Origin: a virus
Taxonomy: Duplodnaviria > Caudoviricetes
DNA length: 52,866 nucleotides
Strand: one strand, 5' to 3'
Virus record (IMG/VR): IMGVR_UViG_3300007960_000032
Location: 1 to 52,866 of that record
Shown: one piece after another, positions 1-52,866 of the stretch
Layout: the number at the start of each line of letters is the position of its first letter
Position numbering within the stretch: position 1 is the first letter of the stretch
Notes under the pieces: model-generated
The model's input: the letters and a program-made list of their open reading frames with translations, nothing else
Told to the model about the DNA's origin: nothing
Databases searched by the model: none
Program-made: the position numbers and the translations under genes

Positions 1-1
1 A

Positions 2-199
2 CTTGCTGATCATTTATATGTTAGTGGAATAGAAACTAAATCTGTATATCAGCAACCAATTTGGAATTTACCAGGCGCTTGTAATAATTGTAACAGACAT
101 CTAGCATTGCCATGTGATCCTTATACCACAGACCAAGAATTACTTCATATCATACGTAGTGTTAAAGAATTCTTCCAGGAACTTCCACTCGCGAGTTAA
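2..199 (+). CDS. C-terminal fragment of a DegT/DnrJ/EryC1/StrS-family PLP sugar aminotransferase (5' truncated by window edge)
   Basis: Manual translation of frame +2: LADHLYVSGIETKSVYQQPIWNLPGACNNCNRHLALPCDPYTTDQELLHIIRSVKEFFQELPLAS*. Resembles the GIETxxxY..P...LxLP..P..T.EE...II..VK.F C-terminus of DegT enzymes. Not in the supplied ORF track. Confidence 0.65.
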   Translation, partial: LADHLYVSGIETKSVYQQPIWNLPGACNNCNRHLALPCDPYTTDQELLHIIRSVKEFFQELPLAS

Positions 200-1384
200 G
201 TTTAAGTCCTGCCCTGAATCAATAAACCTCTGTGCATCATTAGCGCCACGCAAACTCCACTCAGCAAAATCACCTTCTGCTACAGTACACCATTGTTTAA
301 GTCTGTATCGACTTTCTATGTCATTGTTTTGTGCGAGCTTAATACACTCACGAAATGCTGTACGCCAGGTTGCATGTTTGTCTGTATTAAACTCTGCAAT
401 GCTACCCACAACAGGAACAACACCGTGTCTGGCGCTCAGTGTAAAGTCTAGTCCCCATTCATCTTGCTCTAGTACAAGTTTTTTATTGTATGCAATAATA
501 CCCATGTGGCCATATTCTAAACCTGTAACAGGATTGCGAGCATGGAAGATCCAATGTTTGTCTCCTTGCAGCCAATCTGGTTGCCAGTCGAAGTCAAACT
601 CAGGCAGTGTAACACACTTGGCAAATACATTAAAGAACCAAGGGGTATCACTAACCTCTGCGCATGCCTTGTATGCTTGTGCTCTGCCAGTAATTCCATC
701 AATTCGCTTTGCTCTAGGGCATATATCTTTTAGTATCTCCCAGTTTCTTTCAGCGTTTTTTTCACCATTTGAAAGATACACAACATCCAGTGGTTTTTCT
801 GCTATATTATGGGTATTATGACGCAAGATGTATGGGTAGTCGTAGTATTGTTCTTTAAATTGCGTTTTACAGTCCCTGGGCACTAGTAGTACACTTCCGC
901 TTTTATTAAAAACGTGTAGATTGCGTTCTTTCCACAAATTGGGGTCATAAGCTATACTTGTAGGGGTATTTTTAATCCATGCATAAAGTGTGCTGATTTC
1001 ACTCACATTCTTAACCGTAGGCCACGGTTTACGAGCTATTTCTGGCTGATTATGCCAGTTTATGTGCTCGTACCACTCAAGTAGTTTAAGCTCTTGTTCT
1101 TGCTTCTTAAAAGCACTGACAGGCACCAGGAAAGTATCGCCAAACTTCTGATCACCACTGGCCCAGCAATGTATTTGATCGGCTTCCCAGGGCACGGGTT
1201 GCCAAGTAAAGTCAAATGTTGCATAATTGCAACAGTCTGCTACAATCCACACATACTCCGTTCTAGCACGGTTAACACACCTGCGTATGGTATCCAGGTG
1301 TGTTCCGTTCCAGCGAGTGTATTCTGTGTGTGCAGGTAAGTCTACTGGTTCGTCAGTAATTTGCATGCAAAAGATATCAAACAT
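140..1384 (-). CDS. Phage glycosyltransferase-like (GT-A-like) protein with an internal domain duplication
   Basis: 414 aa. C-terminal half (LDVVYLSNGE...AKRIDGITG...WRTAFRECIKL) parallels the 11896-12816 protein (DTIFLTYDE...AKRVDGVEG...WRAGFREGVKM). FDFxWQP motif occurs twice. Confidence 0.6.
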   Translation of the reverse strand: MFDIFCMQITDEPVDLPAHTEYTRWNGTHLDTIRRCVNRARTEYVWIVADCCNYATFDFTWQPVPWEADQIHCWASGDQKFGDTFLVPVSAFKKQEQELKLLEWYEHINWHNQPEIARKPWPTVKNVSEISTLYAWIKNTPTSIAYDPNLWKERNLHVFNKSGSVLLVPRDCKTQFKEQYYDYPYILRHNTHNIAEKPLDVVYLSNGEKNAERNWEILKDICPRAKRIDGITGRAQAYKACAEVSDTPWFFNVFAKCVTLPEFDFDWQPDWLQGDKHWIFHARNPVTGLEYGHMGIIAYNKKLVLEQDEWGLDFTLSARHGVVPVVGSIAEFNTDKHATWRTAFRECIKLAQNNDIESRYRLKQWCTVAEGDFAEWSLRGANDAQRFIDSGQDLNLTREWKFLEEFFNTTYDMK

Positions 1385-1541
1385 CTTTTATGTCTGTTCT
1401 CACAATCACTTGTCGACAGTCTTCATTATACAAACCGTATACTCGCATATGTCCACAATACAACCCAGCACAGGATCCATATCCAGAGTTCTCAGGAACA
1501 CTTTCGACTATCTCTCTATCGCAATACTTGCATGTTTCCAT
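1377..1541 (-). CDS. Small Cys-rich protein (54 aa), possible metal-binding
   Basis: Manual translation METCKYCDREIVESVPENSGYGSCAGLYCGHMRVYGLYNEDCRQVIVRTDIKDV*. ATG overlaps the dCMP deaminase stop (TAATG), and the TGA lies just inside the start of the next gene. Fills the gap exactly. Confidence 0.65.
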   Translation of the reverse strand: METCKYCDREIVESVPENSGYGSCAGLYCGHMRVYGLYNEDCRQVIVRTDIKDV

Positions 1542-1951
1542 TAAATAGACATCTGCTCAACTTTAATGCCGCACTTTTCTAGAAAGTCAACGCCGTGTGT
1601 TAGGCGATATTCATGTACATAATAAACTTCAGTGATTCCGCTTTGGTAGAGTAGTTTAGCACAATCCATGCAGGGCTGATGAGTCACAAATGCTGTTGCT
1701 CCAGTGCCATTTTCGCTGCTACGAGCAAGTTTACAAATGGCGTTCGACTCTGCATGAAGTACCTCAGGTTTGGTTACATTATCATCTGTCTCGCACTCAT
1801 TTGTCCAGCCACTGGGCATGCCATTATAGCCAATACTAATAATGCGATTGTCTTTGACGATTACGCAACCAACTTGAAGTCGTGTTGCGGTTGAACATTC
1901 TGCATAGTTAAATGCAGACTTCATGTGTGCTTGTTTATGTTTTTGTTTCAT
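1541..1951 (-). CDS. cd: dCMP deaminase
   Basis: Zn-dependent deaminase motifs HAESNA and PCMDC; also VGCVIV..NRIISIGYNG. Confidence 0.93.
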   Translation of the reverse strand: MKQKHKQAHMKSAFNYAECSTATRLQVGCVIVKDNRIISIGYNGMPSGWTNECETDDNVTKPEVLHAESNAICKLARSSENGTGATAFVTHQPCMDCAKLLYQSGITEVYYVHEYRLTHGVDFLEKCGIKVEQMSI

Positions 1952-1957
1952 TTTAAT

Positions 1958-1986
1958 ATTATATAATTAAACACTCTATAAGTCAA
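1958..1986 (-). promoter_or_regulatory. Sigma70-type promoter for dCMP deaminase (probably leaderless transcript)
   Basis: Minus strand TTGACT (1986-1981), 17 nt, TATAAT (1963-1958), 6 nt, ATG (1951). Confidence 0.65.
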
Positions 1987-1989
1987 CTA

Positions 1990-2463
1990 CTAACCAAACC
2001 TTCCTAAGAACCTACCAATATGATGAATAAATGGCATTAAAGTTGCTGCCATAAACAGATTTACTCCAGTGTGCGCTAACGCAATCCTTAGTGTATCGCC
2101 CTTTGGCATACCGTCGGACACCAATGCTCCAGCAATCCATATAGTACCTGTTGTGCCAATGTTTGCACCCAGGACTGCCGCTATTGCCGCTGGCAGTGGC
2201 ACCGCACCACTTGCTACAAGAGCAATAATTGCAGTCGTAGACAATGACGAAGATTGCCACAACAATGTCATAATAATTCCACCTAAAAACATCCAATATG
2301 GATTATGAATAAAATAGGATAGATGATCTAAATTACCCATGGATTTCATTCCACCTGAAAACATCTTTAAACCAATATAAAAAATTACCAGCCCAACAAG
2401 GGTGGTAATTACAGGGTTACTTAATTCCATCTTTTTTACCTTTTTAATTAACTTATTTTTCAT
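1990..2463 (-). CDS. Na+/Pi cotransporter family (SLC34/NptA/YjbB-like) single-repeat membrane protein
   Basis: Signature QSSS...AAIAAVLGANIGTT and several hydrophobic helices. True start may be the ATG at 2430 (MELSNP). Confidence 0.85.
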   Translation of the reverse strand: MKNKLIKKVKKMELSNPVITTLVGLVIFYIGLKMFSGGMKSMGNLDHLSYFIHNPYWMFLGGIIMTLLWQSSSLSTTAIIALVASGAVPLPAAIAAVLGANIGTTGTIWIAGALVSDGMPKGDTLRIALAHTGVNLFMAATLMPFIHHIGRFLGRFG

Positions 2464-3948
2464 TTAACTGCATACCTTAACATTATATCGTTGTTGAAAT
2501 CTGTCTGCGTCTGCGCGGTCATTTACTACAGGCTCACCTCTAATGTTTAGACTAGTGTTTAATATAATAGGACAATCTGTCATTACATACCACATCTCTA
2601 ATAACTGCCTGGCACCTGTTTTGTCGTCTTTACCCACTGTTTGTACACGACTTGTTCCGTCAGCATGCACGATAGCAGGAAATTCTTTTGGAAACTTGCA
2701 CTCGTAGACACTCTGCATATACGGTTGATTGTCAAACTTAGGCATATCAAAATAGTCGTGTGCATGTTCTTCTAGGATCATTGGCGCAAATGGCCTAAAC
2801 TTTTGTCTGCGTTTAATTTCATTAACACGATCTTTAATGTCATCGCCTCTTGGATCAGCAAGTAAACTTCTATTACCCAATGCCCTGGGACCAAACTCTG
2901 CCCTGCCACTGGCAACGCCTACAATTTTATTTTCTATTAGTTCGCTTACTAGTTCCTCACAAGGATAGTCCCCAGGTATGTTAGTTCCTAAATAAGGACC
3001 TTGCCAGTTTAATTTCTTGCCGTAGGTCAATGCCGCCGCCCCTAAACTTGATCCACAGTCCCCAGGGTTGGGCATAATCCAAAGTCTATTCCAGATACTT
3101 CTTATCTGTGCGTTTGCTACACAATTAAGAGCAACCCCGCCCATAAACACACAAACGTCAATGTCTGGATTGCCTTCTGCTAGTTGACGCATTAGTGTAG
3201 TTAAACATCGCTCAACTACTAGTTGCCCAGCAATGGCTAAGTCTTCAGCCGGTGCATCTTTAAGAAACTCAGGATCCATACCTGCATGGAAATTCTGTGT
3301 CCAGGTTTGTTCATAATCCTCACATACAAACTCGTCATATACTTCTCTGTATTTGCTGGGATTTCCATAAGCAGACATTCCCATAAGGATATATTCTTCT
3401 TCCATGGGCTTTAATCCCACACGCTGAGTCATTGCACTGTAGAACAATCCCAGGCTATGTGGATAACGCTGGCTCATTATGCGGGTGTATTGTGCTTTTC
3501 CTCTGTTGTCATACTCAGCACGGTATGCGCTGTAAGTATCCCATTCACCAATGGCATCAACAACGACTACAATAGCCCGCTCGTAAGGACTTGTTTGAAA
3601 TCCAGCAGCGGCATGACTTAAATGATGTCTGTGATATTGGATGGGTCGGTTAACGCCTACTTCACTTAAATGCTGTTTAGGACTCTTATCAGTGAATGCC
3701 TTACGGAACTCACCGCTGTATATCTGTCTGGTTTTCTTAAGCCAGGGAGTTTCGTACCATGCTACTCTAGCAATCTCACCATGACTTAATGCTTCGTCGA
3801 TAATACCTTGATTTAAGTTAGCGTCGTTTTTTACACGACTATATCGTTCACTGTGAGCAGCAAAGAGTATATTGCCCCTGCTGTCAACAACACTAACTCC
3901 AGCGTCGTGGAACCCTGCACTCACACCTAATATATTACCTAATTTCAT
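2464..3948 (-). CDS. Carbamoyltransferase, NodU/CmcH/TobZ family
   Basis: Motifs HDAG, HHLSHAA, DAIGE, GGVALNC, EFGPRALGNRSLLADPR, FRPFAP, HADGTSRVQTV, LNTSLN. Confidence 0.95.
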   Translation of the reverse strand: MKLGNILGVSAGFHDAGVSVVDSRGNILFAAHSERYSRVKNDANLNQGIIDEALSHGEIARVAWYETPWLKKTRQIYSGEFRKAFTDKSPKQHLSEVGVNRPIQYHRHHLSHAAAGFQTSPYERAIVVVVDAIGEWDTYSAYRAEYDNRGKAQYTRIMSQRYPHSLGLFYSAMTQRVGLKPMEEEYILMGMSAYGNPSKYREVYDEFVCEDYEQTWTQNFHAGMDPEFLKDAPAEDLAIAGQLVVERCLTTLMRQLAEGNPDIDVCVFMGGVALNCVANAQIRSIWNRLWIMPNPGDCGSSLGAAALTYGKKLNWQGPYLGTNIPGDYPCEELVSELIENKIVGVASGRAEFGPRALGNRSLLADPRGDDIKDRVNEIKRRQKFRPFAPMILEEHAHDYFDMPKFDNQPYMQSVYECKFPKEFPAIVHADGTSRVQTVGKDDKTGARQLLEMWYVMTDCPIILNTSLNIRGEPVVNDRADADRFQQRYNVKVCS

Positions 3949-4143
3949 TTAACGTCTGTCTTGCAGTATGCGCTTTATAACTTCAGTTGCTGTATGAGTA
4001 AACAACCCTGGCACAATACTATGTACGATAAGTGCAGGCACCAATAGTTGAAATTTTATTGCCACTGTCAGTGCAACTATCATATGCTGCAATCCTGATT
4101 CATTTACTTCTGCTAAGTGTTTTTTACATTTTTTACTAAACAT
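3949..4143 (-). CDS. Small membrane-associated protein (DUF6356-like)
   Basis: 64 aa; pattern HL.EVNES..QH...A......L.....VH...P.LF..TA recalls DUF6356. Confidence 0.55.
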   Translation of the reverse strand: MFSKKCKKHLAEVNESGLQHMIVALTVAIKFQLLVPALIVHSIVPGLFTHTATEVIKRILQDRR

Positions 4144-4151
4144 GTTTCTGC

Positions 4152-4253
4152 CTATTTGTAAATAAAAGGATCTCTTTTTTTCAATTCTTTTAACCGTTTG
4201 CGGTATTGTATTTCCATTTTAATTCTGTTAATAATATTCTTAAGCCATGTCAT
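4152..4253 (-). CDS. 33-aa basic micro-protein ending KRDPFIYK
   Basis: Manual translation MTWLKNIINRIKMEIQYRKRLKELKKRDPFIYK*. GGAG Shine-Dalgarno-like sequence just upstream. Overlaps the end of the upstream radical SAM gene and fills the gap. Confidence 0.7.
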   Translation of the reverse strand: MTWLKNIINRIKMEIQYRKRLKELKKRDPFIYK

Positions 4254-5529
4254 CTGATATCTCTCCCCACCATGTAGATAACGCCTCATTGTCCAGGATG
4301 GTTTCTTCAAAAGTCATTCCTCCTCTAATAGTGTCTAATTTTTTAATTCTTTGCTTGCCCTGTATTCTTGCCTCTTGGAATGAATCAGGAAACTCTTCTT
4401 CAAAAGTAGGGCGTGTTACAAGGTTATTTAACACATCCTTTAGCGCCCTGTGATTTATTTTTGGTAGTACACTATTAATTATGCTTTCAAGAATGTCTCT
4501 GGGTAGAAACAATGGACTCATTGCTATGCTGGGATCAAAAGCAAAACACACTTTGGCAAGAATGTCCACATTAAGATCGTCTGCTAGTTTGCACATATTT
4601 TCCAGTTCAAATAGTCCTGGTGTGGTTAATGTAAAATCTAAGCGCATCTGGCGACGGTGACGGGCATGAGTTATACCTTGTTTAAAGTTTTCTAACCATG
4701 AATCGTATTTTAATCCAGTACGTATATACTCTCCTACCGGACCAGTGCCGTCAATACTAGCACATACCTGCCAGTCTCTAATGTTGTCTAATATGTCAGT
4801 GTATAAGTTAATGCCTTGATAGTCTACACGGCTTAGGTTTGTATTGTATCTAGCATATAACCCAGGGCCGTCTCCTAGTTCAATAATACGTTGCATGTAT
4901 CGCCAGTGTTGTTCGTACATCAGAGGCTCGCCACCAACCCAGTATATTTCCTCTATGCGATGTTCTTCTACAGCCTGACTAAACTCAGCCTCTATTTGTG
5001 TATCTTGATAGTTGCTAATTTGTTCTTTTACTGCTGGCTCCATCCAAGGTTCTATTTTACCTTGTTTACGAGCTTCTGTTTCCCAGCTACTTGATAACAT
5101 AGGGCCACACATACGACATTTAAAGTTACACAGGTTACTGAAACGATAGTCCCAGCTAATGGGCTTCATTGTAGTATATCCAGTTTCGTCTGTAGTTTTT
5201 AAAATTTGATCATACTTGTGACCAAACATTTGCCAGAAGTAACTGCGATATACATCAGTGTTCAGTAACTTGTTATTACATACTTCACATTCGGGAGGCA
5301 CAATGTTGTTTATCATATCACGCCTTACTCTACGGATACGTTCACTATTCCAATACTCATCTAAACTTTGCGGAGTGTATACGTTATCACCAGCATCTGT
5401 GTCAATGTATTGTGTAAAACTCTGTGCAGGTTCTCTGCTCGCACAACATAGACGTCTTTCTGTGACAGGTGACAAATACGTGTGAACCCAAGGTGCCATG
5501 CAGAGGCTATCTGGTTTATTCATAGCCAA
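4240..5529 (-). CDS. Radical SAM protein with N-terminal twitch/SPASM-like Cys cluster (copy 6, CxxPW type)
   Basis: CNFKCRMC (CxxxCxxC), GGEP, YNTN; N-terminal CMAPW...LCC...CEVC. Confidence 0.92.
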   Translation of the reverse strand: MAMNKPDSLCMAPWVHTYLSPVTERRLCCASREPAQSFTQYIDTDAGDNVYTPQSLDEYWNSERIRRVRRDMINNIVPPECEVCNNKLLNTDVYRSYFWQMFGHKYDQILKTTDETGYTTMKPISWDYRFSNLCNFKCRMCGPMLSSSWETEARKQGKIEPWMEPAVKEQISNYQDTQIEAEFSQAVEEHRIEEIYWVGGEPLMYEQHWRYMQRIIELGDGPGLYARYNTNLSRVDYQGINLYTDILDNIRDWQVCASIDGTGPVGEYIRTGLKYDSWLENFKQGITHARHRRQMRLDFTLTTPGLFELENMCKLADDLNVDILAKVCFAFDPSIAMSPLFLPRDILESIINSVLPKINHRALKDVLNNLVTRPTFEEEFPDSFQEARIQGKQRIKKLDTIRGGMTFEETILDNEALSTWWGEISDDMA

Positions 5530-6703
5530 TCATTTTTGCTACTTCAGGATGAGTTTCAGCGAATACAACACCACGTTGAATATCAGTCTGATCTAACTTC
5601 TTTCTCAGCGCCTCTCCTGTGTTTGCGTTGTCGTCGTTTAAACTAGTCATTGCAAACTCTTTAAGACTAATGATCCGATCCTTGTATTGCGGATGCAGGA
5701 TCTGACATTTTTGTAATACTAACATTAACGGTGATACCATGGCCTTGGGTAACTTGGATAAACTAAACTCCTCTGGGTCGTGCATTAGATTAAAATGTAT
5801 GTCGTCAATGCCACTGGTTTTTGCCCAGGTTAAGAAATCGTTCATATAAAAAATGTTTTGAACATTCCAGGTAACGCAGATCTGAAAACTTAGTGGATAC
5901 CCTTGTTCTTTTAATGCTAGGAATTTCTTAATATTACGGTTAACTGTAGCCCACTTTGCTCCGTCGCGTTCATATTCAAACCGTTCACCTACATTGTCAA
6001 TGCTAAACGCAATCTGAACATGTTTAAAGTTTTTCCATACTTCAAGTTGCTTGGGGTATTGTGTACCGTTTGTGTTATAGTGAATATCAATATCTTTAGC
6101 ATATCCCGATTTAGCAGCACGTTCTAGTAAATCAAAGTGTTGCTTGATTAGAAATGGCTCACCGCCGGTAAATTCAAAATATTTAATATCAGGCAGAATA
6201 CTGTCAACATGTTCCCAGAACTTCTTGCTCTTGCGGGGCCATTGTCCTTGTTTAAGCCATTGGCTGGCAATATTTTCTTTACCATGTTGTGCTATTTCTT
6301 CCTGGGCCCACTTACTTGAACTCCAGGATCCGCAAATACGACATTTTAGATTACATATGTTTCCTAGCTTTAAGTCCAGGAATTGTAGTGTTTCACCTTC
6401 TAAATTGGTGTAGTCAACTTCCACATGTTTAAACTTTTCCAACATGTATTCACGCTTGCTTTTCTTGCCAGCCTTCTCTTCTGACCAGCACCGTTGACAC
6501 TGCCCAGGTAGTTTATCTTCGCTAAATGCTTTCCTCAGTGACTTCATATAAGGACTGCGGAATGCTTCTTCAAGTGTATTTTTATTTAAATCAATATCAG
6601 GAACTTCACCAACTGCTAAACAACAAGGCCTAACTTGGCCCAGGGGTGTCGTCTCTAAACTAATCCAGGGAAGAATACATTTTCCTCCATACTCTCTAGC
6701 CAT
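5516..6703 (-). CDS. Radical SAM protein with N-terminal twitch/SPASM-like cluster (copy 5, CxxPW type)
   Basis: CNLKCRIC, GGEP, YNTNG; N-terminal CILPW...PCC...CQRC. Confidence 0.92.
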   Translation of the reverse strand: MAREYGGKCILPWISLETTPLGQVRPCCLAVGEVPDIDLNKNTLEEAFRSPYMKSLRKAFSEDKLPGQCQRCWSEEKAGKKSKREYMLEKFKHVEVDYTNLEGETLQFLDLKLGNICNLKCRICGSWSSSKWAQEEIAQHGKENIASQWLKQGQWPRKSKKFWEHVDSILPDIKYFEFTGGEPFLIKQHFDLLERAAKSGYAKDIDIHYNTNGTQYPKQLEVWKNFKHVQIAFSIDNVGERFEYERDGAKWATVNRNIKKFLALKEQGYPLSFQICVTWNVQNIFYMNDFLTWAKTSGIDDIHFNLMHDPEEFSLSKLPKAMVSPLMLVLQKCQILHPQYKDRIISLKEFAMTSLNDDNANTGEALRKKLDQTDIQRGVVFAETHPEVAKMIGYE

Positions 6704-7988
6704 GTTCTTTTAACCTCGCTAATTCTGGAAATACTTCAAAGAAATTTTCGTTTCTAAACTTATCCAAGTGATTTAATTTTTCCAATAATTCAGGAATCAG
6801 ATGACTGTTGTCCTGTTGTGTCATATAATTAACCGCTGCCATATATCCTTTGCTTGCTCTGCTAAACTCATCAATGGGAGTAAGGTATTCAATGTGAGCG
6901 TTAAACTTCTCAACTACTTCTTGTTTCATTGCTTCTGGTAATACATCGATTCTATAATACTCTGGGCTTTGCAATATATTAATATTCCAATCCATGGGAC
7001 GCAATAATCCCAGTTCAACCCATTCCTTGTGGAAGTCTGGAATGTGAAAGCTGTTCATAATACTTAACGTTGAGCTGACGTAAAAGTCTACAGTAGGGCA
7101 TACTTTCAGCATCTCTTCTCTGTTTTTAACTGTCTGTGCCCACTTAGTGCCTTTACGCATGAGCTCTGCTCGCTCGTGGCTAGCATCTAAACTTGCGCCG
7201 ATGCTAACACACTCAAACTCATTCCACAACGGAAGAACACTGCTACCTTTGAATACCAGTTCTGTAAAGTTGGTGTTATATACTAGTTTGACGTCTGTGC
7301 GACCTTGCCTCAATAACTCATTCAATAAGTCGTAGTGCTCTTTCATCATCAGCGGTTCACCACCGGCGAAATATACTTCTTCAATATAAGGAATATGCGG
7401 CAGTAGTTGTTCCCAGGCATCTGTTTCAGTCTTACCAGCATAACTTACATTTGGTGCGTCCTTAGGCAGCCAGTTCATTAATTTGGCTTCTTTAACCCAA
7501 TTACTACTAAACACATCGCCGCAACTACGACAGGACAAGTTACACAAATTACTAAATCGGACATCATAATAACGAATTTTAAACTCGTCATCGTCTATTG
7601 TTTTAATGTGATGTCCAAATGTTTGGTTACTGCTATTTCGCATACTAAAGAACCCTGATTCTTCTTGCTCATAGCATTTGTTACACACTTCGCTCTTGCA
7701 TTCAGTAACCATGTTCTTACGAAGATCTTGCATGGGTTTATCACGCCAAATCTCTTCCATGGTGTTTTCTCGCAATGAGCCAACATGGTTCTCATACTTT
7801 GCCAAACAACAAGGATAGGCTCTGCCGTCTGGATATGCATGCAAGTGTATCCAGGGTAGAATACAAAAGACATCACTTTTGACCAGGAGATCTCGTTCTT
7901 TGTCAGTAAGTTCTTCAGGTTTGATTTTAAGTGGCATTCTCTGCCCGTAATCATAATCACTGTAGTAGTTTTCTAGTTTATCTGTCAT
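6696..7988 (-). CDS. Radical SAM protein with N-terminal twitch/SPASM-like cluster (copy 4, CxxPW type)
   Basis: CNLSCRSC, GGEP, YNTN; N-terminal CILPW...PCC...CNKC. Confidence 0.92.
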   Translation of the reverse strand: MTDKLENYYSDYDYGQRMPLKIKPEELTDKERDLLVKSDVFCILPWIHLHAYPDGRAYPCCLAKYENHVGSLRENTMEEIWRDKPMQDLRKNMVTECKSEVCNKCYEQEESGFFSMRNSSNQTFGHHIKTIDDDEFKIRYYDVRFSNLCNLSCRSCGDVFSSNWVKEAKLMNWLPKDAPNVSYAGKTETDAWEQLLPHIPYIEEVYFAGGEPLMMKEHYDLLNELLRQGRTDVKLVYNTNFTELVFKGSSVLPLWNEFECVSIGASLDASHERAELMRKGTKWAQTVKNREEMLKVCPTVDFYVSSTLSIMNSFHIPDFHKEWVELGLLRPMDWNINILQSPEYYRIDVLPEAMKQEVVEKFNAHIEYLTPIDEFSRASKGYMAAVNYMTQQDNSHLIPELLEKLNHLDKFRNENFFEVFPELARLKEHG

Positions 7989-9253
7989 GTTTTTTCAATC
8001 ACTAATTCAGGCCATAATGTTCGCCAACTTGTATTTCTTCTTCTATCTATCTCGTCGTGGTATCCATGTAGTTTTTCTATTGCCTTGTAATTATTCTCAG
8101 TATTAGTTTGCATAACATCTTGCAATCCAGTAAAGATTTTTACCGTTTCCTGTTGTTGAAATGTGTCTGTTTTCAATTCTTTAAATATCTCTTTCCAAAC
8201 TGGTTCCCAGATTTCATACGCAAAAATCTCAGGACGCATGAAAGGATATCCGTCTACTAACATTGCATAATGACCAATGTGTCTATTAGTATTATACTTG
8301 TTAATCATACGGATTAAATCAGGCATAGTTTTCATGGTTAAGCTACTTACGGTTTGATTTGCAGATAAGAATAAAAATTCTTCTGGAAAACTTGCAGCAT
8401 ACGCAAAGTTCTCTTCAAACTCTGTACAGTTTAATCCAAATCTAACATATTCTGCATGCGCCCCCCAACAATCAATACTAGCTGTTAGATCAAATCTGCC
8501 AATGCATCCTTTTTTCCACAGCTCATATATAGCGTTAATGTATTTTTTAAAATATTTCTGCGGGGGATTAAAGTTGCTAAAGATATTAAGTTGCAGGTTA
8601 GGACAGGGTTTTCTTTCTACTAAATCTAAAACTCTAGTTATCAAATCATGCTGAATAAAAGTTTCTCCGCCTAGTAGGTGGAGCCGCATAAGTCCCTGTA
8701 TATTATCTTCTAACCATACAAAGAAATCTTCGTACCTCTTATCAACTACGGCATTGTTTAGATCTTTTACAGGACTAAAAAGTGCATGATCGCCAAAACT
8801 TCTACTTTCTTGTTCAATTCTGCTACTTAACATTGGGTTGCAGTATGTACACTTAAAATTACAAGTATTATGGGCAAATATCTCCACAATAGTAGGCTTT
8901 ACATTGGTTAATGTCTGGTCATCTTTAAGTTCAGTGGGAGCATATCCTGGCAAATCGTTATTATGCATCCTGTCACTAAACCCTCCAGCATCTTCAATTA
9001 CTTTACAATATTCGCAGCCTTGGCCTGGCCACTCTCCTTTAAGCATCTTTTCACGGTGGACAATCTTTTCAGGCAAGTTATGAAAACTACCAAAATTATC
9101 CTCGGGTATCTTAAAGTCATCTACTCTATGACAACTACTGCTAGTTCCAGAATTAAGCCATATAGTACTCCAGGACCATTTGCTCTGACAGGCAGTCTCT
9201 GTCTTTATTGGAAAATAATAATCTAAATCCTGTGTCATAGTGTCATGTACCAA
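7985..9253 (-). CDS. Radical SAM protein (copy 3, CxxKW type)
   Basis: CNFKCTYC, GGET; N-terminal CQSKW...SCH...CEYC. Confidence 0.9.
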   Translation of the reverse strand: MVHDTMTQDLDYYFPIKTETACQSKWSWSTIWLNSGTSSSCHRVDDFKIPEDNFGSFHNLPEKIVHREKMLKGEWPGQGCEYCKVIEDAGGFSDRMHNNDLPGYAPTELKDDQTLTNVKPTIVEIFAHNTCNFKCTYCNPMLSSRIEQESRSFGDHALFSPVKDLNNAVVDKRYEDFFVWLEDNIQGLMRLHLLGGETFIQHDLITRVLDLVERKPCPNLQLNIFSNFNPPQKYFKKYINAIYELWKKGCIGRFDLTASIDCWGAHAEYVRFGLNCTEFEENFAYAASFPEEFLFLSANQTVSSLTMKTMPDLIRMINKYNTNRHIGHYAMLVDGYPFMRPEIFAYEIWEPVWKEIFKELKTDTFQQQETVKIFTGLQDVMQTNTENNYKAIEKLHGYHDEIDRRRNTSWRTLWPELVIEKT

Positions 9254-10563
9254 TCTTTTAACTCTGGAAATGTTGTTTCAAAGTTTTTGTTTCTTCTTAC
9301 ATCATATTGTTGGTAGAATTGTTTAAAATCATTGTGTAGTTTAGGCATTTCAAATGCTTCGTTGTGTGGTGTCTCTACTGTGTGCAAATATTCAATAAGT
9401 CTCTCAACTTGCCCTCGTTCAAAATCATGTAAGTCCCAGGATAGTATCGCTTTTAACCTGCCTGCACATGTGTTTTTAACATTCTGTGGTAATACTAAAC
9501 AACTTTGAAAACTAGGAAATCTAAGAATATTTAAACTAAACACTGCAAAGTCTTTGTTTAACTCTTGTCTAGCATGCAGTATTTTAAATATTAAGTCTGG
9601 GAGTGTGTCCAAACAAAGTGCATTAACTGTCATCATGCAATGTGTATCTATACCAGCTTCATGTAGTCTTACTAAGTTATCCCACCAGCTATTAAAGTCT
9701 AATCCATCTCTAATGTACTCTGCTTTAATTCCTGTAGACTCACAACTAGTATATACATCCAGACTAGGCAAGTGTGTTCTTGCTTCAACTAACCGATCAA
9801 TTAACTCTGGTTTACCACCTAGGTTGCTGTTAATAGCGATACGGCAATCTGATGTATTACCCTCTTTCTTAAACCAATCCAATAACTTCCAAAGCTCAGG
9901 GCTCATAATAGGCTCACCACCAGTAATGCGTAGTTCACGCAATGTAAGGTGTAAGTCACTGTCCCACCATTTAAAGAACGCTTCCACATAAGGATTGTAT
10001 TCGTTTAATCCAAATAGTTGGTTGTTATCATGACTATGAGTAAAATGATTGCGTCCGTCACTAACAAGATCAGTATAGCCGCCATTGTTCTTTAAATCCT
10101 TTACCCAGGTAGTACTAAAAGCAGGATTGCAATAGCTACAAGCAAAGTTACATGTTCTGTCAAAGGCAATCTCTAGTGTGCGTAGATTGACATCTTCTTC
10201 ACTATCAGTTTTATAAAACTCTTGCAATTCTTGTTCAGTATAAATCTTTGACTTGTACACACGGTCGCTTATATATTTAGGGCCCATGTCTTCAATCTTC
10301 CAGCAGTATTCACAACCCGCAGGACGCTCGCCACATTGCATTTGTCTGCGCTGTTCTTTTTTCTCTGGAGTATTGTGTAGGAGTTTAGGATTAGATTGCA
10401 CTGCTATTGGATCAATCTTATGAGGCAGTGGATGATGACAACTAGTAGTCATACCACTGCCCAACCAAATAGTAGCATTGCCCCATTTCGCTCCGCAAAA
10501 ACTCGCACTCTTAGTATCAAGTACTGTTTGTTTGTATTTAAGATCTGTTAGCTTTGTATTCAC
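9235..10563 (-). CDS. Radical SAM protein (copy 2, CxxKW type)
   Basis: CNFACSYC, GGEP, NSN; N-terminal CGAKW...SCHHP...CEYC. Confidence 0.92.
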   Translation of the reverse strand: MNTKLTDLKYKQTVLDTKSASFCGAKWGNATIWLGSGMTTSCHHPLPHKIDPIAVQSNPKLLHNTPEKKEQRRQMQCGERPAGCEYCWKIEDMGPKYISDRVYKSKIYTEQELQEFYKTDSEEDVNLRTLEIAFDRTCNFACSYCNPAFSTTWVKDLKNNGGYTDLVSDGRNHFTHSHDNNQLFGLNEYNPYVEAFFKWWDSDLHLTLRELRITGGEPIMSPELWKLLDWFKKEGNTSDCRIAINSNLGGKPELIDRLVEARTHLPSLDVYTSCESTGIKAEYIRDGLDFNSWWDNLVRLHEAGIDTHCMMTVNALCLDTLPDLIFKILHARQELNKDFAVFSLNILRFPSFQSCLVLPQNVKNTCAGRLKAILSWDLHDFERGQVERLIEYLHTVETPHNEAFEMPKLHNDFKQFYQQYDVRRNKNFETTFPELKDWYMTL

Positions 10564-11902
10564 ATGTACTCCAAAATTCTGTCATCTCTGGAAACGTCTT
10601 TAAAAAGTTAGTGCCTCTTCGGCGATCATGTTCGCTAAAGAAACGATAAAAGTCTGCTTGTTTGCGTTCAACGTCTGTTGTTCTATGGAGCATCCAGTCT
10701 AAGTCACGTTGCATCTTTAAAACTTCATAGTCCTTAAATCCATGCATTTCGTGAAGATTGCTATTCATATATTCTACACACTCCTTGAGACAAATGCTAT
10801 AACTTTCTGGTAAGATTTGCAGGCTTTGCCATTCTGGAGTGTACAGTAAGGGTGTATCAAACCAAATCCGCTGATAAGTCGTCGTGTAAGTCTGACGAAG
10901 ATACAGGATATGCTCTAGTAACTTTTTAAGGTTTATAATGTTAAGATTGCTCATTGTAATAATGAACGTTAAACTTGACCGACTGGGAATATCTCTAACA
11001 AACTCTTCACATCTATTTATTGCCAAATTAAAATCTAACCCGTGTCGTATATACTCTGCTTGCTTTCCCCAGGTATCTAAACTAACAAACTGCATGAAGT
11101 GTTCTATTTGTTCACCTTTACATAACTCTTGCACATACCCTTTGTACTTGTCCCAGACCATGGGATCAACACTAAAGTTACTGGTAGTGTTTAAATGCAA
11201 GTCAGGTTTAGGATTTTCGAGTACATAGTCAAATACACGATAGGTGTTTGGGTCCATGGTAGGTTCACCACCTGTCATACGGAAATGTTTTAGATCTTTG
11301 TATAGGTCAGGCCACCAACGCCAGAATGCTTCGCGGTAAGGATTGTCCTCCCTGTTAGGAATAGCACGTCGAGATCCTGTAAAGTGTACAGGGTCATTGT
11401 GTGGAGTACTAGTAGGCCAAGCACCGTGTTCTTTTGCTTCTTTAGTCCAGGTGCTGCTAAATTGTGGACTACAATAGCTACAACTAAGATTGCAAGCATT
11501 GTTAAAGTTTACTTCAACATAACTTGGGTTGACATCTGCTTGTGGGTTATTTACAATGTCCTCAAATGAGTCCATAGCCCAGGGTTCACCGCTGCGATAA
11601 TGTCTGTCACTCATGTTATCTTGTGCTTCAATATTCCAACAGTAGTTGCAATCTGTACACTTTGTACCAGACATCATTTCCAGACGACTTTGTTTCTTGT
11701 GTGCAGTGTTATGCAAGGCACTGGGATTATCCGCCAATGGCTCAACAGGTATGCGATGCAAAGGAGGATGATAACAACTGTTGGTATGCCCAGTTGTTAA
11801 ATGTAGACTAACTTGTTTCCATTTAGCTAAACAAAAACTATCACTTACTGTGGCAAGTTTTTCTTTTGCTAACTGAGCATCATTAAAATAATCGCTCACC
11901 AC
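10538..11902 (-). CDS. Radical SAM protein (copy 1, CxxKW type)
   Basis: CNLSCSYC, GGEP; N-terminal CLAKW...SCYHP...CNYC. Confidence 0.92.
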   Translation of the reverse strand: MVSDYFNDAQLAKEKLATVSDSFCLAKWKQVSLHLTTGHTNSCYHPPLHRIPVEPLADNPSALHNTAHKKQSRLEMMSGTKCTDCNYCWNIEAQDNMSDRHYRSGEPWAMDSFEDIVNNPQADVNPSYVEVNFNNACNLSCSYCSPQFSSTWTKEAKEHGAWPTSTPHNDPVHFTGSRRAIPNREDNPYREAFWRWWPDLYKDLKHFRMTGGEPTMDPNTYRVFDYVLENPKPDLHLNTTSNFSVDPMVWDKYKGYVQELCKGEQIEHFMQFVSLDTWGKQAEYIRHGLDFNLAINRCEEFVRDIPSRSSLTFIITMSNLNIINLKKLLEHILYLRQTYTTTYQRIWFDTPLLYTPEWQSLQILPESYSICLKECVEYMNSNLHEMHGFKDYEVLKMQRDLDWMLHRTTDVERKQADFYRFFSEHDRRRGTNFLKTFPEMTEFWSTCEYKANRS

Positions 11903-12816
11903 CCTTCGACCTTTCTAATAACTTCTAGTTCTGTAGTCATTGGGTCATGTTCATGATAGGTCTGACTGTAATAGTGTTTAAAGAATCGACTCACGTCTCC
12001 GGTATAGTCAACAATGGGGAGCAATAATTTTCGTCTAAGAATTGCTCCCCATTCCTGGTATTCATCCACTGTGTAATCATGTTCTTCCCAGAGACGATCC
12101 AACGCTGCAAAGTCTCTGACTTCATGCCAATCCCAATCGGTACACATTAGCTTGTAGGTGCCATACCTTGCACCCACCATTGCTTCGAACCCGTATTCGC
12201 TATCTTGACCCACACTTTGCCAAATACACAATTTGTCAAAGTTCTTAGCATGAACTTGTTTGTGGAATTCTTCTAGAGTAGGCTTGTATCCTTTGTTAAG
12301 ACACATCTTAACACCTTCTCTAAATCCTGCTCGCCATGCATGTCGTGCACTGCCATTAGGATAGGTAGTTGAGTAAACATTATTCATGGGAATGTATTTG
12401 CTGTCAAAGCAAAACTCAACTACTGTTTCGTGTGAACCATCAGTTGCTTCGTGTGTTTGCATGTTATTGATAAACTCACGAGTCCAGCAACTAAGTCCGC
12501 CGTTGCCGTACATAAGTCCGTTAACTGAATTACGAGCTTTCCAACGGAACACACAATCCTCGTGCTCAGGCTTAATATCTAACTGTAAGTTAAAAAAGCT
12601 AGCATCGGGAATATTATCGCCGTCAATGAGAATAAAGCGTTCAGTGTCACTGGCTGCGGCTGCGGCTTTGTGTGCTGCATCTGAACCTTCAACTCCGTCT
12701 ACTCGTTTAGCCCAGGGCACAATGTTTTGTATTTGAACCCAGAACTCTTCTTTCTTTGGTTCATCGTACGTCAAAAAAATCGTGTCCATATCCGCTGTGT
12801 CAATCAGCATCGTCAT
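11896..12816 (-). CDS. Glycosyltransferase-like protein (GT-A fold, DxD)
   Basis: FILIDGDN (DxD after a hydrophobic strand), YGNGG, AWRAGFREGVK; paralogous to the C-terminal half of 140-1384. Confidence 0.65.
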   Translation of the reverse strand: MTMLIDTADMDTIFLTYDEPKKEEFWVQIQNIVPWAKRVDGVEGSDAAHKAAAAASDTERFILIDGDNIPDASFFNLQLDIKPEHEDCVFRWKARNSVNGLMYGNGGLSCWTREFINNMQTHEATDGSHETVVEFCFDSKYIPMNNVYSTTYPNGSARHAWRAGFREGVKMCLNKGYKPTLEEFHKQVHAKNFDKLCIWQSVGQDSEYGFEAMVGARYGTYKLMCTDWDWHEVRDFAALDRLWEEHDYTVDEYQEWGAILRRKLLLPIVDYTGDVSRFFKHYYSQTYHEHDPMTTELEVIRKVEGW

Positions 12817-13144
12817 TTAGTTCCTCTATACAAAAATATGGATTATTTTCTAATACTAGTGCAGGCGGCGGATCTTGCCAGTGTGTTTGTACACTAGTAT
12901 CAATCCAGGTAATCTTGCCATCAATAATTCTATGATCGATAGGATTGTGCAGGGCTGTGTCTTGTGATATTATAATGTAGTCTTCTTCCCAGACTTCGTT
13001 AACAGGAACAGTATTAGCATCTTCAATCTTATACTCACCAGTTTCTACATTATATTTTAGTCTTCGTTCAGTTTCAATAACTGGATTAGATTCCACAAGC
13101 GCAAATGCTTGTAAAAATGGATTAGATTCCAAGTCGTTGTTCAT
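12800..13144 (-). CDS. Hypothetical protein (114 aa, acidic)
   Basis: ORF overlapping both neighbours in the operon; no recognisable motif. Confidence 0.7.
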   Translation of the reverse strand: MNNDLESNPFLQAFALVESNPVIETERRLKYNVETGEYKIEDANTVPVNEVWEEDYIIISQDTALHNPIDHRIIDGKITWIDTSVQTHWQDPPPALVLENNPYFCIEELNDDAD

Positions 13145-14018
13145 ATCTACCTATCAGTTCTTCAGTGCAAAAATCTTTCTGGAAATAGTGGAAGGGGTAA
13201 TGCTGTGCGTATCCGCCTACTACAAAATCAAAGTCGTTGGTTAAAGTCCATCTAACAGAGTTGCGCCAATCCCAGTCTGGTTTCCAACCATTAATAGCAC
13301 CTTTCATGTGGGCAAAGGTTGGATAACTCATTGGCCCGATAGGCTGTTGAGCGATCCCGGTTTGCCGGGCATGGGCATGGTCACTGATGTTATTTCCGCT
13401 GGCCCAGATGGTTCCAGCAATGCCAAATATAACATCAGTATCAGGTGTGTCATAAAAACAATGATCAAGCACCCCATCTCTAAGAGCAGTAAAGTTTTCA
13501 AGAGTCCTGGTTGCAAGATTAAAAAACTCTTTGCTATCCCTGGAATAACGAAAATACATAAAACCGTTATAAACATCAGCCAGATTATTAGCATCAAAAA
13601 ACTTCCTGTAATACCTAGTATTACTTATTTTTCCTTGATAATTTCTCACCTTGGATGTCATTACTACATCACTTGTTCTACAGCCAGCCCACCAATGATC
13701 AATGTTTCTGGGGATCAGCATATCTGATTCTACCTTAAACGTTTCTGTAAAAGGAGTTAAACTCCACGCCTGGCATTCGATTGCGAAAGGATTTTCTTGC
13801 CTGGGCACTTCAATAATATAATCAAATACCCGGCGCTGGGTGTCTGTTAGTGTTTGTGCAGAGTCATGATCTATTACTACTGCAAACTTATTTATAGTGC
13901 AGGTAGCCTTAACACTCAACGCCAGCAAGTATGCTTGATTAACATAGTTAACTGTGTCACTGTTCTGTGCAAATGTTAACCAGCCCTGCGGTTCTACTTT
14001 TTTCTTAAACATCAGCAT
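13122..14018 (-). CDS. Nucleotide-diphospho-sugar transferase-like protein (GT8-like)
   Basis: YVNQAYLLALSVK...FDYIIEV...WSLTPFTETFKVESDML...YNGFMYF; GT8-like TPF.ET..xDxD region with ESD. Confidence 0.65.
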   Translation of the reverse strand: MLMFKKKVEPQGWLTFAQNSDTVNYVNQAYLLALSVKATCTINKFAVVIDHDSAQTLTDTQRRVFDYIIEVPRQENPFAIECQAWSLTPFTETFKVESDMLIPRNIDHWWAGCRTSDVVMTSKVRNYQGKISNTRYYRKFFDANNLADVYNGFMYFRYSRDSKEFFNLATRTLENFTALRDGVLDHCFYDTPDTDVIFGIAGTIWASGNNISDHAHARQTGIAQQPIGPMSYPTFAHMKGAINGWKPDWDWRNSVRWTLTNDFDFVVGGYAQHYPFHYFQKDFCTEELIGRYEQRLGI

Positions 14019-14787
14019 ACCGTTCTAACTCGCCCCTGATCTCTGGATCCATTAAACAGGCTTTGTTCATTATGTGCAGGTTTGTATCCTTGATCTTTAA
14101 TGCATTATAAGATCCATGATATTGATATTTGATAAACAACTCACTGCCATGTACTTTATAGATTGTATCCATGGTGCTTAAACTTGGCAAGGGATGATTA
14201 AATGTTGTGCCTTGATCATATCCCTGCATGAGTTGATGAGCGAGTGTAAGACTAAAATCGTTACGATATTTACTTCCTGGAAATCCCCAAAATTTACAAT
14301 GGTATCGCCAGTTAGTTTGTATATTCTTCATCATTTCAAATATGTTGTATGCTAGTTCACACTTGCGGAAATAAACAACAGTTGCCCATAGCATGGGATG
14401 GCCTGCTCGTGTCATATATCTTTCATGCTTCATACTGTCGGTATGTGTAACGTCCCAGACACGGTCATAACACAAAAACTCGTGATTACCTCCAAAGTAA
14501 TCTTTGAGTTGATTATTAAAAGTCATATAGTCTACGTCTATTAACAGTGTTTCTTCAAAGGGCGACAAATCATACGCCAGCGGACGATCTGAGTTAAACC
14601 ATTGCACACGGTCTATTGTACCATCGTGCCATTTAAACGCACGGATGTTTCCAGGCCGTGCTTCACCGATGTGTATGTGCGTGTCAATACCCAGATGCTT
14701 TTCCACTAGTTTTGCAGCAAGTTTAGCAAAACCTATATAATCTATAGTATCATGTGGCGTGGCAAGTAATAGTGCGCCTTTACTCAC
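14005..14787 (-). CDS. Nucleotide-diphospho-sugar transferase-like protein (GT8-like)
   Basis: AYDLSPFEETLLIDVDY (DxD), WATVVYF, YRNDF, H.MNK; paralogous to 13122-14018. Confidence 0.7.
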   Translation of the reverse strand: MSKGALLLATPHDTIDYIGFAKLAAKLVEKHLGIDTHIHIGEARPGNIRAFKWHDGTIDRVQWFNSDRPLAYDLSPFEETLLIDVDYMTFNNQLKDYFGGNHEFLCYDRVWDVTHTDSMKHERYMTRAGHPMLWATVVYFRKCELAYNIFEMMKNIQTNWRYHCKFWGFPGSKYRNDFSLTLAHQLMQGYDQGTTFNHPLPSLSTMDTIYKVHGSELFIKYQYHGSYNALKIKDTNLHIMNKACLMDPEIRGELERYADV

Positions 14788-15106
14788 TAAGTTGACCTAC
14801 TCTACGAACTTTTTTAAGTTCCTGATATTGATTATGCCAATCGTTCATTACTTCATACCAGCGTTGTCTACATGCTACCAGCATATCAGTAGCATCTACA
14901 ATCTCTACAGGATTTTCATATGAATCTACTAGATATAGGATGTCATTCTCTGGCCAAGTAGCAAGTAACGCCATTAGTTCAGTGGTTACAAGAAACATTC
15001 CACCAGCATATGCCAGTGTTAGACGTTGCTCTTGTTGTTCTTTAAGGGCTAGCCGTTGTCTATTATGATCAAGTCGTTGTCGTGCAAACTCTTCAAAGTT
15101 TTCCAT
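14780..15106 (-). CDS. Hypothetical protein, possibly tail-fibre-assembly/chaperone-like
   Basis: 108 aa, first gene downstream of the fibre genes; helical with GGMF and D..ENPV motifs. Function inferred from position only. Confidence 0.6.
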   Translation of the reverse strand: MENFEEFARQRLDHNRQRLALKEQQEQRLTLAYAGGMFLVTTELMALLATWPENDILYLVDSYENPVEIVDATDMLVACRQRWYEVMNDWHNQYQELKKVRRVGQLSE

Positions 15107-15143
15107 ATTAAAAGTCCCTAATAAAGATTAGTATCATGCACTC

Positions 15144-15172
15144 AGTATAACAGGGCCCGTAGGCCCTGTCAA
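15144..15172 (-). promoter_or_regulatory. Sigma70-type promoter whose spacer is a perfect hairpin (possible combined terminator/promoter)
   Basis: Minus strand TTGACA-gggcctacgggccctgt(17 nt)-TATACT; ACAGGGCC-TACG-GGCCCTGT forms an 8-bp stem with a C(UACG)G tetraloop. Confidence 0.7.
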
Positions 15173-15192
15173 CTTGTTTAAGTTTTTTTTAT

Positions 15193-15198
15193 TATTTA
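15193..15198 (-). promoter_or_regulatory. Candidate late promoter core TAAATA overlapping the stop codon of the upstream structural gene
   Basis: CCTAAATAAT on the minus strand; the same core precedes other late genes in this window. Confidence 0.4.
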
Positions 15199-16170
15199 GG
15201 ATTCACTGTTCGCAGTCTGTGACCAAGTAGGTGATCCCCACGTGCTTGTAATATAAGTTGTTGCTGCTGGTGTTGCAGTAAATGTTGATGTTTTTGTTCC
15301 ATCAACAATATCAAGAACGTTATAAAAGTTTTTATCGAAAGCTGTTTGATCAGCAGCATCGTCTTTCCATGTGCTTGTAAAAGTAAGAACTGCACCCGAA
15401 ACACTGCCATAAACCTCAATATAGTTGGCTGTATATGGTCCAGTGTCTTCCAGTTGTTTGAAGATCGAAGCCGGTGTGCCGGTAAGACCATCAAAACCAG
15501 TTGTCATCTGTGTTGGAGTGTTTCCACCGCCACCAACTTTGCCACTGGTTCTACCAAACAATGTATATGTACCACAATCTGAAGCAAGTGTTACCCAGTT
15601 TTGATACTTTGTATCCTGGAAAACTGGTCCAGTTGATGGACTTGATGCTGGATCAGTTGGACCTACTGATGTAGTTCCGCCAGCAAGCCCCCAACTAAGT
15701 TCAATTTTACCACCTGCGTTAAAATAGTAACGCATTTCGTCTGCACTAGCAAAAGTAAATGTTTGTGTGTGGGTAATTGTGTTGGTGAAGTTACCGCTTG
15801 ATGTACTGGTAGCTGTAATTGGTGTACCAAAACCAGCAGCATTTGTTCCTGCGGCCGCACTGGTATCAAGTGTAGCAATATCTGTTGCCAAGTTAGCAAC
15901 AATTGCAATAGTGTCAGTAGCACTTGGGTTAGTTACACTGTCAACAGTGATGTTGCCATTGTTTCCCTGGTGGTTACTAATGCTTTTAAGTCTGGTTAAC
16001 AGTGTTGCCCATTGTGAAGCTGTAACTGTGTTACCAGCTGACACTGAGCTAAGTACAGTGCTTTGTCCTAATCCACGAACACCAGTACCTGTACCCCAAA
16101 TTGCGTTAACACTAGTTACGAAACCGTTGTAGTGTGCGTCGAGGATTGTATCCCCAGCTATATATGCCAT
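15196..16170 (-). CDS. Virion structural protein (tail fibre/baseplate-associated)
   Basis: 324 aa, Thr/Ser/Gly-rich, MAY start, located in the fibre cluster. Confidence 0.7.
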   Translation of the reverse strand: MAYIAGDTILDAHYNGFVTSVNAIWGTGTGVRGLGQSTVLSSVSAGNTVTASQWATLLTRLKSISNHQGNNGNITVDSVTNPSATDTIAIVANLATDIATLDTSAAAGTNAAGFGTPITATSTSSGNFTNTITHTQTFTFASADEMRYYFNAGGKIELSWGLAGGTTSVGPTDPASSPSTGPVFQDTKYQNWVTLASDCGTYTLFGRTSGKVGGGGNTPTQMTTGFDGLTGTPASIFKQLEDTGPYTANYIEVYGSVSGAVLTFTSTWKDDAADQTAFDKNFYNVLDIVDGTKTSTFTATPAATTYITSTWGSPTWSQTANSES

Positions 16171-16184
16171 TTATAATAATTCCT

Positions 16185-17627
16185 TTAGTTAATTGTTACA
16201 AAGGCCTCTACCGTGCCTTGCTCAAATGTTAATTTTGTTTGAATTGCGCGGCCGATTACATTGAATGAGGTTGCTTCCCCTGGCTGTGCTGCTCTAGCTA
16301 GACCGTTGCCTGCGCTAACAAGTCTATCACCTTTATTTATCTGACCAACTACTTGAACTGGTACTCGTCCAGCAACAGCAACCGCTGTTCCGTCAAGTGC
16401 AGCGTTCATCAAATATGCTGGCCTGTCTGAGACAACACCAAAGACGTTGTCCGCAAGTTCATCGTTTACACGAGTAATTTCTTCTACGCCGCCTAGTGCA
16501 ACCACTGTACCTGGTGTATAAACTGCATCAGCACTAAAGTTTTCCGCAACGTCAGCGTATTGTGCTGAAGATGCAGTACCGTTAAACGTTGTTGCATAAA
16601 CAGTTGCATAACGTAGTGAACTTGTTCCAAGGTCACGTGTGTTGTTCGCATCTGGGCTTAGAATACCAGCTAGTGCAACACTGCCATCTGCTGCTAGAGC
16701 GCCGGCGCTACTAACTGTAGTATCAACATATGCTTTTGTTGCTGCATCTGTGCTAGCTGTAGGAGTTGCTAGGCTAGTAATTTTCTTACTACTAACGTCA
16801 ACTGTACCAGTTCCGTTAGGAGCAAGTACAATACTACCATTTGTGTTGGTGTTTGTTAATACTGGATTACTTGAACCGTTAATATTAATTGTTAAATCAC
16901 CGTCTGCACCAACAATAAGCGCAGTGTCATTAACAATACTCAATGTGCCTGTTGTGCTGTCACTAGCATTGCTACGGAGATAGTTTGCTGCTGCTACGCC
17001 GCCAAGTGCGTCTGCATCAGTTGATGTTCCTTGTAGTTTAGCACCAGTTACTGTTGAACTAAGTTGTAAACCAGGGTTTACTGTCGTAAATCCTGAAATT
17101 GCACTCTGTGGAGTAAATGCTGTGTCTTTGCTAACAATACCAACAACTGTGTTACTAACGTAAAGTTTAATTACAACGTGATCAGTTGCACCGGTATCAG
17201 TAACAACTTCAACAATAGCACCACTAGTACCTGTGCCACTTGTGAATGCTGGTCCAATGGTTGTAAAAGATGAACCGTTATAAACTTTTAGCTGCCCGTT
17301 AGTGGTATCCCACCAAAGGTCACCAGTAACACTGTTACTTGGTGCACTGCCTGAAGCTGTACTTGAACTAACAGTTTTAAATGCTGTTCCGTTATAAACT
17401 TTAAGTAGGTTACCACTGGTGTCCCACCACATCTGTCCAGCAAGCGGTGCTGCTGGTGCAGTTGTATTTGCAAAGTTTTCTAGCAGTTTTACGTAGTTCT
17501 CGTTTAGGAACTCACCGTAACCTGCGTAGTTCTTACCTACTAATACGAGATCAGTAGTAGTATCAATAGTACCGTCTGATACTGTTGCTAACACTGAACC
17601 GTTTGTTTTATTGACTGTGTATGCGAT
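16185..17627 (-). CDS. Tail fibre/baseplate fibre protein; probable start at non-canonical ATC (17627)
   Basis: LVGKNYAGYGEFLNEN, two G(Q/D)xWWDT...LKVYNG repeats, DAATKAYVD, and C-terminal YADVAE domain. The frame extends upstream of the tracked GTG (17594) to ATC-GCA-TAC-ACA (xAYTVNKTNG), 8 nt after GGAGG. Confidence 0.8.
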   Translation of the reverse strand: MAYTVNKTNGSVLATVSDGTIDTTTDLVLVGKNYAGYGEFLNENYVKLLENFANTTAPAAPLAGQMWWDTSGNLLKVYNGTAFKTVSSSTASGSAPSNSVTGDLWWDTTNGQLKVYNGSSFTTIGPAFTSGTGTSGAIVEVVTDTGATDHVVIKLYVSNTVVGIVSKDTAFTPQSAISGFTTVNPGLQLSSTVTGAKLQGTSTDADALGGVAAANYLRSNASDSTTGTLSIVNDTALIVGADGDLTININGSSNPVLTNTNTNGSIVLAPNGTGTVDVSSKKITSLATPTASTDAATKAYVDTTVSSAGALAADGSVALAGILSPDANNTRDLGTSSLRYATVYATTFNGTASSAQYADVAENFSADAVYTPGTVVALGGVEEITRVNDELADNVFGVVSDRPAYLMNAALDGTAVAVAGRVPVQVVGQINKGDRLVSAGNGLARAAQPGEATSFNVIGRAIQTKLTFEQGTVEAFVTIN

Positions 17628-17656
17628 GACTAAATCCTCCTAAAATGTCTTAAATA

Positions 17657-17683
17657 TATTTATGCTTGTTAGATATATTTATA
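17657..17683 (-). promoter_or_regulatory. T4-type late promoters (TATAAATA at 17683-17676; CATAAATA at 17664-17657)
   Basis: Exact T4 gp55 consensus TATAAATA upstream of the fibre gene; a gp55 homologue is encoded in the window. Confidence 0.65.
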
Positions 17684-18251
17684 TATAATAATAATCAGGA
17701 AAATTATTACTTTTTAATCGATAGAAAACAAATGCTTGAGAATAACCCAACTTCCTTGCTGCTTCCGTTTGAGAAATGTATTTCACACCCTCGACCATAA
17801 CTGCTTTGGAACCATATGTGTTCCCTTTCAAATGGTTAGTCATCTTTCTTTTCCACTCTTCACTGAATGGCTTGCGTTTCTTACCTTTGAGTCGTTCGGA
17901 TAGCATCTTGTTATGTTTTGCCTTAAGTTGTTCGTATAATCTGGAATTTATCTTATAACGATTCTGCTTGTTGTTGTGACCCCACAACATTAAACTCAGT
18001 GCGTTTATCATCTGCCATTTATGTTTTTTCTCAGAAACCATTTTGGTTAATAGCCAATGGCAAATGAAATGCTGACGCCCAGTTAAACGCACCATGTTAG
18101 AGTCTTCGTCTAAACCTCCCAAACATTTTGGAATAATGTGGTGATTTTCTGTGTATTGGTCATAGGGTTCTCGGTCAAATACTGGTTGACGAGCGTGTTC
18201 TATTATGCTATAATATATTTTAGTGTATTTGTTGTCAATAAATAATGTCAT
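17679..18251 (-). mobile_element. Free-standing HNH homing endonuclease with NUMOD3-like and helix-turn-helix C-terminal modules
   Basis: ENHHIIPKCLGG...N.V.LT.RQHFICH.LL (HNH, MobE-like); KPFSEEWKRKM (NUMOD3-like); YISQTEAARKLG (HTH). Confidence 0.88.
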
Positions 18252-18256
18252 TGCTG

Positions 18257-18318
18257 TAACTCTTGCTAGTTATAGAGAAGGCGGATGCACAAACATCGCG
18301 ACCTTCACACTATTTAAC
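18257..18318 (-). promoter_or_regulatory. Structured leader of the HNH gene: late-promoter-like GTTAAATA plus two hairpins
   Basis: GTTAAATA (18318-18311); bulged hairpin GAAGG.CG.GATG/CATC.CG.CCTTC (18306-18277); TAACT-agcaag-AGTTA hairpin (18272-18257) just before the ATG. Confidence 0.55.
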
Positions 18319-18324
18319 AAACAA

Positions 18325-18990
18325 TTACAGACTAGTTAAATTTGTTAGAGTTTGAATACGGATTGTATAATCTATTTGTATCAATCTGTTCAAACTTTTT
18401 TGCACAGGATGGAAAACAACATGAGTAAGTAACTTACCAGTGTTAACAGTTCCAATCCAACTTTTTAGTCCTAGCTCATCAAATGTATATGTATCATTAA
18501 AATTACTAGTATTGTCAAATGCCTGTTGGTCATTTGGTTCACCGTAGTCTAGTAAACAACTAACTACGATATCACTGTAGATATTTCCACTAACGTGGTT
18601 TACTGTGATTTTATTTCTTCCTGGGTCGGTGTTGAGACTTGAATTGTCATCAATCACTTTATAATATGTTTGGTTATAAAGACTTGCATTTTGTCCTGTT
18701 GAGTTAGCTGGCAAATATGTAATAACGCCAGTTGGATCAACGTTGGTGCCGCCATTGCCAAATGCAATCTCGTGTGCAAATCCGGTTGTCTTGTTAGCCA
18801 CACTCAGCGCCAATGCTTCACTCATATTCTCATAATGAATAGCATTGCGTTTGTTTACAATATCTTCTCCAGTTTCTGGATCAAAGATACGAATGTGTCC
18901 TTCCATCATTACGCCGCCTTGTTCTTTAAGCGGAGATGTAGGTTGCTGGTTTTCTAAATTTTCCATGTTCTTTTTTTCATTCTCTTGCAT
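18325..18990 (-). CDS. Virion structural protein (tail/baseplate-associated)
   Basis: 221 aa; GHIRIFDP...NAIH...FGNGG...FDELGL...THVVFHPVQKS, a beta-rich pattern like fibre-attachment proteins; lies between fibre genes. Confidence 0.65.
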   Translation of the reverse strand: MQENEKKNMENLENQQPTSPLKEQGGVMMEGHIRIFDPETGEDIVNKRNAIHYENMSEALALSVANKTTGFAHEIAFGNGGTNVDPTGVITYLPANSTGQNASLYNQTYYKVIDDNSSLNTDPGRNKITVNHVSGNIYSDIVVSCLLDYGEPNDQQAFDNTSNFNDTYTFDELGLKSWIGTVNTGKLLTHVVFHPVQKSLNRLIQIDYTIRIQTLTNLTSL

Positions 18991-18994
18991 TATA

Positions 18995-21900
18995 CTATAC
19001 CTTTAACATGCATTCAATAAGTTTTTCGCCAGTATTGTCACTTGATTCAAGAGCAATGCCCACACGTTCACCATCTGCTGTTGCGCTTGCTACCCCGTTA
19101 AGGTCTGCTTTAACAACTTGTCCTTTAGTAACTGCACCAACAACTCTAACTGGCACTCGACCAACTAGTGCAACAGGTGCGCCGTTTTCTAATTTACTGT
19201 TCATCAAATACGCCGGAGCAGTTGAAATAACGCCAGCTGGAATATTAGTTGGCGTACAATATGTAATCTCTGCTCCTCCCCCAATAGTAACTACTGTGCC
19301 AGCTGGATATGCTGCATCTGGAACGTACATTTCTGCCAAGTCAGCGTATTGTGCCGATGTTGCTTGACCAGCAAAGTTTGCGGCTGTTAGTGTATTGGTT
19401 CCAGGATTATAAGTAAACTCGCTGGTGCCTGAGTCAATTTGAGCTGTAAATGCGCCACTAGCATCACCAGTGGTGCTGCTGAAAAGAACTTTGAAATCTG
19501 AAGATCCACTCTGTGCTGTTTGGCGAATTTCGTCTGTCCAACTTAGTACACCACTGGCATTACTTTTTAGTAGATACCCAGTACTAGAAGCATCTGCTGC
19601 TGGCAGTGTCCAAGTTACATTGCTTGCAACCGTTGGTGGTGCTTGGAACGCAACCCAGTTACTACTGTCTGCATCTGCAAATCTCAAATCGCCTTGTGCT
19701 GACAATTGAACATTACTCTGCATGTCAATAACACCAGTACCGTTTGTCAGTAACTCAATATTAGCATTACTGTCTGTAGAATTAATTTTATTACCACTAA
19801 TAGTTAAACTTCCAGTTTTATATGATCCGGCTTCGACCGGTCCATATTTAAAACTAGAATGGGCTGTATTAATAGCACCAGTGGGTTCTAAATCATATTC
19901 ATTTACAAATTTCCAGGTTCTATCAGTAACATCAAAGAATAGGCCAACGTGCGTGTATCCTGGGGCTGATGTGCCTGTGTTTTCATTACTCCATAAACCA
20001 GTATCTTGTGAAATTGGTGCCGCTGTACCAACCCATTTGTCACCAATTGTGTGACCAGTTGTTGCCAGGAAACGTATGGTAATATTACTATCTAATGCTT
20101 GCGCTGTGCTATCAATAGCGACACCAGTTGCTTCTGTACTAGCAAAGTTATCTTTACTCCACTCAAATGTATCAGGAGTTCCTGTGCTGTCAATTCTTAC
20201 ATAATATGTTGTAGTTGTACTACCTTCAAAATAACCTTCAAGCACCCCGTCGTCTAGACCGCTGCCCGTAAAGATTGTATTGTCGTCACCAATAGCATCA
20301 CCTGCATTTAAGTAGATGTACTGATCAGCAACACTCAAGTTTGCTGCACCAACGGTGTTAGTAGAACCAGTTACTGTTAAGTCACCACCAATGGTAACGT
20401 TGTTTCCAACAGTTAAATTATTAGAAATAGTTACACTGTTGGGTAATCCAATTGTAATAGTGTTGGATGCCACACTAGTGTTAATTTCGTTTGATGTTCC
20501 AGAGAAGGAAACAGTATCACCAATAGCAATAGTATCACTGCCAGTGTCGCCTGTTGCGGTAAAGATTGTTGCACCGCTGCTTGCTCTTGCATCAACATAC
20601 GCTTTAGTTGCAGCGTCTTGTGCTGCGGCTGGGTCTGCAACATTAGTAATTCTGTTCGAAGATGCACTAATCTGGCTTCTAACTTCAACAATACCAGTGC
20701 CACTTGGGTCTAATACTATATTAGCATTAGTAATATTTGATCTAATATTATTATCAGCAACAGTAATGTTATCAATAACAGCAGAACTCACTGTTAATGC
20801 CCCGCCACTAATTGCACTTGCTCCAACATCAATGCTACCAAAATTACTGGTAATACTGCCAGAGTCAAGCGCACCAGTGGTTACAATACTAGCAAGATTG
20901 CCTGTAGTAATTATTGTACCAGTTGCATCAGGAAGTGTATGGATTCTATCAGAACTTGGATCTGCTATTACTAGTGTAGAAGTATTACTAGATCCTGTAA
21001 ATACTAGGTCATATGTATTTGCTAATGTTAAGTTAGCAGCAAGTGTTCCCAAACTTGTAATATTTGTTTGCGCGGCTGTTGTTAGTGTGCCTGCTAGTGA
21101 CGTCGCTGTAACTGTACTTGCAGTTAGATTACCTACTACTTGTACAACACCGGTACCACTTGGATCCAGTACTAGGTTGTCGTTGCTTCGTGTTGTACTA
21201 ATATTGTTGTCATTAATAGTAATACCGTCTGTAGTAAGACTAGTAAATGTTGGAGTTGAGCTAATTGCTATTTCAATGTCATTGGTATTCTGTGTTAGTG
21301 TAACCCCAGTACCAGGAGTTAAAGATCTTAATCTAAAATCAACGCCAACTTTGTTGGAAAAAATTTCTCTGCCAGTTCCTAGGTTAGTAATTGTGTTTGC
21401 TTCACCACCACTAGCACCTGGGGCCGCTGCTGGCATCCAATATCCCTGAGAATTATCCCAGGTTAACACATAACTGTTTACAGGAGCAATGGCTGTAGTA
21501 TTAACGTCACTTAGATCATCAATACTAGCGGCAGCAATTCTAGCGTCTGCTCTTACATCTGTGTAGTACAAATTTGTTAGTTCAGGAATGTCAGCAGTAT
21601 TAACCTGATTTGTTCCTGTACCAAAATCAATTAATGTATCGTCAATACCGTTTGCAAGCAAGGTTACGGCGCCACTTGTAACACTGAAGTGATCTGTGCT
21701 AAAACTAGCAATACCTTTATTGCTGGCTGTTGCATCTTCAGCACTAATAACACCAGTTGTAATATCAATGCCTTCACCAGCACTAATGTGTGCTCTAACT
21801 TCACTAGCACTAGGACCAGTGTATGTTATTACGCCAGTAGTGCTATTGTAAGCTAGACTACCGTCACCACCAGCATCAGTAATACTAATACTAGCTCTTG

Positions 21901-22108
21901 ATCTAGTATCTGTGTAATATAAGTTAGTGCCTTCTGTAATATTTGTAGTGCCAATAGTAAGTGCATTATTAGAAGCACTGACGCCATTCACTGTTTTCAC
22001 ATAGTTTGCTTCTAGTGTAGTAGTTCTGGTGTTCAGATCAGTAAAGTTCCCATCTACTTCTGCGTGGGTTAACGGAACACTTCTGCTGCTTCTAAGTATA
22101 ATAGCCAT
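18995..22108 (-). CDS. Long tail fibre protein
   Basis: 1037 aa, T/S/G-rich; N-terminal PLTHAEVDGNF, repeated E.TNLYYT and NxxL.P.GTG.V modules, DAATKAYVD, C-terminal YADLAE domain. Confidence 0.85.
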   Translation of the reverse strand: MAIILRSSRSVPLTHAEVDGNFTDLNTRTTTLEANYVKTVNGVSASNNALTIGTTNITEGTNLYYTDTRSRASISITDAGGDGSLAYNSTTGVITYTGPSASEVRAHISAGEGIDITTGVISAEDATASNKGIASFSTDHFSVTSGAVTLLANGIDDTLIDFGTGTNQVNTADIPELTNLYYTDVRADARIAAASIDDLSDVNTTAIAPVNSYVLTWDNSQGYWMPAAAPGASGGEANTITNLGTGREIFSNKVGVDFRLRSLTPGTGVTLTQNTNDIEIAISSTPTFTSLTTDGITINDNNISTTRSNDNLVLDPSGTGVVQVVGNLTASTVTATSLAGTLTTAAQTNITSLGTLAANLTLANTYDLVFTGSSNTSTLVIADPSSDRIHTLPDATGTIITTGNLASIVTTGALDSGSITSNFGSIDVGASAISGGALTVSSAVIDNITVADNNIRSNITNANIVLDPSGTGIVEVRSQISASSNRITNVADPAAAQDAATKAYVDARASSGATIFTATGDTGSDTIAIGDTVSFSGTSNEINTSVASNTITIGLPNSVTISNNLTVGNNVTIGGDLTVTGSTNTVGAANLSVADQYIYLNAGDAIGDDNTIFTGSGLDDGVLEGYFEGSTTTTYYVRIDSTGTPDTFEWSKDNFASTEATGVAIDSTAQALDSNITIRFLATTGHTIGDKWVGTAAPISQDTGLWSNENTGTSAPGYTHVGLFFDVTDRTWKFVNEYDLEPTGAINTAHSSFKYGPVEAGSYKTGSLTISGNKINSTDSNANIELLTNGTGVIDMQSNVQLSAQGDLRFADADSSNWVAFQAPPTVASNVTWTLPAADASSTGYLLKSNASGVLSWTDEIRQTAQSGSSDFKVLFSSTTGDASGAFTAQIDSGTSEFTYNPGTNTLTAANFAGQATSAQYADLAEMYVPDAAYPAGTVVTIGGGAEITYCTPTNIPAGVISTAPAYLMNSKLENGAPVALVGRVPVRVVGAVTKGQVVKADLNGVASATADGERVGIALESSDNTGEKLIECMLKV

Positions 22109-22129
22109 TATTTCAATATCTCACTAGTG

Positions 22130-22149
22130 TATTTATTCTTGTATTTATG
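22130..22149 (-). promoter_or_regulatory. Tandem late-promoter-like motifs CATAAATA / AATAAATA
   Basis: Two TAAATA cores in the 59-nt gap upstream of the long fibre gene. Confidence 0.5.
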
Positions 22150-22167
22150 TGGTATTATAATCAACAT

Positions 22168-25100
22168 TTATAAGTCCAAATCTGCTACGTAGCCTTCATC
22201 AACATATCCATCTACCACATACCTAGGACTCTGGAATTCTTGCAAGTAATTAGGAACAAATGCCTCACATGCTTTAAGGAAGTTAGCATTTGTTGTTGTT
22301 GCGCTCTGAATACCATTGCCGTCTGCCGCTGTCGACACACCTGCTGTGTACCAGGTTTGTGTATGTGTGTTAGTTGCTGGCAATCTCTGTGCATCAGTTG
22401 TGTCATATACTTCTGTTCCGATTAGATGTGTCCCTGCAAATCGTGTTCCGTTTGTAGCACGTCTAATCTGTGTAATATAATTATTAGTGTAATCAATACT
22501 CCAATACGTAATACGCTCGTTACCTACATATACTACACCTGGTTTATTAGAATTTGGACTAGGCTGTGGTAGTTTGCTTGCATCCTGCACATAAATCTTA
22601 GTATCAGTTGGTTTAACCTCTTGTGTAAGTTTAGTGGCTCCGTCTGTGCACAATCTAAAGTATTCGTAGTTGCCCAACATGTCGTTAACCATTCTGTAAC
22701 CTACAGTTGGTTCTATGTTTCTTTCACTAAAGTGTGTAACAATAATTTCACTTGTTACTGTTAGTGATTGTGAAGTTAAATCAAGTCTTCCATTTTCGTC
22801 AATATTGTAATCACCAGCATGTAATCTTACACCATCCAGTGTAACCCAAAGATTGTTTGTGTTAGTTGGAATACGATCTAGTACAAATTTGTTAACAGCC
22901 TGGCCGCCTTGAGCTAACAGATCAAATCCAACACTGTCAAATCCGCTGTTGTCAAAGTCATCGATAGTCTGTGTAACTTGTGATCCTGTGCCAATATAAA
23001 CTTTTGTGTGTACACGCAATGGATCATAGTTGTTAAAGCTGGTTACATGCAGTTTGTCGTTAGTAGCAAAAATTACACCACTGCCTAATCTAATTTCATT
23101 GCTGCTATTAATGAAATATTCATTAGCATTGGCAACTGAAACTATCAATGTGTCGCCACTGTTATAAGCACTTAACAAGTTTATTCTATAATAAAGAGTA
23201 CTGTCAACATCTTCTTGACTTGTTACAGTATAGTCTTGAACATTGAGCAAGTTGTATGTAATATTAGTTGCTGCATCAATTCTAGTTACCTGGATGTCAC
23301 CTGTTGCAACATTGGCGACTGTTTCGCCAGCAGTAACCGGAGTTCTATAAGCAAGTGTGGATCCGTCCAATGTGTAATATTCAGCATTAGCGGGACGTAG
23401 TCTTGTTCCGTTTAACTCAACAATAGCATTGCCTGTTCTTGGATTACTAAATCCTGTAAATGATTCAGTTAAGTTGTAAATCAGTGTTCCGCTAGTAAGT
23501 GTAATCTCTTGTGTTTCACCGTAAGTAAATGCAGCTTTGTCTACAGCACGATTACTGATAATAACATGAATTAGCGACCCGTTGGGGTTAGCATCGTTGG
23601 TAGTAAGAACAATTCTTCCATCTGTTCCGTCAGTAATAGTATGTGCTACACTTATGCCATCTCTAAGCACCAAGCTCTGTGTATATCTAGTATAGTTAAT
23701 ACCAAGTGTAAACTGAACTGTACTAGCATCACCGATAAATGTCTGCTCGTACGTGATCTTTTCACCAGTAACTCCATATCCATAAATGTAAACATTGGTG
23801 TTTGCTGCTGGTGCACTAGACAACGACACTGTTCTATTTTCATAGTCAGCAGTAAAGTCATAAACTCTGGTGCTTCCAGTGTATACTACCAAGTAGTCAA
23901 CTAGATCACGCTGTGCAGATCCTGCATAGGAGAATGTTTGTTGTGTTCCACTAGCAGTATATACACGGGATACTGTAGTAAAGCTATTACCGTCACCAGC
24001 ATAATCGTCACTAGGATCAGTGTAAACTTCCATGTCCAGGTTGTCAAATACAATACCAGGCACTACTTCTTCTGGAGCGTGGCTTGAATATACATCAACA
24101 AATCCACCGCCGTCTACGTTAATATCTTCTGGGCGGGTTCCTAGTGCAATGTCAGTAAATGTACTTGAGATAGTAGTGTCAAGAGCACTTGCGCCGCTGA
24201 GTACTGTTAGCCCGTTTGCATCAACATCAAAGTCATCAAAGCCCAAGTTGTCAAAACTTGCTTCATCAAATCCTGGCTCTCTGTCAAAACCAATACCACT
24301 TACTTTGTTACCCAAGTAGTCTGTTCCTGATTGTAACAATGACAAATCATCGCCAATCATTCCAGCAGTTGGGGCATAGTAGGCTGCAATTCTATCAGCA
24401 GCACTTGCTAAATTAGCACCATCATAAACTACAAGAGCAACTGCACCAGTGGTATCTTCAACACTGAATGTTGTTCCGCTAGTAAATCCACCTGAAACGT
24501 TAACCTGGTATACATCTTGCTTGCCAGTATTAGGGTTGTTGTATGATACCAAGTCCAAGTAGTTATAAGCAGTATTTGCAGCCCAGTCCAGGACTGTTGA
24601 ACTATACGTAATTCTGTCAAACTTAATAGTTGTATCAAATTCTCTAATAGTATCGTTCTTAATTCTTGGTAGTAATCTTAATCCAGTTCCATTGCCCTTA
24701 ACGGTAATAGTTGGTGTTTTGGTGTAGCCACTGCCTTTGTTAGTAACTCTAACACGGATAATAGAATCGCCGTTTGTAACCGCAGTAACAGTTGCCTGTG
24801 TTCCTGACTCTAAATCAGGCGCACTAACTGTAATAACAGGATTGTCAGTAAATCCAGTACCTGCTGCATAAATTACAACACTGTCTAGGTAGTAACTGTA
24901 GTTGTCTGCCCAGGGCTTATCAACTGTGTTTCCTGTGGTTCTCGAAACTTCATCGCCAGCAAAATCGCCACTGTACTTTCTAAAGTAACCAGTACTGCTA
25001 TCATAAAATGCATGTAAATCAAAGTCAGTAACATCGCCCTGGAACTGGTCATCACCGTCATACTTTGCTGTGTACTCACGAATGTTAGTGTGGTATGGCT

Positions 25101-28100
25101 TAACTTCATTGATAAACTCTTCAATAAAGGTTGAGTTATCAAGTTGATATGTTGGGTACTGTGATAAGTTTCTAACCTTGTGTAGTACTTTTAAGAAACT
25201 AGTTTTAATAAGCCAGTCCAATCCACTGCTATGTAACTCGTGCATTGAGAACTCAACCATTCTAAAGAATAGTTCATTGCGTTTACTTGCTAGATTGTCT
25301 TTAAAGATATCAGTGAAGATTGCTGTTGCAATATTTCTAACTTCCTGATGCGGCACTCTGTCAAACTTTTCAAAGTCAAATACGCCACTGTCAAATCCAA
25401 TATAACTTCCGCTTGCTGCATTAGCATAGTCGTATATTGTGCTCTTGAGTTCAATAGTACCGTTCTCAATAATAACTTCCTGCCAAACGCCAGTGTCAGT
25501 GTACTGGAAGAAACTAAAGTTTCCGTCATCGTTACTGCGGACTTTGGCTAGTTCATTAGTGCTGGCAGTTAACCTTGCCAAATCTGGCTCAGTTGCTACT
25601 GTATATGTTGGAATAGTTGTACTGTCAAATCCAGTTGCATACCAGTTTGAATAATTCCAGTATCTTGATGTATTATATCCTTGGACCCGTAACAAGAACC
25701 AGTATCTGAGTCCTGTGCTAGTTGCTCTTAGTTCGTAAATAGTCCAATCACCGCCAACCGTACTGTCTGAATTAACTAGCACTTTATAACCAATTGCAAA
25801 AGTTAACTTGTTTAAGAAGTCTCTGGTAGTAATGTCGGCTACTTTTTTGTCCCAAGCACCGCTTGCTTTTGTTGGTACAGGGTCGCTTAGGAATAGTGTA
25901 TCCAAGGTATACTGTCTCGCAATTGGGGTTGTCTTAAACACCTTATTACAATAATCAATAAATGTCTTTAGTGCCTGCTGTCTGTCTTCAAACATTGTCT
26001 GGCGTGGGCGTGTGTTAATGCCATAACGCTCGCCAATGCTTAATGTGGTATCAGGTACAACAGCACCAGTTAAATCTGCACCTGCTAAACTATCAATTAG
26101 TTTGCTTTGTATTCTTGGTGGAATAGCCTGTGCAGGGTCGCCTTCACTGACTAAGTCAAATTCTGTGTGTAGTATTCCTTCGTTCTTGACAACATCATAG
26201 TTAATACTTACCACAGTATTTTTATCAGCAAAACTGTCTACCATGTTGTTGAGGACAAATGTATTTTGCGCTACAATACTCAAGTATTTGCCGCCTGTAG
26301 AGATTGGATTTTCAATCAGTTGACGAACACTTTCTGTGCTAAGTTGTCTACGCTCATCATTGGGGAACCCATTGAGACCAGTAACCCAGTAATAGTATTT
26401 GGTTACTGTTGTATTTGTAGAACTGTTATATCTAAGTGAAGTACTATAATTGCTGTCGTCAGTAAATTTGGGAGTTCCTGGCAAGCCACTGTCTGTGTGC
26501 TGACTTGGCGGAACATCGCTCTCCGTCCACTCATAAATGTCAATACTTGAACCTGGGAAGAACTGATTCCAATGTTGAACACGGTAGTCAATATCACCTT
26601 GTTCGTATTCTATTACTCTGCAAGTAGACAAGTCCCACCAAACTCTGCCAATCTTCTCATTGTTCCAGCCGCCTGTTTGTGAGAATGTTACAGCATCAGG
26701 TGTTGAACTTACATTGTAAGTTGCTGGATCGATGGGTAGAATGTAGTCAAGTTCTTGTTGTGCAAGACCAGGTAGTTTGTTTTTAAAGATGTCAACAGTA
26801 TCAACAAAATCAATTATCTCGTTGTTTACTTTGTTATAGGTAACAATGCGGTTAATAACCGTAGGGTCTACTTTAGGTGTTTGCACACGGGTCTTTAACC
26901 AGGTACTGTCATTATTGGTATTTTGGAAATAATAAAAACTTCCTGCATTTGAAGCCCACACATCGTCTGTTGGGCTGCCAACAAATAGTTTAGTACGGCT
27001 TAGTACCATGCTGCCACCAAACTGATCTAATTCATCAATCTGTGTATTTTGCATCTGTTGTCCAAATGCAAACTTTGGCGGGTTAGCAATGCTTTGTGGA
27101 ACACCAGGTGTTGCACTACTGTCCAGTAAATCATAAATGTATGCTGCGCCACTTTGTGTAACTCTGTCAATAAACTTGGTGCTATCAGCATCAAATGTAG
27201 TTGTGAACTCGTTGTAAGTAGAGCTAGTAGTAACTGTGTCACGATCCATGCCCATGCGCAATTCTGTGCTTGCTCTATCACTGCTAATAACCATTCTTTG
27301 TTCAGCAACTGCATTAATGGGAATGTGCTTGTCAAATGCAATTACTCTACCAAAGTTTTCGTTCTCGGCTAGCAGTGGATGGTTTATCTTTTGCGTAAAC
27401 TTAAATGGCTCTACCTGTGCTAGGGTTTGGAATGTAGTTCCAGTTCCTGGGCGTACCTTGAGCTTCTTGTTAACAACTCCAGCACTGCCAGTAATAGTTA
27501 GGTTAGTAGTACCTACCGCCACTGCACTTACTGTAGTGATGGCAGCATTGTTAATTTCGCCTGCTAGTGTAGTTGCATCTGCACTGTCATTGAGAGCTAT
27601 TGTAATTTCATAATCATCAATGAATATGGAATCAAACTGTGCACTGAATGTTGACGCATCTGTACTTGCTGTAGTAACACTTCCAAAGCGTAGTCCTTCA
27701 TCAATAAAGATACTTGCAGACCCAGTGTTAGGATTAAGTTCATCTTCGCCAGGGCCACCAACAGCAACAATAGCACCGTAGGCGTCAATGCCCACGCTGT
27801 ATCCAAAGTTCTCATTGTCGGTTGGTTGGTTGCCAGTACTAAGTTGATTTAATCTCTGCATCTCTACAAAGTTACCAGTGTAAATCTTAACAACACTTCC
27901 GCTGGTAGGAATATATCTAAATGATATTGTGTTACCACTTACTGTATAGCGGTTTGCACTACTATCACTATCAAATCCGCCAAAAGATCCCGACGTAGCA
28001 ACTTGTTCTACGCCGTCTACTTCAACATAGAAGTTACTGGGTAATGTGTTACTGGTTGTAAACTGATAATCTGTTCCGTTGGCAGTAAACTTTTCTGCAA

Positions 28101-31100
28101 TATGGTGGAATACATACGCTTCACCAGCATCTGTAATAACTGTGCTATCAAGGTCAGGTACATCTGCATACGGTGCACCAATAACCAGTGTCTCGCCTGC
28201 TGTGTCTGAATCAATACTAAATCCAAACTCATCTCCTGCCATTGAATCACTGCCAGTAATAGTGTCTACTAGCACATAGTGACTGTTCTGTCTAATTACA
28301 ATGTCCAATCCGTTAGCAGGAGCGGTAGTAAATGTTAGCACTGCACCACTTAGGGTGTAATCTAAATATGGGATATACTGCTTGTCGTCTTCGTCAACAA
28401 CATGAATGCTGTATATGCTACTTGGCGTAAAGCCAAGTGTATAGTTTGTTTCTGATCCAGTACCAGCAACTGTTTCTGTGTATTCATTGTCTGTGCCAAC
28501 ATTAACCAATGTGTAGCAATAAACAGTGTTTGTGCCTGGTGCTGTTGCAAACAAGTATCTATCGTTTTTACTAATAGCTACCTTAAAGCCAAACTTATCT
28601 GCGCCTGCGGGACTAGCAATTCTTAAATTCTGTTTGATCTCATAAAGTCCACTGGGTGATCTCTTGTAAATTACAACAAATCCCTGACTGCTATCACTAG
28701 CCGGCGCCCCTACTGCTAACCATACATTACCAGCAGCAACTGAAGTACCAAATTCAGATATATCGTTACCAATAGTCACTGGCACTAGCGTAGAAGCAGG
28801 ATTATAAATTCCATTTTCGTCTTTTAAGTATGGATAAACAACACCATTGCCCTGGTTTGGTGCACCAGAAACAACTGATAGTTCGTCATCAGCAACAGCA
28901 ATACTATAACCATTGTTGGCATTGCCAGAACTTTCAATGTTGTAGATTAGTTTGTCAAAATCCCAGGGCTCTTGTTTTTTAAACGCTGCCCAGTTCTGAT
29001 TTTCATCGTAGTCAATCCATACAATTTCGTTTTCATCCCAGCCATAAAGCGGAGTAGTATCAGCAATACTTGATAGATTGGTGAAGCGTGAGCTTACTAG
29101 TTTAAAAATAGGTAACCTAAGATTTGTTATATCATCTATTTCTAGTTCACCAACACTTATGTTAAATGTTCTAGGCGAGTCAACACTGTCAACAAACTTA
29201 AATCCACGCACAACTTGGTTACTTGTTTTAATAAGAACAATGTCGTTCTCAACAAGTCCGTGGTTAGCAGTAGTTGTTAGTGTGATAAACCCATTTGCGT
29301 CTTGCTTTGCTTCGCTGACTTCCACACCAATTTCTGTAACTCTGTATACATTCCAATCAAAGTCGTTCTTGGCTGTCCAAATTGTTGCGCCGCGACCAAT
29401 GCGATCTATGTTAGCATCAAGTGACGCAATATTGTTTAAATCAAATAATGTGTAATTTACGTCATCAAGTCTTGGATGTCCGGCACCAACAATGTCTGTT
29501 TTCTTAGCATTTGTGTCTCTGGTAAGGAAGATGTTTTTGCTAAAGTTGTTGGGTAACTTATGGATATCCTTCTTTTTAAATGTATAATAATCTGAATCTG
29601 CTGTGTCGCCGTTATCTAACAGTTGAACCACTGTTTGATTTTCCTGTGCACGAGCTTCATCAATGATTAGTTCAATGACCTGATTACTGTCAATGCTGCC
29701 GTATTCGCCAACTCTGAAGCCCCACTCTTCGTAGAAGTTAATTTCTTGATCTAAGTTATTGAGATCAGCACCAATTAATTTGTCAATAGCGTTGGGTGTG
29801 CCCTTGGTCTTAATCATGCCCTGATAGAACTTGACCTGACTAACGTCATCCAATCCAAGTTGATCCAGGTAATCTCTTTTTCTAAATCCAATCTGTCCTT
29901 TGGCTGCAATATCAACACTATCTTCAAGATTACTTTCATTAAAGTCATAGAACTTGTTGAATCTATCAGCTTTTTGTGTTAAGTTTGGCAACATGCCAGT
30001 CTTCATGTCATCCACTGGGCGCCAGTCTTTGAAGTCAAACTTAGACTTTCCTTCGTGATTATCTTTTGCAACATATAATTTTGTGTTGTGACTTACTACA
30101 TCAGCTTTTTTATAATCAGTGTTTTGATGCCAAATGTCAAAATTATTTCTGTTAATAATAAATCCAGGAGCGTGTAATGTGCCATTCCAACCACCTGACT
30201 TAGAGCCAATAAATTTAACTCGGGCCTGTCTGTTTCCTAGTTCAGGCTGATAAATGATGTCATTAAAGATTGTTGTGTTGTCTAACACAATGTAATGTTC
30301 GTATTGGATTGGATCAACTTGTGCTGCATAAAGATAGTTTTTACTGTCATCAACTGTGATAGTAGTTCTGTTGTCAATTCTTTCTACATTATATTGTGTT
30401 GCTCTAATTGCTTCACCATCAGTATTTTTAAGTGATCCGGTTTTACTTAAATCATCGATAGTGGTTAATGCTCTGTCGACCACCAGTGTTTCATAAGCAG
30501 GACTTGCACCAAACACTGAGTTATTGCCCCAGCCTTGCTGTGTCCAGAACAAGAATTCTGAAACAGTGTTCTCAAAGTCAACTGTACTGCCAGCACTGTT
30601 AACAGTTTCAAATTTAAATCCTTTAACTTTTAAATATCTTGAATAAGCAACTAGGAAGTCGCAAACCTGTTGAACACTAGAAATAACAGTGCCATAAGGA
30701 ATGCTTGTAATATAGTTTTGACTGTCTGCATAAACTACTGTGCTAGTATTTCCCACTGTAATTATTGTTTGCTTGTCACTGCGAAGACTAGGAACAATTT
30801 TAAAGAAAGGATTCTTTGAATCATAACCGCGTATCTCGTACCCAAGCGGTCTTTTAATAATACTCACACCACTGTAAAATACTCGCTCCAGTGGGGTACT
30901 CTTATTAAGATAAATCTTCATGTTTTCGTCTGGAATAAAGATATTATTGCCAGTGCTTGATGGGCTAGTAGACTCAATGATCATCTTGGACAATGATAAG
31001 TCAGTAAAGCCTCCAACAGGATACATTAGTTTAAGTTTTAGATTTTGTACTGTTGACTTTAAAGTTTCTAGACTTAAATTCTTGTACTTGTAGAAATTAG

Positions 31101-34100
31101 CAATAAACTGGTTATACCCTTCAACTCTATCAACAGTTGTTGAGTTCGCAGAAGTCAATCCGTTAACTTTAAAGTCAGCAATATTAGGTCTATAGCTCTT
31201 GTAACGACGAAGAATTTGATCATACTCTGCACTATACTCAAATAGATTGGTATCCCAGAGCAAGGTCATGTACTTGGCTGGACGTTTTAGAGCAGCAATA
31301 ATCTGCATTGCAAACGGCCACTCGCTGCTTCGTCTCCAAGCTGTTTCTACAGGAGCATAATCACCAATTCTCCAACTTCTTTCTGTGTTAGTGGATAGCG
31401 CACCTTTAGTTAAAAACTGGTTAGGAGCAAGAAGTTGGCCTTGTTCGTTGGTTGGAATAATGTTTGTTAAGCCAGGGCGCACACGATATGGATCAACAGT
31501 AAATGTTGCGTTTCTTCCTGCTGCATTATAAATTTTACCAGCTTCTAGGTCTTCCCAGAGAACACGGTTACCGCGAGTATATGGCGCGGCACCATAGCGT
31601 TGATCCCACCAGTCTGGCTTCTGATAAATGCCCAGCATTTCCCAGGGAGTTAGATGCGGTGTTTCAGTGTCATAAATCCACTTGTAAATGCCTCTCCAGA
31701 ACCCTGGCATACGTGAGTCGCTGTCAACAGTAGTGGCATTACTGTAATTCCAGGTAAAAGAATTATTCACTTCATGAATAGTGTTTGTAGTAATATCTAC
31801 AGCATTTTTATATGCCCAACTTGAAATGTATTGTGCATAAATCTGTGTTGTTTGCTCTAGGTCAGCAAAAGTGCTTCTGAAATAACCCGGAACTACTTCA
31901 GCAAGATCAAATGTAGCTGGATCATACTGAGTTTTTATGTTGTTATACACACGCTTTTCAAACTCAATTAATATGTTATCTCTGCGATCCTTATACGCAA
32001 TCCAGCGACTGCCGTCATGACCCTGGATAACAGGAGTATAGTTTGCATATTCAGTATATGCATCACTGTTCACTGCACCGTGGCTCTGTGTAGATGCTGG
32101 CATATAAAATAATCTGTCACTGCCTACAAACTTATGTGGATGAGCTTCACCACTAACGTCTGCTGCTTGCGCAGAAGCTAATGTTGTGTATAATGGATAA
32201 AACCAACCACTAACCCCTTGTGCTCGCTGTTCATATCTTGAATCTGCGGTAGCATACAATTTAAACGGACCAGTGCCAGTGCTTGTACCAGTCTGGTAAG
32301 TGTCATCAAGCGTAATAGCAGGTTGGAACTTAGGGTATAAACCCATCTTTGTGGGTGTTGGTGGAACAAAACTACCATCCGTATTTGAGTATTCGATAAT
32401 CTCAATGATGTCACCAATAGATAAAGAGACCGCTGTGTTTAGTGTAACAGCAGGCTCAACAGTATCAAAAGTATAATCAAGACCCTCGGTTAATTGTGTC
32501 TTGTTTGTATTGCTCTCTGTAAGGTAAACGATAACACCACGATTACTAATTTCTGTTAAGTCGAACTGAGTGGTGAACTCAAACACTCGTTCAGTTGTTT
32601 GATCTAATGTGTATGTTGTAGTCGATGTCTGACTTCCCCAGGGCAACATATCGGAATAGTAGAAAGGAAACTCACTGGTTTTTACGCCAGCCATAAATGT
32701 TAGGATAGTGTCTAGTGCAGTCTCTGGACTTCTTAAATCAATGTCAAGTTGATTAACATTGTCAATCAATCTATTCTTAAATCTGGTATATTCCTCCATG
32801 CTAAATCTCATGGACTCAATCAAGTTATTGCTTTCCTGAGCTAGCAAGAAGTGCGGAAGAGTTACACCAGCACTGTGCTGCTGAATCTTTCCAGGATATT
32901 TTTTATAGTCAAGATCTCTTGCATTGTTTGTACCCAGGCTGTTTCCAGTAAAGGTTGGAATTTCTCTGGTAATATCAACAAAGTGATTTCGTAATTGTCC
33001 TAGTGTTAGACTAGCAAAGTCATCATTGTTAGCATTGTTCTCAAGGTTTGCAGGAGTTTCATAAAACCCCAGTGGTGTTATACTGTCGCTGTAAACTCTA
33101 ATAAGAACAACGTCATCCTGTGCAAGTGGTGCGATAAAGCTAATGTAATATTTGTCATTGGTTGTTAGTTGTACATACTTGTCAGTGGTTTGGAACACCC
33201 CGTTAACGAACACTTTTAATGTTACTTGGTTGACATCTGTTTTAGGCTGGGCGCCAATTTCAAAACTGTATAGTTCAGCATCAACAATGTATTGTACTTG
33301 CTGCCATTGTCTGCTTTCGCTGATTACTTTTGTCCACCCGTTCTTGAGTTCCCTGGTAACAACACCAGCAATCTCAGTATTTCTATGAACATGACCACTT
33401 CTAATAATAACATCTACAGCACCAACGTCACTCTTTGTGTAAGTGAAAGTATCAGTAACATAGTTATTATCAAACAATATGTCGCCAACATTGTTGATGT
33501 TTTTATAACTTAGTCCAAATCCCAATATAGTGTCTGCGCTAGCGGCTGTGTTTTTCTTATAACTAAACAATTTGCTACCAGCAAATGCAGTACTTGGATA
33601 CTTGGTTGTATCACTAAAACTAACATGCTGTGGATCAAATATATCAAACAATGGCTCTTGGTTAACAGATGTTTTTTGTTGCGCTGTAGTCCAAGAATTA
33701 GTTAAACTAGTGTAGTAATATACCTTGCCCTGATTATTTCCACCTAAAGTGCTTAGTAGACAATCGCCGTCCCCTACTGTACCAACAAGTGTTAGGTTGA
33801 TGATTGGATCAGTCTGTGTGTCGCTATCCTGATCAATATAACTTACCTGGTAAATGTTCTGTTTGATGTCTGGGTCAGCCGTAAAGCAAATAGTTAACCC
33901 TGGTGTTAAATTAACGCCGTCTGAAAAATATCCGATCTTGCCATTAACGTTACTAAATGCGTCTGTTTGTGTTGTATCTACAACGCTAACCGGAGTTTGA
34001 CTGGTAACGCCCATGTTGAAAAGTTTTAACCCAGCATCAAATTCGATGATAGGACGTTTTGCACGTTGATTGTCGTCAATAACTGTAGTAAAATTATTGT

Positions 34101-35847
34101 AAGCGGCAGTTGCTGTAAGAACTGAACGGTGGAACCAACGGTTGCCGCGGCTCCAAGCATTTAAGTCTGGGCTTGCACGGTTAATAACAATATAATCCTG
34201 TGTTATTGGACTGTTTAATGATGCTTCAAATCCACCAACATCAAAGTTCTCTGAATCATAGGGTTCTACTTCACTAATCGCATATGTTTCTGGTGTCACC
34301 AAGGAGGTTTCAGCAACAAGTCTAATACTAGTTCCTACACCCTCAACATAGTAAATATTATTTTGATAACTTGCCGGGGTAACACTTGAGTCAAACTCAA
34401 TTTTAAGGCCATTAGTGAACACTACACCATTAGGACTGGTGTATGTTGACATGCCAATTATTTCCTGATCAACATCAATAGTAGTGCTTGCGCCTTGATC
34501 TACTAGAAGAATTCTACCAAATCTAGTTGCATCCTGGCCATCCTGATAAAAGAACTCAGTTTGACTAGCAGTAATATGTGGAATTAGCTCAAGTTGTCCG
34601 CTTGCATTTTTCCAGAGTTCGCGGTTAGCGTAAACACTACCCTGTTTAACTTTTACTTTGTTGCCTGATGTAATATCTTGAATTTTACTTAATACAATAG
34701 TTTCAACACCAGCAATAGTTTGGATTGCAATTTTAAAAACACTGTATCTGTCAGCAAGTGATAATGACACTGTTGGGTCAAATGTTCCATCGCTGCCTTC
34801 AGTAGCACCGCTATCAAATGCGTGACCATCATAAGGTGCGCCAGCATTCCAGTCTCTTTCGTCTAAACTCTGGTTAGCAAACACCAGTGTTTTACCATCG
34901 AATTCTGTTAATCCGTCGAGTCCAGTTGAGTATGTCGCTAGGAAAGCACTCAATACCTGATTGTGAATATCTTTGTATGGCAAATCTGTAGCAAAATCAA
35001 CTTCTGCGTCAACAGTCATACTTGTAAAGCGGTCCTGGTCGTCTGCTAGTGGCACACGCCAAGTAACAGTTCCGTCGTCCTCGCCATTATTAACTACTCC
35101 GATAACATCTCTGGTGCTGATATTTTTCTGTGATACGCTTACACCAGAATTTCCTGATTCAGTTTGAATCCAAAAAGGTATACCAGGCTGATCAACTTTA
35201 AATGTATATTCACCGCCGCGAGCCAAGTATAAAACTGGGTTAGGAGTAGAGCTAGCATCATCAAACCTATAATTAAATCCACCAGTGTTGGCTGCGTCTG
35301 TTCTCTCGTCGTACTTGCTTTCGTCATATGCTGTAGTGTCGTATGCAATTTGACCGTAGGTTGTTCCTTCTCTAAGTACCGTAAAGTCTTGAGTTGTATC
35401 AACTTCGTTTGCAAAAACCTGAACACTATCTGGACCACTGGGCAACCAAAAATATTCGCCATAGTTAATTAACTTGTCTAAATCAACAAACCCACTCCAG
35501 TTGTAATACTGCTGTCTATAAAGACTGTCTTGGTTTGCAGTGGATCCGTTGTTGTATCTAATAGTATTGAGTGCGTCATTAATACTGCTCACACTCTGAA
35601 TAGTACCATTGACATCTTCATATACCACACCGGGCTCAAGCTGGTAGTTCTGTCTGAACGCTGAAGATTCAACTAGATAGTTGTCACCCTTTTGAAAGTT
35701 TTCAGCACTCTTCCTGCCAATAAAGCCATTGACTTTTATTTTATTGTCTTCGCTGATTAATTGGTCAACTGTGGCATTTAAAAATTTAGAGTTTTTACTG
35801 GTACGGAATACTTCAGGTAATAACTGTTGCGCTTTTCTTGTAGCCAT
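22168..35847 (-). CDS. Giant (4559 aa) baseplate wedge/structural protein with FG-GAP-like beta-propeller repeats
   Basis: Uninterrupted 13.7 kb ORF coupled to the gp6-like gene (TAATG). Multiple FG.SV...L.VGAP repeats, EVKPYHT motif, G.G(F/Y)T..P.IT repeats. Position is equivalent to T4 gp7. Confidence 0.8.
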   Translation of the reverse strand: MATRKAQQLLPEVFRTSKNSKFLNATVDQLISEDNKIKVNGFIGRKSAENFQKGDNYLVESSAFRQNYQLEPGVVYEDVNGTIQSVSSINDALNTIRYNNGSTANQDSLYRQQYYNWSGFVDLDKLINYGEYFWLPSGPDSVQVFANEVDTTQDFTVLREGTTYGQIAYDTTAYDESKYDERTDAANTGGFNYRFDDASSTPNPVLYLARGGEYTFKVDQPGIPFWIQTESGNSGVSVSQKNISTRDVIGVVNNGEDDGTVTWRVPLADDQDRFTSMTVDAEVDFATDLPYKDIHNQVLSAFLATYSTGLDGLTEFDGKTLVFANQSLDERDWNAGAPYDGHAFDSGATEGSDGTFDPTVSLSLADRYSVFKIAIQTIAGVETIVLSKIQDITSGNKVKVKQGSVYANRELWKNASGQLELIPHITASQTEFFYQDGQDATRFGRILLVDQGASTTIDVDQEIIGMSTYTSPNGVVFTNGLKIEFDSSVTPASYQNNIYYVEGVGTSIRLVAETSLVTPETYAISEVEPYDSENFDVGGFEASLNSPITQDYIVINRASPDLNAWSRGNRWFHRSVLTATAAYNNFTTVIDDNQRAKRPIIEFDAGLKLFNMGVTSQTPVSVVDTTQTDAFSNVNGKIGYFSDGVNLTPGLTICFTADPDIKQNIYQVSYIDQDSDTQTDPIINLTLVGTVGDGDCLLSTLGGNNQGKVYYYTSLTNSWTTAQQKTSVNQEPLFDIFDPQHVSFSDTTKYPSTAFAGSKLFSYKKNTAASADTILGFGLSYKNINNVGDILFDNNYVTDTFTYTKSDVGAVDVIIRSGHVHRNTEIAGVVTRELKNGWTKVISESRQWQQVQYIVDAELYSFEIGAQPKTDVNQVTLKVFVNGVFQTTDKYVQLTTNDKYYISFIAPLAQDDVVLIRVYSDSITPLGFYETPANLENNANNDDFASLTLGQLRNHFVDITREIPTFTGNSLGTNNARDLDYKKYPGKIQQHSAGVTLPHFLLAQESNNLIESMRFSMEEYTRFKNRLIDNVNQLDIDLRSPETALDTILTFMAGVKTSEFPFYYSDMLPWGSQTSTTTYTLDQTTERVFEFTTQFDLTEISNRGVIVYLTESNTNKTQLTEGLDYTFDTVEPAVTLNTAVSLSIGDIIEIIEYSNTDGSFVPPTPTKMGLYPKFQPAITLDDTYQTGTSTGTGPFKLYATADSRYEQRAQGVSGWFYPLYTTLASAQAADVSGEAHPHKFVGSDRLFYMPASTQSHGAVNSDAYTEYANYTPVIQGHDGSRWIAYKDRRDNILIEFEKRVYNNIKTQYDPATFDLAEVVPGYFRSTFADLEQTTQIYAQYISSWAYKNAVDITTNTIHEVNNSFTWNYSNATTVDSDSRMPGFWRGIYKWIYDTETPHLTPWEMLGIYQKPDWWDQRYGAAPYTRGNRVLWEDLEAGKIYNAAGRNATFTVDPYRVRPGLTNIIPTNEQGQLLAPNQFLTKGALSTNTERSWRIGDYAPVETAWRRSSEWPFAMQIIAALKRPAKYMTLLWDTNLFEYSAEYDQILRRYKSYRPNIADFKVNGLTSANSTTVDRVEGYNQFIANFYKYKNLSLETLKSTVQNLKLKLMYPVGGFTDLSLSKMIIESTSPSSTGNNIFIPDENMKIYLNKSTPLERVFYSGVSIIKRPLGYEIRGYDSKNPFFKIVPSLRSDKQTIITVGNTSTVVYADSQNYITSIPYGTVISSVQQVCDFLVAYSRYLKVKGFKFETVNSAGSTVDFENTVSEFLFWTQQGWGNNSVFGASPAYETLVVDRALTTIDDLSKTGSLKNTDGEAIRATQYNVERIDNRTTITVDDSKNYLYAAQVDPIQYEHYIVLDNTTIFNDIIYQPELGNRQARVKFIGSKSGGWNGTLHAPGFIINRNNFDIWHQNTDYKKADVVSHNTKLYVAKDNHEGKSKFDFKDWRPVDDMKTGMLPNLTQKADRFNKFYDFNESNLEDSVDIAAKGQIGFRKRDYLDQLGLDDVSQVKFYQGMIKTKGTPNAIDKLIGADLNNLDQEINFYEEWGFRVGEYGSIDSNQVIELIIDEARAQENQTVVQLLDNGDTADSDYYTFKKKDIHKLPNNFSKNIFLTRDTNAKKTDIVGAGHPRLDDVNYTLFDLNNIASLDANIDRIGRGATIWTAKNDFDWNVYRVTEIGVEVSEAKQDANGFITLTTTANHGLVENDIVLIKTSNQVVRGFKFVDSVDSPRTFNISVGELEIDDITNLRLPIFKLVSSRFTNLSSIADTTPLYGWDENEIVWIDYDENQNWAAFKKQEPWDFDKLIYNIESSGNANNGYSIAVADDELSVVSGAPNQGNGVVYPYLKDENGIYNPASTLVPVTIGNDISEFGTSVAAGNVWLAVGAPASDSSQGFVVIYKRSPSGLYEIKQNLRIASPAGADKFGFKVAISKNDRYLFATAPGTNTVYCYTLVNVGTDNEYTETVAGTGSETNYTLGFTPSSIYSIHVVDEDDKQYIPYLDYTLSGAVLTFTTAPANGLDIVIRQNSHYVLVDTITGSDSMAGDEFGFSIDSDTAGETLVIGAPYADVPDLDSTVITDAGEAYVFHHIAEKFTANGTDYQFTTSNTLPSNFYVEVDGVEQVATSGSFGGFDSDSSANRYTVSGNTISFRYIPTSGSVVKIYTGNFVEMQRLNQLSTGNQPTDNENFGYSVGIDAYGAIVAVGGPGEDELNPNTGSASIFIDEGLRFGSVTTASTDASTFSAQFDSIFIDDYEITIALNDSADATTLAGEINNAAITTVSAVAVGTTNLTITGSAGVVNKKLKVRPGTGTTFQTLAQVEPFKFTQKINHPLLAENENFGRVIAFDKHIPINAVAEQRMVISSDRASTELRMGMDRDTVTTSSTYNEFTTTFDADSTKFIDRVTQSGAAYIYDLLDSSATPGVPQSIANPPKFAFGQQMQNTQIDELDQFGGSMVLSRTKLFVGSPTDDVWASNAGSFYYFQNTNNDSTWLKTRVQTPKVDPTVINRIVTYNKVNNEIIDFVDTVDIFKNKLPGLAQQELDYILPIDPATYNVSSTPDAVTFSQTGGWNNEKIGRVWWDLSTCRVIEYEQGDIDYRVQHWNQFFPGSSIDIYEWTESDVPPSQHTDSGLPGTPKFTDDSNYSTSLRYNSSTNTTVTKYYYWVTGLNGFPNDERRQLSTESVRQLIENPISTGGKYLSIVAQNTFVLNNMVDSFADKNTVVSINYDVVKNEGILHTEFDLVSEGDPAQAIPPRIQSKLIDSLAGADLTGAVVPDTTLSIGERYGINTRPRQTMFEDRQQALKTFIDYCNKVFKTTPIARQYTLDTLFLSDPVPTKASGAWDKKVADITTRDFLNKLTFAIGYKVLVNSDSTVGGDWTIYELRATSTGLRYWFLLRVQGYNTSRYWNYSNWYATGFDSTTIPTYTVATEPDLARLTASTNELAKVRSNDDGNFSFFQYTDTGVWQEVIIENGTIELKSTIYDYANAASGSYIGFDSGVFDFEKFDRVPHQEVRNIATAIFTDIFKDNLASKRNELFFRMVEFSMHELHSSGLDWLIKTSFLKVLHKVRNLSQYPTYQLDNSTFIEEFINEVKPYHTNIREYTAKYDGDDQFQGDVTDFDLHAFYDSSTGYFRKYSGDFAGDEVSRTTGNTVDKPWADNYSYYLDSVVIYAAGTGFTDNPVITVSAPDLESGTQATVTAVTNGDSIIRVRVTNKGSGYTKTPTITVKGNGTGLRLLPRIKNDTIREFDTTIKFDRITYSSTVLDWAANTAYNYLDLVSYNNPNTGKQDVYQVNVSGGFTSGTTFSVEDTTGAVALVVYDGANLASAADRIAAYYAPTAGMIGDDLSLLQSGTDYLGNKVSGIGFDREPGFDEASFDNLGFDDFDVDANGLTVLSGASALDTTISSTFTDIALGTRPEDINVDGGGFVDVYSSHAPEEVVPGIVFDNLDMEVYTDPSDDYAGDGNSFTTVSRVYTASGTQQTFSYAGSAQRDLVDYLVVYTGSTRVYDFTADYENRTVSLSSAPAANTNVYIYGYGVTGEKITYEQTFIGDASTVQFTLGINYTRYTQSLVLRDGISVAHTITDGTDGRIVLTTNDANPNGSLIHVIISNRAVDKAAFTYGETQEITLTSGTLIYNLTESFTGFSNPRTGNAIVELNGTRLRPANAEYYTLDGSTLAYRTPVTAGETVANVATGDIQVTRIDAATNITYNLLNVQDYTVTSQEDVDSTLYYRINLLSAYNSGDTLIVSVANANEYFINSSNEIRLGSGVIFATNDKLHVTSFNNYDPLRVHTKVYIGTGSQVTQTIDDFDNSGFDSVGFDLLAQGGQAVNKFVLDRIPTNTNNLWVTLDGVRLHAGDYNIDENGRLDLTSQSLTVTSEIIVTHFSERNIEPTVGYRMVNDMLGNYEYFRLCTDGATKLTQEVKPTDTKIYVQDASKLPQPSPNSNKPGVVYVGNERITYWSIDYTNNYITQIRRATNGTRFAGTHLIGTEVYDTTDAQRLPATNTHTQTWYTAGVSTAADGNGIQSATTTNANFLKACEAFVPNYLQEFQSPRYVVDGYVDEGYVADLDL

Positions 35848-38800
35848 TAGTAGTTAGAACCCCCAGTGATAGCTGTTGTTGTTGACGTTGAGTTGTTCGT
35901 CGTTGTTTCAATTACTGTTGCACTACCAGTGCTACTGACACTTTCGGTGGTAGTAATATCACTAGTGGTATTTACCACATTTCCACTTGCTTGGATTTGA
36001 GCGGCAGTAATAACATCAATTATCTCTACATCATTAACTGTGGCTGCACTAATAAAGATTTCATCTCTGCTACTCGCAATCTGGTACAAACTACCAAAGC
36101 CACTTGTACTGGATTTAGGAACAACAATAACACTCAATACATCAGGAGTTAGTGAGTTATGCAGGTATGCTGCAAGTTCACTGAAGTAAAATGTGTCCCC
36201 AAAGTCCCAGTTTTCTACTGCAAAGTATTTGTTAACTTGTTCAATAATACGGGCTTTAATTTCGTTATCACTGATTAATGTTGCTGTATTCTTTACTACT
36301 TTAAACGTTGCTTGCAATTCTGTGTCTGCCTTGTCACCAAATAATGGACGGTATTTTACACTGTTAAACACAATAGCATCACTGACACTCTTGTAATTTT
36401 CCAGATCACCGTATGCATCTCTTAATTCGTTTGTGCTTGGCTTTGTAGGCTTTGTTACTGTGCCTGTGATATCTGTAATCCAGTTTCTGTAGTCAGTGTC
36501 ATAAACTTTTGTTAACAAGAACAAATCAATAATGTTACTTGGGCTTGGGTCAATGCGTCTGTTGTTTGGACTGTTATGTGTGTACTGGAACAGTAGATTG
36601 TCTCTGCCAACCTTGGTTACATACTCTGTTGTCTGTGTTAAGATTTTCTGGTTAACACTGTTTACTGACAGAATGTAAAAACTACCAGTGCTGGATGCAT
36701 AAAAGATTTGTCCGCTACTGTATGTGTCTTTAACCGCAGTAATTGCAGTCAATGTAGTATAACTGCTTTCAACACTAGAGCTGACCACTGGCTCGTATCT
36801 GGTATAGCCACTGTTATCTAAATATGTTTTATAAAAAACAATTTTAGTTGATGATGAAGTATCAGGTGACACTACTACATCAAAAACATCTGGGTCATCG
36901 ATGACGCCGTCGCCGTCCTGGTCAGGGAATGTTACTTTAATTCGCTCTGTTAGAATATAGCCGTCATCTTCAATTACTGTGTCGTCTACATTCATAATAT
37001 AGTCCTGACCAAATGCAGTATTTGAATCTGGCAAACTGTTAACTTTGAGTATAACAATTTTATCTCTGATAGTTTTGCCTGTTCTTGGATCAAAGATTTT
37101 TAAGTCTTTGTCAAAGTAGAATCTTGTTTCAAGATAACTTTCAAAGATATACTCCAAACTTCTATGTGATACTGTATAAGTTTCACCATCGTTTGTGAAC
37201 AAGAACAACCAACTTGCATCCTGGTTTAATCCAGTTGTATCTCCAGCATTTTGTAAACTAAACGTTGTTGTTTGGTTAAGATTGGTTCCTGTAATAACTG
37301 TCCAGGCTTGTGTATCTTTGTCATACCTTAACCCAAAGGTTTTATAGTTACTGATATTGTCAATAATTGTTTGTCTAACAGTGCTAGTAAAACTGGTATT
37401 CCAGGGATAGATAATTTGTTCTAGTTGTGCAGTATTTGGGATAACTTCAGTGAGCGTTACTGGGCCCACGCCTGATGCTAGATTTCCTGCACCCTGGTTT
37501 GTTCCATCATTAAATAGGTTACTGCAACTTGTCCAGATATAACTTTTTGTGTTTAATGCACCAGAAACTCCAGGTATTAGATTATTGTTTACATCAAATA
37601 CATACCCTGTTGGGGCAGTAAACTTAGCAAGTGTTCCTTCTTTAAAGTACTTTAAGTTACTGCTGGTATAACTGCTGACAGTCTGTGGATTGCCGGTGCT
37701 ATTTTTAAGATATCCAGTGCAAACACCAGTGCCAATTGTTGTCTGATTCCAGGTAACACCAAGGCTACTTAAATCAATTCTTTCATAGTTTTCCAGAAAG
37801 TAATGATACATTGGTTTGGCTTGCATTACAGTTTCAACTCTGGTTGATAGTGTATTGCTGATGTCACTGTCAGTTACAAAGGTAAAGCTAAATGTAGGTC
37901 TGGTGTCTTCTCTATAAAATATTCCGTCCTCAGCAAAGATGTTGGTTGAGCTATACTTGCCAGTTGTATCTCTAACATCCAAGTAACGACTAACGCCACT
38001 GCTGGTTCTGTTAACTGCTTTACTCTTAATAACATTGTTATAACTAGTAAAAGGATAAATCTGATAGTCTTCACCAGTAACCATACGGTCCTGTGTGTAG
38101 TATTGCTGTTGTGCTCTAGCTTTAACATCGTTTAGGTTTTCTCTAGCACTAGCATTTGCTACAGTCTGTTTTAAACTCATGTTCACTGTAAGTGTTTCAA
38201 CCTGTGAACTATGACTTAGATACGGAATACTTAATGTAACATTGTCCATGTCTGCTGGGCTAATCTTATATGTAAATCCATTACCAACACGGAAATAAAC
38301 TCTGTAGTTACCTTTGGGAATATTTGAAAATACCCCGTCACCAAATACAAGACTAATTCTATCTGCACTACGGCTTTGTACGCTGTACAGTGTTTTAATG
38401 TCTTTGTTTAAGCTGTTAAAGATAGCATTGTTGCCAGTAACAGCAGGAATCTTTGTCCATCTAGTGCTTTCGCGACCATTGCTATCAAGTTCATATAACC
38501 ACACATCGTTGTTTTCAATTCCATTAACATCAACTTCAACAACACGGTTTGGTAATGCTTCATCAATACTAAAATCCAGTGTCTGTAATGTACCTTGTTT
38601 AAAGTAGAAGAAGAAGCCAGTGTTAACACTGTTAAATCCACGAGTGTCGTTTCTATAGATTGTATTAATAGTACTACCAGGTTTAGGTGGAACCTCGTAC
38701 AAATAATCTGTGCCACTGTAGGTACCGTTAACAATTTCAAAAGGAAACTCTTGTGTGCTCACATCGTTTCTAAAATCGTACACTGGGATGGTATTAGGCA

Positions 38801-39374
38801 CTGTGCTAATATTGTATTCTTGAATCTGAATTCCGCCCACAGTAGTTTTAAGAGCAGGATTGCCGAATCGCTGTGTCTTAACCATGCTAGCGTTCATAAT
38901 AGTAGTAAACTGTTCTAGGAAGTCTGGATTGGTTTCATCGCCCCAAAAAATCTCTGTATTCTCAAGACTGTTACCATTGCTGTCAATGATAACTTCTGTT
39001 GTAGATACACTATCAATCTTCAGTAGTCCGCGGGCAACTTGGCTACGCTTGGGGAAGTAGTTGAGCATCTTAGCAAGACGGAGAATACTGTCTCTACGCT
39101 CTGCTGTCTCAAGGAAGTTTTCTCTAGCGTTTAAATCTGTTCTAAAACTCAAACTCTGTGCAACATAAGCAATCATATCAATGAGTGCTACATATTCACT
39201 GGATTCAATGTAATCATTAAAATCTTCTGGATAGTAGTTGCGCAGATAGTCAACCATGCTCTTACGAATAGTCTGGAAATCGTAACTCTGAAAGTCGATT
39301 TCTTTGAATGATTCGTAAACTTTTTTCCAGTCTTCAGTAGCAAACAAATTGCTTGATCGTGTAGTATGTGCCAT
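35847..39374 (-). CDS. Baseplate wedge subunit, T4 gp6-like
   Basis: DFQSYDF..IR..M..YL...FNDY..SS...LID...ENFLETAERRDS..RLAK, FGDG.F..IP, QDRMVT.EDY. Confidence 0.88.
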   Translation of the reverse strand: MAHTTRSSNLFATEDWKKVYESFKEIDFQSYDFQTIRKSMVDYLRNYYPEDFNDYIESSEYVALIDMIAYVAQSLSFRTDLNARENFLETAERRDSILRLAKMLNYFPKRSQVARGLLKIDSVSTTEVIIDSNGNSLENTEIFWGDETNPDFLEQFTTIMNASMVKTQRFGNPALKTTVGGIQIQEYNISTVPNTIPVYDFRNDVSTQEFPFEIVNGTYSGTDYLYEVPPKPGSTINTIYRNDTRGFNSVNTGFFFYFKQGTLQTLDFSIDEALPNRVVEVDVNGIENNDVWLYELDSNGRESTRWTKIPAVTGNNAIFNSLNKDIKTLYSVQSRSADRISLVFGDGVFSNIPKGNYRVYFRVGNGFTYKISPADMDNVTLSIPYLSHSSQVETLTVNMSLKQTVANASARENLNDVKARAQQQYYTQDRMVTGEDYQIYPFTSYNNVIKSKAVNRTSSGVSRYLDVRDTTGKYSSTNIFAEDGIFYREDTRPTFSFTFVTDSDISNTLSTRVETVMQAKPMYHYFLENYERIDLSSLGVTWNQTTIGTGVCTGYLKNSTGNPQTVSSYTSSNLKYFKEGTLAKFTAPTGYVFDVNNNLIPGVSGALNTKSYIWTSCSNLFNDGTNQGAGNLASGVGPVTLTEVIPNTAQLEQIIYPWNTSFTSTVRQTIIDNISNYKTFGLRYDKDTQAWTVITGTNLNQTTTFSLQNAGDTTGLNQDASWLFLFTNDGETYTVSHRSLEYIFESYLETRFYFDKDLKIFDPRTGKTIRDKIVILKVNSLPDSNTAFGQDYIMNVDDTVIEDDGYILTERIKVTFPDQDGDGVIDDPDVFDVVVSPDTSSSTKIVFYKTYLDNSGYTRYEPVVSSSVESSYTTLTAITAVKDTYSSGQIFYASSTGSFYILSVNSVNQKILTQTTEYVTKVGRDNLLFQYTHNSPNNRRIDPSPSNIIDLFLLTKVYDTDYRNWITDITGTVTKPTKPSTNELRDAYGDLENYKSVSDAIVFNSVKYRPLFGDKADTELQATFKVVKNTATLISDNEIKARIIEQVNKYFAVENWDFGDTFYFSELAAYLHNSLTPDVLSVIVVPKSSTSGFGSLYQIASSRDEIFISAATVNDVEIIDVITAAQIQASGNVVNTTSDITTTESVSSTGSATVIETTTNNSTSTTTAITGGSNY

Positions 39375-39394
39375 AGATTTACCTTCCTATAATG

Positions 39395-39402
39395 TATTTA
39401 TA
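39395..39402 (-). promoter_or_regulatory. T4-type late promoter TATAAATA
   Basis: Exact consensus about 20 nt upstream of the gp6-like start, followed by an AGGAAGG RBS. Confidence 0.7.
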
Positions 39403-39429
39403 GATGTAATAAACTACTACTATTAAAGG

Positions 39430-39801
39430 TTAACTTACTGTGCCGTCTTGTCTATCAAAATTAATAACCAGAGTCTCAGATTGGTTAGTTTGCACATAAA
39501 CTAGGTTTATTTGTGCTTGAAGCCCGTTTTCGTACTCATCAATAACAAGTTGTTGTAATGCCACCCTGGGATCTTGTTTAATAGTTGATGTAACTTCCTC
39601 AATAAGTAAATTTTTTACTTCTTCAGTCAATGGCTCCATGACCAGGTCTAGAACTCCACTGCCATATGCTGGAGATCCGACTTTCTCACCCTTGCGTATA
39701 GCAAAAGCGTTAAGCAAGTCACGTTTAATCAAGTCTCCGTCCACTACTCTAGTAGCTGCGAAACTTCCTTGTACTGTACTAAAACCTCTATACATTGCCA
39801 T
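39430..39801 (-). CDS. Baseplate wedge protein gp25/GpW-like
   Basis: LIKRDLLN...RKGEK...P.YGS....L..EP......I...DPRV motif. Confidence 0.88.
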   Translation of the reverse strand: MAMYRGFSTVQGSFAATRVVDGDLIKRDLLNAFAIRKGEKVGSPAYGSGVLDLVMEPLTEEVKNLLIEEVTSTIKQDPRVALQQLVIDEYENGLQAQINLVYVQTNQSETLVINFDRQDGTVS

Positions 39802-39815
39802 TTTATATCTCTCCT

Positions 39816-42242
39816 TTAAAAGGTAATTCTTCCGCTACGCACTTCGTTGTTAAATGCACGGATCAACGCACCGCCTGACAACCCAGATGATCTTCTAAAA
39901 TTATCTATTGCTGCCTGTCTTCTCTGAGCAGTGTCTGCTTGTTGCTGAAGGCCAGCTACTCTTGCTGCTTCTTGTTGTGCTGAGGCACTTACGGTTGTAG
40001 ATTCACCACCAGTAACAGTTGTATTATTTGTAGAGCTAACGACATCCCATTCTTCTTTTACATCATCTTGACTAATATCACTGTACCAGTTGTCTGTATA
40101 ACCAACGCTGTCAGTACTTTTTGACATATTAGAAGCCGCAGCTCCTTTCTGGAACCAGCCAGTTAGTTCTTTAGACATGTCTTTGTCTTGTGTGACATTT
40201 ACTGTTCCTACAATTGGCCGAGGTTCAATAATTCTACCTTCACGAAAGTCTCCGGCAACTTCTGCGTTAGTGGCGCGGGTAACCATGACCATCCCAGCAA
40301 TAGTATCTTCATCATCGTCATCCTGGATTGCACCGCTGAATACTGCATCCTGGTAATCATCCACAACATCTGTTAAGAATAAATCTTCCTGGATATTCTC
40401 TGCATCCATGAAAGAATCCAAACTGTCAATGCCGAGTTTGCCTTGCCACATACGGGGGTTAGCAAGTTCACCGTTAAAGAATGTTTCGGGTTTTACAAAT
40501 CCGTTCTTAACCAGTGATGCTGCACTGGTGCCATATTTGCCAACCGCGCCAGTTACTGAATCAACAAAGTCTAGAGCGCCGCCGCTGCCTACCTTTTCAA
40601 CTGTAGCAGCGGCTACATTTTTAATAGTATTACTGAGTAATTTACCTACATTGATACCAACATCCGGCTGTTTTAAAATTGTTGCAGCGGATACTGTTTC
40701 TTTGTTTGCAACTTGTTTAGTTTGCTCAATACCAGTGCTTGCGGTTTTTATAGGCTGTTTAGGCTTGTCAAGTTCAACAGTTCCGCTTGTAGGAATTTTA
40801 CCAACTTGCACTGACCTTAACACTGATTCCTGTGTAGTAACTTTATGTTCAGCAAAAGGCTCGTGTGTGGGAACTCTGTCCACTGTAGTCTTAAGTGTGC
40901 CTGTGGATTCCCAGAAACCCTGTGCATTAATCTTTGTGTCTGCTTTATCAAGTTTAGGAGCAGCGGTTTGCTTTGCGGCGCCTGAGGCAGTCCCTTGTAA
41001 TGCCAAACAACTTGCTTGTAGATCCATGTTGCCACTTGCTTTAATTCCTACTTTACTGCCTTCTACATTTAATGTTGACCCACTTTTAATGTCAATGCTC
41101 TTGGCACCATACATTTGTGCTTGCCCATCACTGTACATGTGAGCAAGTGTGCCACCTTCTAGTTGCAGTGTTTTTCCTGCTACTAGTTGAATATTATTTC
41201 CGGCATGCATCTTAATACTGGAGTCAGCATGCATGTTAATGCTTTTACTTCTCAGGTTAATATTAGTCTGACTATAAATGTCAAGCTGGCCTGATGCATC
41301 CATTTGCACCCAGGAGGTACCTTTACTGTTGCCAATGTAGATTAAATCTTCTGTGTCGTGCAATAATATCTGATGACCAGCGGCAGTTCTAAATCTTATA
41401 AGGTTGTTGTTACCTTCAATATCACCATCGTCCATTACAAAACTGTGGCCATGTTTCCTAGCAACTCTTCCTTCAACTGCATCTGCTTCTGATTTAGTTA
41501 AGTCAGTATTGTTTTTTAACTTGCCAATAATATTTTTATTGTCTGCAACATCGGTACTATTTTTGTCAATGCGTCTGCCCTTGGTTGTAATACCAAACAG
41601 CTCACTGGGAGTTTCACGCATATAGTTGCTGCTGGTTAATCCTCTGATCTGATCTTCGTCTAAACCTTGTGTTTTTAAAATTCTGTGTATATTACTATCA
41701 AAAGATCTTTTAGGAGTTAAATAATTTGTTATCTTGTCTGTAGGGTTATCTTTGTCGTTAAATTCACCACCTGGTGCTAGTTTGCCTCTGATTTGACCTG
41801 CTTGTGTGGTAATATTTTCTGTCATAGCAGGCTCAGGGATACTTTGCATCATGTAAGTGTCAGGCGCACAAGCAAACCAGAACCCGTCCTGGTTTCTACC
41901 TTCTGGGAAGAAGCATAAAACTTTAGTTCCTATATCAGGGCAAGGATAAACCATACCAGCAGTATTTTTTGTGGTTACGGAACTATCACCAGATCCTTGT
42001 ACTTCTGTTCTGCTGTAAAATGGGGTGCAGTATTTTACTTGACGCCACTGAGATTTATCGTTTTCTCTGCTTCTATCAGCAAAGGTAGGAACAAAAACCA
42101 TAAGGTTACCCATGCTAGCGGGATGCGCATTTACTTTAACCTCGCCAATAACAATGCCTCGTTCTTCCCTAACACCACGAACGTTTTGTGTTTGGAAATC
42201 CTTATCACCGCCCTTGCTATTATTTGCCCATGTATCTGCCAT
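39816..42242 (-). CDS. Baseplate hub/spike protein, gp5/VgrG-like (OB-fold, beta-helix, divergent lysozyme-like C-terminal domain)
   Basis: PDIGTKVLCFF, GHSFVMDDG, RTAAGHQILLHD, beta-helical repeats, RVPTHEP; later GAVGKYG...L...GF segment. Confidence 0.8.
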   Translation of the reverse strand: MADTWANNSKGGDKDFQTQNVRGVREERGIVIGEVKVNAHPASMGNLMVFVPTFADRSRENDKSQWRQVKYCTPFYSRTEVQGSGDSSVTTKNTAGMVYPCPDIGTKVLCFFPEGRNQDGFWFACAPDTYMMQSIPEPAMTENITTQAGQIRGKLAPGGEFNDKDNPTDKITNYLTPKRSFDSNIHRILKTQGLDEDQIRGLTSSNYMRETPSELFGITTKGRRIDKNSTDVADNKNIIGKLKNNTDLTKSEADAVEGRVARKHGHSFVMDDGDIEGNNNLIRFRTAAGHQILLHDTEDLIYIGNSKGTSWVQMDASGQLDIYSQTNINLRSKSINMHADSSIKMHAGNNIQLVAGKTLQLEGGTLAHMYSDGQAQMYGAKSIDIKSGSTLNVEGSKVGIKASGNMDLQASCLALQGTASGAAKQTAAPKLDKADTKINAQGFWESTGTLKTTVDRVPTHEPFAEHKVTTQESVLRSVQVGKIPTSGTVELDKPKQPIKTASTGIEQTKQVANKETVSAATILKQPDVGINVGKLLSNTIKNVAAATVEKVGSGGALDFVDSVTGAVGKYGTSAASLVKNGFVKPETFFNGELANPRMWQGKLGIDSLDSFMDAENIQEDLFLTDVVDDYQDAVFSGAIQDDDDEDTIAGMVMVTRATNAEVAGDFREGRIIEPRPIVGTVNVTQDKDMSKELTGWFQKGAAASNMSKSTDSVGYTDNWYSDISQDDVKEEWDVVSSTNNTTVTGGESTTVSASAQQEAARVAGLQQQADTAQRRQAAIDNFRRSSGLSGGALIRAFNNEVRSGRITF

Positions 42243-42272
42243 TTTTAATATTTCTTCACTTTCATATAAAAG

Positions 42273-42280
42273 TATTTAAC
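42273..42280 (-). promoter_or_regulatory. Late-promoter-like GTTAAATA
   Basis: TAAATA core in the 48-nt gap upstream of the gp5-like gene. Confidence 0.45.
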
Positions 42281-42290
42281 TGTAATGAGA

Positions 42291-45155
42291 TTAGTCGTCA
42301 ACTGGCTCTTCGCCAATAAATTCCCCTGCTCCGCCAAATGCATCAAGCAAGACATTGTTATTAAGTTGATCAGCATTGACAACAGTGTTAGTATCCAGTA
42401 TATCAACAGGCGGTTCTTCGTCGCCTATGCCTTCTTCAAACCTTCCTTGGTCTGTTTCATCAGCTAGTCTTTGAATCCTGCCAGCCTGATAACCAGTTAC
42501 TAGACTTTCTCCAAAGGTAGTTATTGCGGCTGTGCCTTTGCTTATTACTTGTTCTAGAGGATTAACTCCGGATACTAAACTTGCAAAAAAACTTTCAACT
42601 AAGTTATTAGTTAGTGCTGCCTTTTGTTCTCTTTCTTGAATACTCTGTACACTTCTGCCTATTTTTCCATCGATAGGCTGCATTTTTTCTCTGATAGCAT
42701 CCAATCGTTGAGTAAACTGTCCACCACTAAAGGTAGAATTAGTTTGTACGACACGATAAACTCCACTTAACTCGCTACTAGTATACTTGCCTTGACCAGA
42801 AAGGTCAACAAGACCAGTAAGGTCATCATAATCAGTGGGAGTTTTTAAATTTAACTGAATGTATGGTGGGGTTAAGTCATAGTTTATTGTTCCATCAGGC
42901 AGAAATGCCTCAGTGTATATTGCACCACGGTTGCCCTGTGGTTGGAAAAATGCGTCTCCCACTGGCAAGAAGGCAGGGTCACCCAAAATAGCCATGTCAA
43001 TTTGAATCATGTCGGAGCCCTTGAACATTATATTAGACATTAAATCTTTGCTTCGTTTTTTTGTAATGGTTTCGTCGTTAATAACTCCCTGCCCTTGAAC
43101 ACTCTGTGGCAAGGGCTTAACCTGTGGTGCAATATTAGATTTGTCTTTGTCGCCATCAGGAATACCAGTTCCGATAGTATGAGCTTGATAATAAGCACTA
43201 TCGAACTGCAAGGTTAGGTCAGTTACTTCAGTGTTATTCCCACTGAAAATATAATCATATATTTTGTGTACACCTTCACCCTTGGGTTTAGATTTAGGCG
43301 CCCATGGGAAATCACTGTAAAATATATCTTCTACTGTTATAGTCCATTGTATATGGAACTTATATCTTCCTGCTTTTTTATCCCAGCCTTGGAACCCAAC
43401 AATTTGCGGTATAACTTTGTACCATGAAATTTTTTTATTTTCCGGAGGGTCATCAGTGCCAATCCTGTTAATTTCATCTACATTAGCGTCAATATAGTCA
43501 CTTGCTACAATAATATAGTTAATTAAAGAAACTATATTTGTGCCAGCATTAATTTTAAACATATTTGTAGTTGAGTCTAAGGTTGGCTTTTTAGCAAGTC
43601 CAGCTGCGGCTTGTTTATATAACTTGTTAGTTTTTTGTGGAGTGTTAAGGGCATCAAATTTTGACCCTACCAACTTAGCATTTTTAATCTCAGGCGCAAT
43701 AGCAAAACTCCATTTATCAGCAATCTGAGAACTTGCTGGAACTTTTTTGCCAGGGTCGTTTTTATCAACTGTTGGTTTTGTTTGTGCTATTAAGAAATTA
43801 TTAACTGCACTGGCGAGAGTCGATGCTGGTTCTCCTAGAGTTGTTTTTTTAATTGTAGTACCTTCGTCTTCAGCAAGCTCTTCATCATATATTGTTTCTG
43901 TTTCATAGTTAACTTGTTGGGCAGTGCTTCCAAAGATATCGTTAACTGTGCCTGCACTTACTTGAATGTTGATTGGGATAGTACTATTTAATGAACTAAA
44001 CACATCCTGATGATACGGTACAGCTTTAGCTTTATACACAGTGCCAGTGCTTTCAATCCTAAATGTTAAGCCAGTGATTTTAATTGGAATATATTTAGGT
44101 TTAATTGCTCCTGACATTTCATGTCCATTGTCGTCATAACCCTTAAACGTGATCTCCAAGAGATACGGAGTTTTGATATAGTTTTCCGCTTCCTCAAGAC
44201 TATTTTTTGCTTCATTTTTTAGACGCTCGATGAGTGTAACACCCATGGGTTCAGTAATGTCAAAACTAACATCAACCGCATTTGTATTTGTAGTTCTAGT
44301 ATTAGGGCTAACCCCAATGTTGGTCATTTGTAGGTTATCAATAAAAAAATCTATATCAAAATTCTTGCCGCCGTCTGAGCCTATGCCGCCGCTTCTTGCA
44401 ATTAACTGTTTGGGAATCTGTCTGACACTAGCAGGTGCTTTTAGCATTTTTACATATTCTTTGGGTGACATCATGTAAAGAGCAATATTGTATGTATAAC
44501 TAGCAAAGTCACTGATCTGATTTGGTCTCGGAGAAATTTCAATCTTTTTATTACCTGTGCTCAATCCAGACTGAGGATCGTTAGCAGCCGCTTTTTGCAC
44601 TGCTCCGTCTGCAACAACAGTATTTGATGAGTCCTTGGGTGCAGCAACTATACTGTCCTCACCCCCATCATCAAATCCATCAGGACCTGCAATCTGTGCA
44701 GAGGCTGGTGGCTCTGGATTTAAATAGTCATCACCGTAATCACCAGTGCCCACACCGTCATCTGCTTGAGCATTTAATTCTGCTCTATTTTCAGCAATAA
44801 ATTGTTGGTTGAGCTCGGCAGCAGTTAACGGAGTATTGGCAACCTGCACCGCTCTTAGCTCGGCAGCAGTTAACGGAGTATTGGCAACCTGCACCGCTCT
44901 TAGCTCGGCAGCAGTTAACGGAGTATTGGCAACCTCTGGAGCAGGATCTGGTTCTGGTGTGAACACATCAGGGTCTGGTGGGGTAGGATTATTTGTTCCT
45001 CCTGCTTTTTCTATAGGAGTTCTATTGTAAGATTGTAACGATCCGTCTAAATCTTCATAATAAGTGCCAGTTTGGGCTACAACTTGTTCATATACGTCTG
45101 GTGGGATGTCACTAACTGGCTTACCAATATATTGGCTAGGAAATCGGCGTGCCAT
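42291..45155 (-). CDS. Baseplate hub/tail protein (gp27/gpD-like) with disordered acidic N-terminus
   Basis: SYTYNIALY, F.ITEP.G...L, PYLLEI.FKGYD, YDYIFSG.N..V, I.GDP..L, SGVY.V....S.F.GG.FTQ.L; lies between the gp53-like and gp5-like genes. Confidence 0.7.
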   Translation of the reverse strand: MARRFPSQYIGKPVSDIPPDVYEQVVAQTGTYYEDLDGSLQSYNRTPIEKAGGTNNPTPPDPDVFTPEPDPAPEVANTPLTAAELRAVQVANTPLTAAELRAVQVANTPLTAAELNQQFIAENRAELNAQADDGVGTGDYGDDYLNPEPPASAQIAGPDGFDDGGEDSIVAAPKDSSNTVVADGAVQKAAANDPQSGLSTGNKKIEISPRPNQISDFASYTYNIALYMMSPKEYVKMLKAPASVRQIPKQLIARSGGIGSDGGKNFDIDFFIDNLQMTNIGVSPNTRTTNTNAVDVSFDITEPMGVTLIERLKNEAKNSLEEAENYIKTPYLLEITFKGYDDNGHEMSGAIKPKYIPIKITGLTFRIESTGTVYKAKAVPYHQDVFSSLNSTIPINIQVSAGTVNDIFGSTAQQVNYETETIYDEELAEDEGTTIKKTTLGEPASTLASAVNNFLIAQTKPTVDKNDPGKKVPASSQIADKWSFAIAPEIKNAKLVGSKFDALNTPQKTNKLYKQAAAGLAKKPTLDSTTNMFKINAGTNIVSLINYIIVASDYIDANVDEINRIGTDDPPENKKISWYKVIPQIVGFQGWDKKAGRYKFHIQWTITVEDIFYSDFPWAPKSKPKGEGVHKIYDYIFSGNNTEVTDLTLQFDSAYYQAHTIGTGIPDGDKDKSNIAPQVKPLPQSVQGQGVINDETITKKRSKDLMSNIMFKGSDMIQIDMAILGDPAFLPVGDAFFQPQGNRGAIYTEAFLPDGTINYDLTPPYIQLNLKTPTDYDDLTGLVDLSGQGKYTSSELSGVYRVVQTNSTFSGGQFTQRLDAIREKMQPIDGKIGRSVQSIQEREQKAALTNNLVESFFASLVSGVNPLEQVISKGTAAITTFGESLVTGYQAGRIQRLADETDQGRFEEGIGDEEPPVDILDTNTVVNADQLNNNVLLDAFGGAGEFIGEEPVDD
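44812..44935. repeat. Perfect 45-bp in-frame tandem repeat, 2.75 copies
   Basis: Unit agctcggcagcagttaacggagtattggcaacctgcaccgctctt at 44812, 44857 and partial at 44902; encodes VANTPLTAAELRAVQ. Confidence 0.97.
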
Positions 45156-45156
45156 A

Positions 45157-45459
45157 TTAGATCCCCAGTGCTTTAGATAGTGTCGCCTGTTTAGGAATAT
45201 AGATTTTTTTACCTACACGAAAATCCCAGATTGGGTCTTCGATTGCGTTGGGGTTCCTAACTGCAAACACCCACCATAGATTCTGATTGCTGTACAGGTC
45301 ATAAGCTAAAAGATCAGGTCTGAACTGGTATGTTGCATTGATGGTAAACAGAACATCATCAGCATAACTGGGAATAGGTCTAGGCTCGTAGATATCTAAA
45401 TATGTTCCCTGCATCCTTGTCTGTGCATAGGGACTATCTTGTCTGTATTCTACAGTCAT
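45157..45459 (-). CDS. Baseplate wedge protein gp53-like (LysM-like)
   Basis: RPDLLAYDLY....LWWVFA.RN.......DF..G..I.IP motif. Confidence 0.82.
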   Translation of the reverse strand: MTVEYRQDSPYAQTRMQGTYLDIYEPRPIPSYADDVLFTINATYQFRPDLLAYDLYSNQNLWWVFAVRNPNAIEDPIWDFRVGKKIYIPKQATLSKALGI

Positions 45460-46319
45460 TATGGCATCCCTCCCTTGCCTGAAGCTTCACCAATAAGCTC
45501 GCCTCTTGCATATTTCTCTAATCCAAACTCAGTTTGACGCTTTCTGCTGATAACTGGTAACAATGTTACATTTATAGTAATTAATGATGGAACTCGAGTT
45601 GTTGAATCAACACCGTTGTTGCCACCAGCAACTTTAGCATTAATGTAATCAATACCTTGTTCAAAATCTTGTGTAGTGTTAGAAATTACCACTGGAACGC
45701 TGTTAAACATATAAGGGCCATGAGCACTAAATCTTAGCACAGGCGGTGGTGTGCCGCGATTTGTGTCTTGACCAAAGAAGCTCTTGGTAGCACTTTTTAA
45801 GAAATGCAGGACACTCAACAAATATTCTGCTTCTGCAGGAGTATTAGCAGTAAATTGTCCAGTGCAGGTTATCTGTTCTATCGTACTTTGGCCATAGCTC
45901 TGACTAGCATAGTTATTGTGGATAACCTGGTTGCCAGTATATGCGGCGCTGTATCCTACGTTAATACTAGGAGTATAAGGCCACACAACACCGTCAGTAG
46001 TTGTTAATGGTCTAAGCAATTCATTTGATGGATCTCTGTATAAAATATTGCCAGCGCCAGGGCTAAGTGCTAGTCTTGCTCTAGTATCAATGTCGCTGCC
46101 AAATCTTGCAGTTGCAACACTGCCATTGGGAAGAACACTGTTTGCTCCTCCAGGGTTAAGTTGACTGTTAATTAGTCTGTTTGCCTGAGAACCAAGATAT
46201 CCCCTGGCAGCCTTAGAAATAAATCCATCGCCAGGAATAGCTTTGCTCAAACCTTTTTGAACTGCACTACTAGTTGCGTCCTGAACCGCTTCAGTTATAT
46301 TGTTAAAATTAAAAGCCAT
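45459..46319 (-). CDS. Baseplate-tail tube initiator/cap (gp48/gp54-like)
   Basis: WPYTPSI...Y.A.Y, FTA....EA, G.PPPVLRF...G..MF..VPVV, P....I.V.L.P; first gene of the baseplate module. Confidence 0.65.
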   Translation of the reverse strand: MAFNFNNITEAVQDATSSAVQKGLSKAIPGDGFISKAARGYLGSQANRLINSQLNPGGANSVLPNGSVATARFGSDIDTRARLALSPGAGNILYRDPSNELLRPLTTTDGVVWPYTPSINVGYSAAYTGNQVIHNNYASQSYGQSTIEQITCTGQFTANTPAEAEYLLSVLHFLKSATKSFFGQDTNRGTPPPVLRFSAHGPYMFNSVPVVISNTTQDFEQGIDYINAKVAGGNNGVDSTTRVPSLITINVTLLPVISRKRQTEFGLEKYARGELIGEASGKGGMP

Positions 46320-46337
46320 AAATACTGCATTCCTTAA

Positions 46338-46366
46338 TTGCTATTTGTATTTATTGGTTGTATAAT
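46338..46366. promoter_or_regulatory. Overlapping divergent promoters: plus-strand sigma70-like TTGCTA-17-TATAAT and minus-strand late-like AATAAATA
   Basis: TTGCTA 46338-46343 and TATAAT 46361-46366 point to gp55; AATAAATA at 46355-46348 points to the baseplate operon. Confidence 0.55.
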
Positions 46367-46392
46367 AGTAGTATATTATAAAAGGGAGTGCT

Positions 46393-47259
46393 ATGAGAAA
46401 ACGTAAATATCTAAGCAATCGAGACATTTTAGCAGAAATACACAAGAGTAAAACTACGTACTGTAGTTACCTTGATGAGTCTTTTAATCAATTTGACATT
46501 ATTTTACCAAATATTGAACGCATTAACATTAGAACTATTGCACAAGCAAAACGCAATCGAGCTGCTCGGCTAAGTAGAGACGCATATGAGGAAACTTATA
46601 TGAGCGGCGATACCAGTGTTAAGCAGGCAGAATTTCTAATTGATTGGAAACAAATTCCAAAAACAGACTTGATCTTTAGAATTATGACGTTTGATCATAT
46701 CCCACTTCAGCCAAGTAGAAAGAAAACCCCTAAAACAGTTGCTGACCATCACACACAGTGTAATTTTCCTCCATTTCAACACTGGAAGTTTGACGAGAAC
46801 GATGAATTAATTTGTGTAGGCAAAAGTCACTGGGAAGGTGGATTACAAAACGGATCCTTTAACAAGGAACACGGAGCGATGACAGACAAACTTGCTATGA
46901 TGTTTATAAAACTGGTTGAACGATATGCAAGCAGAAGTAACTGGCGGGGATACACTTATAACGACGAAATGCAGGGTGCAGGATTACTTCAGCTGAGTCG
47001 CATTGGATTACAGTTTGATGAAAGCAAAAGTGACAACCCGTTTGCTTACTATACTGCGGCTATTACAAATAGCTTTACCAGGGTTTTAAACCTTGAAAAG
47101 AAGGGCCAGCGTATTCGTGACGACATCTTGGAACAAAATGGTTTAAATCCAAGTTATACTAGGCAAAACGAAAACGACGAAACGATGAAGGTACTTGCTG
47201 AATTACACGATACAACTCCAACTGAAACAACTACTATTGAAGTAAAACAGAAAAAATGA
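46393..47259 (+). CDS. 55: Late-transcription sigma factor, T4 gp55-like
   Basis: YLSN..IL N-terminus; RSNWRGYTYNDEM.......FD..KS.NPFAYYT....NSF.R....EKK; adjacent to gp47/gp46 as in T4-like phages. Confidence 0.85.
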   Translation: MRKRKYLSNRDILAEIHKSKTTYCSYLDESFNQFDIILPNIERINIRTIAQAKRNRAARLSRDAYEETYMSGDTSVKQAEFLIDWKQIPKTDLIFRIMTFDHIPLQPSRKKTPKTVADHHTQCNFPPFQHWKFDENDELICVGKSHWEGGLQNGSFNKEHGAMTDKLAMMFIKLVERYASRSNWRGYTYNDEMQGAGLLQLSRIGLQFDESKSDNPFAYYTAAITNSFTRVLNLEKKGQRIRDDILEQNGLNPSYTRQNENDETMKVLAELHDTTPTETTTIEVKQKK

Positions 47260-48266
47260 ACCTATTTAAACGAGCAATATTTTTTACAGACGTGCATTTT
47301 GGTTTGAAAAGCAATTCTAGACTACACAACCAGGATTGCTTAAACTTTGTCGATTTTGTCATTAAAACTGGCAAAGAGCAAAACTGCGAAACCTGTGTGT
47401 TTTTAGGGGACTGGCATAACAACCGTGCTAGCCTTCAAATTGGCACACTAAACTATAGTGTTCAAGCTATTGATAAACTCAGCGCGGCGTTTGATCAAAT
47501 CATCTTTATCCCAGGCAACCACGACGAACATTACCGTGACACTCGTGAGATGAACAGTGTTGTTTGGGCAAAGAAGTATGACAACGTCAGAATATTTGAC
47601 GAGATTACAACTGTTGATGATGTTTGCATTACGCCCTGGCTAGTTGGCGACGAGCATAAACAGATCAAGAAGATCGAAGCCAAATATATGTTTGGGCACT
47701 TTGAACTGCCTAGTTTTTATATGAACGCTATGGTGCAGATGCCTGATGTTGGTGATTTGCGCCGTGATGATCTTAAATGTGAGACTGTGTTTACTGGTCA
47801 TTTCCATAAGCGTCAAACTAACAAGAACATTACATACATTGGCAATGCTTTCCCTCACAACTATGCTGACGTTGGTGACGACGACCGCGGCTGTATGATA
47901 TTAGATTGGGGCAAGGATCCGGTTTATATTGCTTGGCCTGATGCACCCAAGTATAGGAAGTTTCGACTCAGTGAGATACTTGAAGATACAGACCAGCTAC
48001 TGCAATCTAACATGTATTGTCGTGTTGAGATTGATGTCGACATTAGTTACGAAGAAGCAACATTTATTAAAGAGCAGTTTATTCCACAGTATAACTTGCG
48101 TGAGCTTAGTTTAATTCAGAGAACTGACATTGAAGAGCATTCCCAAACATTTGATGGCGAAGTAAACTTTGAAAGTGTTGATAGCATAGTAACTAGCCAT
48201 CTTACTCAACTTGAAACTGCTCAATATGACAGACAACTAATGCTAGACATTTACAGGAATCTATAA
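47256..48266 (+). CDS. 47: Recombination endonuclease subunit, gp47/SbcD/Mre11-like
   Basis: Metallophosphoesterase motifs DVHFG, LGD, GNHD, GHFE, GHFH. Confidence 0.93.
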   Translation: MNLFKRAIFFTDVHFGLKSNSRLHNQDCLNFVDFVIKTGKEQNCETCVFLGDWHNNRASLQIGTLNYSVQAIDKLSAAFDQIIFIPGNHDEHYRDTREMNSVVWAKKYDNVRIFDEITTVDDVCITPWLVGDEHKQIKKIEAKYMFGHFELPSFYMNAMVQMPDVGDLRRDDLKCETVFTGHFHKRQTNKNITYIGNAFPHNYADVGDDDRGCMILDWGKDPVYIAWPDAPKYRKFRLSEILEDTDQLLQSNMYCRVEIDVDISYEEATFIKEQFIPQYNLRELSLIQRTDIEEHSQTFDGEVNFESVDSIVTSHLTQLETAQYDRQLMLDIYRNL

Positions 48267-48267
48267 A

Positions 48268-48972
48268 ATGCTTTGGGCTACTGGTTGCAGTCACACATAC
48301 GGCGACGACTTAGACGACAAGTTGTCTGCTTGGCCATACTTGTTGGCAAAAAAACTTGGCATGAGTTGCAATAACAATGCAGTGTCAGGAGGCAGTAACG
48401 AAAGAATACTATACGAATCAGTTAAATCTAACACAAGTGATCTTGCTGTAATTGCATGGACATACAAAGAAAGATTTACTAGATACGACAATTCAAATAA
48501 CTTTCAAATAAACTTTAACCCTGAATTAGCTCACAGTAAGTATAGTGACCTGTATTATTTTAACCAGTACGGAAAATTACACTATGCACATTGGTCTAAT
48601 ACGTTGTATGAATTTAAAATCTGGCTACAACAAATAATAGTATTGCAGAGGTATTTTGAATCTAAGTCACAAAGATACTTAATGTTAAATGCTGCACAAA
48701 ATAACTATAATGCATTTTCATCATCCTGGTTAGAGTTTAACAATAATATTAAAGACCTAGTATGCTTTGATGTTATGAATGACGAGCAACTATACCAAGA
48801 ACACCAAGAAATACAAAAATATATTGCTGAAATTGATATGACATGCTATTATAGTATTAATAATTTCCATATAACTGATCTTCATTCACAATATCCTGTT
48901 GGCGACACTAAGCATTTACTCGATGAGGGTCATCAACATCTGGCAGATAGGCTATACAATTGTTTCAGATAA
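48268..48972 (+). CDS. SGNH/GDSL-fold-like hypothetical protein
   Basis: N-terminal GCSHTYG (GDS-like block I), N.AVSGGSN (block II), C-terminal D..H...GH (block V-like). Confidence 0.6.
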   Translation: MLWATGCSHTYGDDLDDKLSAWPYLLAKKLGMSCNNNAVSGGSNERILYESVKSNTSDLAVIAWTYKERFTRYDNSNNFQINFNPELAHSKYSDLYYFNQYGKLHYAHWSNTLYEFKIWLQQIIVLQRYFESKSQRYLMLNAAQNNYNAFSSSWLEFNNNIKDLVCFDVMNDEQLYQEHQEIQKYIAEIDMTCYYSINNFHITDLHSQYPVGDTKHLLDEGHQHLADRLYNCFR

Positions 48973-50729
48973 ATGCATTATCGGTAAAGAATTTCATGAG
49001 CGTGGGCAATCAGACCCAGGCTGTAGACTTTGACCGTAAAGACTTAACGTTAGTGCTTGGTGCTAATTATGATCAAGGAGGTGATGACTCTGGCGCCAGA
49101 AATGGCACGGGTAAAACCACAATCATCAATGCACTCAGTTATGCTCTTTACGGTCAAGCCTTAACTAACATCAAGAAAGATAACTTAATCAATAAAACCA
49201 ACGGCAAAGGCATGATGGTTACTGTTGATTTTGAAGTTAATGGTGTTGCTTATAGGCTTGAACGTGGACGTAAACCAAACGTCTTAAAATACTTTATTGC
49301 TAATCACGAACAGGAAAGCACTGAGTCACAACAAGGTGATAGTAGAGAGACACAAAAAGAAATTGAACGTATGCTTGGCATGAGCCATGACATGTTTAAA
49401 CACCTCGTCGCTCTAAACACTTACACTCAGCCTTTCCTGAGTTTGGGAGCAAATGATCAACGTGCTATTATAGAGCAGTTGTTGGGCATTACCTTGCTCA
49501 GCGAAAAGGCAGATTCTCTTAAAGAGATGACACGCCAGACTAAGGACTTGATTACCCAAGAAGAGTTTCGTATTAAAGCAGTGGAAGATGCTAACCGTAG
49601 AATTCAGGAGCAGATTGACAGTGCTAAAAAGAGACAGAAGCTCTGGCTACTAAAAAGAGACGAAGATGTTGTAAAACTTAAACAGGGTATCGACGACCTT
49701 GGTCATGTAGACATTGACAGCGAACTTGAAAATCATAAACTACTAGAAGAATTTTATGATAAACTAAAGGCTGTACAGGAAGCTGAACGCTGGATTACTA
49801 GTTTGGACCAGGATGACACAAAACAAACAAAACTAATTGAAAAATTAGACAAGGAAATCCAGTTGTTGTATGAGCACAAGTGTCATGCCTGTGGTCAGGA
49901 TATTCATGATGACAAACAACAGACTATTGTTGACAGTAAAATATCACAGCGCCAGGATGCCAGCAATCATGTTCTTGATAATGACAAGAAGCGTCAGGAA
50001 TATATTGCAGTAATCCAAGAGATTGGCGAAGTTGGTTCAGCACCTACAGTGTTTTATGATACGCTACAGGATGCCTACAATCATCGTACTAGCGTAGACG
50101 CACTTAAAAAAGAACTAGAGCAACGTGAGAATCAGGAAGATCCATACGACGAGCAAATTCAAGAGATGTCAGACACTGGTGTTGAAGAAGTGTCCTGGGA
50201 TACCATTAATGACTTAACTAGTATGCAGGATCACCAGGAGTTCTTGTTGAAGCTATTGACAAATAAAGATAGCTTTATACGTAAACGAATTATTGATCAG
50301 AACCTAGCGTTCTTAAATACTAGACTCACTTATTACTTGAACAAAATGGGCTTGCCACACAGTGTTAAGTTTATGAATGATCTATCTGTAGAGATACAAG
50401 AATTAGGCAGAGACTTGGACTTTGATAACCTGTCACGTGGTGAGCGTAATCGTTTAATTTTAAGTTTAAGCTGGGCATTCCGTGACGTTTGGGAAAGTTT
50501 ATACCATCCTATTAACTTGCTGTTTATTGACGAGGTTGTTGACAGTGGCATGGATGCAAGCGGAGTAGAAAGTGCCCTTGCAGTACTTAAAAAGATGGCA
50601 AGAGATAGAAACAAGAGCGTATGGCTAGTTAGTCACAAGGATGAACTAGCTGGGCGTGTTAATAACTTGATGAAGGTTATCAAGGAAAATGGCTTCACCA
50701 GCTACGACACTGATGTGGAGATGGTATAA
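48960..50729 (+). CDS. 46: Recombination ATPase subunit, gp46/SbcC/Rad50-like
   Basis: Walker A GARNGTGKT, coiled coil with CHAC zinc hook, LSRGE signature, FIDE Walker B, SH switch; TTG start. Confidence 0.95.
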   Translation: MFQINALSVKNFMSVGNQTQAVDFDRKDLTLVLGANYDQGGDDSGARNGTGKTTIINALSYALYGQALTNIKKDNLINKTNGKGMMVTVDFEVNGVAYRLERGRKPNVLKYFIANHEQESTESQQGDSRETQKEIERMLGMSHDMFKHLVALNTYTQPFLSLGANDQRAIIEQLLGITLLSEKADSLKEMTRQTKDLITQEEFRIKAVEDANRRIQEQIDSAKKRQKLWLLKRDEDVVKLKQGIDDLGHVDIDSELENHKLLEEFYDKLKAVQEAERWITSLDQDDTKQTKLIEKLDKEIQLLYEHKCHACGQDIHDDKQQTIVDSKISQRQDASNHVLDNDKKRQEYIAVIQEIGEVGSAPTVFYDTLQDAYNHRTSVDALKKELEQRENQEDPYDEQIQEMSDTGVEEVSWDTINDLTSMQDHQEFLLKLLTNKDSFIRKRIIDQNLAFLNTRLTYYLNKMGLPHSVKFMNDLSVEIQELGRDLDFDNLSRGERNRLILSLSWAFRDVWESLYHPINLLFIDEVVDSGMDASGVESALAVLKKMARDRNKSVWLVSHKDELAGRVNNLMKVIKENGFTSYDTDVEMV

Positions 50730-50775
50730 TTCAGATTATCCAGATTAAAATAACAGATAGCATATATACTAGACG

Positions 50776-51231
50776 ATGACAAACTGGATAAAGTCTGACG
50801 GCGTATCACTAAACGAAATTACAGTATTGCCTGAAGACTGTGTAGGTTTTGTATACCTTATTACGAATACTAAATCTAATAGAAAATATATCGGAAAAAA
50901 ACTTGCAAAATTTGCAAAAACCAAGTATCGTATAGTTAAGTTAAAGAATGGCACAAAGAAAAGAAAAAAAATAAAAGAGAAAATAGACTCAGATTGGCAA
51001 ACATATTACGGCTCATCTAATGAATTATTGGCAGACATCGAAGCACTCGGCAAAAGCTGCTTTACCCGTGAAATACTCTACTATTGTTACAGCAAGGCAG
51101 AGTGTAGTTACTTAGAAGCAAGAGAACAGTTTAGGCACAAAGTATTAGAATCAGACGACTGGTATAACGGACAAATAAGAGTTAGAGTCCACCAAAGCCA
51201 GCACGTCATTAACGAAGCAAATCAAGACTAA
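50776..51231 (+). CDS. Minimal GIY-YIG family endonuclease
   Basis: GFVYLITN...RKYIGKK, YYGSS, F.REIL, E, YN; basic insert KFAKTKYRIVKLKNGTKKRKK; no appended DNA-binding repeats. Confidence 0.8.
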   Translation: MTNWIKSDGVSLNEITVLPEDCVGFVYLITNTKSNRKYIGKKLAKFAKTKYRIVKLKNGTKKRKKIKEKIDSDWQTYYGSSNELLADIEALGKSCFTREILYYCYSKAECSYLEAREQFRHKVLESDDWYNGQIRVRVHQSQHVINEANQD

Positions 51232-51795
51232 ACAGGCTCACACAGAACCCTCATTATCAGCACATAAGATTGATCCGTCAGTTATTTTGGATTGTGGAAA
51301 ACGCAGGCGCTCCCTGCACACGTACACGTTGTTTCTGTGAACCCTGGGTTCAGCGTAGAATGCTCTGCTGACATTCGAACAACACATATTACTCATAAAA
51401 ACCCCTTAGCAACAGGAACGAAGCGGGGGATAGAATGTAATCATCGTGTTACGTTAATCGCTAATAACGTAACATAAAGCTGACATTAACCAGGTTAATG
51501 TACAGTTTATAGTACATTTGATGTCGATGTAGGTTGGGAAAGGTCAGAGCCCAATGAGTAGTGTAAAATACCTACTTCCAATGTCTTGGCTGTGACATCT
51601 CACATGAAGTCAGAAAAGACGGAACCCTAAAACAGGTTCCGTCTGACTGAAACTATCTACATGAAGTATTCATCTATCATATAATATCACGATAAAATAT
51701 CTTATAATTACAGTAATTAAGACCTGGGAAATGGATTAGTAATAAGAAAAAGTAACACGAACGACAGTGAAGTGTTAGATGAACGTAGTTCATCT
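51232..51795 (+). ncRNA. Candidate large structured non-coding RNA (or structured DNA element); boundaries and strand uncertain
   Basis: No credible ORF; at least ten local stems plus long-range and crossing pairings visible by eye (see findings). Confidence 0.5.
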
Positions 51796-51807
51796 CCTTA
51801 GTATCGG

Positions 51808-51835
51808 TTGACAGATAAATTTAACGTATTATAAT
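51808..51835 (+). promoter_or_regulatory. Sigma70-type promoter
   Basis: TTGACA (51808-51813), 16 nt, TATAAT (51830-51835); both hexamers are consensus. Confidence 0.7.
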
Positions 51836-51889
51836 AGTTTATACAAGAGTTTAAATATTCGACCACATTGTGTGGTGGAGGAAAACTTT

Positions 51890-52066
51890 ATGACAAACAA
51901 ATATGTAGTAGTAAGAGAAAAAGATGTTATGAATGCCAACTCAGAATCTGAGGCAAGTGAAATTATGGCAATTTTAAGTAGTCAACATCCTCAAGACAAA
52001 TATTGTATTTTAGAGGTTCATCCTACAAGACCCAAAGGCATGGGCAGAGATCCGGACTTACATTAA
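51890..52066 (+). CDS. Hypothetical protein (58 aa)
   Basis: GGAGG RBS 8 nt before the ATG at 51890, preferred over the tracked GTG at 51872. Confidence 0.7.
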   Translation: MTNKYVVVREKDVMNANSESEASEIMAILSSQHPQDKYCILEVHPTRPKGMGRDPDLH

Positions 52067-52067
52067 C

Positions 52068-52259
52068 ATGGATAAAAGAAAACAAGTAGAACTAGAAAGT
52101 GCTTTTTTATCATTTTGTAATGTAGCTAATGACCTTGGTTTTGAGTTTACTTATGATAGTAAAATAGAATGTTATCATTCTGGTGAGTCAGCTAATATTA
52201 TGTCTAATAGAGTTAAGTTAGACCCTAAAGAATTTATTAGCACCGATCCAGAAGATTAA
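52068..52259 (+). CDS. Hypothetical protein (63 aa)
   Basis: Starts 1 nt after the upstream stop; its stop overlaps the convergent stop (TTAA). Confidence 0.6.
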   Translation: MDKRKQVELESAFLSFCNVANDLGFEFTYDSKIECYHSGESANIMSNRVKLDPKEFISTDPED

Positions 52260-52474
52260 AAAAAAGGCATTCCTGTTTTCTTTGTAGTTTCCAGGTTTCC
52301 TTCAACTACATCAGTCATTATTGGCATGTCTGATACTCCAAGTTGCATCATCTCGTTTAAAGTTATGCCTCCGCGCATATACCAGCACATTTCAAATATT
52401 CTCTTTTTAATTGTTTTCGCCTCTTGATCCATGCTTTCGAGTTTTTTTACAATCTCAGCATTAGATAAGGTCAA
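52256..52474 (-). CDS. Baseplate hub assembly/tail chaperone second ORF (gp51-like), possibly reached by -1 frameshift
   Basis: CWYMRGGITLNEMMQL motif; TTG start overlapping the upstream stop; in the -1 frame of a T TTT TTC heptamer. Confidence 0.65.
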   Translation of the reverse strand: MTLSNAEIVKKLESMDQEAKTIKKRIFEMCWYMRGGITLNEMMQLGVSDMPIMTDVVEGNLETTKKTGMPFF

Positions 52475-52866
52475 GAGGCTAATGCGAAAAAATTTGATTG
52501 GTCAAATGTAAACGGAGTTTCGTATTCATGCTGGCAATCAGGGCACTTTGCGTTAACTGTTTTATTAGGCATCATCTCGTTAATCTTTGCCTGATGCTTT
52601 TCAATTTTCTCAAAAACTCCACGATCACTGTTGGTAATAAAATCGTCGATAAAACCAATGTTTGATACTCGTGTTCCGTCAGGCATCAAAATATATTCAA
52701 TGCTTCCGATGATATTTTTAACTGTTAAACTTGTCATCTTTTCAAAAATCTCATTAAACTTAGTTTGCTTTTGGTCAGCATCTAAAGTCTGATCATTAAC
52801 CAGAGTTATTAATCTTTGTTGCTCAAACACTTCCAAGTTTGTTGTGTTAGCACTCTTAAACGACTG
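52471..52866 (-). CDS. C-terminal part of a baseplate hub/tail assembly chaperone, T4 gp26-like (5' truncated)
   Basis: Frame open to the window edge; C-terminal CPDC...FD.SNFF typical of gp26-like proteins. Confidence 0.7.
   Translation of the reverse strand, partial: QSFKSANTTNLEVFEQQRLITLVNDQTLDADQKQTKFNEIFEKMTSLTVKNIIGSIEYILMPDGTRVSNIGFIDDFITNSDRGVFEKIEKHQAKINEMMPNKTVNAKCPDCQHEYETPFTFDQSNFFALAS

Follow-up and report, generated by a model that had tools for sequence, protein, structure and literature searches.

The first 15 kb of the window (the whole 52,866-nucleotide stretch of viral DNA that was analysed) appear to hold a phage-encoded island that assembles a glycan and tailors it by radical chemistry, with a fibre protein as the presumed acceptor. 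We give this reading a probability of about 0.55. The original prediction of a biosynthetic-gene-cluster-like glycan pathway is supported by protein folds and families, by synteny, by sugar-nucleotide-type neighbours of related enzymes and by the fusion of a radical SAM enzyme to the exporter ATPase Wzt in a bacterium (G104). It is the conserved adjacency to fibre genes that suggests a virion or fibre protein as the acceptor. The source phage is an aquatic jumbo T4-like myovirus, kin of Atu_ph07, CBB and PA5oct.

A dense enzyme block behind tail fibre genes

The ORF listing gave 16 closely packed minus-strand ORFs of at least 60 aa between 140 and 15106 (Table 1), and the 54-aa ORF brings the count to 17, so that the dense block described originally stands while its tally of about 18 does not. 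As predicted, these co-oriented ORFs mostly overlap or abut: ten junctions overlap by 4–26 bases, two abut, and the only true intergenic gaps measure 96 bp (4144–4239) and 38 bp (1952–1989).

Table 1 Features of the block and of the adjoining fibre genes, in window coordinates
Feature	Position	Strand	Basis or remark
DegT/DnrJ/EryC1-family sugar aminotransferase, 3′ end (last 63 codons)	2–199	+	convergent; truncated by contig end
414-aa protein, C-terminal half in unnamed GT-A-like family	140–1384	-	paralog of 11896–12816
54-aa Cys-rich small ORF	1377–1541	-	translation only
dCMP deaminase	1541–1951	-	PF00383, PF14437
Na/Pi cotransporter N-terminal fragment, 157 aa	1990–2463	-	PF02690
O-carbamoyltransferase, NodU/CmcH/TobZ/NovN type	2464–3948	-	PF16861, PF02543, PDB matches
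DUF6356 small hydrophobic protein, 64 aa	3949–4143	-	PF19883
N-terminal-twitch radical SAM, clade B	4240–5529	-	NF033640 288 bits; tree
N-terminal-twitch radical SAM, clade B	5516–6703	-	NF033640 333 bits
N-terminal-twitch radical SAM, clade B	6696–7988	-	NF033640 383 bits
N-terminal-twitch radical SAM, clade A	7985–9253	-	NF033640 216 bits
N-terminal-twitch radical SAM, clade A	9235–10563	-	NF033640 304 bits
N-terminal-twitch radical SAM, clade A	10538–11902	-	NF033640 312 bits
Unnamed GT-A-like family, 306 aa	11896–12816	-	AF2 model, Foldseek, VIA
114-aa protein, no family match	12800–13144	-	closest relatives only
GT8/glycogenin-like GT-A-fold glycosyltransferase candidate	13122–14018	-	AF2, Foldseek, profile vs PDB
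Distant GT8-like paralog of 13122–14018	14005–14787	-	hhalign
108-aa conserved protein, first gene of block	14780–15106	-	orthologs in relatives
Sigma-70-like promoter-like site, hairpin in spacer	15144–15172	-	TTGACA-17-TATACT + TG
324-aa Ser/Thr-rich fibre-like protein, candidate acceptor	15196–16170	-	composition, synteny
Tail fibre protein, C-terminal chaperone/autoproteolysis-like domain	16185–17594	-	phrog_19602, weak Peptidase_G2

Conservation of the block in related phages

With the radical SAM 6696–7988 as query we collected 29 related IMG/VR loci, many of them truncated at contig ends, which affects the ortholog counts. Block orthologs were collinear in 26 of the 29. By tblastn the GT-A-like gene was found in 18 loci, the two GT8-like genes in 18 and 17, the carbamoyltransferase in 19, and radical SAM enzymes of the 10538, 9235 and 4240 types in 23, 20 and 22, respectively. 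Relatives' blocks add an SDR epimerase/dehydratase, DegT, a B12 radical SAM methyltransferase, an FNR-like reductase, SGNH-like proteins and a 2OG oxygenase, and their variable stretch holds purM or other genes. A minimal module is present in the cultured Ralstonia jumbo phage RsoM2USA in the same order: fibre, small protein, two GT8-like, GT-A-like, one radical SAM (ORF349, of the 10538–11902 type; 34% identical, E 2e-87) and GT-A-like.

The Ser/Thr richness claimed for the fibre genes was confirmed: Ser plus Thr make up 28% of 15196–16170, 23% of 16185–17594 and 25% of 18995–22108, as against 9–14% of the block enzymes. The product of 16185–17594 matches phrog_19602 tail fiber (E 4e-14) and, weakly, Peptidase_G2 (E 7e-4). 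Profile searches gave no family for 15196–16170, whose orthologs immediately precede the block in 10 of the 13 loci displaying the junction; RsoM2USA ORF355 matches both proteins. Orthologs of the first gene of the block, 14780–15106, were assigned in 14 of 29 loci, and RsoM2USA has one as well (ORF354, E 2e-12). The named Atlas cluster nearest to this gene, DUF4376 (0.90), offers a lead only, and a role as fibre chaperone is likewise no more than a lead.

A promoter-like site had been placed at 15144–15198, and we find TTGACA-17-TATACT at 15172–15144 (11 of 12 consensus matches plus TG), although promoter-like sites are not enriched region-wide (59 observed versus 55.1 ± 7.1 in shuffles). Eight of 13 relatives, read by eye, carry an exact TTGACA with a TAnnnT hexamer after it between the corresponding genes. 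A GC-rich terminator-like hairpin (15150–15169) lies inside the promoter spacer, behind the last fibre gene, and relatives show this combination of site and hairpin at the equivalent place. With a sigma-70-like promoter of its own behind this hairpin, the block probably does not form a single operon with the fibre genes. T4-type late-promoter motifs precede fibre and baseplate genes, and thus enzymes and fibres may be made at different times.

Six paralogous radical SAM enzymes

All six predicted radical SAM enzymes, which are paralogs of one another, score 216–383 bits against NCBIfam NF033640 (N-terminal twitch domain), above its curated cut-off of 170 bits. Their alignment shows a GGE motif and seven cysteines to be invariant; four of the cysteines belong to the N-terminal domain and the other three form the CX3CX2C site. 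In the tree, 4240–5529 clusters with its orthologs. Orthologs of 6696–7988 are 38–82% identical across the 29 loci; about 50 of its homologs measure ∼760–950 aa, approximately twice the length of a single enzyme, and judging by this length they may be fusions of 6696–7988- and 5516–6703-type enzymes. The least conserved member, 7985–9253, is missing from most relatives: of the 29 loci, L013 and L026 alone have an assigned ortholog, with further ones at L014:7406–8668 (38%) and L031:7421–8692 (65%), and a seawater DNA contig linking 7982 to 9233 represents a natural variant without it. Because no NF033640 member has a known reaction, the chemistry of these enzymes is assigned by analogy only.

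Two pairs of glycosyltransferase-like proteins

The four glycosyltransferase-like genes form two paralog pairs, and their products reached no Pfam, NCBIfam or PHROG model in profile searches. By predicted fold, two are GT8/glycogenin-like and two GT-A/nucleotidyltransferase-like; one member of each pair was modelled as GT-A-like and its paralog was linked to it by hhalign. The AF2 model of 13122–14018 (pLDDT 87.6) matched glycogenin-1 in Foldseek (E 1.5e-9, TM 0.40–0.47), and its profile matched PDB glycogenin (E 9e-4). E97 is near-invariant and D99, H237 and H277 are invariant. In 14005–14787 (hhalign probability 98.7, E 2e-16) the invariant D84-x-D86 aligns with E97-x-D99, and H238 is invariant. 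The predicted GT8 fold is thus well supported by the Foldseek match to glycogenin and the conserved acidic-x-Asp motif.

For 11896–12816, the AF2 model (pLDDT 80.4) gave Foldseek matches at E 3e-4 to HddC, SunS, ArnC and PBCV-1 A64R, and residues 3–156 gave VIA Z scores of 9.5–9.0 to B4GALNT1, STIV A197, MobA and IspD, glycosyltransferases and nucleotidyltransferases matching about equally. The motif D65-x-D67-N68 (DxDN) is invariant in this family, whose profile found 1468 representatives; all seven N-terminally extended homologs tested are fused to GT1/GT28 domains. The C-terminal half of 140–1384 is its paralog, 28% identical over 171 aa (blastp E 1e-15; hhalign probability 99.9, E 2e-31); the N-terminal half has no assignment.

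Predicted carbamoyl and amino transfer, and probable passenger genes

The predicted carbamoyltransferase matched PF16861 (173 bits) and PF02543 (113 bits) and belongs to an ATP- and carbamoyl-phosphate-dependent enzyme type. Identity with NodU itself was rejected, since the equivalog score of 133 bits falls far short of the cut-off of 1000. The convergent DegT-like aminotransferase was likewise recovered: the 65-aa fragment has no Pfam match, and is 54% identical (E 9e-22) to residues 264–326 of a relative's DegT (L020:18846–19838) that matches PF01041 (E 1.9e-38).

Not every ORF of the block serves the pathway. A separate promoter-like site (TTGACT-17-TATAAT, 1986–1958) precedes the dCMP deaminase, which is probably a passenger serving nucleotide metabolism, and purM or other genes occur in the variable stretch of relatives. 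The Na/Pi cotransporter fragment (PF02690, E 7.5e-17) is probably an auxiliary passenger; at E ≤ 1e-5 tblastn found it in only one of the 29 loci (L002, 94% identity). The DUF6356 protein (PF19883, E 6.7e-13) is probably a passenger; it is dispensable, since a natural variant without the gene exists, a seawater DNA contig linking 3948 to 4158. The small ORFs would also be passengers. The ORF at 1377–1541 is coupled by TAATG to the deaminase stop and overlaps the start of 140–1384, and as a real gene it is uncertain; 12800–13144 has orthologs in 3 of 29 loci.

Alternative readings

The enzymes might instead act early in infection on a host lipid-linked polysaccharide (O-antigen, capsule or similar), which could block superinfection or alter the infected-cell surface. 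An O-antigen locus of the ABC-transporter type is the sole cellular setting in which the radical SAM family was found, the conserved sigma-70-like promoter suggests early expression by host polymerase, and the variable stretch that houses the block also contains auxiliary metabolic genes such as purM and the Na/Pi-transporter fragment. However, initiating phosphoglycosyl transferases (PF02397, PF00953) were not found in a 97%-complete relative (G002; controls matched in 9 and 12 of 14 genomes), the window block has no visible flippase or exporter, the position behind fibre genes is strictly kept in distant phages including RsoM2USA, and the GT8-type enzymes that the block's candidates matched largely glycosylate protein or glycan primers. 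We regard host-envelope remodelling as unlikely. DNA hypermodification, in which the carbamoyltransferase would make 5-carbamoyloxymethylcytosine from 5-hydroxymethylcytosine (5hmC) and the transferases and radical SAM enzymes would decorate bases further, we consider improbable. In Yang et al. (PMC8670742), a phage NodU/TobZ-type enzyme carbamoylating 5hmC is validated in vitro, thymidylate-synthase homologs, PF01503, PF00383 and PF14437 co-occur with carbamoyltransferase within 3 kb on modified contigs, and its pairing with dCMP deaminase is enriched on cytosine-modified phage contigs; with this precedent, the DNA alternative merits more weight than it originally received. Within the window, 0.5 kb separates the carbamoyltransferase from a dCMP deaminase (PF00383, E 7e-23; PF14437, E 3.6e-17) that tblastn found in 10 of the 29 loci, and in G002 a thymidylate-synthase gene lies ∼7 kb further along. 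Yet this is the only PF00303 gene of G002, scores above two thymidylate-synthase equivalog cut-offs and adjoins dihydrofolate reductase. It carries CH and PFNIASY motifs, which we take to occupy the E. coli His147 and Asn177 positions. Yang et al. (PMC8670742) tie these residues to unmodified contigs. G002 yielded no C5 DNA methyltransferase (control matched in 9 of 14 genomes); a Tet/JBP search gave no match, nor did its control. The DNA reading is weakened because the thymidylate synthase of this relative is canonical and a 5hmC route was not detected in it.

It is very improbable that, during infection, the block yields a diffusible glycoside resembling an aminoglycoside, an aminocoumarin sugar or a nucleoside. 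Twitch radical SAM enzymes, DegT, a TobZ/NovN-type carbamoyltransferase and glycosyltransferases are all present, and together these classes are the hallmark of clusters for aminoglycoside and deoxysugar antibiotics, but no scaffold-forming enzyme (cyclitol synthase, PKS or NRPS) and no exporter was found in the window or in annotated relatives' blocks, and the position beside virion genes is conserved. Least probable are RiPP-like maturases that install cross-links or epimerisations on a small ORF product or the fibre protein itself, independently of the transferases. Most SPASM/twitch radical SAM enzymes are peptide maturases, the core finds its best PDB sequence match in a cyclopropylglycine synthase (8VPO), weak NCBIfam matches are to sactipeptide and ranthipeptide maturases, and small ORFs are at hand (12800–13144, 14780–15106 and the Cys-rich 1377–1541). 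These matches, however, are confined to the shared radical SAM core (E 1e-7 or worse), the auxiliary domain lies at the N terminus, Pfam and NCBIfam profiles detected no RRE-like domain in the block, the bacterial members lie in a polysaccharide locus, and the small ORFs are not conserved apart from 14780–15106.

Proposed pathway and known systems

In the glycan-assembly reading that we prefer, the four transferases would assemble a short oligosaccharide straight onto a soluble acceptor, most likely the Ser/Thr-rich product of the fibre gene next upstream, or else other fibres of the virion; the lack of a detected initiating transferase fits such direct transfer. Each radical SAM enzyme would abstract hydrogen at a particular sugar position and pass an electron to a fully ligated auxiliary cluster, as in BtrN-type dehydrogenases, giving keto, epimerised or deoxy sugars. 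A keto intermediate could then be aminated by DegT and a hydroxyl capped by the carbamoyltransferase, whose nearest PDB matches are NovN (1.1e-47), GdmN (2.8e-45) and TobZ (8e-35), O-carbamoyltransferases of sugars or polyketides.

Neighbours of other radical SAM copies were of sugar or sugar-nucleotide type in 5 of 10 tested in G002 and 2 of 10 in G003; of these 20 neighbours of orphan copies, 8 had no family and 5 fell in sugar-unrelated families. In bacterium G104, four tandem NF033640-family members lie within an O-antigen locus, flanked by RmlC, RmlD, a WbsX glycosyltransferase and TylF-type methyltransferases, and one of the four forms a single protein with Wzt (ABC_tran + Wzt_C). Because of this locus and fusion, glycans are, by analogy, the substrate class pointed to for the phage enzymes. 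The G104 parallel concerns a lipid-linked O-antigen and is compatible with host-envelope remodelling as well.

A conserved enzyme block in a jumbo T4-like phage

The window, a complete contig of 52,866 bases that corresponds to ~15% of a genome by CheckV, belongs to a jumbo T4-like myovirus. Its gp6-like baseplate wedge finds its best cultured relatives, at 35-38% identity, in Phosso, Atu_ph07, fHe-Yen9, CBB and PA5oct. Also encoded are a baseplate hub, a gp55-like late sigma factor, gp46/47-like nucleases and a 4559-aa ORF. This ORF separates the baseplate wedge gene from the fibre genes and is weakly similar to ORF361, a 2541-aa virion protein of Ralstonia phage RsoM2USA. A homing-endonuclease-like ORF located between the fibre genes had no homolog by tblastn in any of 29 related IMG/VR loci. 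Twenty public sequencing runs, drawn from 15 studies and described as freshwater, aquatic, estuary, salt marsh or seawater, contain near-identical DNA, so the system is common in nature; 4 of the 20 may be the window's own source. Metatranscriptome contigs (3 libraries from 2 studies that may contain DNA; contigs without strand or level) covered 30, 30 and 21 of the 30 bins of window positions 1-19000 and are not taken as evidence of transcription.

Within 140-15106 we counted 16 minus-strand ORFs of at least 60 aa and one additional Cys-rich ORF. Ten of their junctions overlap, two abut and two leave short gaps. The densely packed block described in the original prediction is thus real, and it is conserved: the synteny survey proposed there, made on the 29 IMG/VR loci found by a scan with the radical SAM protein 6696-7988, returned a collinear gene order in 26/29. 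Each locus ORF was assigned to its best window ORF, and the counts include many loci cut by contig ends or the 10-kb flank. Counted in this way, radical SAM orthologs of the 10538, 4240 and 9235 types occur in 23, 22 and 20 (plus L002) of the 29 loci, and the 5516 type in 23/29 at 42% identity or more; the GT-A-like gene is found in 18, the GT8-like genes in 18 and 17, the small 14780 protein in 14, the fibre-like 15196 protein in 12 and the 16185 fibre in 10, while tblastn detected the carbamoyltransferase in 19 and the deaminase in 10. Only a few loci have the 7985-type enzyme: it was assigned in L013 and L026, and L014 and L031 carry further orthologs.

The six ORFs of the block other than the radical SAM, carbamoyltransferase, deaminase, cotransporter and DUF6356 genes had no match in Pfam, PHROG or NCBIfam. 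Among the probable passengers, the Na/Pi-cotransporter fragment is kept rather than decaying, since a relative (L002) carries the same truncated form at 94% identity. The DegT-like reading frame of the window comprises only 65 residues without a Pfam hit to PF01041; this fragment is 54% identical to its ortholog in L020, and the full-length orthologs in L020, L002 and L031 match PF01041 at E 2e-38 to 2e-52. Contigs from a seawater DNA run join 7982 to 9233, omitting radical SAM 7985-9253, and 3948 to 4158, omitting DUF6356, and represent natural variants.

Features of the window, with coordinates and identifying evidence
Feature	Coordinates	Strand	Evidence or remark
GT-A-like domain (C-terminal half)	140-1384	minus	
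54-aa ORF, five cysteines	1377-1541	minus	start overlaps deaminase stop (TAATG), end overlaps start of 140-1384
dCMP deaminase	1541-1951	minus	family hit
Na/Pi-cotransporter fragment, 157 aa	1990-2463	minus	only first ~130 domain positions encoded
Carbamoyltransferase	2464-3948	minus	Carbam_trans_N 113 bits (threshold 24), Carbam_trans_C 173 bits (threshold 27)
DUF6356	3949-4143	minus	family hit
Radical SAM, 4240 type	4240-5529	minus	NF033640, 288 bits
Radical SAM, 5516 type	5516-6703	minus	NF033640, 333 bits
Radical SAM, 6696 type	6696-7988	minus	NF033640, 383 bits
Radical SAM, 7985 type	7985-9253	minus	NF033640, 216 bits
Radical SAM, 9235 type	9235-10563	minus	NF033640, 304 bits
Radical SAM, 10538 type	10538-11902	minus	NF033640, 312 bits
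GT-A-like protein	11896-12816	minus	
GT8-like protein	13122-14018	minus	
GT8-like protein	14005-14787	minus	
Small 14780 protein	14780-15106	minus	
Gap behind fibre-like gene, 89 bp	15107-15195		TTGACA-17-TATACT with TG
Fibre-like gene	15196-16170	minus	
Fibre gene	16185-17594		
TATAAATA occurrence	17676-17683	minus	
Homing-endonuclease-like ORF	17679-18251	minus	I-TevI DNA-binding domain at Pfam threshold
4559-aa ORF	22168-35847	minus	
gp6-like gene	35847-39374		
TATAAATA occurrence	39395-39402	minus	

A minimal module in a cultured phage

No match came from a megablast search of 50,697 phage records with the block as a whole. In tblastn, hits to the radical SAM were confined to Vibrio phages K566 and K567, RsoM2USA and one marine fragment. 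K566 has four family members, and no homolog of the transferase families was found in it. RsoM2USA (343.8 kb) was the only one of the 50,697 records with homologs of the transferase families. Its module runs from ORF355 (fibre-like) through ORF354 (homologous to 14780-15106), ORF353 and ORF352 (GT8-like), ORF351, ORF350 (GT-A-like) and ORF349 (radical SAM) to ORF348, a second GT-A-like paralog, and the giant virion protein ORF361 lies ~5 kb upstream. ORF349 is a single clade-A radical SAM with 34% identity to 10538-11902. Because the module order is the same, the window looks like the RsoM2USA core into which five more radical SAM genes and the carbamoyltransferase have been inserted. In the paper on RsoM2USA, ORFs 348-355 carry no annotation, and a search of its main text found no mention of radical SAM.

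The radical SAM family

All six ORFs predicted to be radical SAM enzymes exceed the whole-protein cut-off of 170 bits curated for NF033640 (N_Twi_rSAM, 'twitch domain-containing radical SAM protein'). The six paralogs are only 20-31% identical in pairs, and their alignment (numbered as in 6696-7988) retains an invariant CX3CX2C site (C149, C153, C156) and GGE motif (G209, G210, E211). Four cysteines of the N-terminal domain (C42, C61, C102 and C105) are likewise invariant in all six and are putative ligands of an auxiliary cluster. Pfam SPASM matched residues 9-106 in three of the six, placing the auxiliary domain N-terminal to the core. These proteins are ~400-450 aa long with a helical C-terminal part, and double-length homologs of 6696-7988 are common (about 50 proteins of ~760-950 aa). 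Sequence matches to known sugar enzymes were weak (BlsE, E 1.6e-4; BtrN, E 0.03-0.05). Our literature search found no paper describing the family or this system, and NF033640 is a family without any characterised member.

In a tree of 59 family members (FastTree, midpoint-rooted, no support values printed) each window paralog groups with its own orthologs. The 7985, 9235 and 10538 types form one clade (clade A), apart from a broader clade (clade B) with the 4240, 5516 and 6696 types. The radical SAM sets are stable as orthologous groups across many uncultured phages. Members are arranged in tandem sets of four to seven, and copies above the cut-off number 8 in the related phage genome G002 (338.5 kb, 97% complete) and 12 in a further relative, G003, scattered over several loci (L032-L037).

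Glycosyltransferase-like and carbamoyltransferase proteins

The four glycosyltransferase-like genes of the original prediction resolve into two pairs of paralogs that are unrelated pair to pair; the modelled member of each pair gives GT-A-type fold matches. In the first pair, 13122-14018 and 14005-14787 align with an hhalign probability of 98.7 (E 2e-16). An AlphaFold model of 13122-14018 built from 17 orthologs (pLDDT 87.6) matched glycogenin-1 best (Foldseek E 1.5e-9, TM 0.40-0.47), followed by other GT8 and GT6 enzymes, and the family profile reached PDB glycogenin at E 9e-4; the profile of the 14005-14787 family found nothing usable in the PDB. A candidate metal and nucleotide-sugar motif of the acidic-x-Asp kind, E97 (nearly invariant)-x-D99 (invariant), aligns with the invariant D84-x-D86 of 14005-14787, and histidines are invariant at H237 and H277 in the former protein and at H238 in the latter. 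Neither protein hit PF01501 (Glyco_transf_8) or any other Pfam family at E <= 0.01. Judged from the model, the pair are candidates for a GT8-like function, though outside the filed GT8 membership. Among the GT8-type fold matches, enzymes acting on protein or primer acceptors predominate (glycogenin, Skp1 galactosyltransferase, xyloside xylosyltransferase and LH3).

The second pair consists of 11896-12816 and the C-terminal half of 140-1384 (hhalign probability 99.9), neither of which has a Pfam hit. The model of 11896-12816 (pLDDT 80.4) has a GT-A-like N-terminal domain, and its fold matches, confined to residues 3-156 (Z 9.5-7.5, Foldseek E 3e-4), are about equally glycosyltransferases (B4GALNT1, STIV A197, SunS, ArnC, PBCV-1 A64R) and nucleotidyltransferases (MobA, IspD, HddC). 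D65, D67 and N68 are invariant among 16 orthologs, and the family profile retrieved nothing usable from the PDB. The family is large (1468 representatives at E <= 1e-3); the best 150 of these include many tandem doublets and ~17 proteins of 715-809 aa that carry this domain C-terminally, but no fusion to a radical SAM. All seven N-terminally extended forms scanned (six of 715-809 aa, one of 444 aa) have a GT1/GT28 domain (EryCIII-like, MurG-like or UDPGT) in front, which supports a putative role of the family in glycan assembly rather than a specific activity.

Assignment of 2464-3948 as a carbamoyltransferase was borne out, with both NodU/CmcH/TobZ domains above their gathering thresholds. 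Its nearest solved structures are NovN, GdmN and TobZ, and its score against the NodU equivalog NF041651 (133 bits) falls below the cut-off of 1000. A HypE-like role was considered for an AIRS-family gene beside the carbamoyltransferase in L002 and rejected, because the gene is purM (270 bits, cut-off 236).

The junction with the fibre genes

The gap between the fibre-like gene and the block contains a GC-rich hairpin inside the spacer of its promoter-like site. When the same junction was compared by eye, without scoring, in 13 relatives, eight (L002, L007, L008, L013-L016 and L023) had an exact TTGACA followed 16-18 bases on by a TAnnnT hexamer. These junctions carry an inverted repeat over the spacer or the -10 element, often followed by a T-run. 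The repeat differs in sequence between relatives yet persists as a repeat. Three relatives have gaps of 6-46 bases without a TTGACA/TAnnnT site. The element looks like a terminator of the fibre transcript merged with an early-type promoter of the block, or like an operator.

The T4 late-promoter motif TATAAATA is not enriched in the window (3 found, 4.4 expected) and is not present before the block. Two of the three occurrences lie just upstream of the 16185 fibre gene and the gp6-like gene. Because the block promoter looks to be of the early type and TATAAATA precedes these two genes, the block enzymes may be made before the fibres, a timing that would fit any of the targets considered here.

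Substrate and acceptor

Genes neighbouring the radical SAM family point to carbohydrate. Ten neighbours of out-of-block copies were scanned in G002, and five belong with sugar or sugar-nucleotide enzymes (a nucleotidyltransferase-kinase fusion, a methyltransferase with a sugar C-methyltransferase C-terminal domain, a UDP-glucose/GDP-mannose dehydrogenase and two oxidoreductases), the remainder being LPP20, UvdE, an ADI-like protein, a DNA polymerase and one protein without a family. In G003 two of 10 are sugar-nucleotide enzymes, one is a DNA ligase and seven have no family. The blocks of relatives add DegT, an SDR epimerase/dehydratase, a B12 radical SAM methyltransferase, SGNH-like proteins, an APS-kinase-like protein, a 2OG oxygenase and an FNR-like reductase, the last a plausible electron donor. 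One further locus, L031, was the sole one returned by a single-protein scan of genome contigs: a 42.7-kb contig filed under a Legionellales MAG, whose copy of the block shares 54-81% protein identity with the window and comes with an extra B12 radical SAM methyltransferase. Since it agrees with the phage block in gene content, the contig probably stems from a phage and was misbinned into a bacterial MAG.

In a bacterial sample, 3 of 401 Pseudomonadota genomes had the family above the cut-off: one on the probable phage contig just described, one as a copy beside a GT2 gene in a prophage-like region, and the third (G104) in a locus on contig 19 (54% GC), L051, where four tandem members lie among RmlC, RmlD, a WbsX glycosyltransferase, a TylF-type O-methyltransferase and another methyltransferase. 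The first of these members (L051:8579-11143) is an 854-aa fusion of ABC_tran, Wzt_C, twitch and radical SAM domains, followed by the three others. The ATPase Wzt serves to recognise completed O-antigen chains and to export them, and a peptide or DNA substrate would fit poorly with a fusion of this kind. Peptide modification is further opposed by the block itself, in which Pfam and NCBIfam scans revealed no RRE-type family and ortholog assignment across the 29 loci no conserved precursor-peptide-like ORF; the auxiliary domain, moreover, is N-terminal, and not C-terminal as in RiPP radical SAM/SPASM maturases. The claim of a pathway that builds and tailors a glycan is well supported, by folds, synteny and the O-antigen locus. 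Among rivals for the target, remodelling of the host envelope is the strongest. We favour a virion protein as the candidate acceptor, because an initiating phosphoglycosyl transferase was not found in G002 or G003, the GT8-type matches are of the protein- or primer-glycosylating kind and the block always lies downstream of a Ser/Thr-rich fibre-like gene.

Modification of the phage DNA has a direct precedent, as a phage NodU/TobZ-type enzyme carbamoylates 5-hydroxymethylcytosine (5hmC) and, in cytosine-modified contigs, co-occurs with Asp177 thymidylate-synthase homologs, PF01503 and dCMP deaminase domains (Yang et al. 2021, excerpted text of PMC8670742). The same study takes TobZ positions 408, 421 and 423 as diagnostic in the carbamoyltransferase. 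Since the window carbamoyltransferase lies 0.5 kb from a dCMP deaminase of just this co-occurring kind, an action on 5hmC has to be taken seriously. However, the single PF00303 gene of G002, which adjoins dihydrofolate reductase and an NDP-sugar SDR, scores above two thymidylate-synthase equivalog cut-offs and has CH and PFNIASY motifs, which we take to be the His147 and Asn177 positions. The window, at only ~15% of a genome, has no PF00303 gene. A search for a C5 DNA methyltransferase found none, and a Tet/JBP search was uninformative, its control being without any match. Given the canonical-type PF00303 gene and the lack of a C5 DNA methyltransferase in this search, we regard DNA modification as improbable for the block as a whole, a judgement that does not extend to the carbamoyltransferase alone.

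Significance

Our most specific proposal, that aquatic jumbo T4-like phages coat their tail fibres with an oligosaccharide that is edited one sugar at a time by a cascade of up to seven radical SAM enzymes and then aminated and carbamoylated, is tentative, and we put it at roughly three in ten. If true, it would be the first case of a viral glycan tailored by radical SAM enzymes and would give NF033640 its first function, and bacteria would use the same chemistry on O-antigens, as hinted by the Wzt fusion. The 8-12 copies per phage genome would then amount to a large radical-carbohydrate repertoire that sets host range or shields virions. The conserved enzyme set offers candidates for new carbohydrate radical reactions, with a one-enzyme version of the set in a cultured phage, and gives phage biologists a testable idea: fibre decoration or host-surface change by large phages.

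Comparison with known systems

Twitch/SPASM radical SAM sugar enzymes, among which the DesII type is counted, include BtrN and BlsE. NF033640 shares with these two the radical SAM core and an auxiliary 4Fe-4S domain, but this domain is N-terminal and the proteins form a family of their own. The carbamoyltransferase has both Pfam domains and strong PDB matches in common with TobZ, NovN, GdmN and NodU; in contrast to them it is shorter by ~80-200 residues, its N-terminal part is divergent, and the protein scores far below the NodU equivalog cut-off. The phage 5hmC carbamoyltransferase (Yang et al. 2021, excerpt of PMC8670742) is of the same superfamily and also has a dCMP deaminase close by, whereas the thymidylate-synthase homolog of G002 is of canonical type and no 5hmC route was found.

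The ABC-transporter O-antigen locus L051 carries the same family in a tandem set of four, with glycosyltransferase, methyltransferase and dTDP-rhamnose genes. It is cellular, however, and concerns a lipid-linked substrate, with the exporter ATPase joined to one of the copies, whereas the phage block has neither an exporter nor a lipid-carrier initiating enzyme. Giant viruses likewise have their own transferases and sugar-nucleotide tailoring enzymes, and the structures of PBCV-1 A64R and Mimivirus R655 weakly match the fold of 11896-12816 (E 9e-4, Z 7.6-7.7); their hosts are eukaryotic, and we know of no radical SAM array in them.

Mycobacteriophages (Freeman et al. 2023, as summarised in excerpted text of PMC12619734) resemble the present phage in having glycosyltransferase genes beside structural genes, and there the glycans are on virion proteins. 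Such mycobacteriophage systems comprise one or two glycosyltransferases and are not known to include a radical SAM enzyme, carbamoyltransferase or aminotransferase. The phage here is a T4-like jumbo myovirus, and its putative target is suggested by adjacency to fibre genes. The excerpted 'moraphage' paper mentions neither radical SAM nor carbamoyl. Twelve radical SAM genes occur in a marine T4-like viral genome (Nishimura et al. 2017, excerpt of PMC5332604), a number comparable to that in the relatives studied here, with their 8 and 12 copies above the cut-off; within that excerpt the genes are treated only as Fe-S cluster clients, and no family, neighbourhood or function is proposed (PMC5332604). 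Glycosylation by viruses is itself already known; what is new here is a probable virus-encoded glycosylation system with an unprecedented radical SAM component.

What the first reader, a model, noticed from the sequence alone, without database searches (positions are those of the whole stretch)
50776..51795. Minimal GIY-YIG nuclease immediately followed by about 560 nt of densely structured non-coding sequence: candidate RNA-associated nuclease system
Seen: the longest non-coding stretch in an otherwise gene-dense window. Stems include GCAGG/CCTGC (51303-51317), TGAACC/GGTTCA (51338-51352), GAATG/CATTC (51358-51376) enclosed by GTTGTT/AACAAC (51328/51383), TGTTACGTTA/TAACGTAACA (51447-51474), ACATTAAC/GTTAATGT (51483-51501), TGTGA/TCACA (51591-51604) and AGTCA..GACGGAACC/GGTTCCGTC.TGACT (51608-51648). 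Long-range TACTCAT (51390-96)/ATGAGTA (51554-60) crosses GTAGGT (51529-34)/ACCTAC (51570-75), which would be a pseudoknot. The adjacent nuclease has only the catalytic domain plus a very basic hairpin-like insert. I see no tRNA, tmRNA, RNase P or group I/II intron consensus. Inference: an undescribed large phage ncRNA, possibly a partner or guide scaffold for the nuclease by analogy to OMEGA/HEARO loci, or an origin-associated transcript.
Basis: partly seen in the sequence, partly recalled or inferred. Interest (0 to 1): 0.82.

Follow-up and report, generated by a model that had tools for sequence, protein, structure and literature searches.

The report
Large pseudoknotted RNA gene beside phage nuclease
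The stretch after the small nuclease gene is a real, large and intricately folded non-coding RNA gene found once per genome in many uncultured aquatic T4-like giant phages; what it does is unknown, and it is probably not a guide for the nuclease.

Summary
Window 51234-51794 (+) encodes no protein. It folds into an RNA whose helices are kept by compensatory changes in 59 non-redundant relatives: 93% of cells paired, 38 of 68 pairs changed on both sides, 0 of 500 shuffles as high.

No Rfam family matches the window. In sister phages the same locus holds a variant whose 5' domain is the orphan Rfam motif Polynucleobacter-1.

The RNA belongs to a modular family with three domain types. It occurs once per roughly 355-kb phage genome and ends in a module shared by all types: an invariant hairpin flanked by two identical 7-8-nt words that change together between lineages (145 of 149 sequences).

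The 151-aa protein is a GIY-YIG nuclease (Pfam PF19835; I-TevI-like fold). Its family is common in phages that lack the RNA, 7 of 82 RNA loci show no such gene, and RNA type does not follow nuclease relatedness.

My reading is an autonomous structured RNA of ribozyme- or RNP-like complexity, with the nuclease as a linked neighbour. A guide-RNA role is unlikely. An origin or R-loop role stays open.

The parts
50776..51231 (+). 151-aa GIY-YIG nuclease gene: catalytic domain with a long basic beta-hairpin (residues 45-71) and no separate DNA-binding domain
   Evidence: Pfam PF19835 SegE_GIY-YIG, 3.6e-32. AF2 model pLDDT 87.8. VIA-align: I-TevI catalytic domain, Z 8.5, rmsd 2.5 over 84 aa.
51234..51270 (+). 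Leader of the RNA. It starts with AGGC just after the stop codon and ends in CACAT-AAG. No promoter-like site lies in front of it.
   Evidence: The leader motif AGGC..CAACACNT-AAGG is conserved upstream of the first hairpin, even where the upstream gene differs. No + strand promoter-like site between 50381 and 51486.
51271..51294 (+). Helix 1 hairpin
   Evidence: 6 pairs, 4 with changes on both sides, 99.2% paired.
51303..51317 (+).
   Evidence: 4 of 4 pairs with changes on both sides.
51327..51355 (+). Helix 3, with a variable tip that carries lineage-specific inserts
   Evidence: 7 pairs, 5 with changes on both sides, 96.6% paired.
51358..51376 (+).
   Evidence: 5 of 5 pairs with changes on both sides, 99% paired.
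51384..51396 (+). 5' strand of the long-range pseudoknot helix; it pairs with 51554-51564
   Evidence: 7 of 7 core pairs show compensatory change; pair 51385-51563 is CG in 31 sequences and UA in 15.
51404..51429 (+). Helix 6 hairpin. Its loop carries the invariant GGAACGA (51415-51421).
   Evidence: 6 of 7 pairs with changes on both sides. GGAACGA is invariant in 59 of 59 sequences.
51434..51518 (+).
   Evidence: Mostly gap columns in A1. The full insert is seen only in the window and L002, with shorter versions in some other sequences.
51524..51579 (+). Near-invariant pseudoknotted core: TCGAT-GTAGGT-TGGGAAAGGTCAGAGCCCA...ACCTACTTCC. It holds helix 7 (51529-33/51571-75), helix 8 (51535-38/51550-53), pseudoknot 51526-28/51543-45, and the 3' strand of the long-range helix (51554-64).
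   Evidence: Helices 10-12 are 99.6-100% paired. Pseudoknot: 3 of 3 pairs covary (GAC/GTC, GAT/ATC, GTG/CAC, GCA/TGC, AGC/GCT).
51598..51609 (+). First copy of the word pair (TCTC-ACATGAAG)
   Evidence: 81 of 83 unique type-A loci have an exact repeat of 7 nt or more flanking the hairpin, with 15 different 7-mers; ACTC comes before copy 1 and ATCT before copy 2 in 71 of 81.
51608..51653 (+). Terminal hairpin (9-bp core 51618-26/51635-43) and the invariant tail GTCTGACTGAAAC
   Evidence: GGTTCCGTCTGACT is invariant in 59 of 59 sequences. The helix is 93.8% paired, with one-sided G-U changes only.
51655..51666 (+). Second copy of the word pair (ATCT-ACATGAAG)
   Evidence: The same layout is found in type B (39 of 40) and type C (25 of 26).
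51667..51752 (+). A+T-rich variable spacer (G+C 0.24 in the 100-nt window 51650-51749)
   Evidence: Poorly alignable between relatives.
51753..51794 (+). Two conserved hairpins. The first is a stem, a GA/GAA internal loop, 2 bp and a GNNA loop (51753-77). The second is GATGAAC/GTTCATC (51778-94).
   Evidence: Found in 83 loci with 36 different stem pairs. The inner 2 bp covary (GC/GC 58, GT/AC 4, AC/GT 3).
51808..51835 (+). Perfect sigma-70-type promoter (TTGACA-16-TATAAT) for the small downstream ORFs. It marks the end of the RNA unit.
   Evidence: 12 of 12 consensus matches. Conserved in close relatives.

Best explanation
Window 51234-51794 (+ strand) is the gene of a large, autonomous, structured non-coding RNA. 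The core is about 400 nt and is followed by two accessory hairpins.

Shown:
- 13 helices are kept by compensatory change, among them two pseudoknots.
- Several long stretches are invariant.
- There is no coding signal.
- The RNA reads on the + strand.
- There is one copy per near-complete 355-kb phage genome.
- Three exchangeable domain types occupy the same locus in a clade of uncultured aquatic T4-like giant phages.
- One type carries the Rfam motif Polynucleobacter-1 as its 5' domain.
- All types share a 3' module: word, invariant hairpin, GACUGAA, then the same word again.

Inferred:
- The RNA is made by read-through of the gp47-gp46-GIY-YIG transcription unit and is then trimmed.
- It acts as a folded RNA in its own right, as a ribozyme or as the scaffold of an RNA-protein particle.
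- Its working centre is the invariant pseudoknotted core together with the 3' module.
- The GIY-YIG gene is a linked neighbour, a Seg/DenA-like DNA nuclease sitting at a recombination boundary. This resembles T4 segB inside the tRNA cluster. It is not an RNA-guided partner.

The biochemical activity itself is not known.
For: Structure:
- 93.0% of 3913 cells are paired, against 81.3% in shuffles.
- 38 of 68 pairs changed on both sides; 0 of 500 shuffles reach either value.
- Slid controls give 31-43% paired and 9-15 such pairs.

Not coding: no codon periodicity (variable fraction 0.67/0.80/0.75), and the longest stop-free stretch ranges from 43 to 133 aa with a median of 74.

Constraint stronger than on the neighbouring gene: the RNA core is 78-84% identical to L134 and L190, where the nuclease protein is only 53-55% identical and barely aligns, or does not align, as DNA.

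Spread: 93 unique loci from one capped scan. DNA runs from freshwater, salt marsh, marine and aquatic samples hold it.

Copy number: one place each in G001 (100% complete) and G002 (98% complete).

Independence from the nuclease.

Same locus as stable RNA genes in a relative: in cyanophage Bellamy the homologous nuclease gene is followed by seven tRNA genes.

Co-transcription hint: a metatranscriptome contig spans 51092-51567.

T4 precedent (abstracts seen in the search listing): segB lies in the tRNA gene cluster and drives its inheritance (PMC2330249), and nuclease genes sit at boundaries of genetic exchange (PMC10448857).
Against: - No activity, partner or discrete RNA ends are shown. The RNA libraries laid were contigs and may contain DNA.
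- In two of the four RNA runs, contigs covered the nuclease gene but not the RNA core, so there is no sign of a highly abundant stable RNA.
- The GIY-YIG gene lies within 135 nt upstream in 65 of 82 informative loci and just downstream in 2 more. This linkage is tighter than for other neighbours, though all of these loci share one conserved gene order.
- The identical word pair has no explanation under this reading.
Confidence: 0.5

Rival explanations
1. Origin-associated primer or R-loop RNA. The folded transcript holds its first word (51598-51609) so that it pairs with the template DNA strand at the identical second word (51655-51666). This anchors an RNA-DNA hybrid next to the A+T-rich spacer, which then opens and primes replication. 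It would be a phage counterpart of ColE1 RNA II or of T4 origin R-loops.
For: - It is the only reading here that predicts identity, rather than complementarity, between two words that change together. That identity is seen in 145 of 149 sequences, with at least 25 different words.
- No complementary partner exists within the RNA.
- An A+T-rich stretch (G+C 0.24) follows the second word directly.
- There is one copy per genome.
- The locus lies next to the recombination and replication genes gp46/gp47.
- The ColE1 and T4 origin mechanisms are recalled from general knowledge and were not checked here.
Against: - Known T4 origins are not reported to need a folded RNA (recalled).
- Near-invariant pseudoknotted cores are not expected of a mere primer.
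- The spacer is short and variable in relatives.
- No replication data exist for these phages.
Confidence: 0.15
2. Cis-acting part of the nuclease mRNA or of the downstream genes: a 3' UTR that sets mRNA stability, processing or termination, or a leader that regulates the genes that follow. The latter is what Weinberg et al. 2010 guessed for Polynucleobacter-1.
For: - The RNA lies directly behind the nuclease ORF in 65 of 82 loci.
- A transcriptome contig bridges the ORF and the RNA.
- RNA contigs from three studies stop at 51275, 51282 (followed by adapter sequence) and 51291, inside helix 1. This is a weak hint of an RNA end there.
- Table 1 of PMC2864571 rates Polynucleobacter-1 as 'cis-reg? 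y'.
Against: - About 400 nt with two pseudoknots and invariant junctions is far more than a terminator or stabiliser needs.
- The RNA occurs without the nuclease gene (7 of 82), behind inserted ORFs (8) or in front of the nuclease gene (2).
- The genes downstream vary, and in the window they have their own perfect promoter.
- The contig stops coincide with a variable loop, where assemblies tend to break.
Confidence: 0.12
3. RNA partner or guide of the GIY-YIG nuclease. The RNA binds the 151-aa enzyme and directs it to DNA through the repeated word.
For: - Tight linkage: 75 of 82 loci have the gene beside the RNA, and the pairing is kept even where the order is reversed (L233, L164).
- The enzyme has no separate DNA-binding domain.
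- A short variable word sits next to an invariant scaffold.
Against: - The whole protein family, basic hairpin included, occurs in phages without the RNA.
- RNA type does not follow nuclease relatedness: DNA similarity to L005 and L008 stops exactly at the stop codon 51231.
- The word is only 7-12 nt long and semi-conserved (RSAURAW), unlike guides of 16 nt or more.
- 7 loci lack the gene.
- Rfam HEARO and other omega-RNA models do not match.
Confidence: 0.08
4. Self-processing or mobile insert. The hairpin between the two words would be an intron-like or MITE-like element, or a translational-bypass gap, and the words would be its target duplication or its take-off and landing sites.
For: - Identical words flank a palindromic element that ends in AGATT...AATCT.
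- The word usually reads codon plus TGA or TAA (72 of 79).
- The 57-nt spacing resembles the 50-nt gap of T4 gene 60 (recalled).
Against: - No open frame leads into the first word: median 15 open codons, 3 in the window.
- The RNA contig that crosses the site is unspliced and no joints were found.
- The module is present in all three RNA types, so it is ancient, and no empty site was seen.
- The left word is not adjacent to the element's end.
- Rfam intron and ribozyme models are silent.
Confidence: 0.07

Closest known systems
Polynucleobacter-1 RNA motif (Rfam RF01718; Weinberg et al. 2010, PMC2864571)
   Same: It occupies the same genomic slot. In 5 of 10 sister loci scanned it matches at 79-116 bits, directly behind the homologous GIY-YIG gene. 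Those RNAs share the terminal word-hairpin-word module and the two downstream hairpins with the window's RNA. Both begin with a hairpin that has a GCCA-type loop, followed by UGGAA, a hairpin and ACAC/ACUC (by eye).
   Different: The window gives no RF01718 match even at E = 10. The Rfam model covers only 141 nt, whereas the conserved element is about 470 nt in those loci (67 pairs, 50 compensatory, 40 sequences). The published table gives its taxa as Burkholderiales and fresh water/estuary and rates it as probably cis-regulatory. Its supplementary text could not be read.
T4 tRNA and stable-RNA cluster with the GIY-YIG homing endonuclease SegB (PMC2330249, abstract in listing)
   Same: A Seg-type GIY-YIG gene is embedded beside phage RNA genes. 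A recombination boundary lies at the gene/RNA junction. In cyanophage Bellamy the homologous gene is followed by seven tRNAs.
   Different: The RNA here is not a tRNA. The nuclease lacks the C-terminal DNA-binding part of Seg proteins, and it is conserved in position rather than sporadic.
OMEGA / HEARO RNA-guided nucleases (IscB, TnpB)
   Same: A small nuclease gene is followed by a large structured RNA.
   Different: - The nuclease fold differs (GIY-YIG, not RuvC/HNH).
- There is no long variable guide.
- No transposon ends were seen.
- The nuclease family exists without the RNA.
- Rfam models do not match.
Large ornate bacterial and phage RNAs of unknown function (GOLLD, ROOL, OLE, raiA; bioRxiv 10.1101/2024.12.08.627333, abstract start seen in listing)
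   Same: They are hundreds of nucleotides long, have many covarying helices and pseudoknots, are associated with phages or lakes, and have no known function.
   Different: There is no sequence or structure match to any of their Rfam models. This RNA is smaller than GOLLD. The identical word pair has no counterpart that I know of (recalled).
T4 endonuclease II (DenA)
   Same: It is a GIY-YIG enzyme of 144 aa. In T4 it follows nrdB directly, as the homologue of the window's protein does in Melnitz and Bellamy.
   Different: No sequence relation beyond the GIY motif is seen (hhalign probability 0.33). DenA hits PF01541, not PF19835. In the window's clade the gene follows gp46, not nrdB.

Membership tests
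Polynucleobacter-1 RNA (RF01718) | Covariance-model score at or above the gathering score (37 bits) | tested here: not met
   No match in window 50000-52866 at E up to 10, and none in the whole window at gathering threshold. Sister loci score 79-116 bits.
Polynucleobacter-1 RNA (RF01718) | Genomic context shared with members | tested here: met
   In members L022, L010, L048, L058 and L061 the motif starts 25-40 nt (154 nt in L010) after the stop of the homologous GIY-YIG gene. 25 of 80 nuclease loci carry this type.
GIY-YIG nuclease, SegE-type domain (Pfam PF19835) | Profile score above the curated cut-off, plus a GIY-YIG fold | tested here: met
   111.6 bits against a cut-off of 25. The model matches the I-TevI catalytic domain at Z 8.5, PD-T4-3 at Z 7.0 and UvrC N-terminal domain at Z 5.5.
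Free-standing homing endonuclease (Seg type) | C-terminal DNA-binding domain after the catalytic domain | tested here: not met
   The protein ends at residue 151. The Pfam domain covers residues 18-134 and no second domain is found.
Free-standing homing endonuclease (Seg type) | Sporadic presence among close relatives | tested here: not met
   The gene is present at the same position in nearly all related contigs and in 487 GenBank phage records.
OMEGA/HEARO-type RNA-guided nuclease system | Scaffold RNA with a hypervariable guide of about 16 nt or more at one end | tested here: not met
   The only variable word is 7-12 nt, semi-conserved, and present twice. There is no Rfam HEARO match.
OMEGA/HEARO-type RNA-guided nuclease system | The nuclease always accompanied by its RNA | tested here: not met
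   Melnitz, ACP17 and Bellamy homologues lack the RNA. 15 of 80 close homologue loci show no RNA within at least 1500 nt downstream.
Group I / group II intron | Match to intron covariance models, and interruption of a host gene | tested here: not met
   No Rfam match at E up to 10. The flanking ORFs are complete. No spliced joints were found in RNA contigs.
tRNA / tmRNA | Cloverleaf or tmRNA detected by ARAGORN or Rfam | tested here: not met
   0 genes in the window. No Rfam match.
T4 endonuclease II (DenA) orthologue | Detectable sequence or structure relation to T4 DenA | tested here: inconclusive
   hhalign probability 0.33. No PDB hit by sequence or profile. DenA's structure is not among the listed fold matches, which does not exclude it. 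The position after nrdB is shared in Melnitz and Bellamy.
Replication-origin primer RNA (ColE1 RNA II / T4 R-loop type) | Replication starts, or a persistent RNA-DNA hybrid, at the site | not testable with these tools
   Only indirect features are available: identical words, an A+T-rich spacer and single copy.

The most novel reading that the evidence does not exclude
A new class of large phage RNA with ribozyme-grade architecture. Its 3' module works by identity rather than complementarity: the first word in the RNA reads the second word's template DNA, either to seed an R-loop or replication start, or to mark two sites of self-processing. This would give giant T4-like phages an RNA-built origin or processing machine, and it would show that the orphan Polynucleobacter-1 motif is one interchangeable 'head' of that machine.
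Probability: 0.25. Interest if true: 0.9.

Novelty: new variant of a known kind. Interest (0 to 1): 0.72.

Why it matters
Few large natural RNAs with several pseudoknots and invariant junctions are known, and those whose function has been solved are ribozymes or core RNA-protein machines. This one has four points of interest:
- It is widespread. One capped scan gave 93 unique loci, and it occurs in freshwater, marsh and marine DNA.
- It sits in giant (about 355 kb) T4-like phages, which have no cultured representative close to the window. The best matches to cultured phages are 50-52% at protein level.
- It gives an old orphan Rfam motif a genomic home and shows that motif to be one domain of a larger, modular RNA.
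- It carries a word pair that co-varies by identity, which ordinary RNA folding does not explain and which points to an untested mechanism.

The finding also corrects an attractive but weakly founded idea, that a minimal GIY-YIG enzyme is RNA-guided.

Tried and rejected
- **Rfam.** An E-value scan of 50000-52866 and a gathering scan of the whole window found nothing relevant.
- **ARAGORN.** No tRNA or tmRNA.
- **GenBank phages.** blastn of the region found no match.
- **A wasted collection scan.** My gap in the pattern was too short.
- **Raw mutual information.** It was swamped by relatedness.
- **A partner for the repeated word within the RNA.** No column pairs with it consistently. The best candidate is supported by 5 of 14 word types and is already used in another helix.
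- **Extra copies of the word in the window.** At chance level: 4 found, and 8 of 100 shuffles had at least 4.
- **Translational bypass or a small ORF ending at the word.** The word reads codon plus stop in 72 of 79 sequences, but the frame before it is open for a median of 15 codons and for 3 in the window.
- **Coding potential of the region.** None.
- **T4-type late promoter TATAAATA.** 3 sites in the window, none near the RNA.
- **Intrinsic terminator after the RNA.** None on the + strand.
- **DenA orthology.** Not shown.
- **RNA in cellular genomes.** Only 3 of 24 pattern hits are real. At least two of these lie on MAG contigs that carry phage genes.
- **RNA libraries.** No joints between the two words. 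The parts of the RNA not covered in runs X16 and X18 are not evidence of absence.
- **Thermodynamic z-scores.** They do not separate the strands.
- **Supplements.** The supplementary files of PMC2864571, which hold the only detailed text on Polynucleobacter-1, could not be read. They may describe its gene context.
Full report
**What the window is.** The 52,866-base window is a whole IMG/VR viral contig, estimated at 15% of a genome. It is a T4-like myovirus. The ORF at 48960-50729 is the SbcC-like gp46 (phrog_77, 1.7e-101). The contig ends in a baseplate-hub gene on the minus strand. The best cultured matches are distant: gp46 is 50% identical to Pseudomonas phage PA5oct, and the nuclease is 52% identical to Methylophilales phage Melnitz. 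Related contigs reach 354,959 bases with terminal repeats, so the clade consists of giant phages.

**The nuclease.** ORF 50776-51231 (151 aa) matches Pfam PF19835, SegE_GIY-YIG, at 3.6e-32. A model built on 25 homologues (pLDDT 87.8) aligns to the I-TevI catalytic domain (Foldseek probability 0.99, E 0.097; VIA-align Z 8.5, rmsd 2.5 over 84 residues). The Pfam match spans residues 18-134, which include this insert. It therefore belongs to the family as a whole. Homologues from phages without the RNA also match the full-length profile, for example Bellamy at 1.3e-54.

In Melnitz and Bellamy the gene follows nrdA/nrdB. That is the position of denA in T4. However, no sequence relation to T4 DenA beyond the GIY motif was found.

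**Is the RNA real?** The region downstream of the ORF has no conserved reading frame and no codon periodicity.

- A first comparison with 160 related loci, fetched through the nuclease and gp46 proteins, found the region conserved in 15 of them.
It brought the total to 99 profile hits, of which 93 are unique.
- I aligned the window with 58 non-redundant full-length relatives (A1) and wrote a structure from RNAalifold plus pairings seen by eye.
- On that alignment 93.0% of cells pair (shuffles 81.3%), 38 of 68 pairs changed on both sides (shuffles 28.6), and no shuffle in 500 reached either value. Sliding the partners by 1-3 columns gives 31-43% paired and 9-15 such pairs.
- The alignment was not fitted to the structure. 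The structure was, however, partly derived from these same sequences, which favours it somewhat.
- Abundant G-U pairs place the RNA on the + strand, the strand of the nuclease gene.

**Anatomy in window coordinates.**

- A leader runs from 51234.
- Four hairpins follow: 51271-94, 51303-17, 51327-55 and 51358-76.
- The 5' strand of a long-range helix lies at 51384-96.
- A hairpin at 51404-29 presents the invariant GGAACGA.
- A lineage-specific insert occupies 51434-51518.
- A near-invariant core lies at 51524-79. In it GAT (51526-28) pairs into the loop of hairpin 51535-53. That hairpin is nested in helix 51529-33/51571-75, which also encloses the 3' strand of the long-range helix (51554-64).
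- The terminal hairpin lies at 51618-43, with the invariant tail GTCTGACTGAAAC.
- After an A+T-rich spacer come two more conserved hairpins (51753-77 and 51778-94). They were found in 83 loci with 36 different stem pairs.
- A perfect sigma-70-type promoter at 51808-35 then starts the next unit.

**The word pair.** The terminal hairpin is flanked by TCTC-ACATGAAG (51598-609) and ATCT-ACATGAAG (51655-666).

- In 81 of 83 unique type-A loci the two words are identical over at least 7 nt, with 15 different 7-mers. The two exceptions differ at one base.
- The same layout holds in 39 of 40 type-B and 25 of 26 type-C RNAs, with 8 and 6 different words.
- The words therefore change together while staying identical, not complementary.
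- I found no complementary partner in the RNA and no excess of copies in the window.
- Although the word usually reads 'codon plus TGA/TAA', no frame leads into it.
- The segment AGATT before the hairpin can pair either upstream or with AATCT just before the second word (81.8% paired, against 23-43% when slid). This hints at alternative conformations.
- This feature is unexplained. Pairing of the RNA's first word with the template DNA of the second is the only simple model I can offer that demands identity.

**A modular family, and the known motif.**

- Scanning ten related loci against Rfam gave Polynucleobacter-1 (RF01718) in five, at 79-116 bits, directly behind the nuclease gene.
- In those loci the conserved element is about 470 nt. 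In 40 sequences, 67 predicted pairs include 50 with compensatory change. The Rfam motif is therefore only the 5' domain of that element.
- A third type (C) shares its 3' half with type B but has another 5' domain. Some type-A 3' domains carry a type-C-like 5' part.
- Of the 80 closest nuclease loci, 8 carry type A, 25 type B and 18 type C. 15 show none within the 1500 or more bases held downstream, and 14 are too short to tell.
- The only paper in the library that names the motif lists it as probably an RNA, probably cis-regulatory, from Burkholderiales and fresh water or estuary. Its supplements were closed.

**Link to the nuclease.** Among 82 unique RNA loci with enough upstream sequence:

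- the GIY-YIG gene lies 135 nt or less upstream in 65;
- it lies 260-800 nt upstream, behind an inserted ORF, in 8;
- it lies just downstream in 2 (Pfam-confirmed);
- it is not found in 7, one of which is cut at the RNA's end.

All but the odd ones share one gene order: gp47, gp46, variable genes, nuclease, RNA, variable genes, then two minus-strand baseplate genes. Much of the linkage is therefore inherited synteny.

RNA type does not follow the nuclease. L005 and L008 have nucleases 84% identical to the window's. They align with the window up to the stop codon at 51231 and then carry type C. L134 and L190 have nucleases about 53-55% identical, yet their RNA cores are 78-84% identical to the window's. 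There is thus a recombination boundary at the gene/RNA junction. That fits what is reported for phage nuclease genes (PMC10448857) and for T4 segB in the tRNA cluster (PMC2330249); I saw both only as abstracts in the listing.

**Expression.**

- 20 public runs hold the stretch or part of it. 14 DNA runs hold at least 0.69 of its words, and six metatranscriptome runs hold 0.23-0.31.
- Four RNA runs were laid (contigs only, so DNA carry-over cannot be excluded).
- One contig spans 51092-51567, bridging the nuclease ORF and the RNA.
- One contig, from a relative without the window's insert, runs from 51520 to 52186 straight through both words and the hairpin.
- No joints were found.
- Three contigs from three studies stop at 51275, 51282 (then adapter) and 51291. 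This is a weak hint of an end at helix 1, but the site is also a variable loop where assemblies break.

**Distribution.** There is one copy per genome in the two near-complete genomes searched. In the bacterial and archaeal genome collection, only 3 of 24 pattern hits are real. Two of them lie on contigs of a MAG labelled Neomarinimicrobiota that carry gp47, gp46, the nuclease and the hub gene. Those contigs are phage DNA that was binned into a MAG.

**Verdict.** The RNA is real, larger than a regulatory element needs to be, modular, and widespread.

I judge an autonomous folded RNA with the nuclease as linked neighbour most likely (0.5). The alternatives are an origin or R-loop role (0.15), a cis-acting mRNA element (0.12), a nuclease partner (0.08), and a self-processing or mobile insert (0.07).

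It is not a member of any Rfam family. Its nearest relative is the RNA that contains Polynucleobacter-1.

Noticed in passing
L022:3384-3853, L023:3390-3858, L010:3565-4093 and 37 further loci: The Rfam motif Polynucleobacter-1 (141 nt) is the 5' domain of a conserved RNA of about 470 nt that lies behind the GIY-YIG gene of T4-like phage contigs. The Rfam model and its 'cis-regulatory' label may need revision.
   Followed up: partly
window 22168-35847 (-): A single ORF of 4559 aa, flanked by ORFs of 1037 and 1175 aa, lies in the structural-gene block. It was not examined.
   Followed up: no
window 51808-51835 and 51890-52259 (+): A perfect TTGACA-16-TATAAT promoter drives two small ORFs (58 and 63 aa) with no family match. 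The 63-aa ORF recurs in the closest type-A loci, and the 58-aa ORF recurs in others, sometimes on the other strand.
   Followed up: partly
L303 and L305 (contigs of a MAG titled Candidatus Neomarinimicrobiota, 335 kb and 153 kb): These contigs carry gp47, gp46, the GIY-YIG gene, the RNA and baseplate-hub genes. They look like giant-phage DNA binned into a bacterial MAG.
   Followed up: partly
L282 (Synechococcus phage Bellamy) 2596-4214: The homologous GIY-YIG gene follows nrdA/nrdB and is followed by seven tRNA genes. The slot behind this nuclease gene is therefore an RNA-gene site in cyanophages too.
   Followed up: partly
L082:4089-4360, L110:10173-10440 (also L230, L235): A short inserted ORF with a Cys-x2-Cys...Gly-Gly-Lys-Phe motif sits between the nuclease gene and the RNA in some relatives.
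   Followed up: no
window 13889-13896, 17676-17683, 39395-39402 (-): The T4-type late-promoter word TATAAATA occurs three times, all on the minus strand (the strand of the structural genes). This is no more than chance predicts.
   Followed up: no
window 51656-51685 (+): A promoter-like site (TCTACA-18-TATAAT, 10 of 12 matches) overlaps the second word and the A+T-rich spacer. It could start a transcript of the two downstream hairpins.
   Followed up: no
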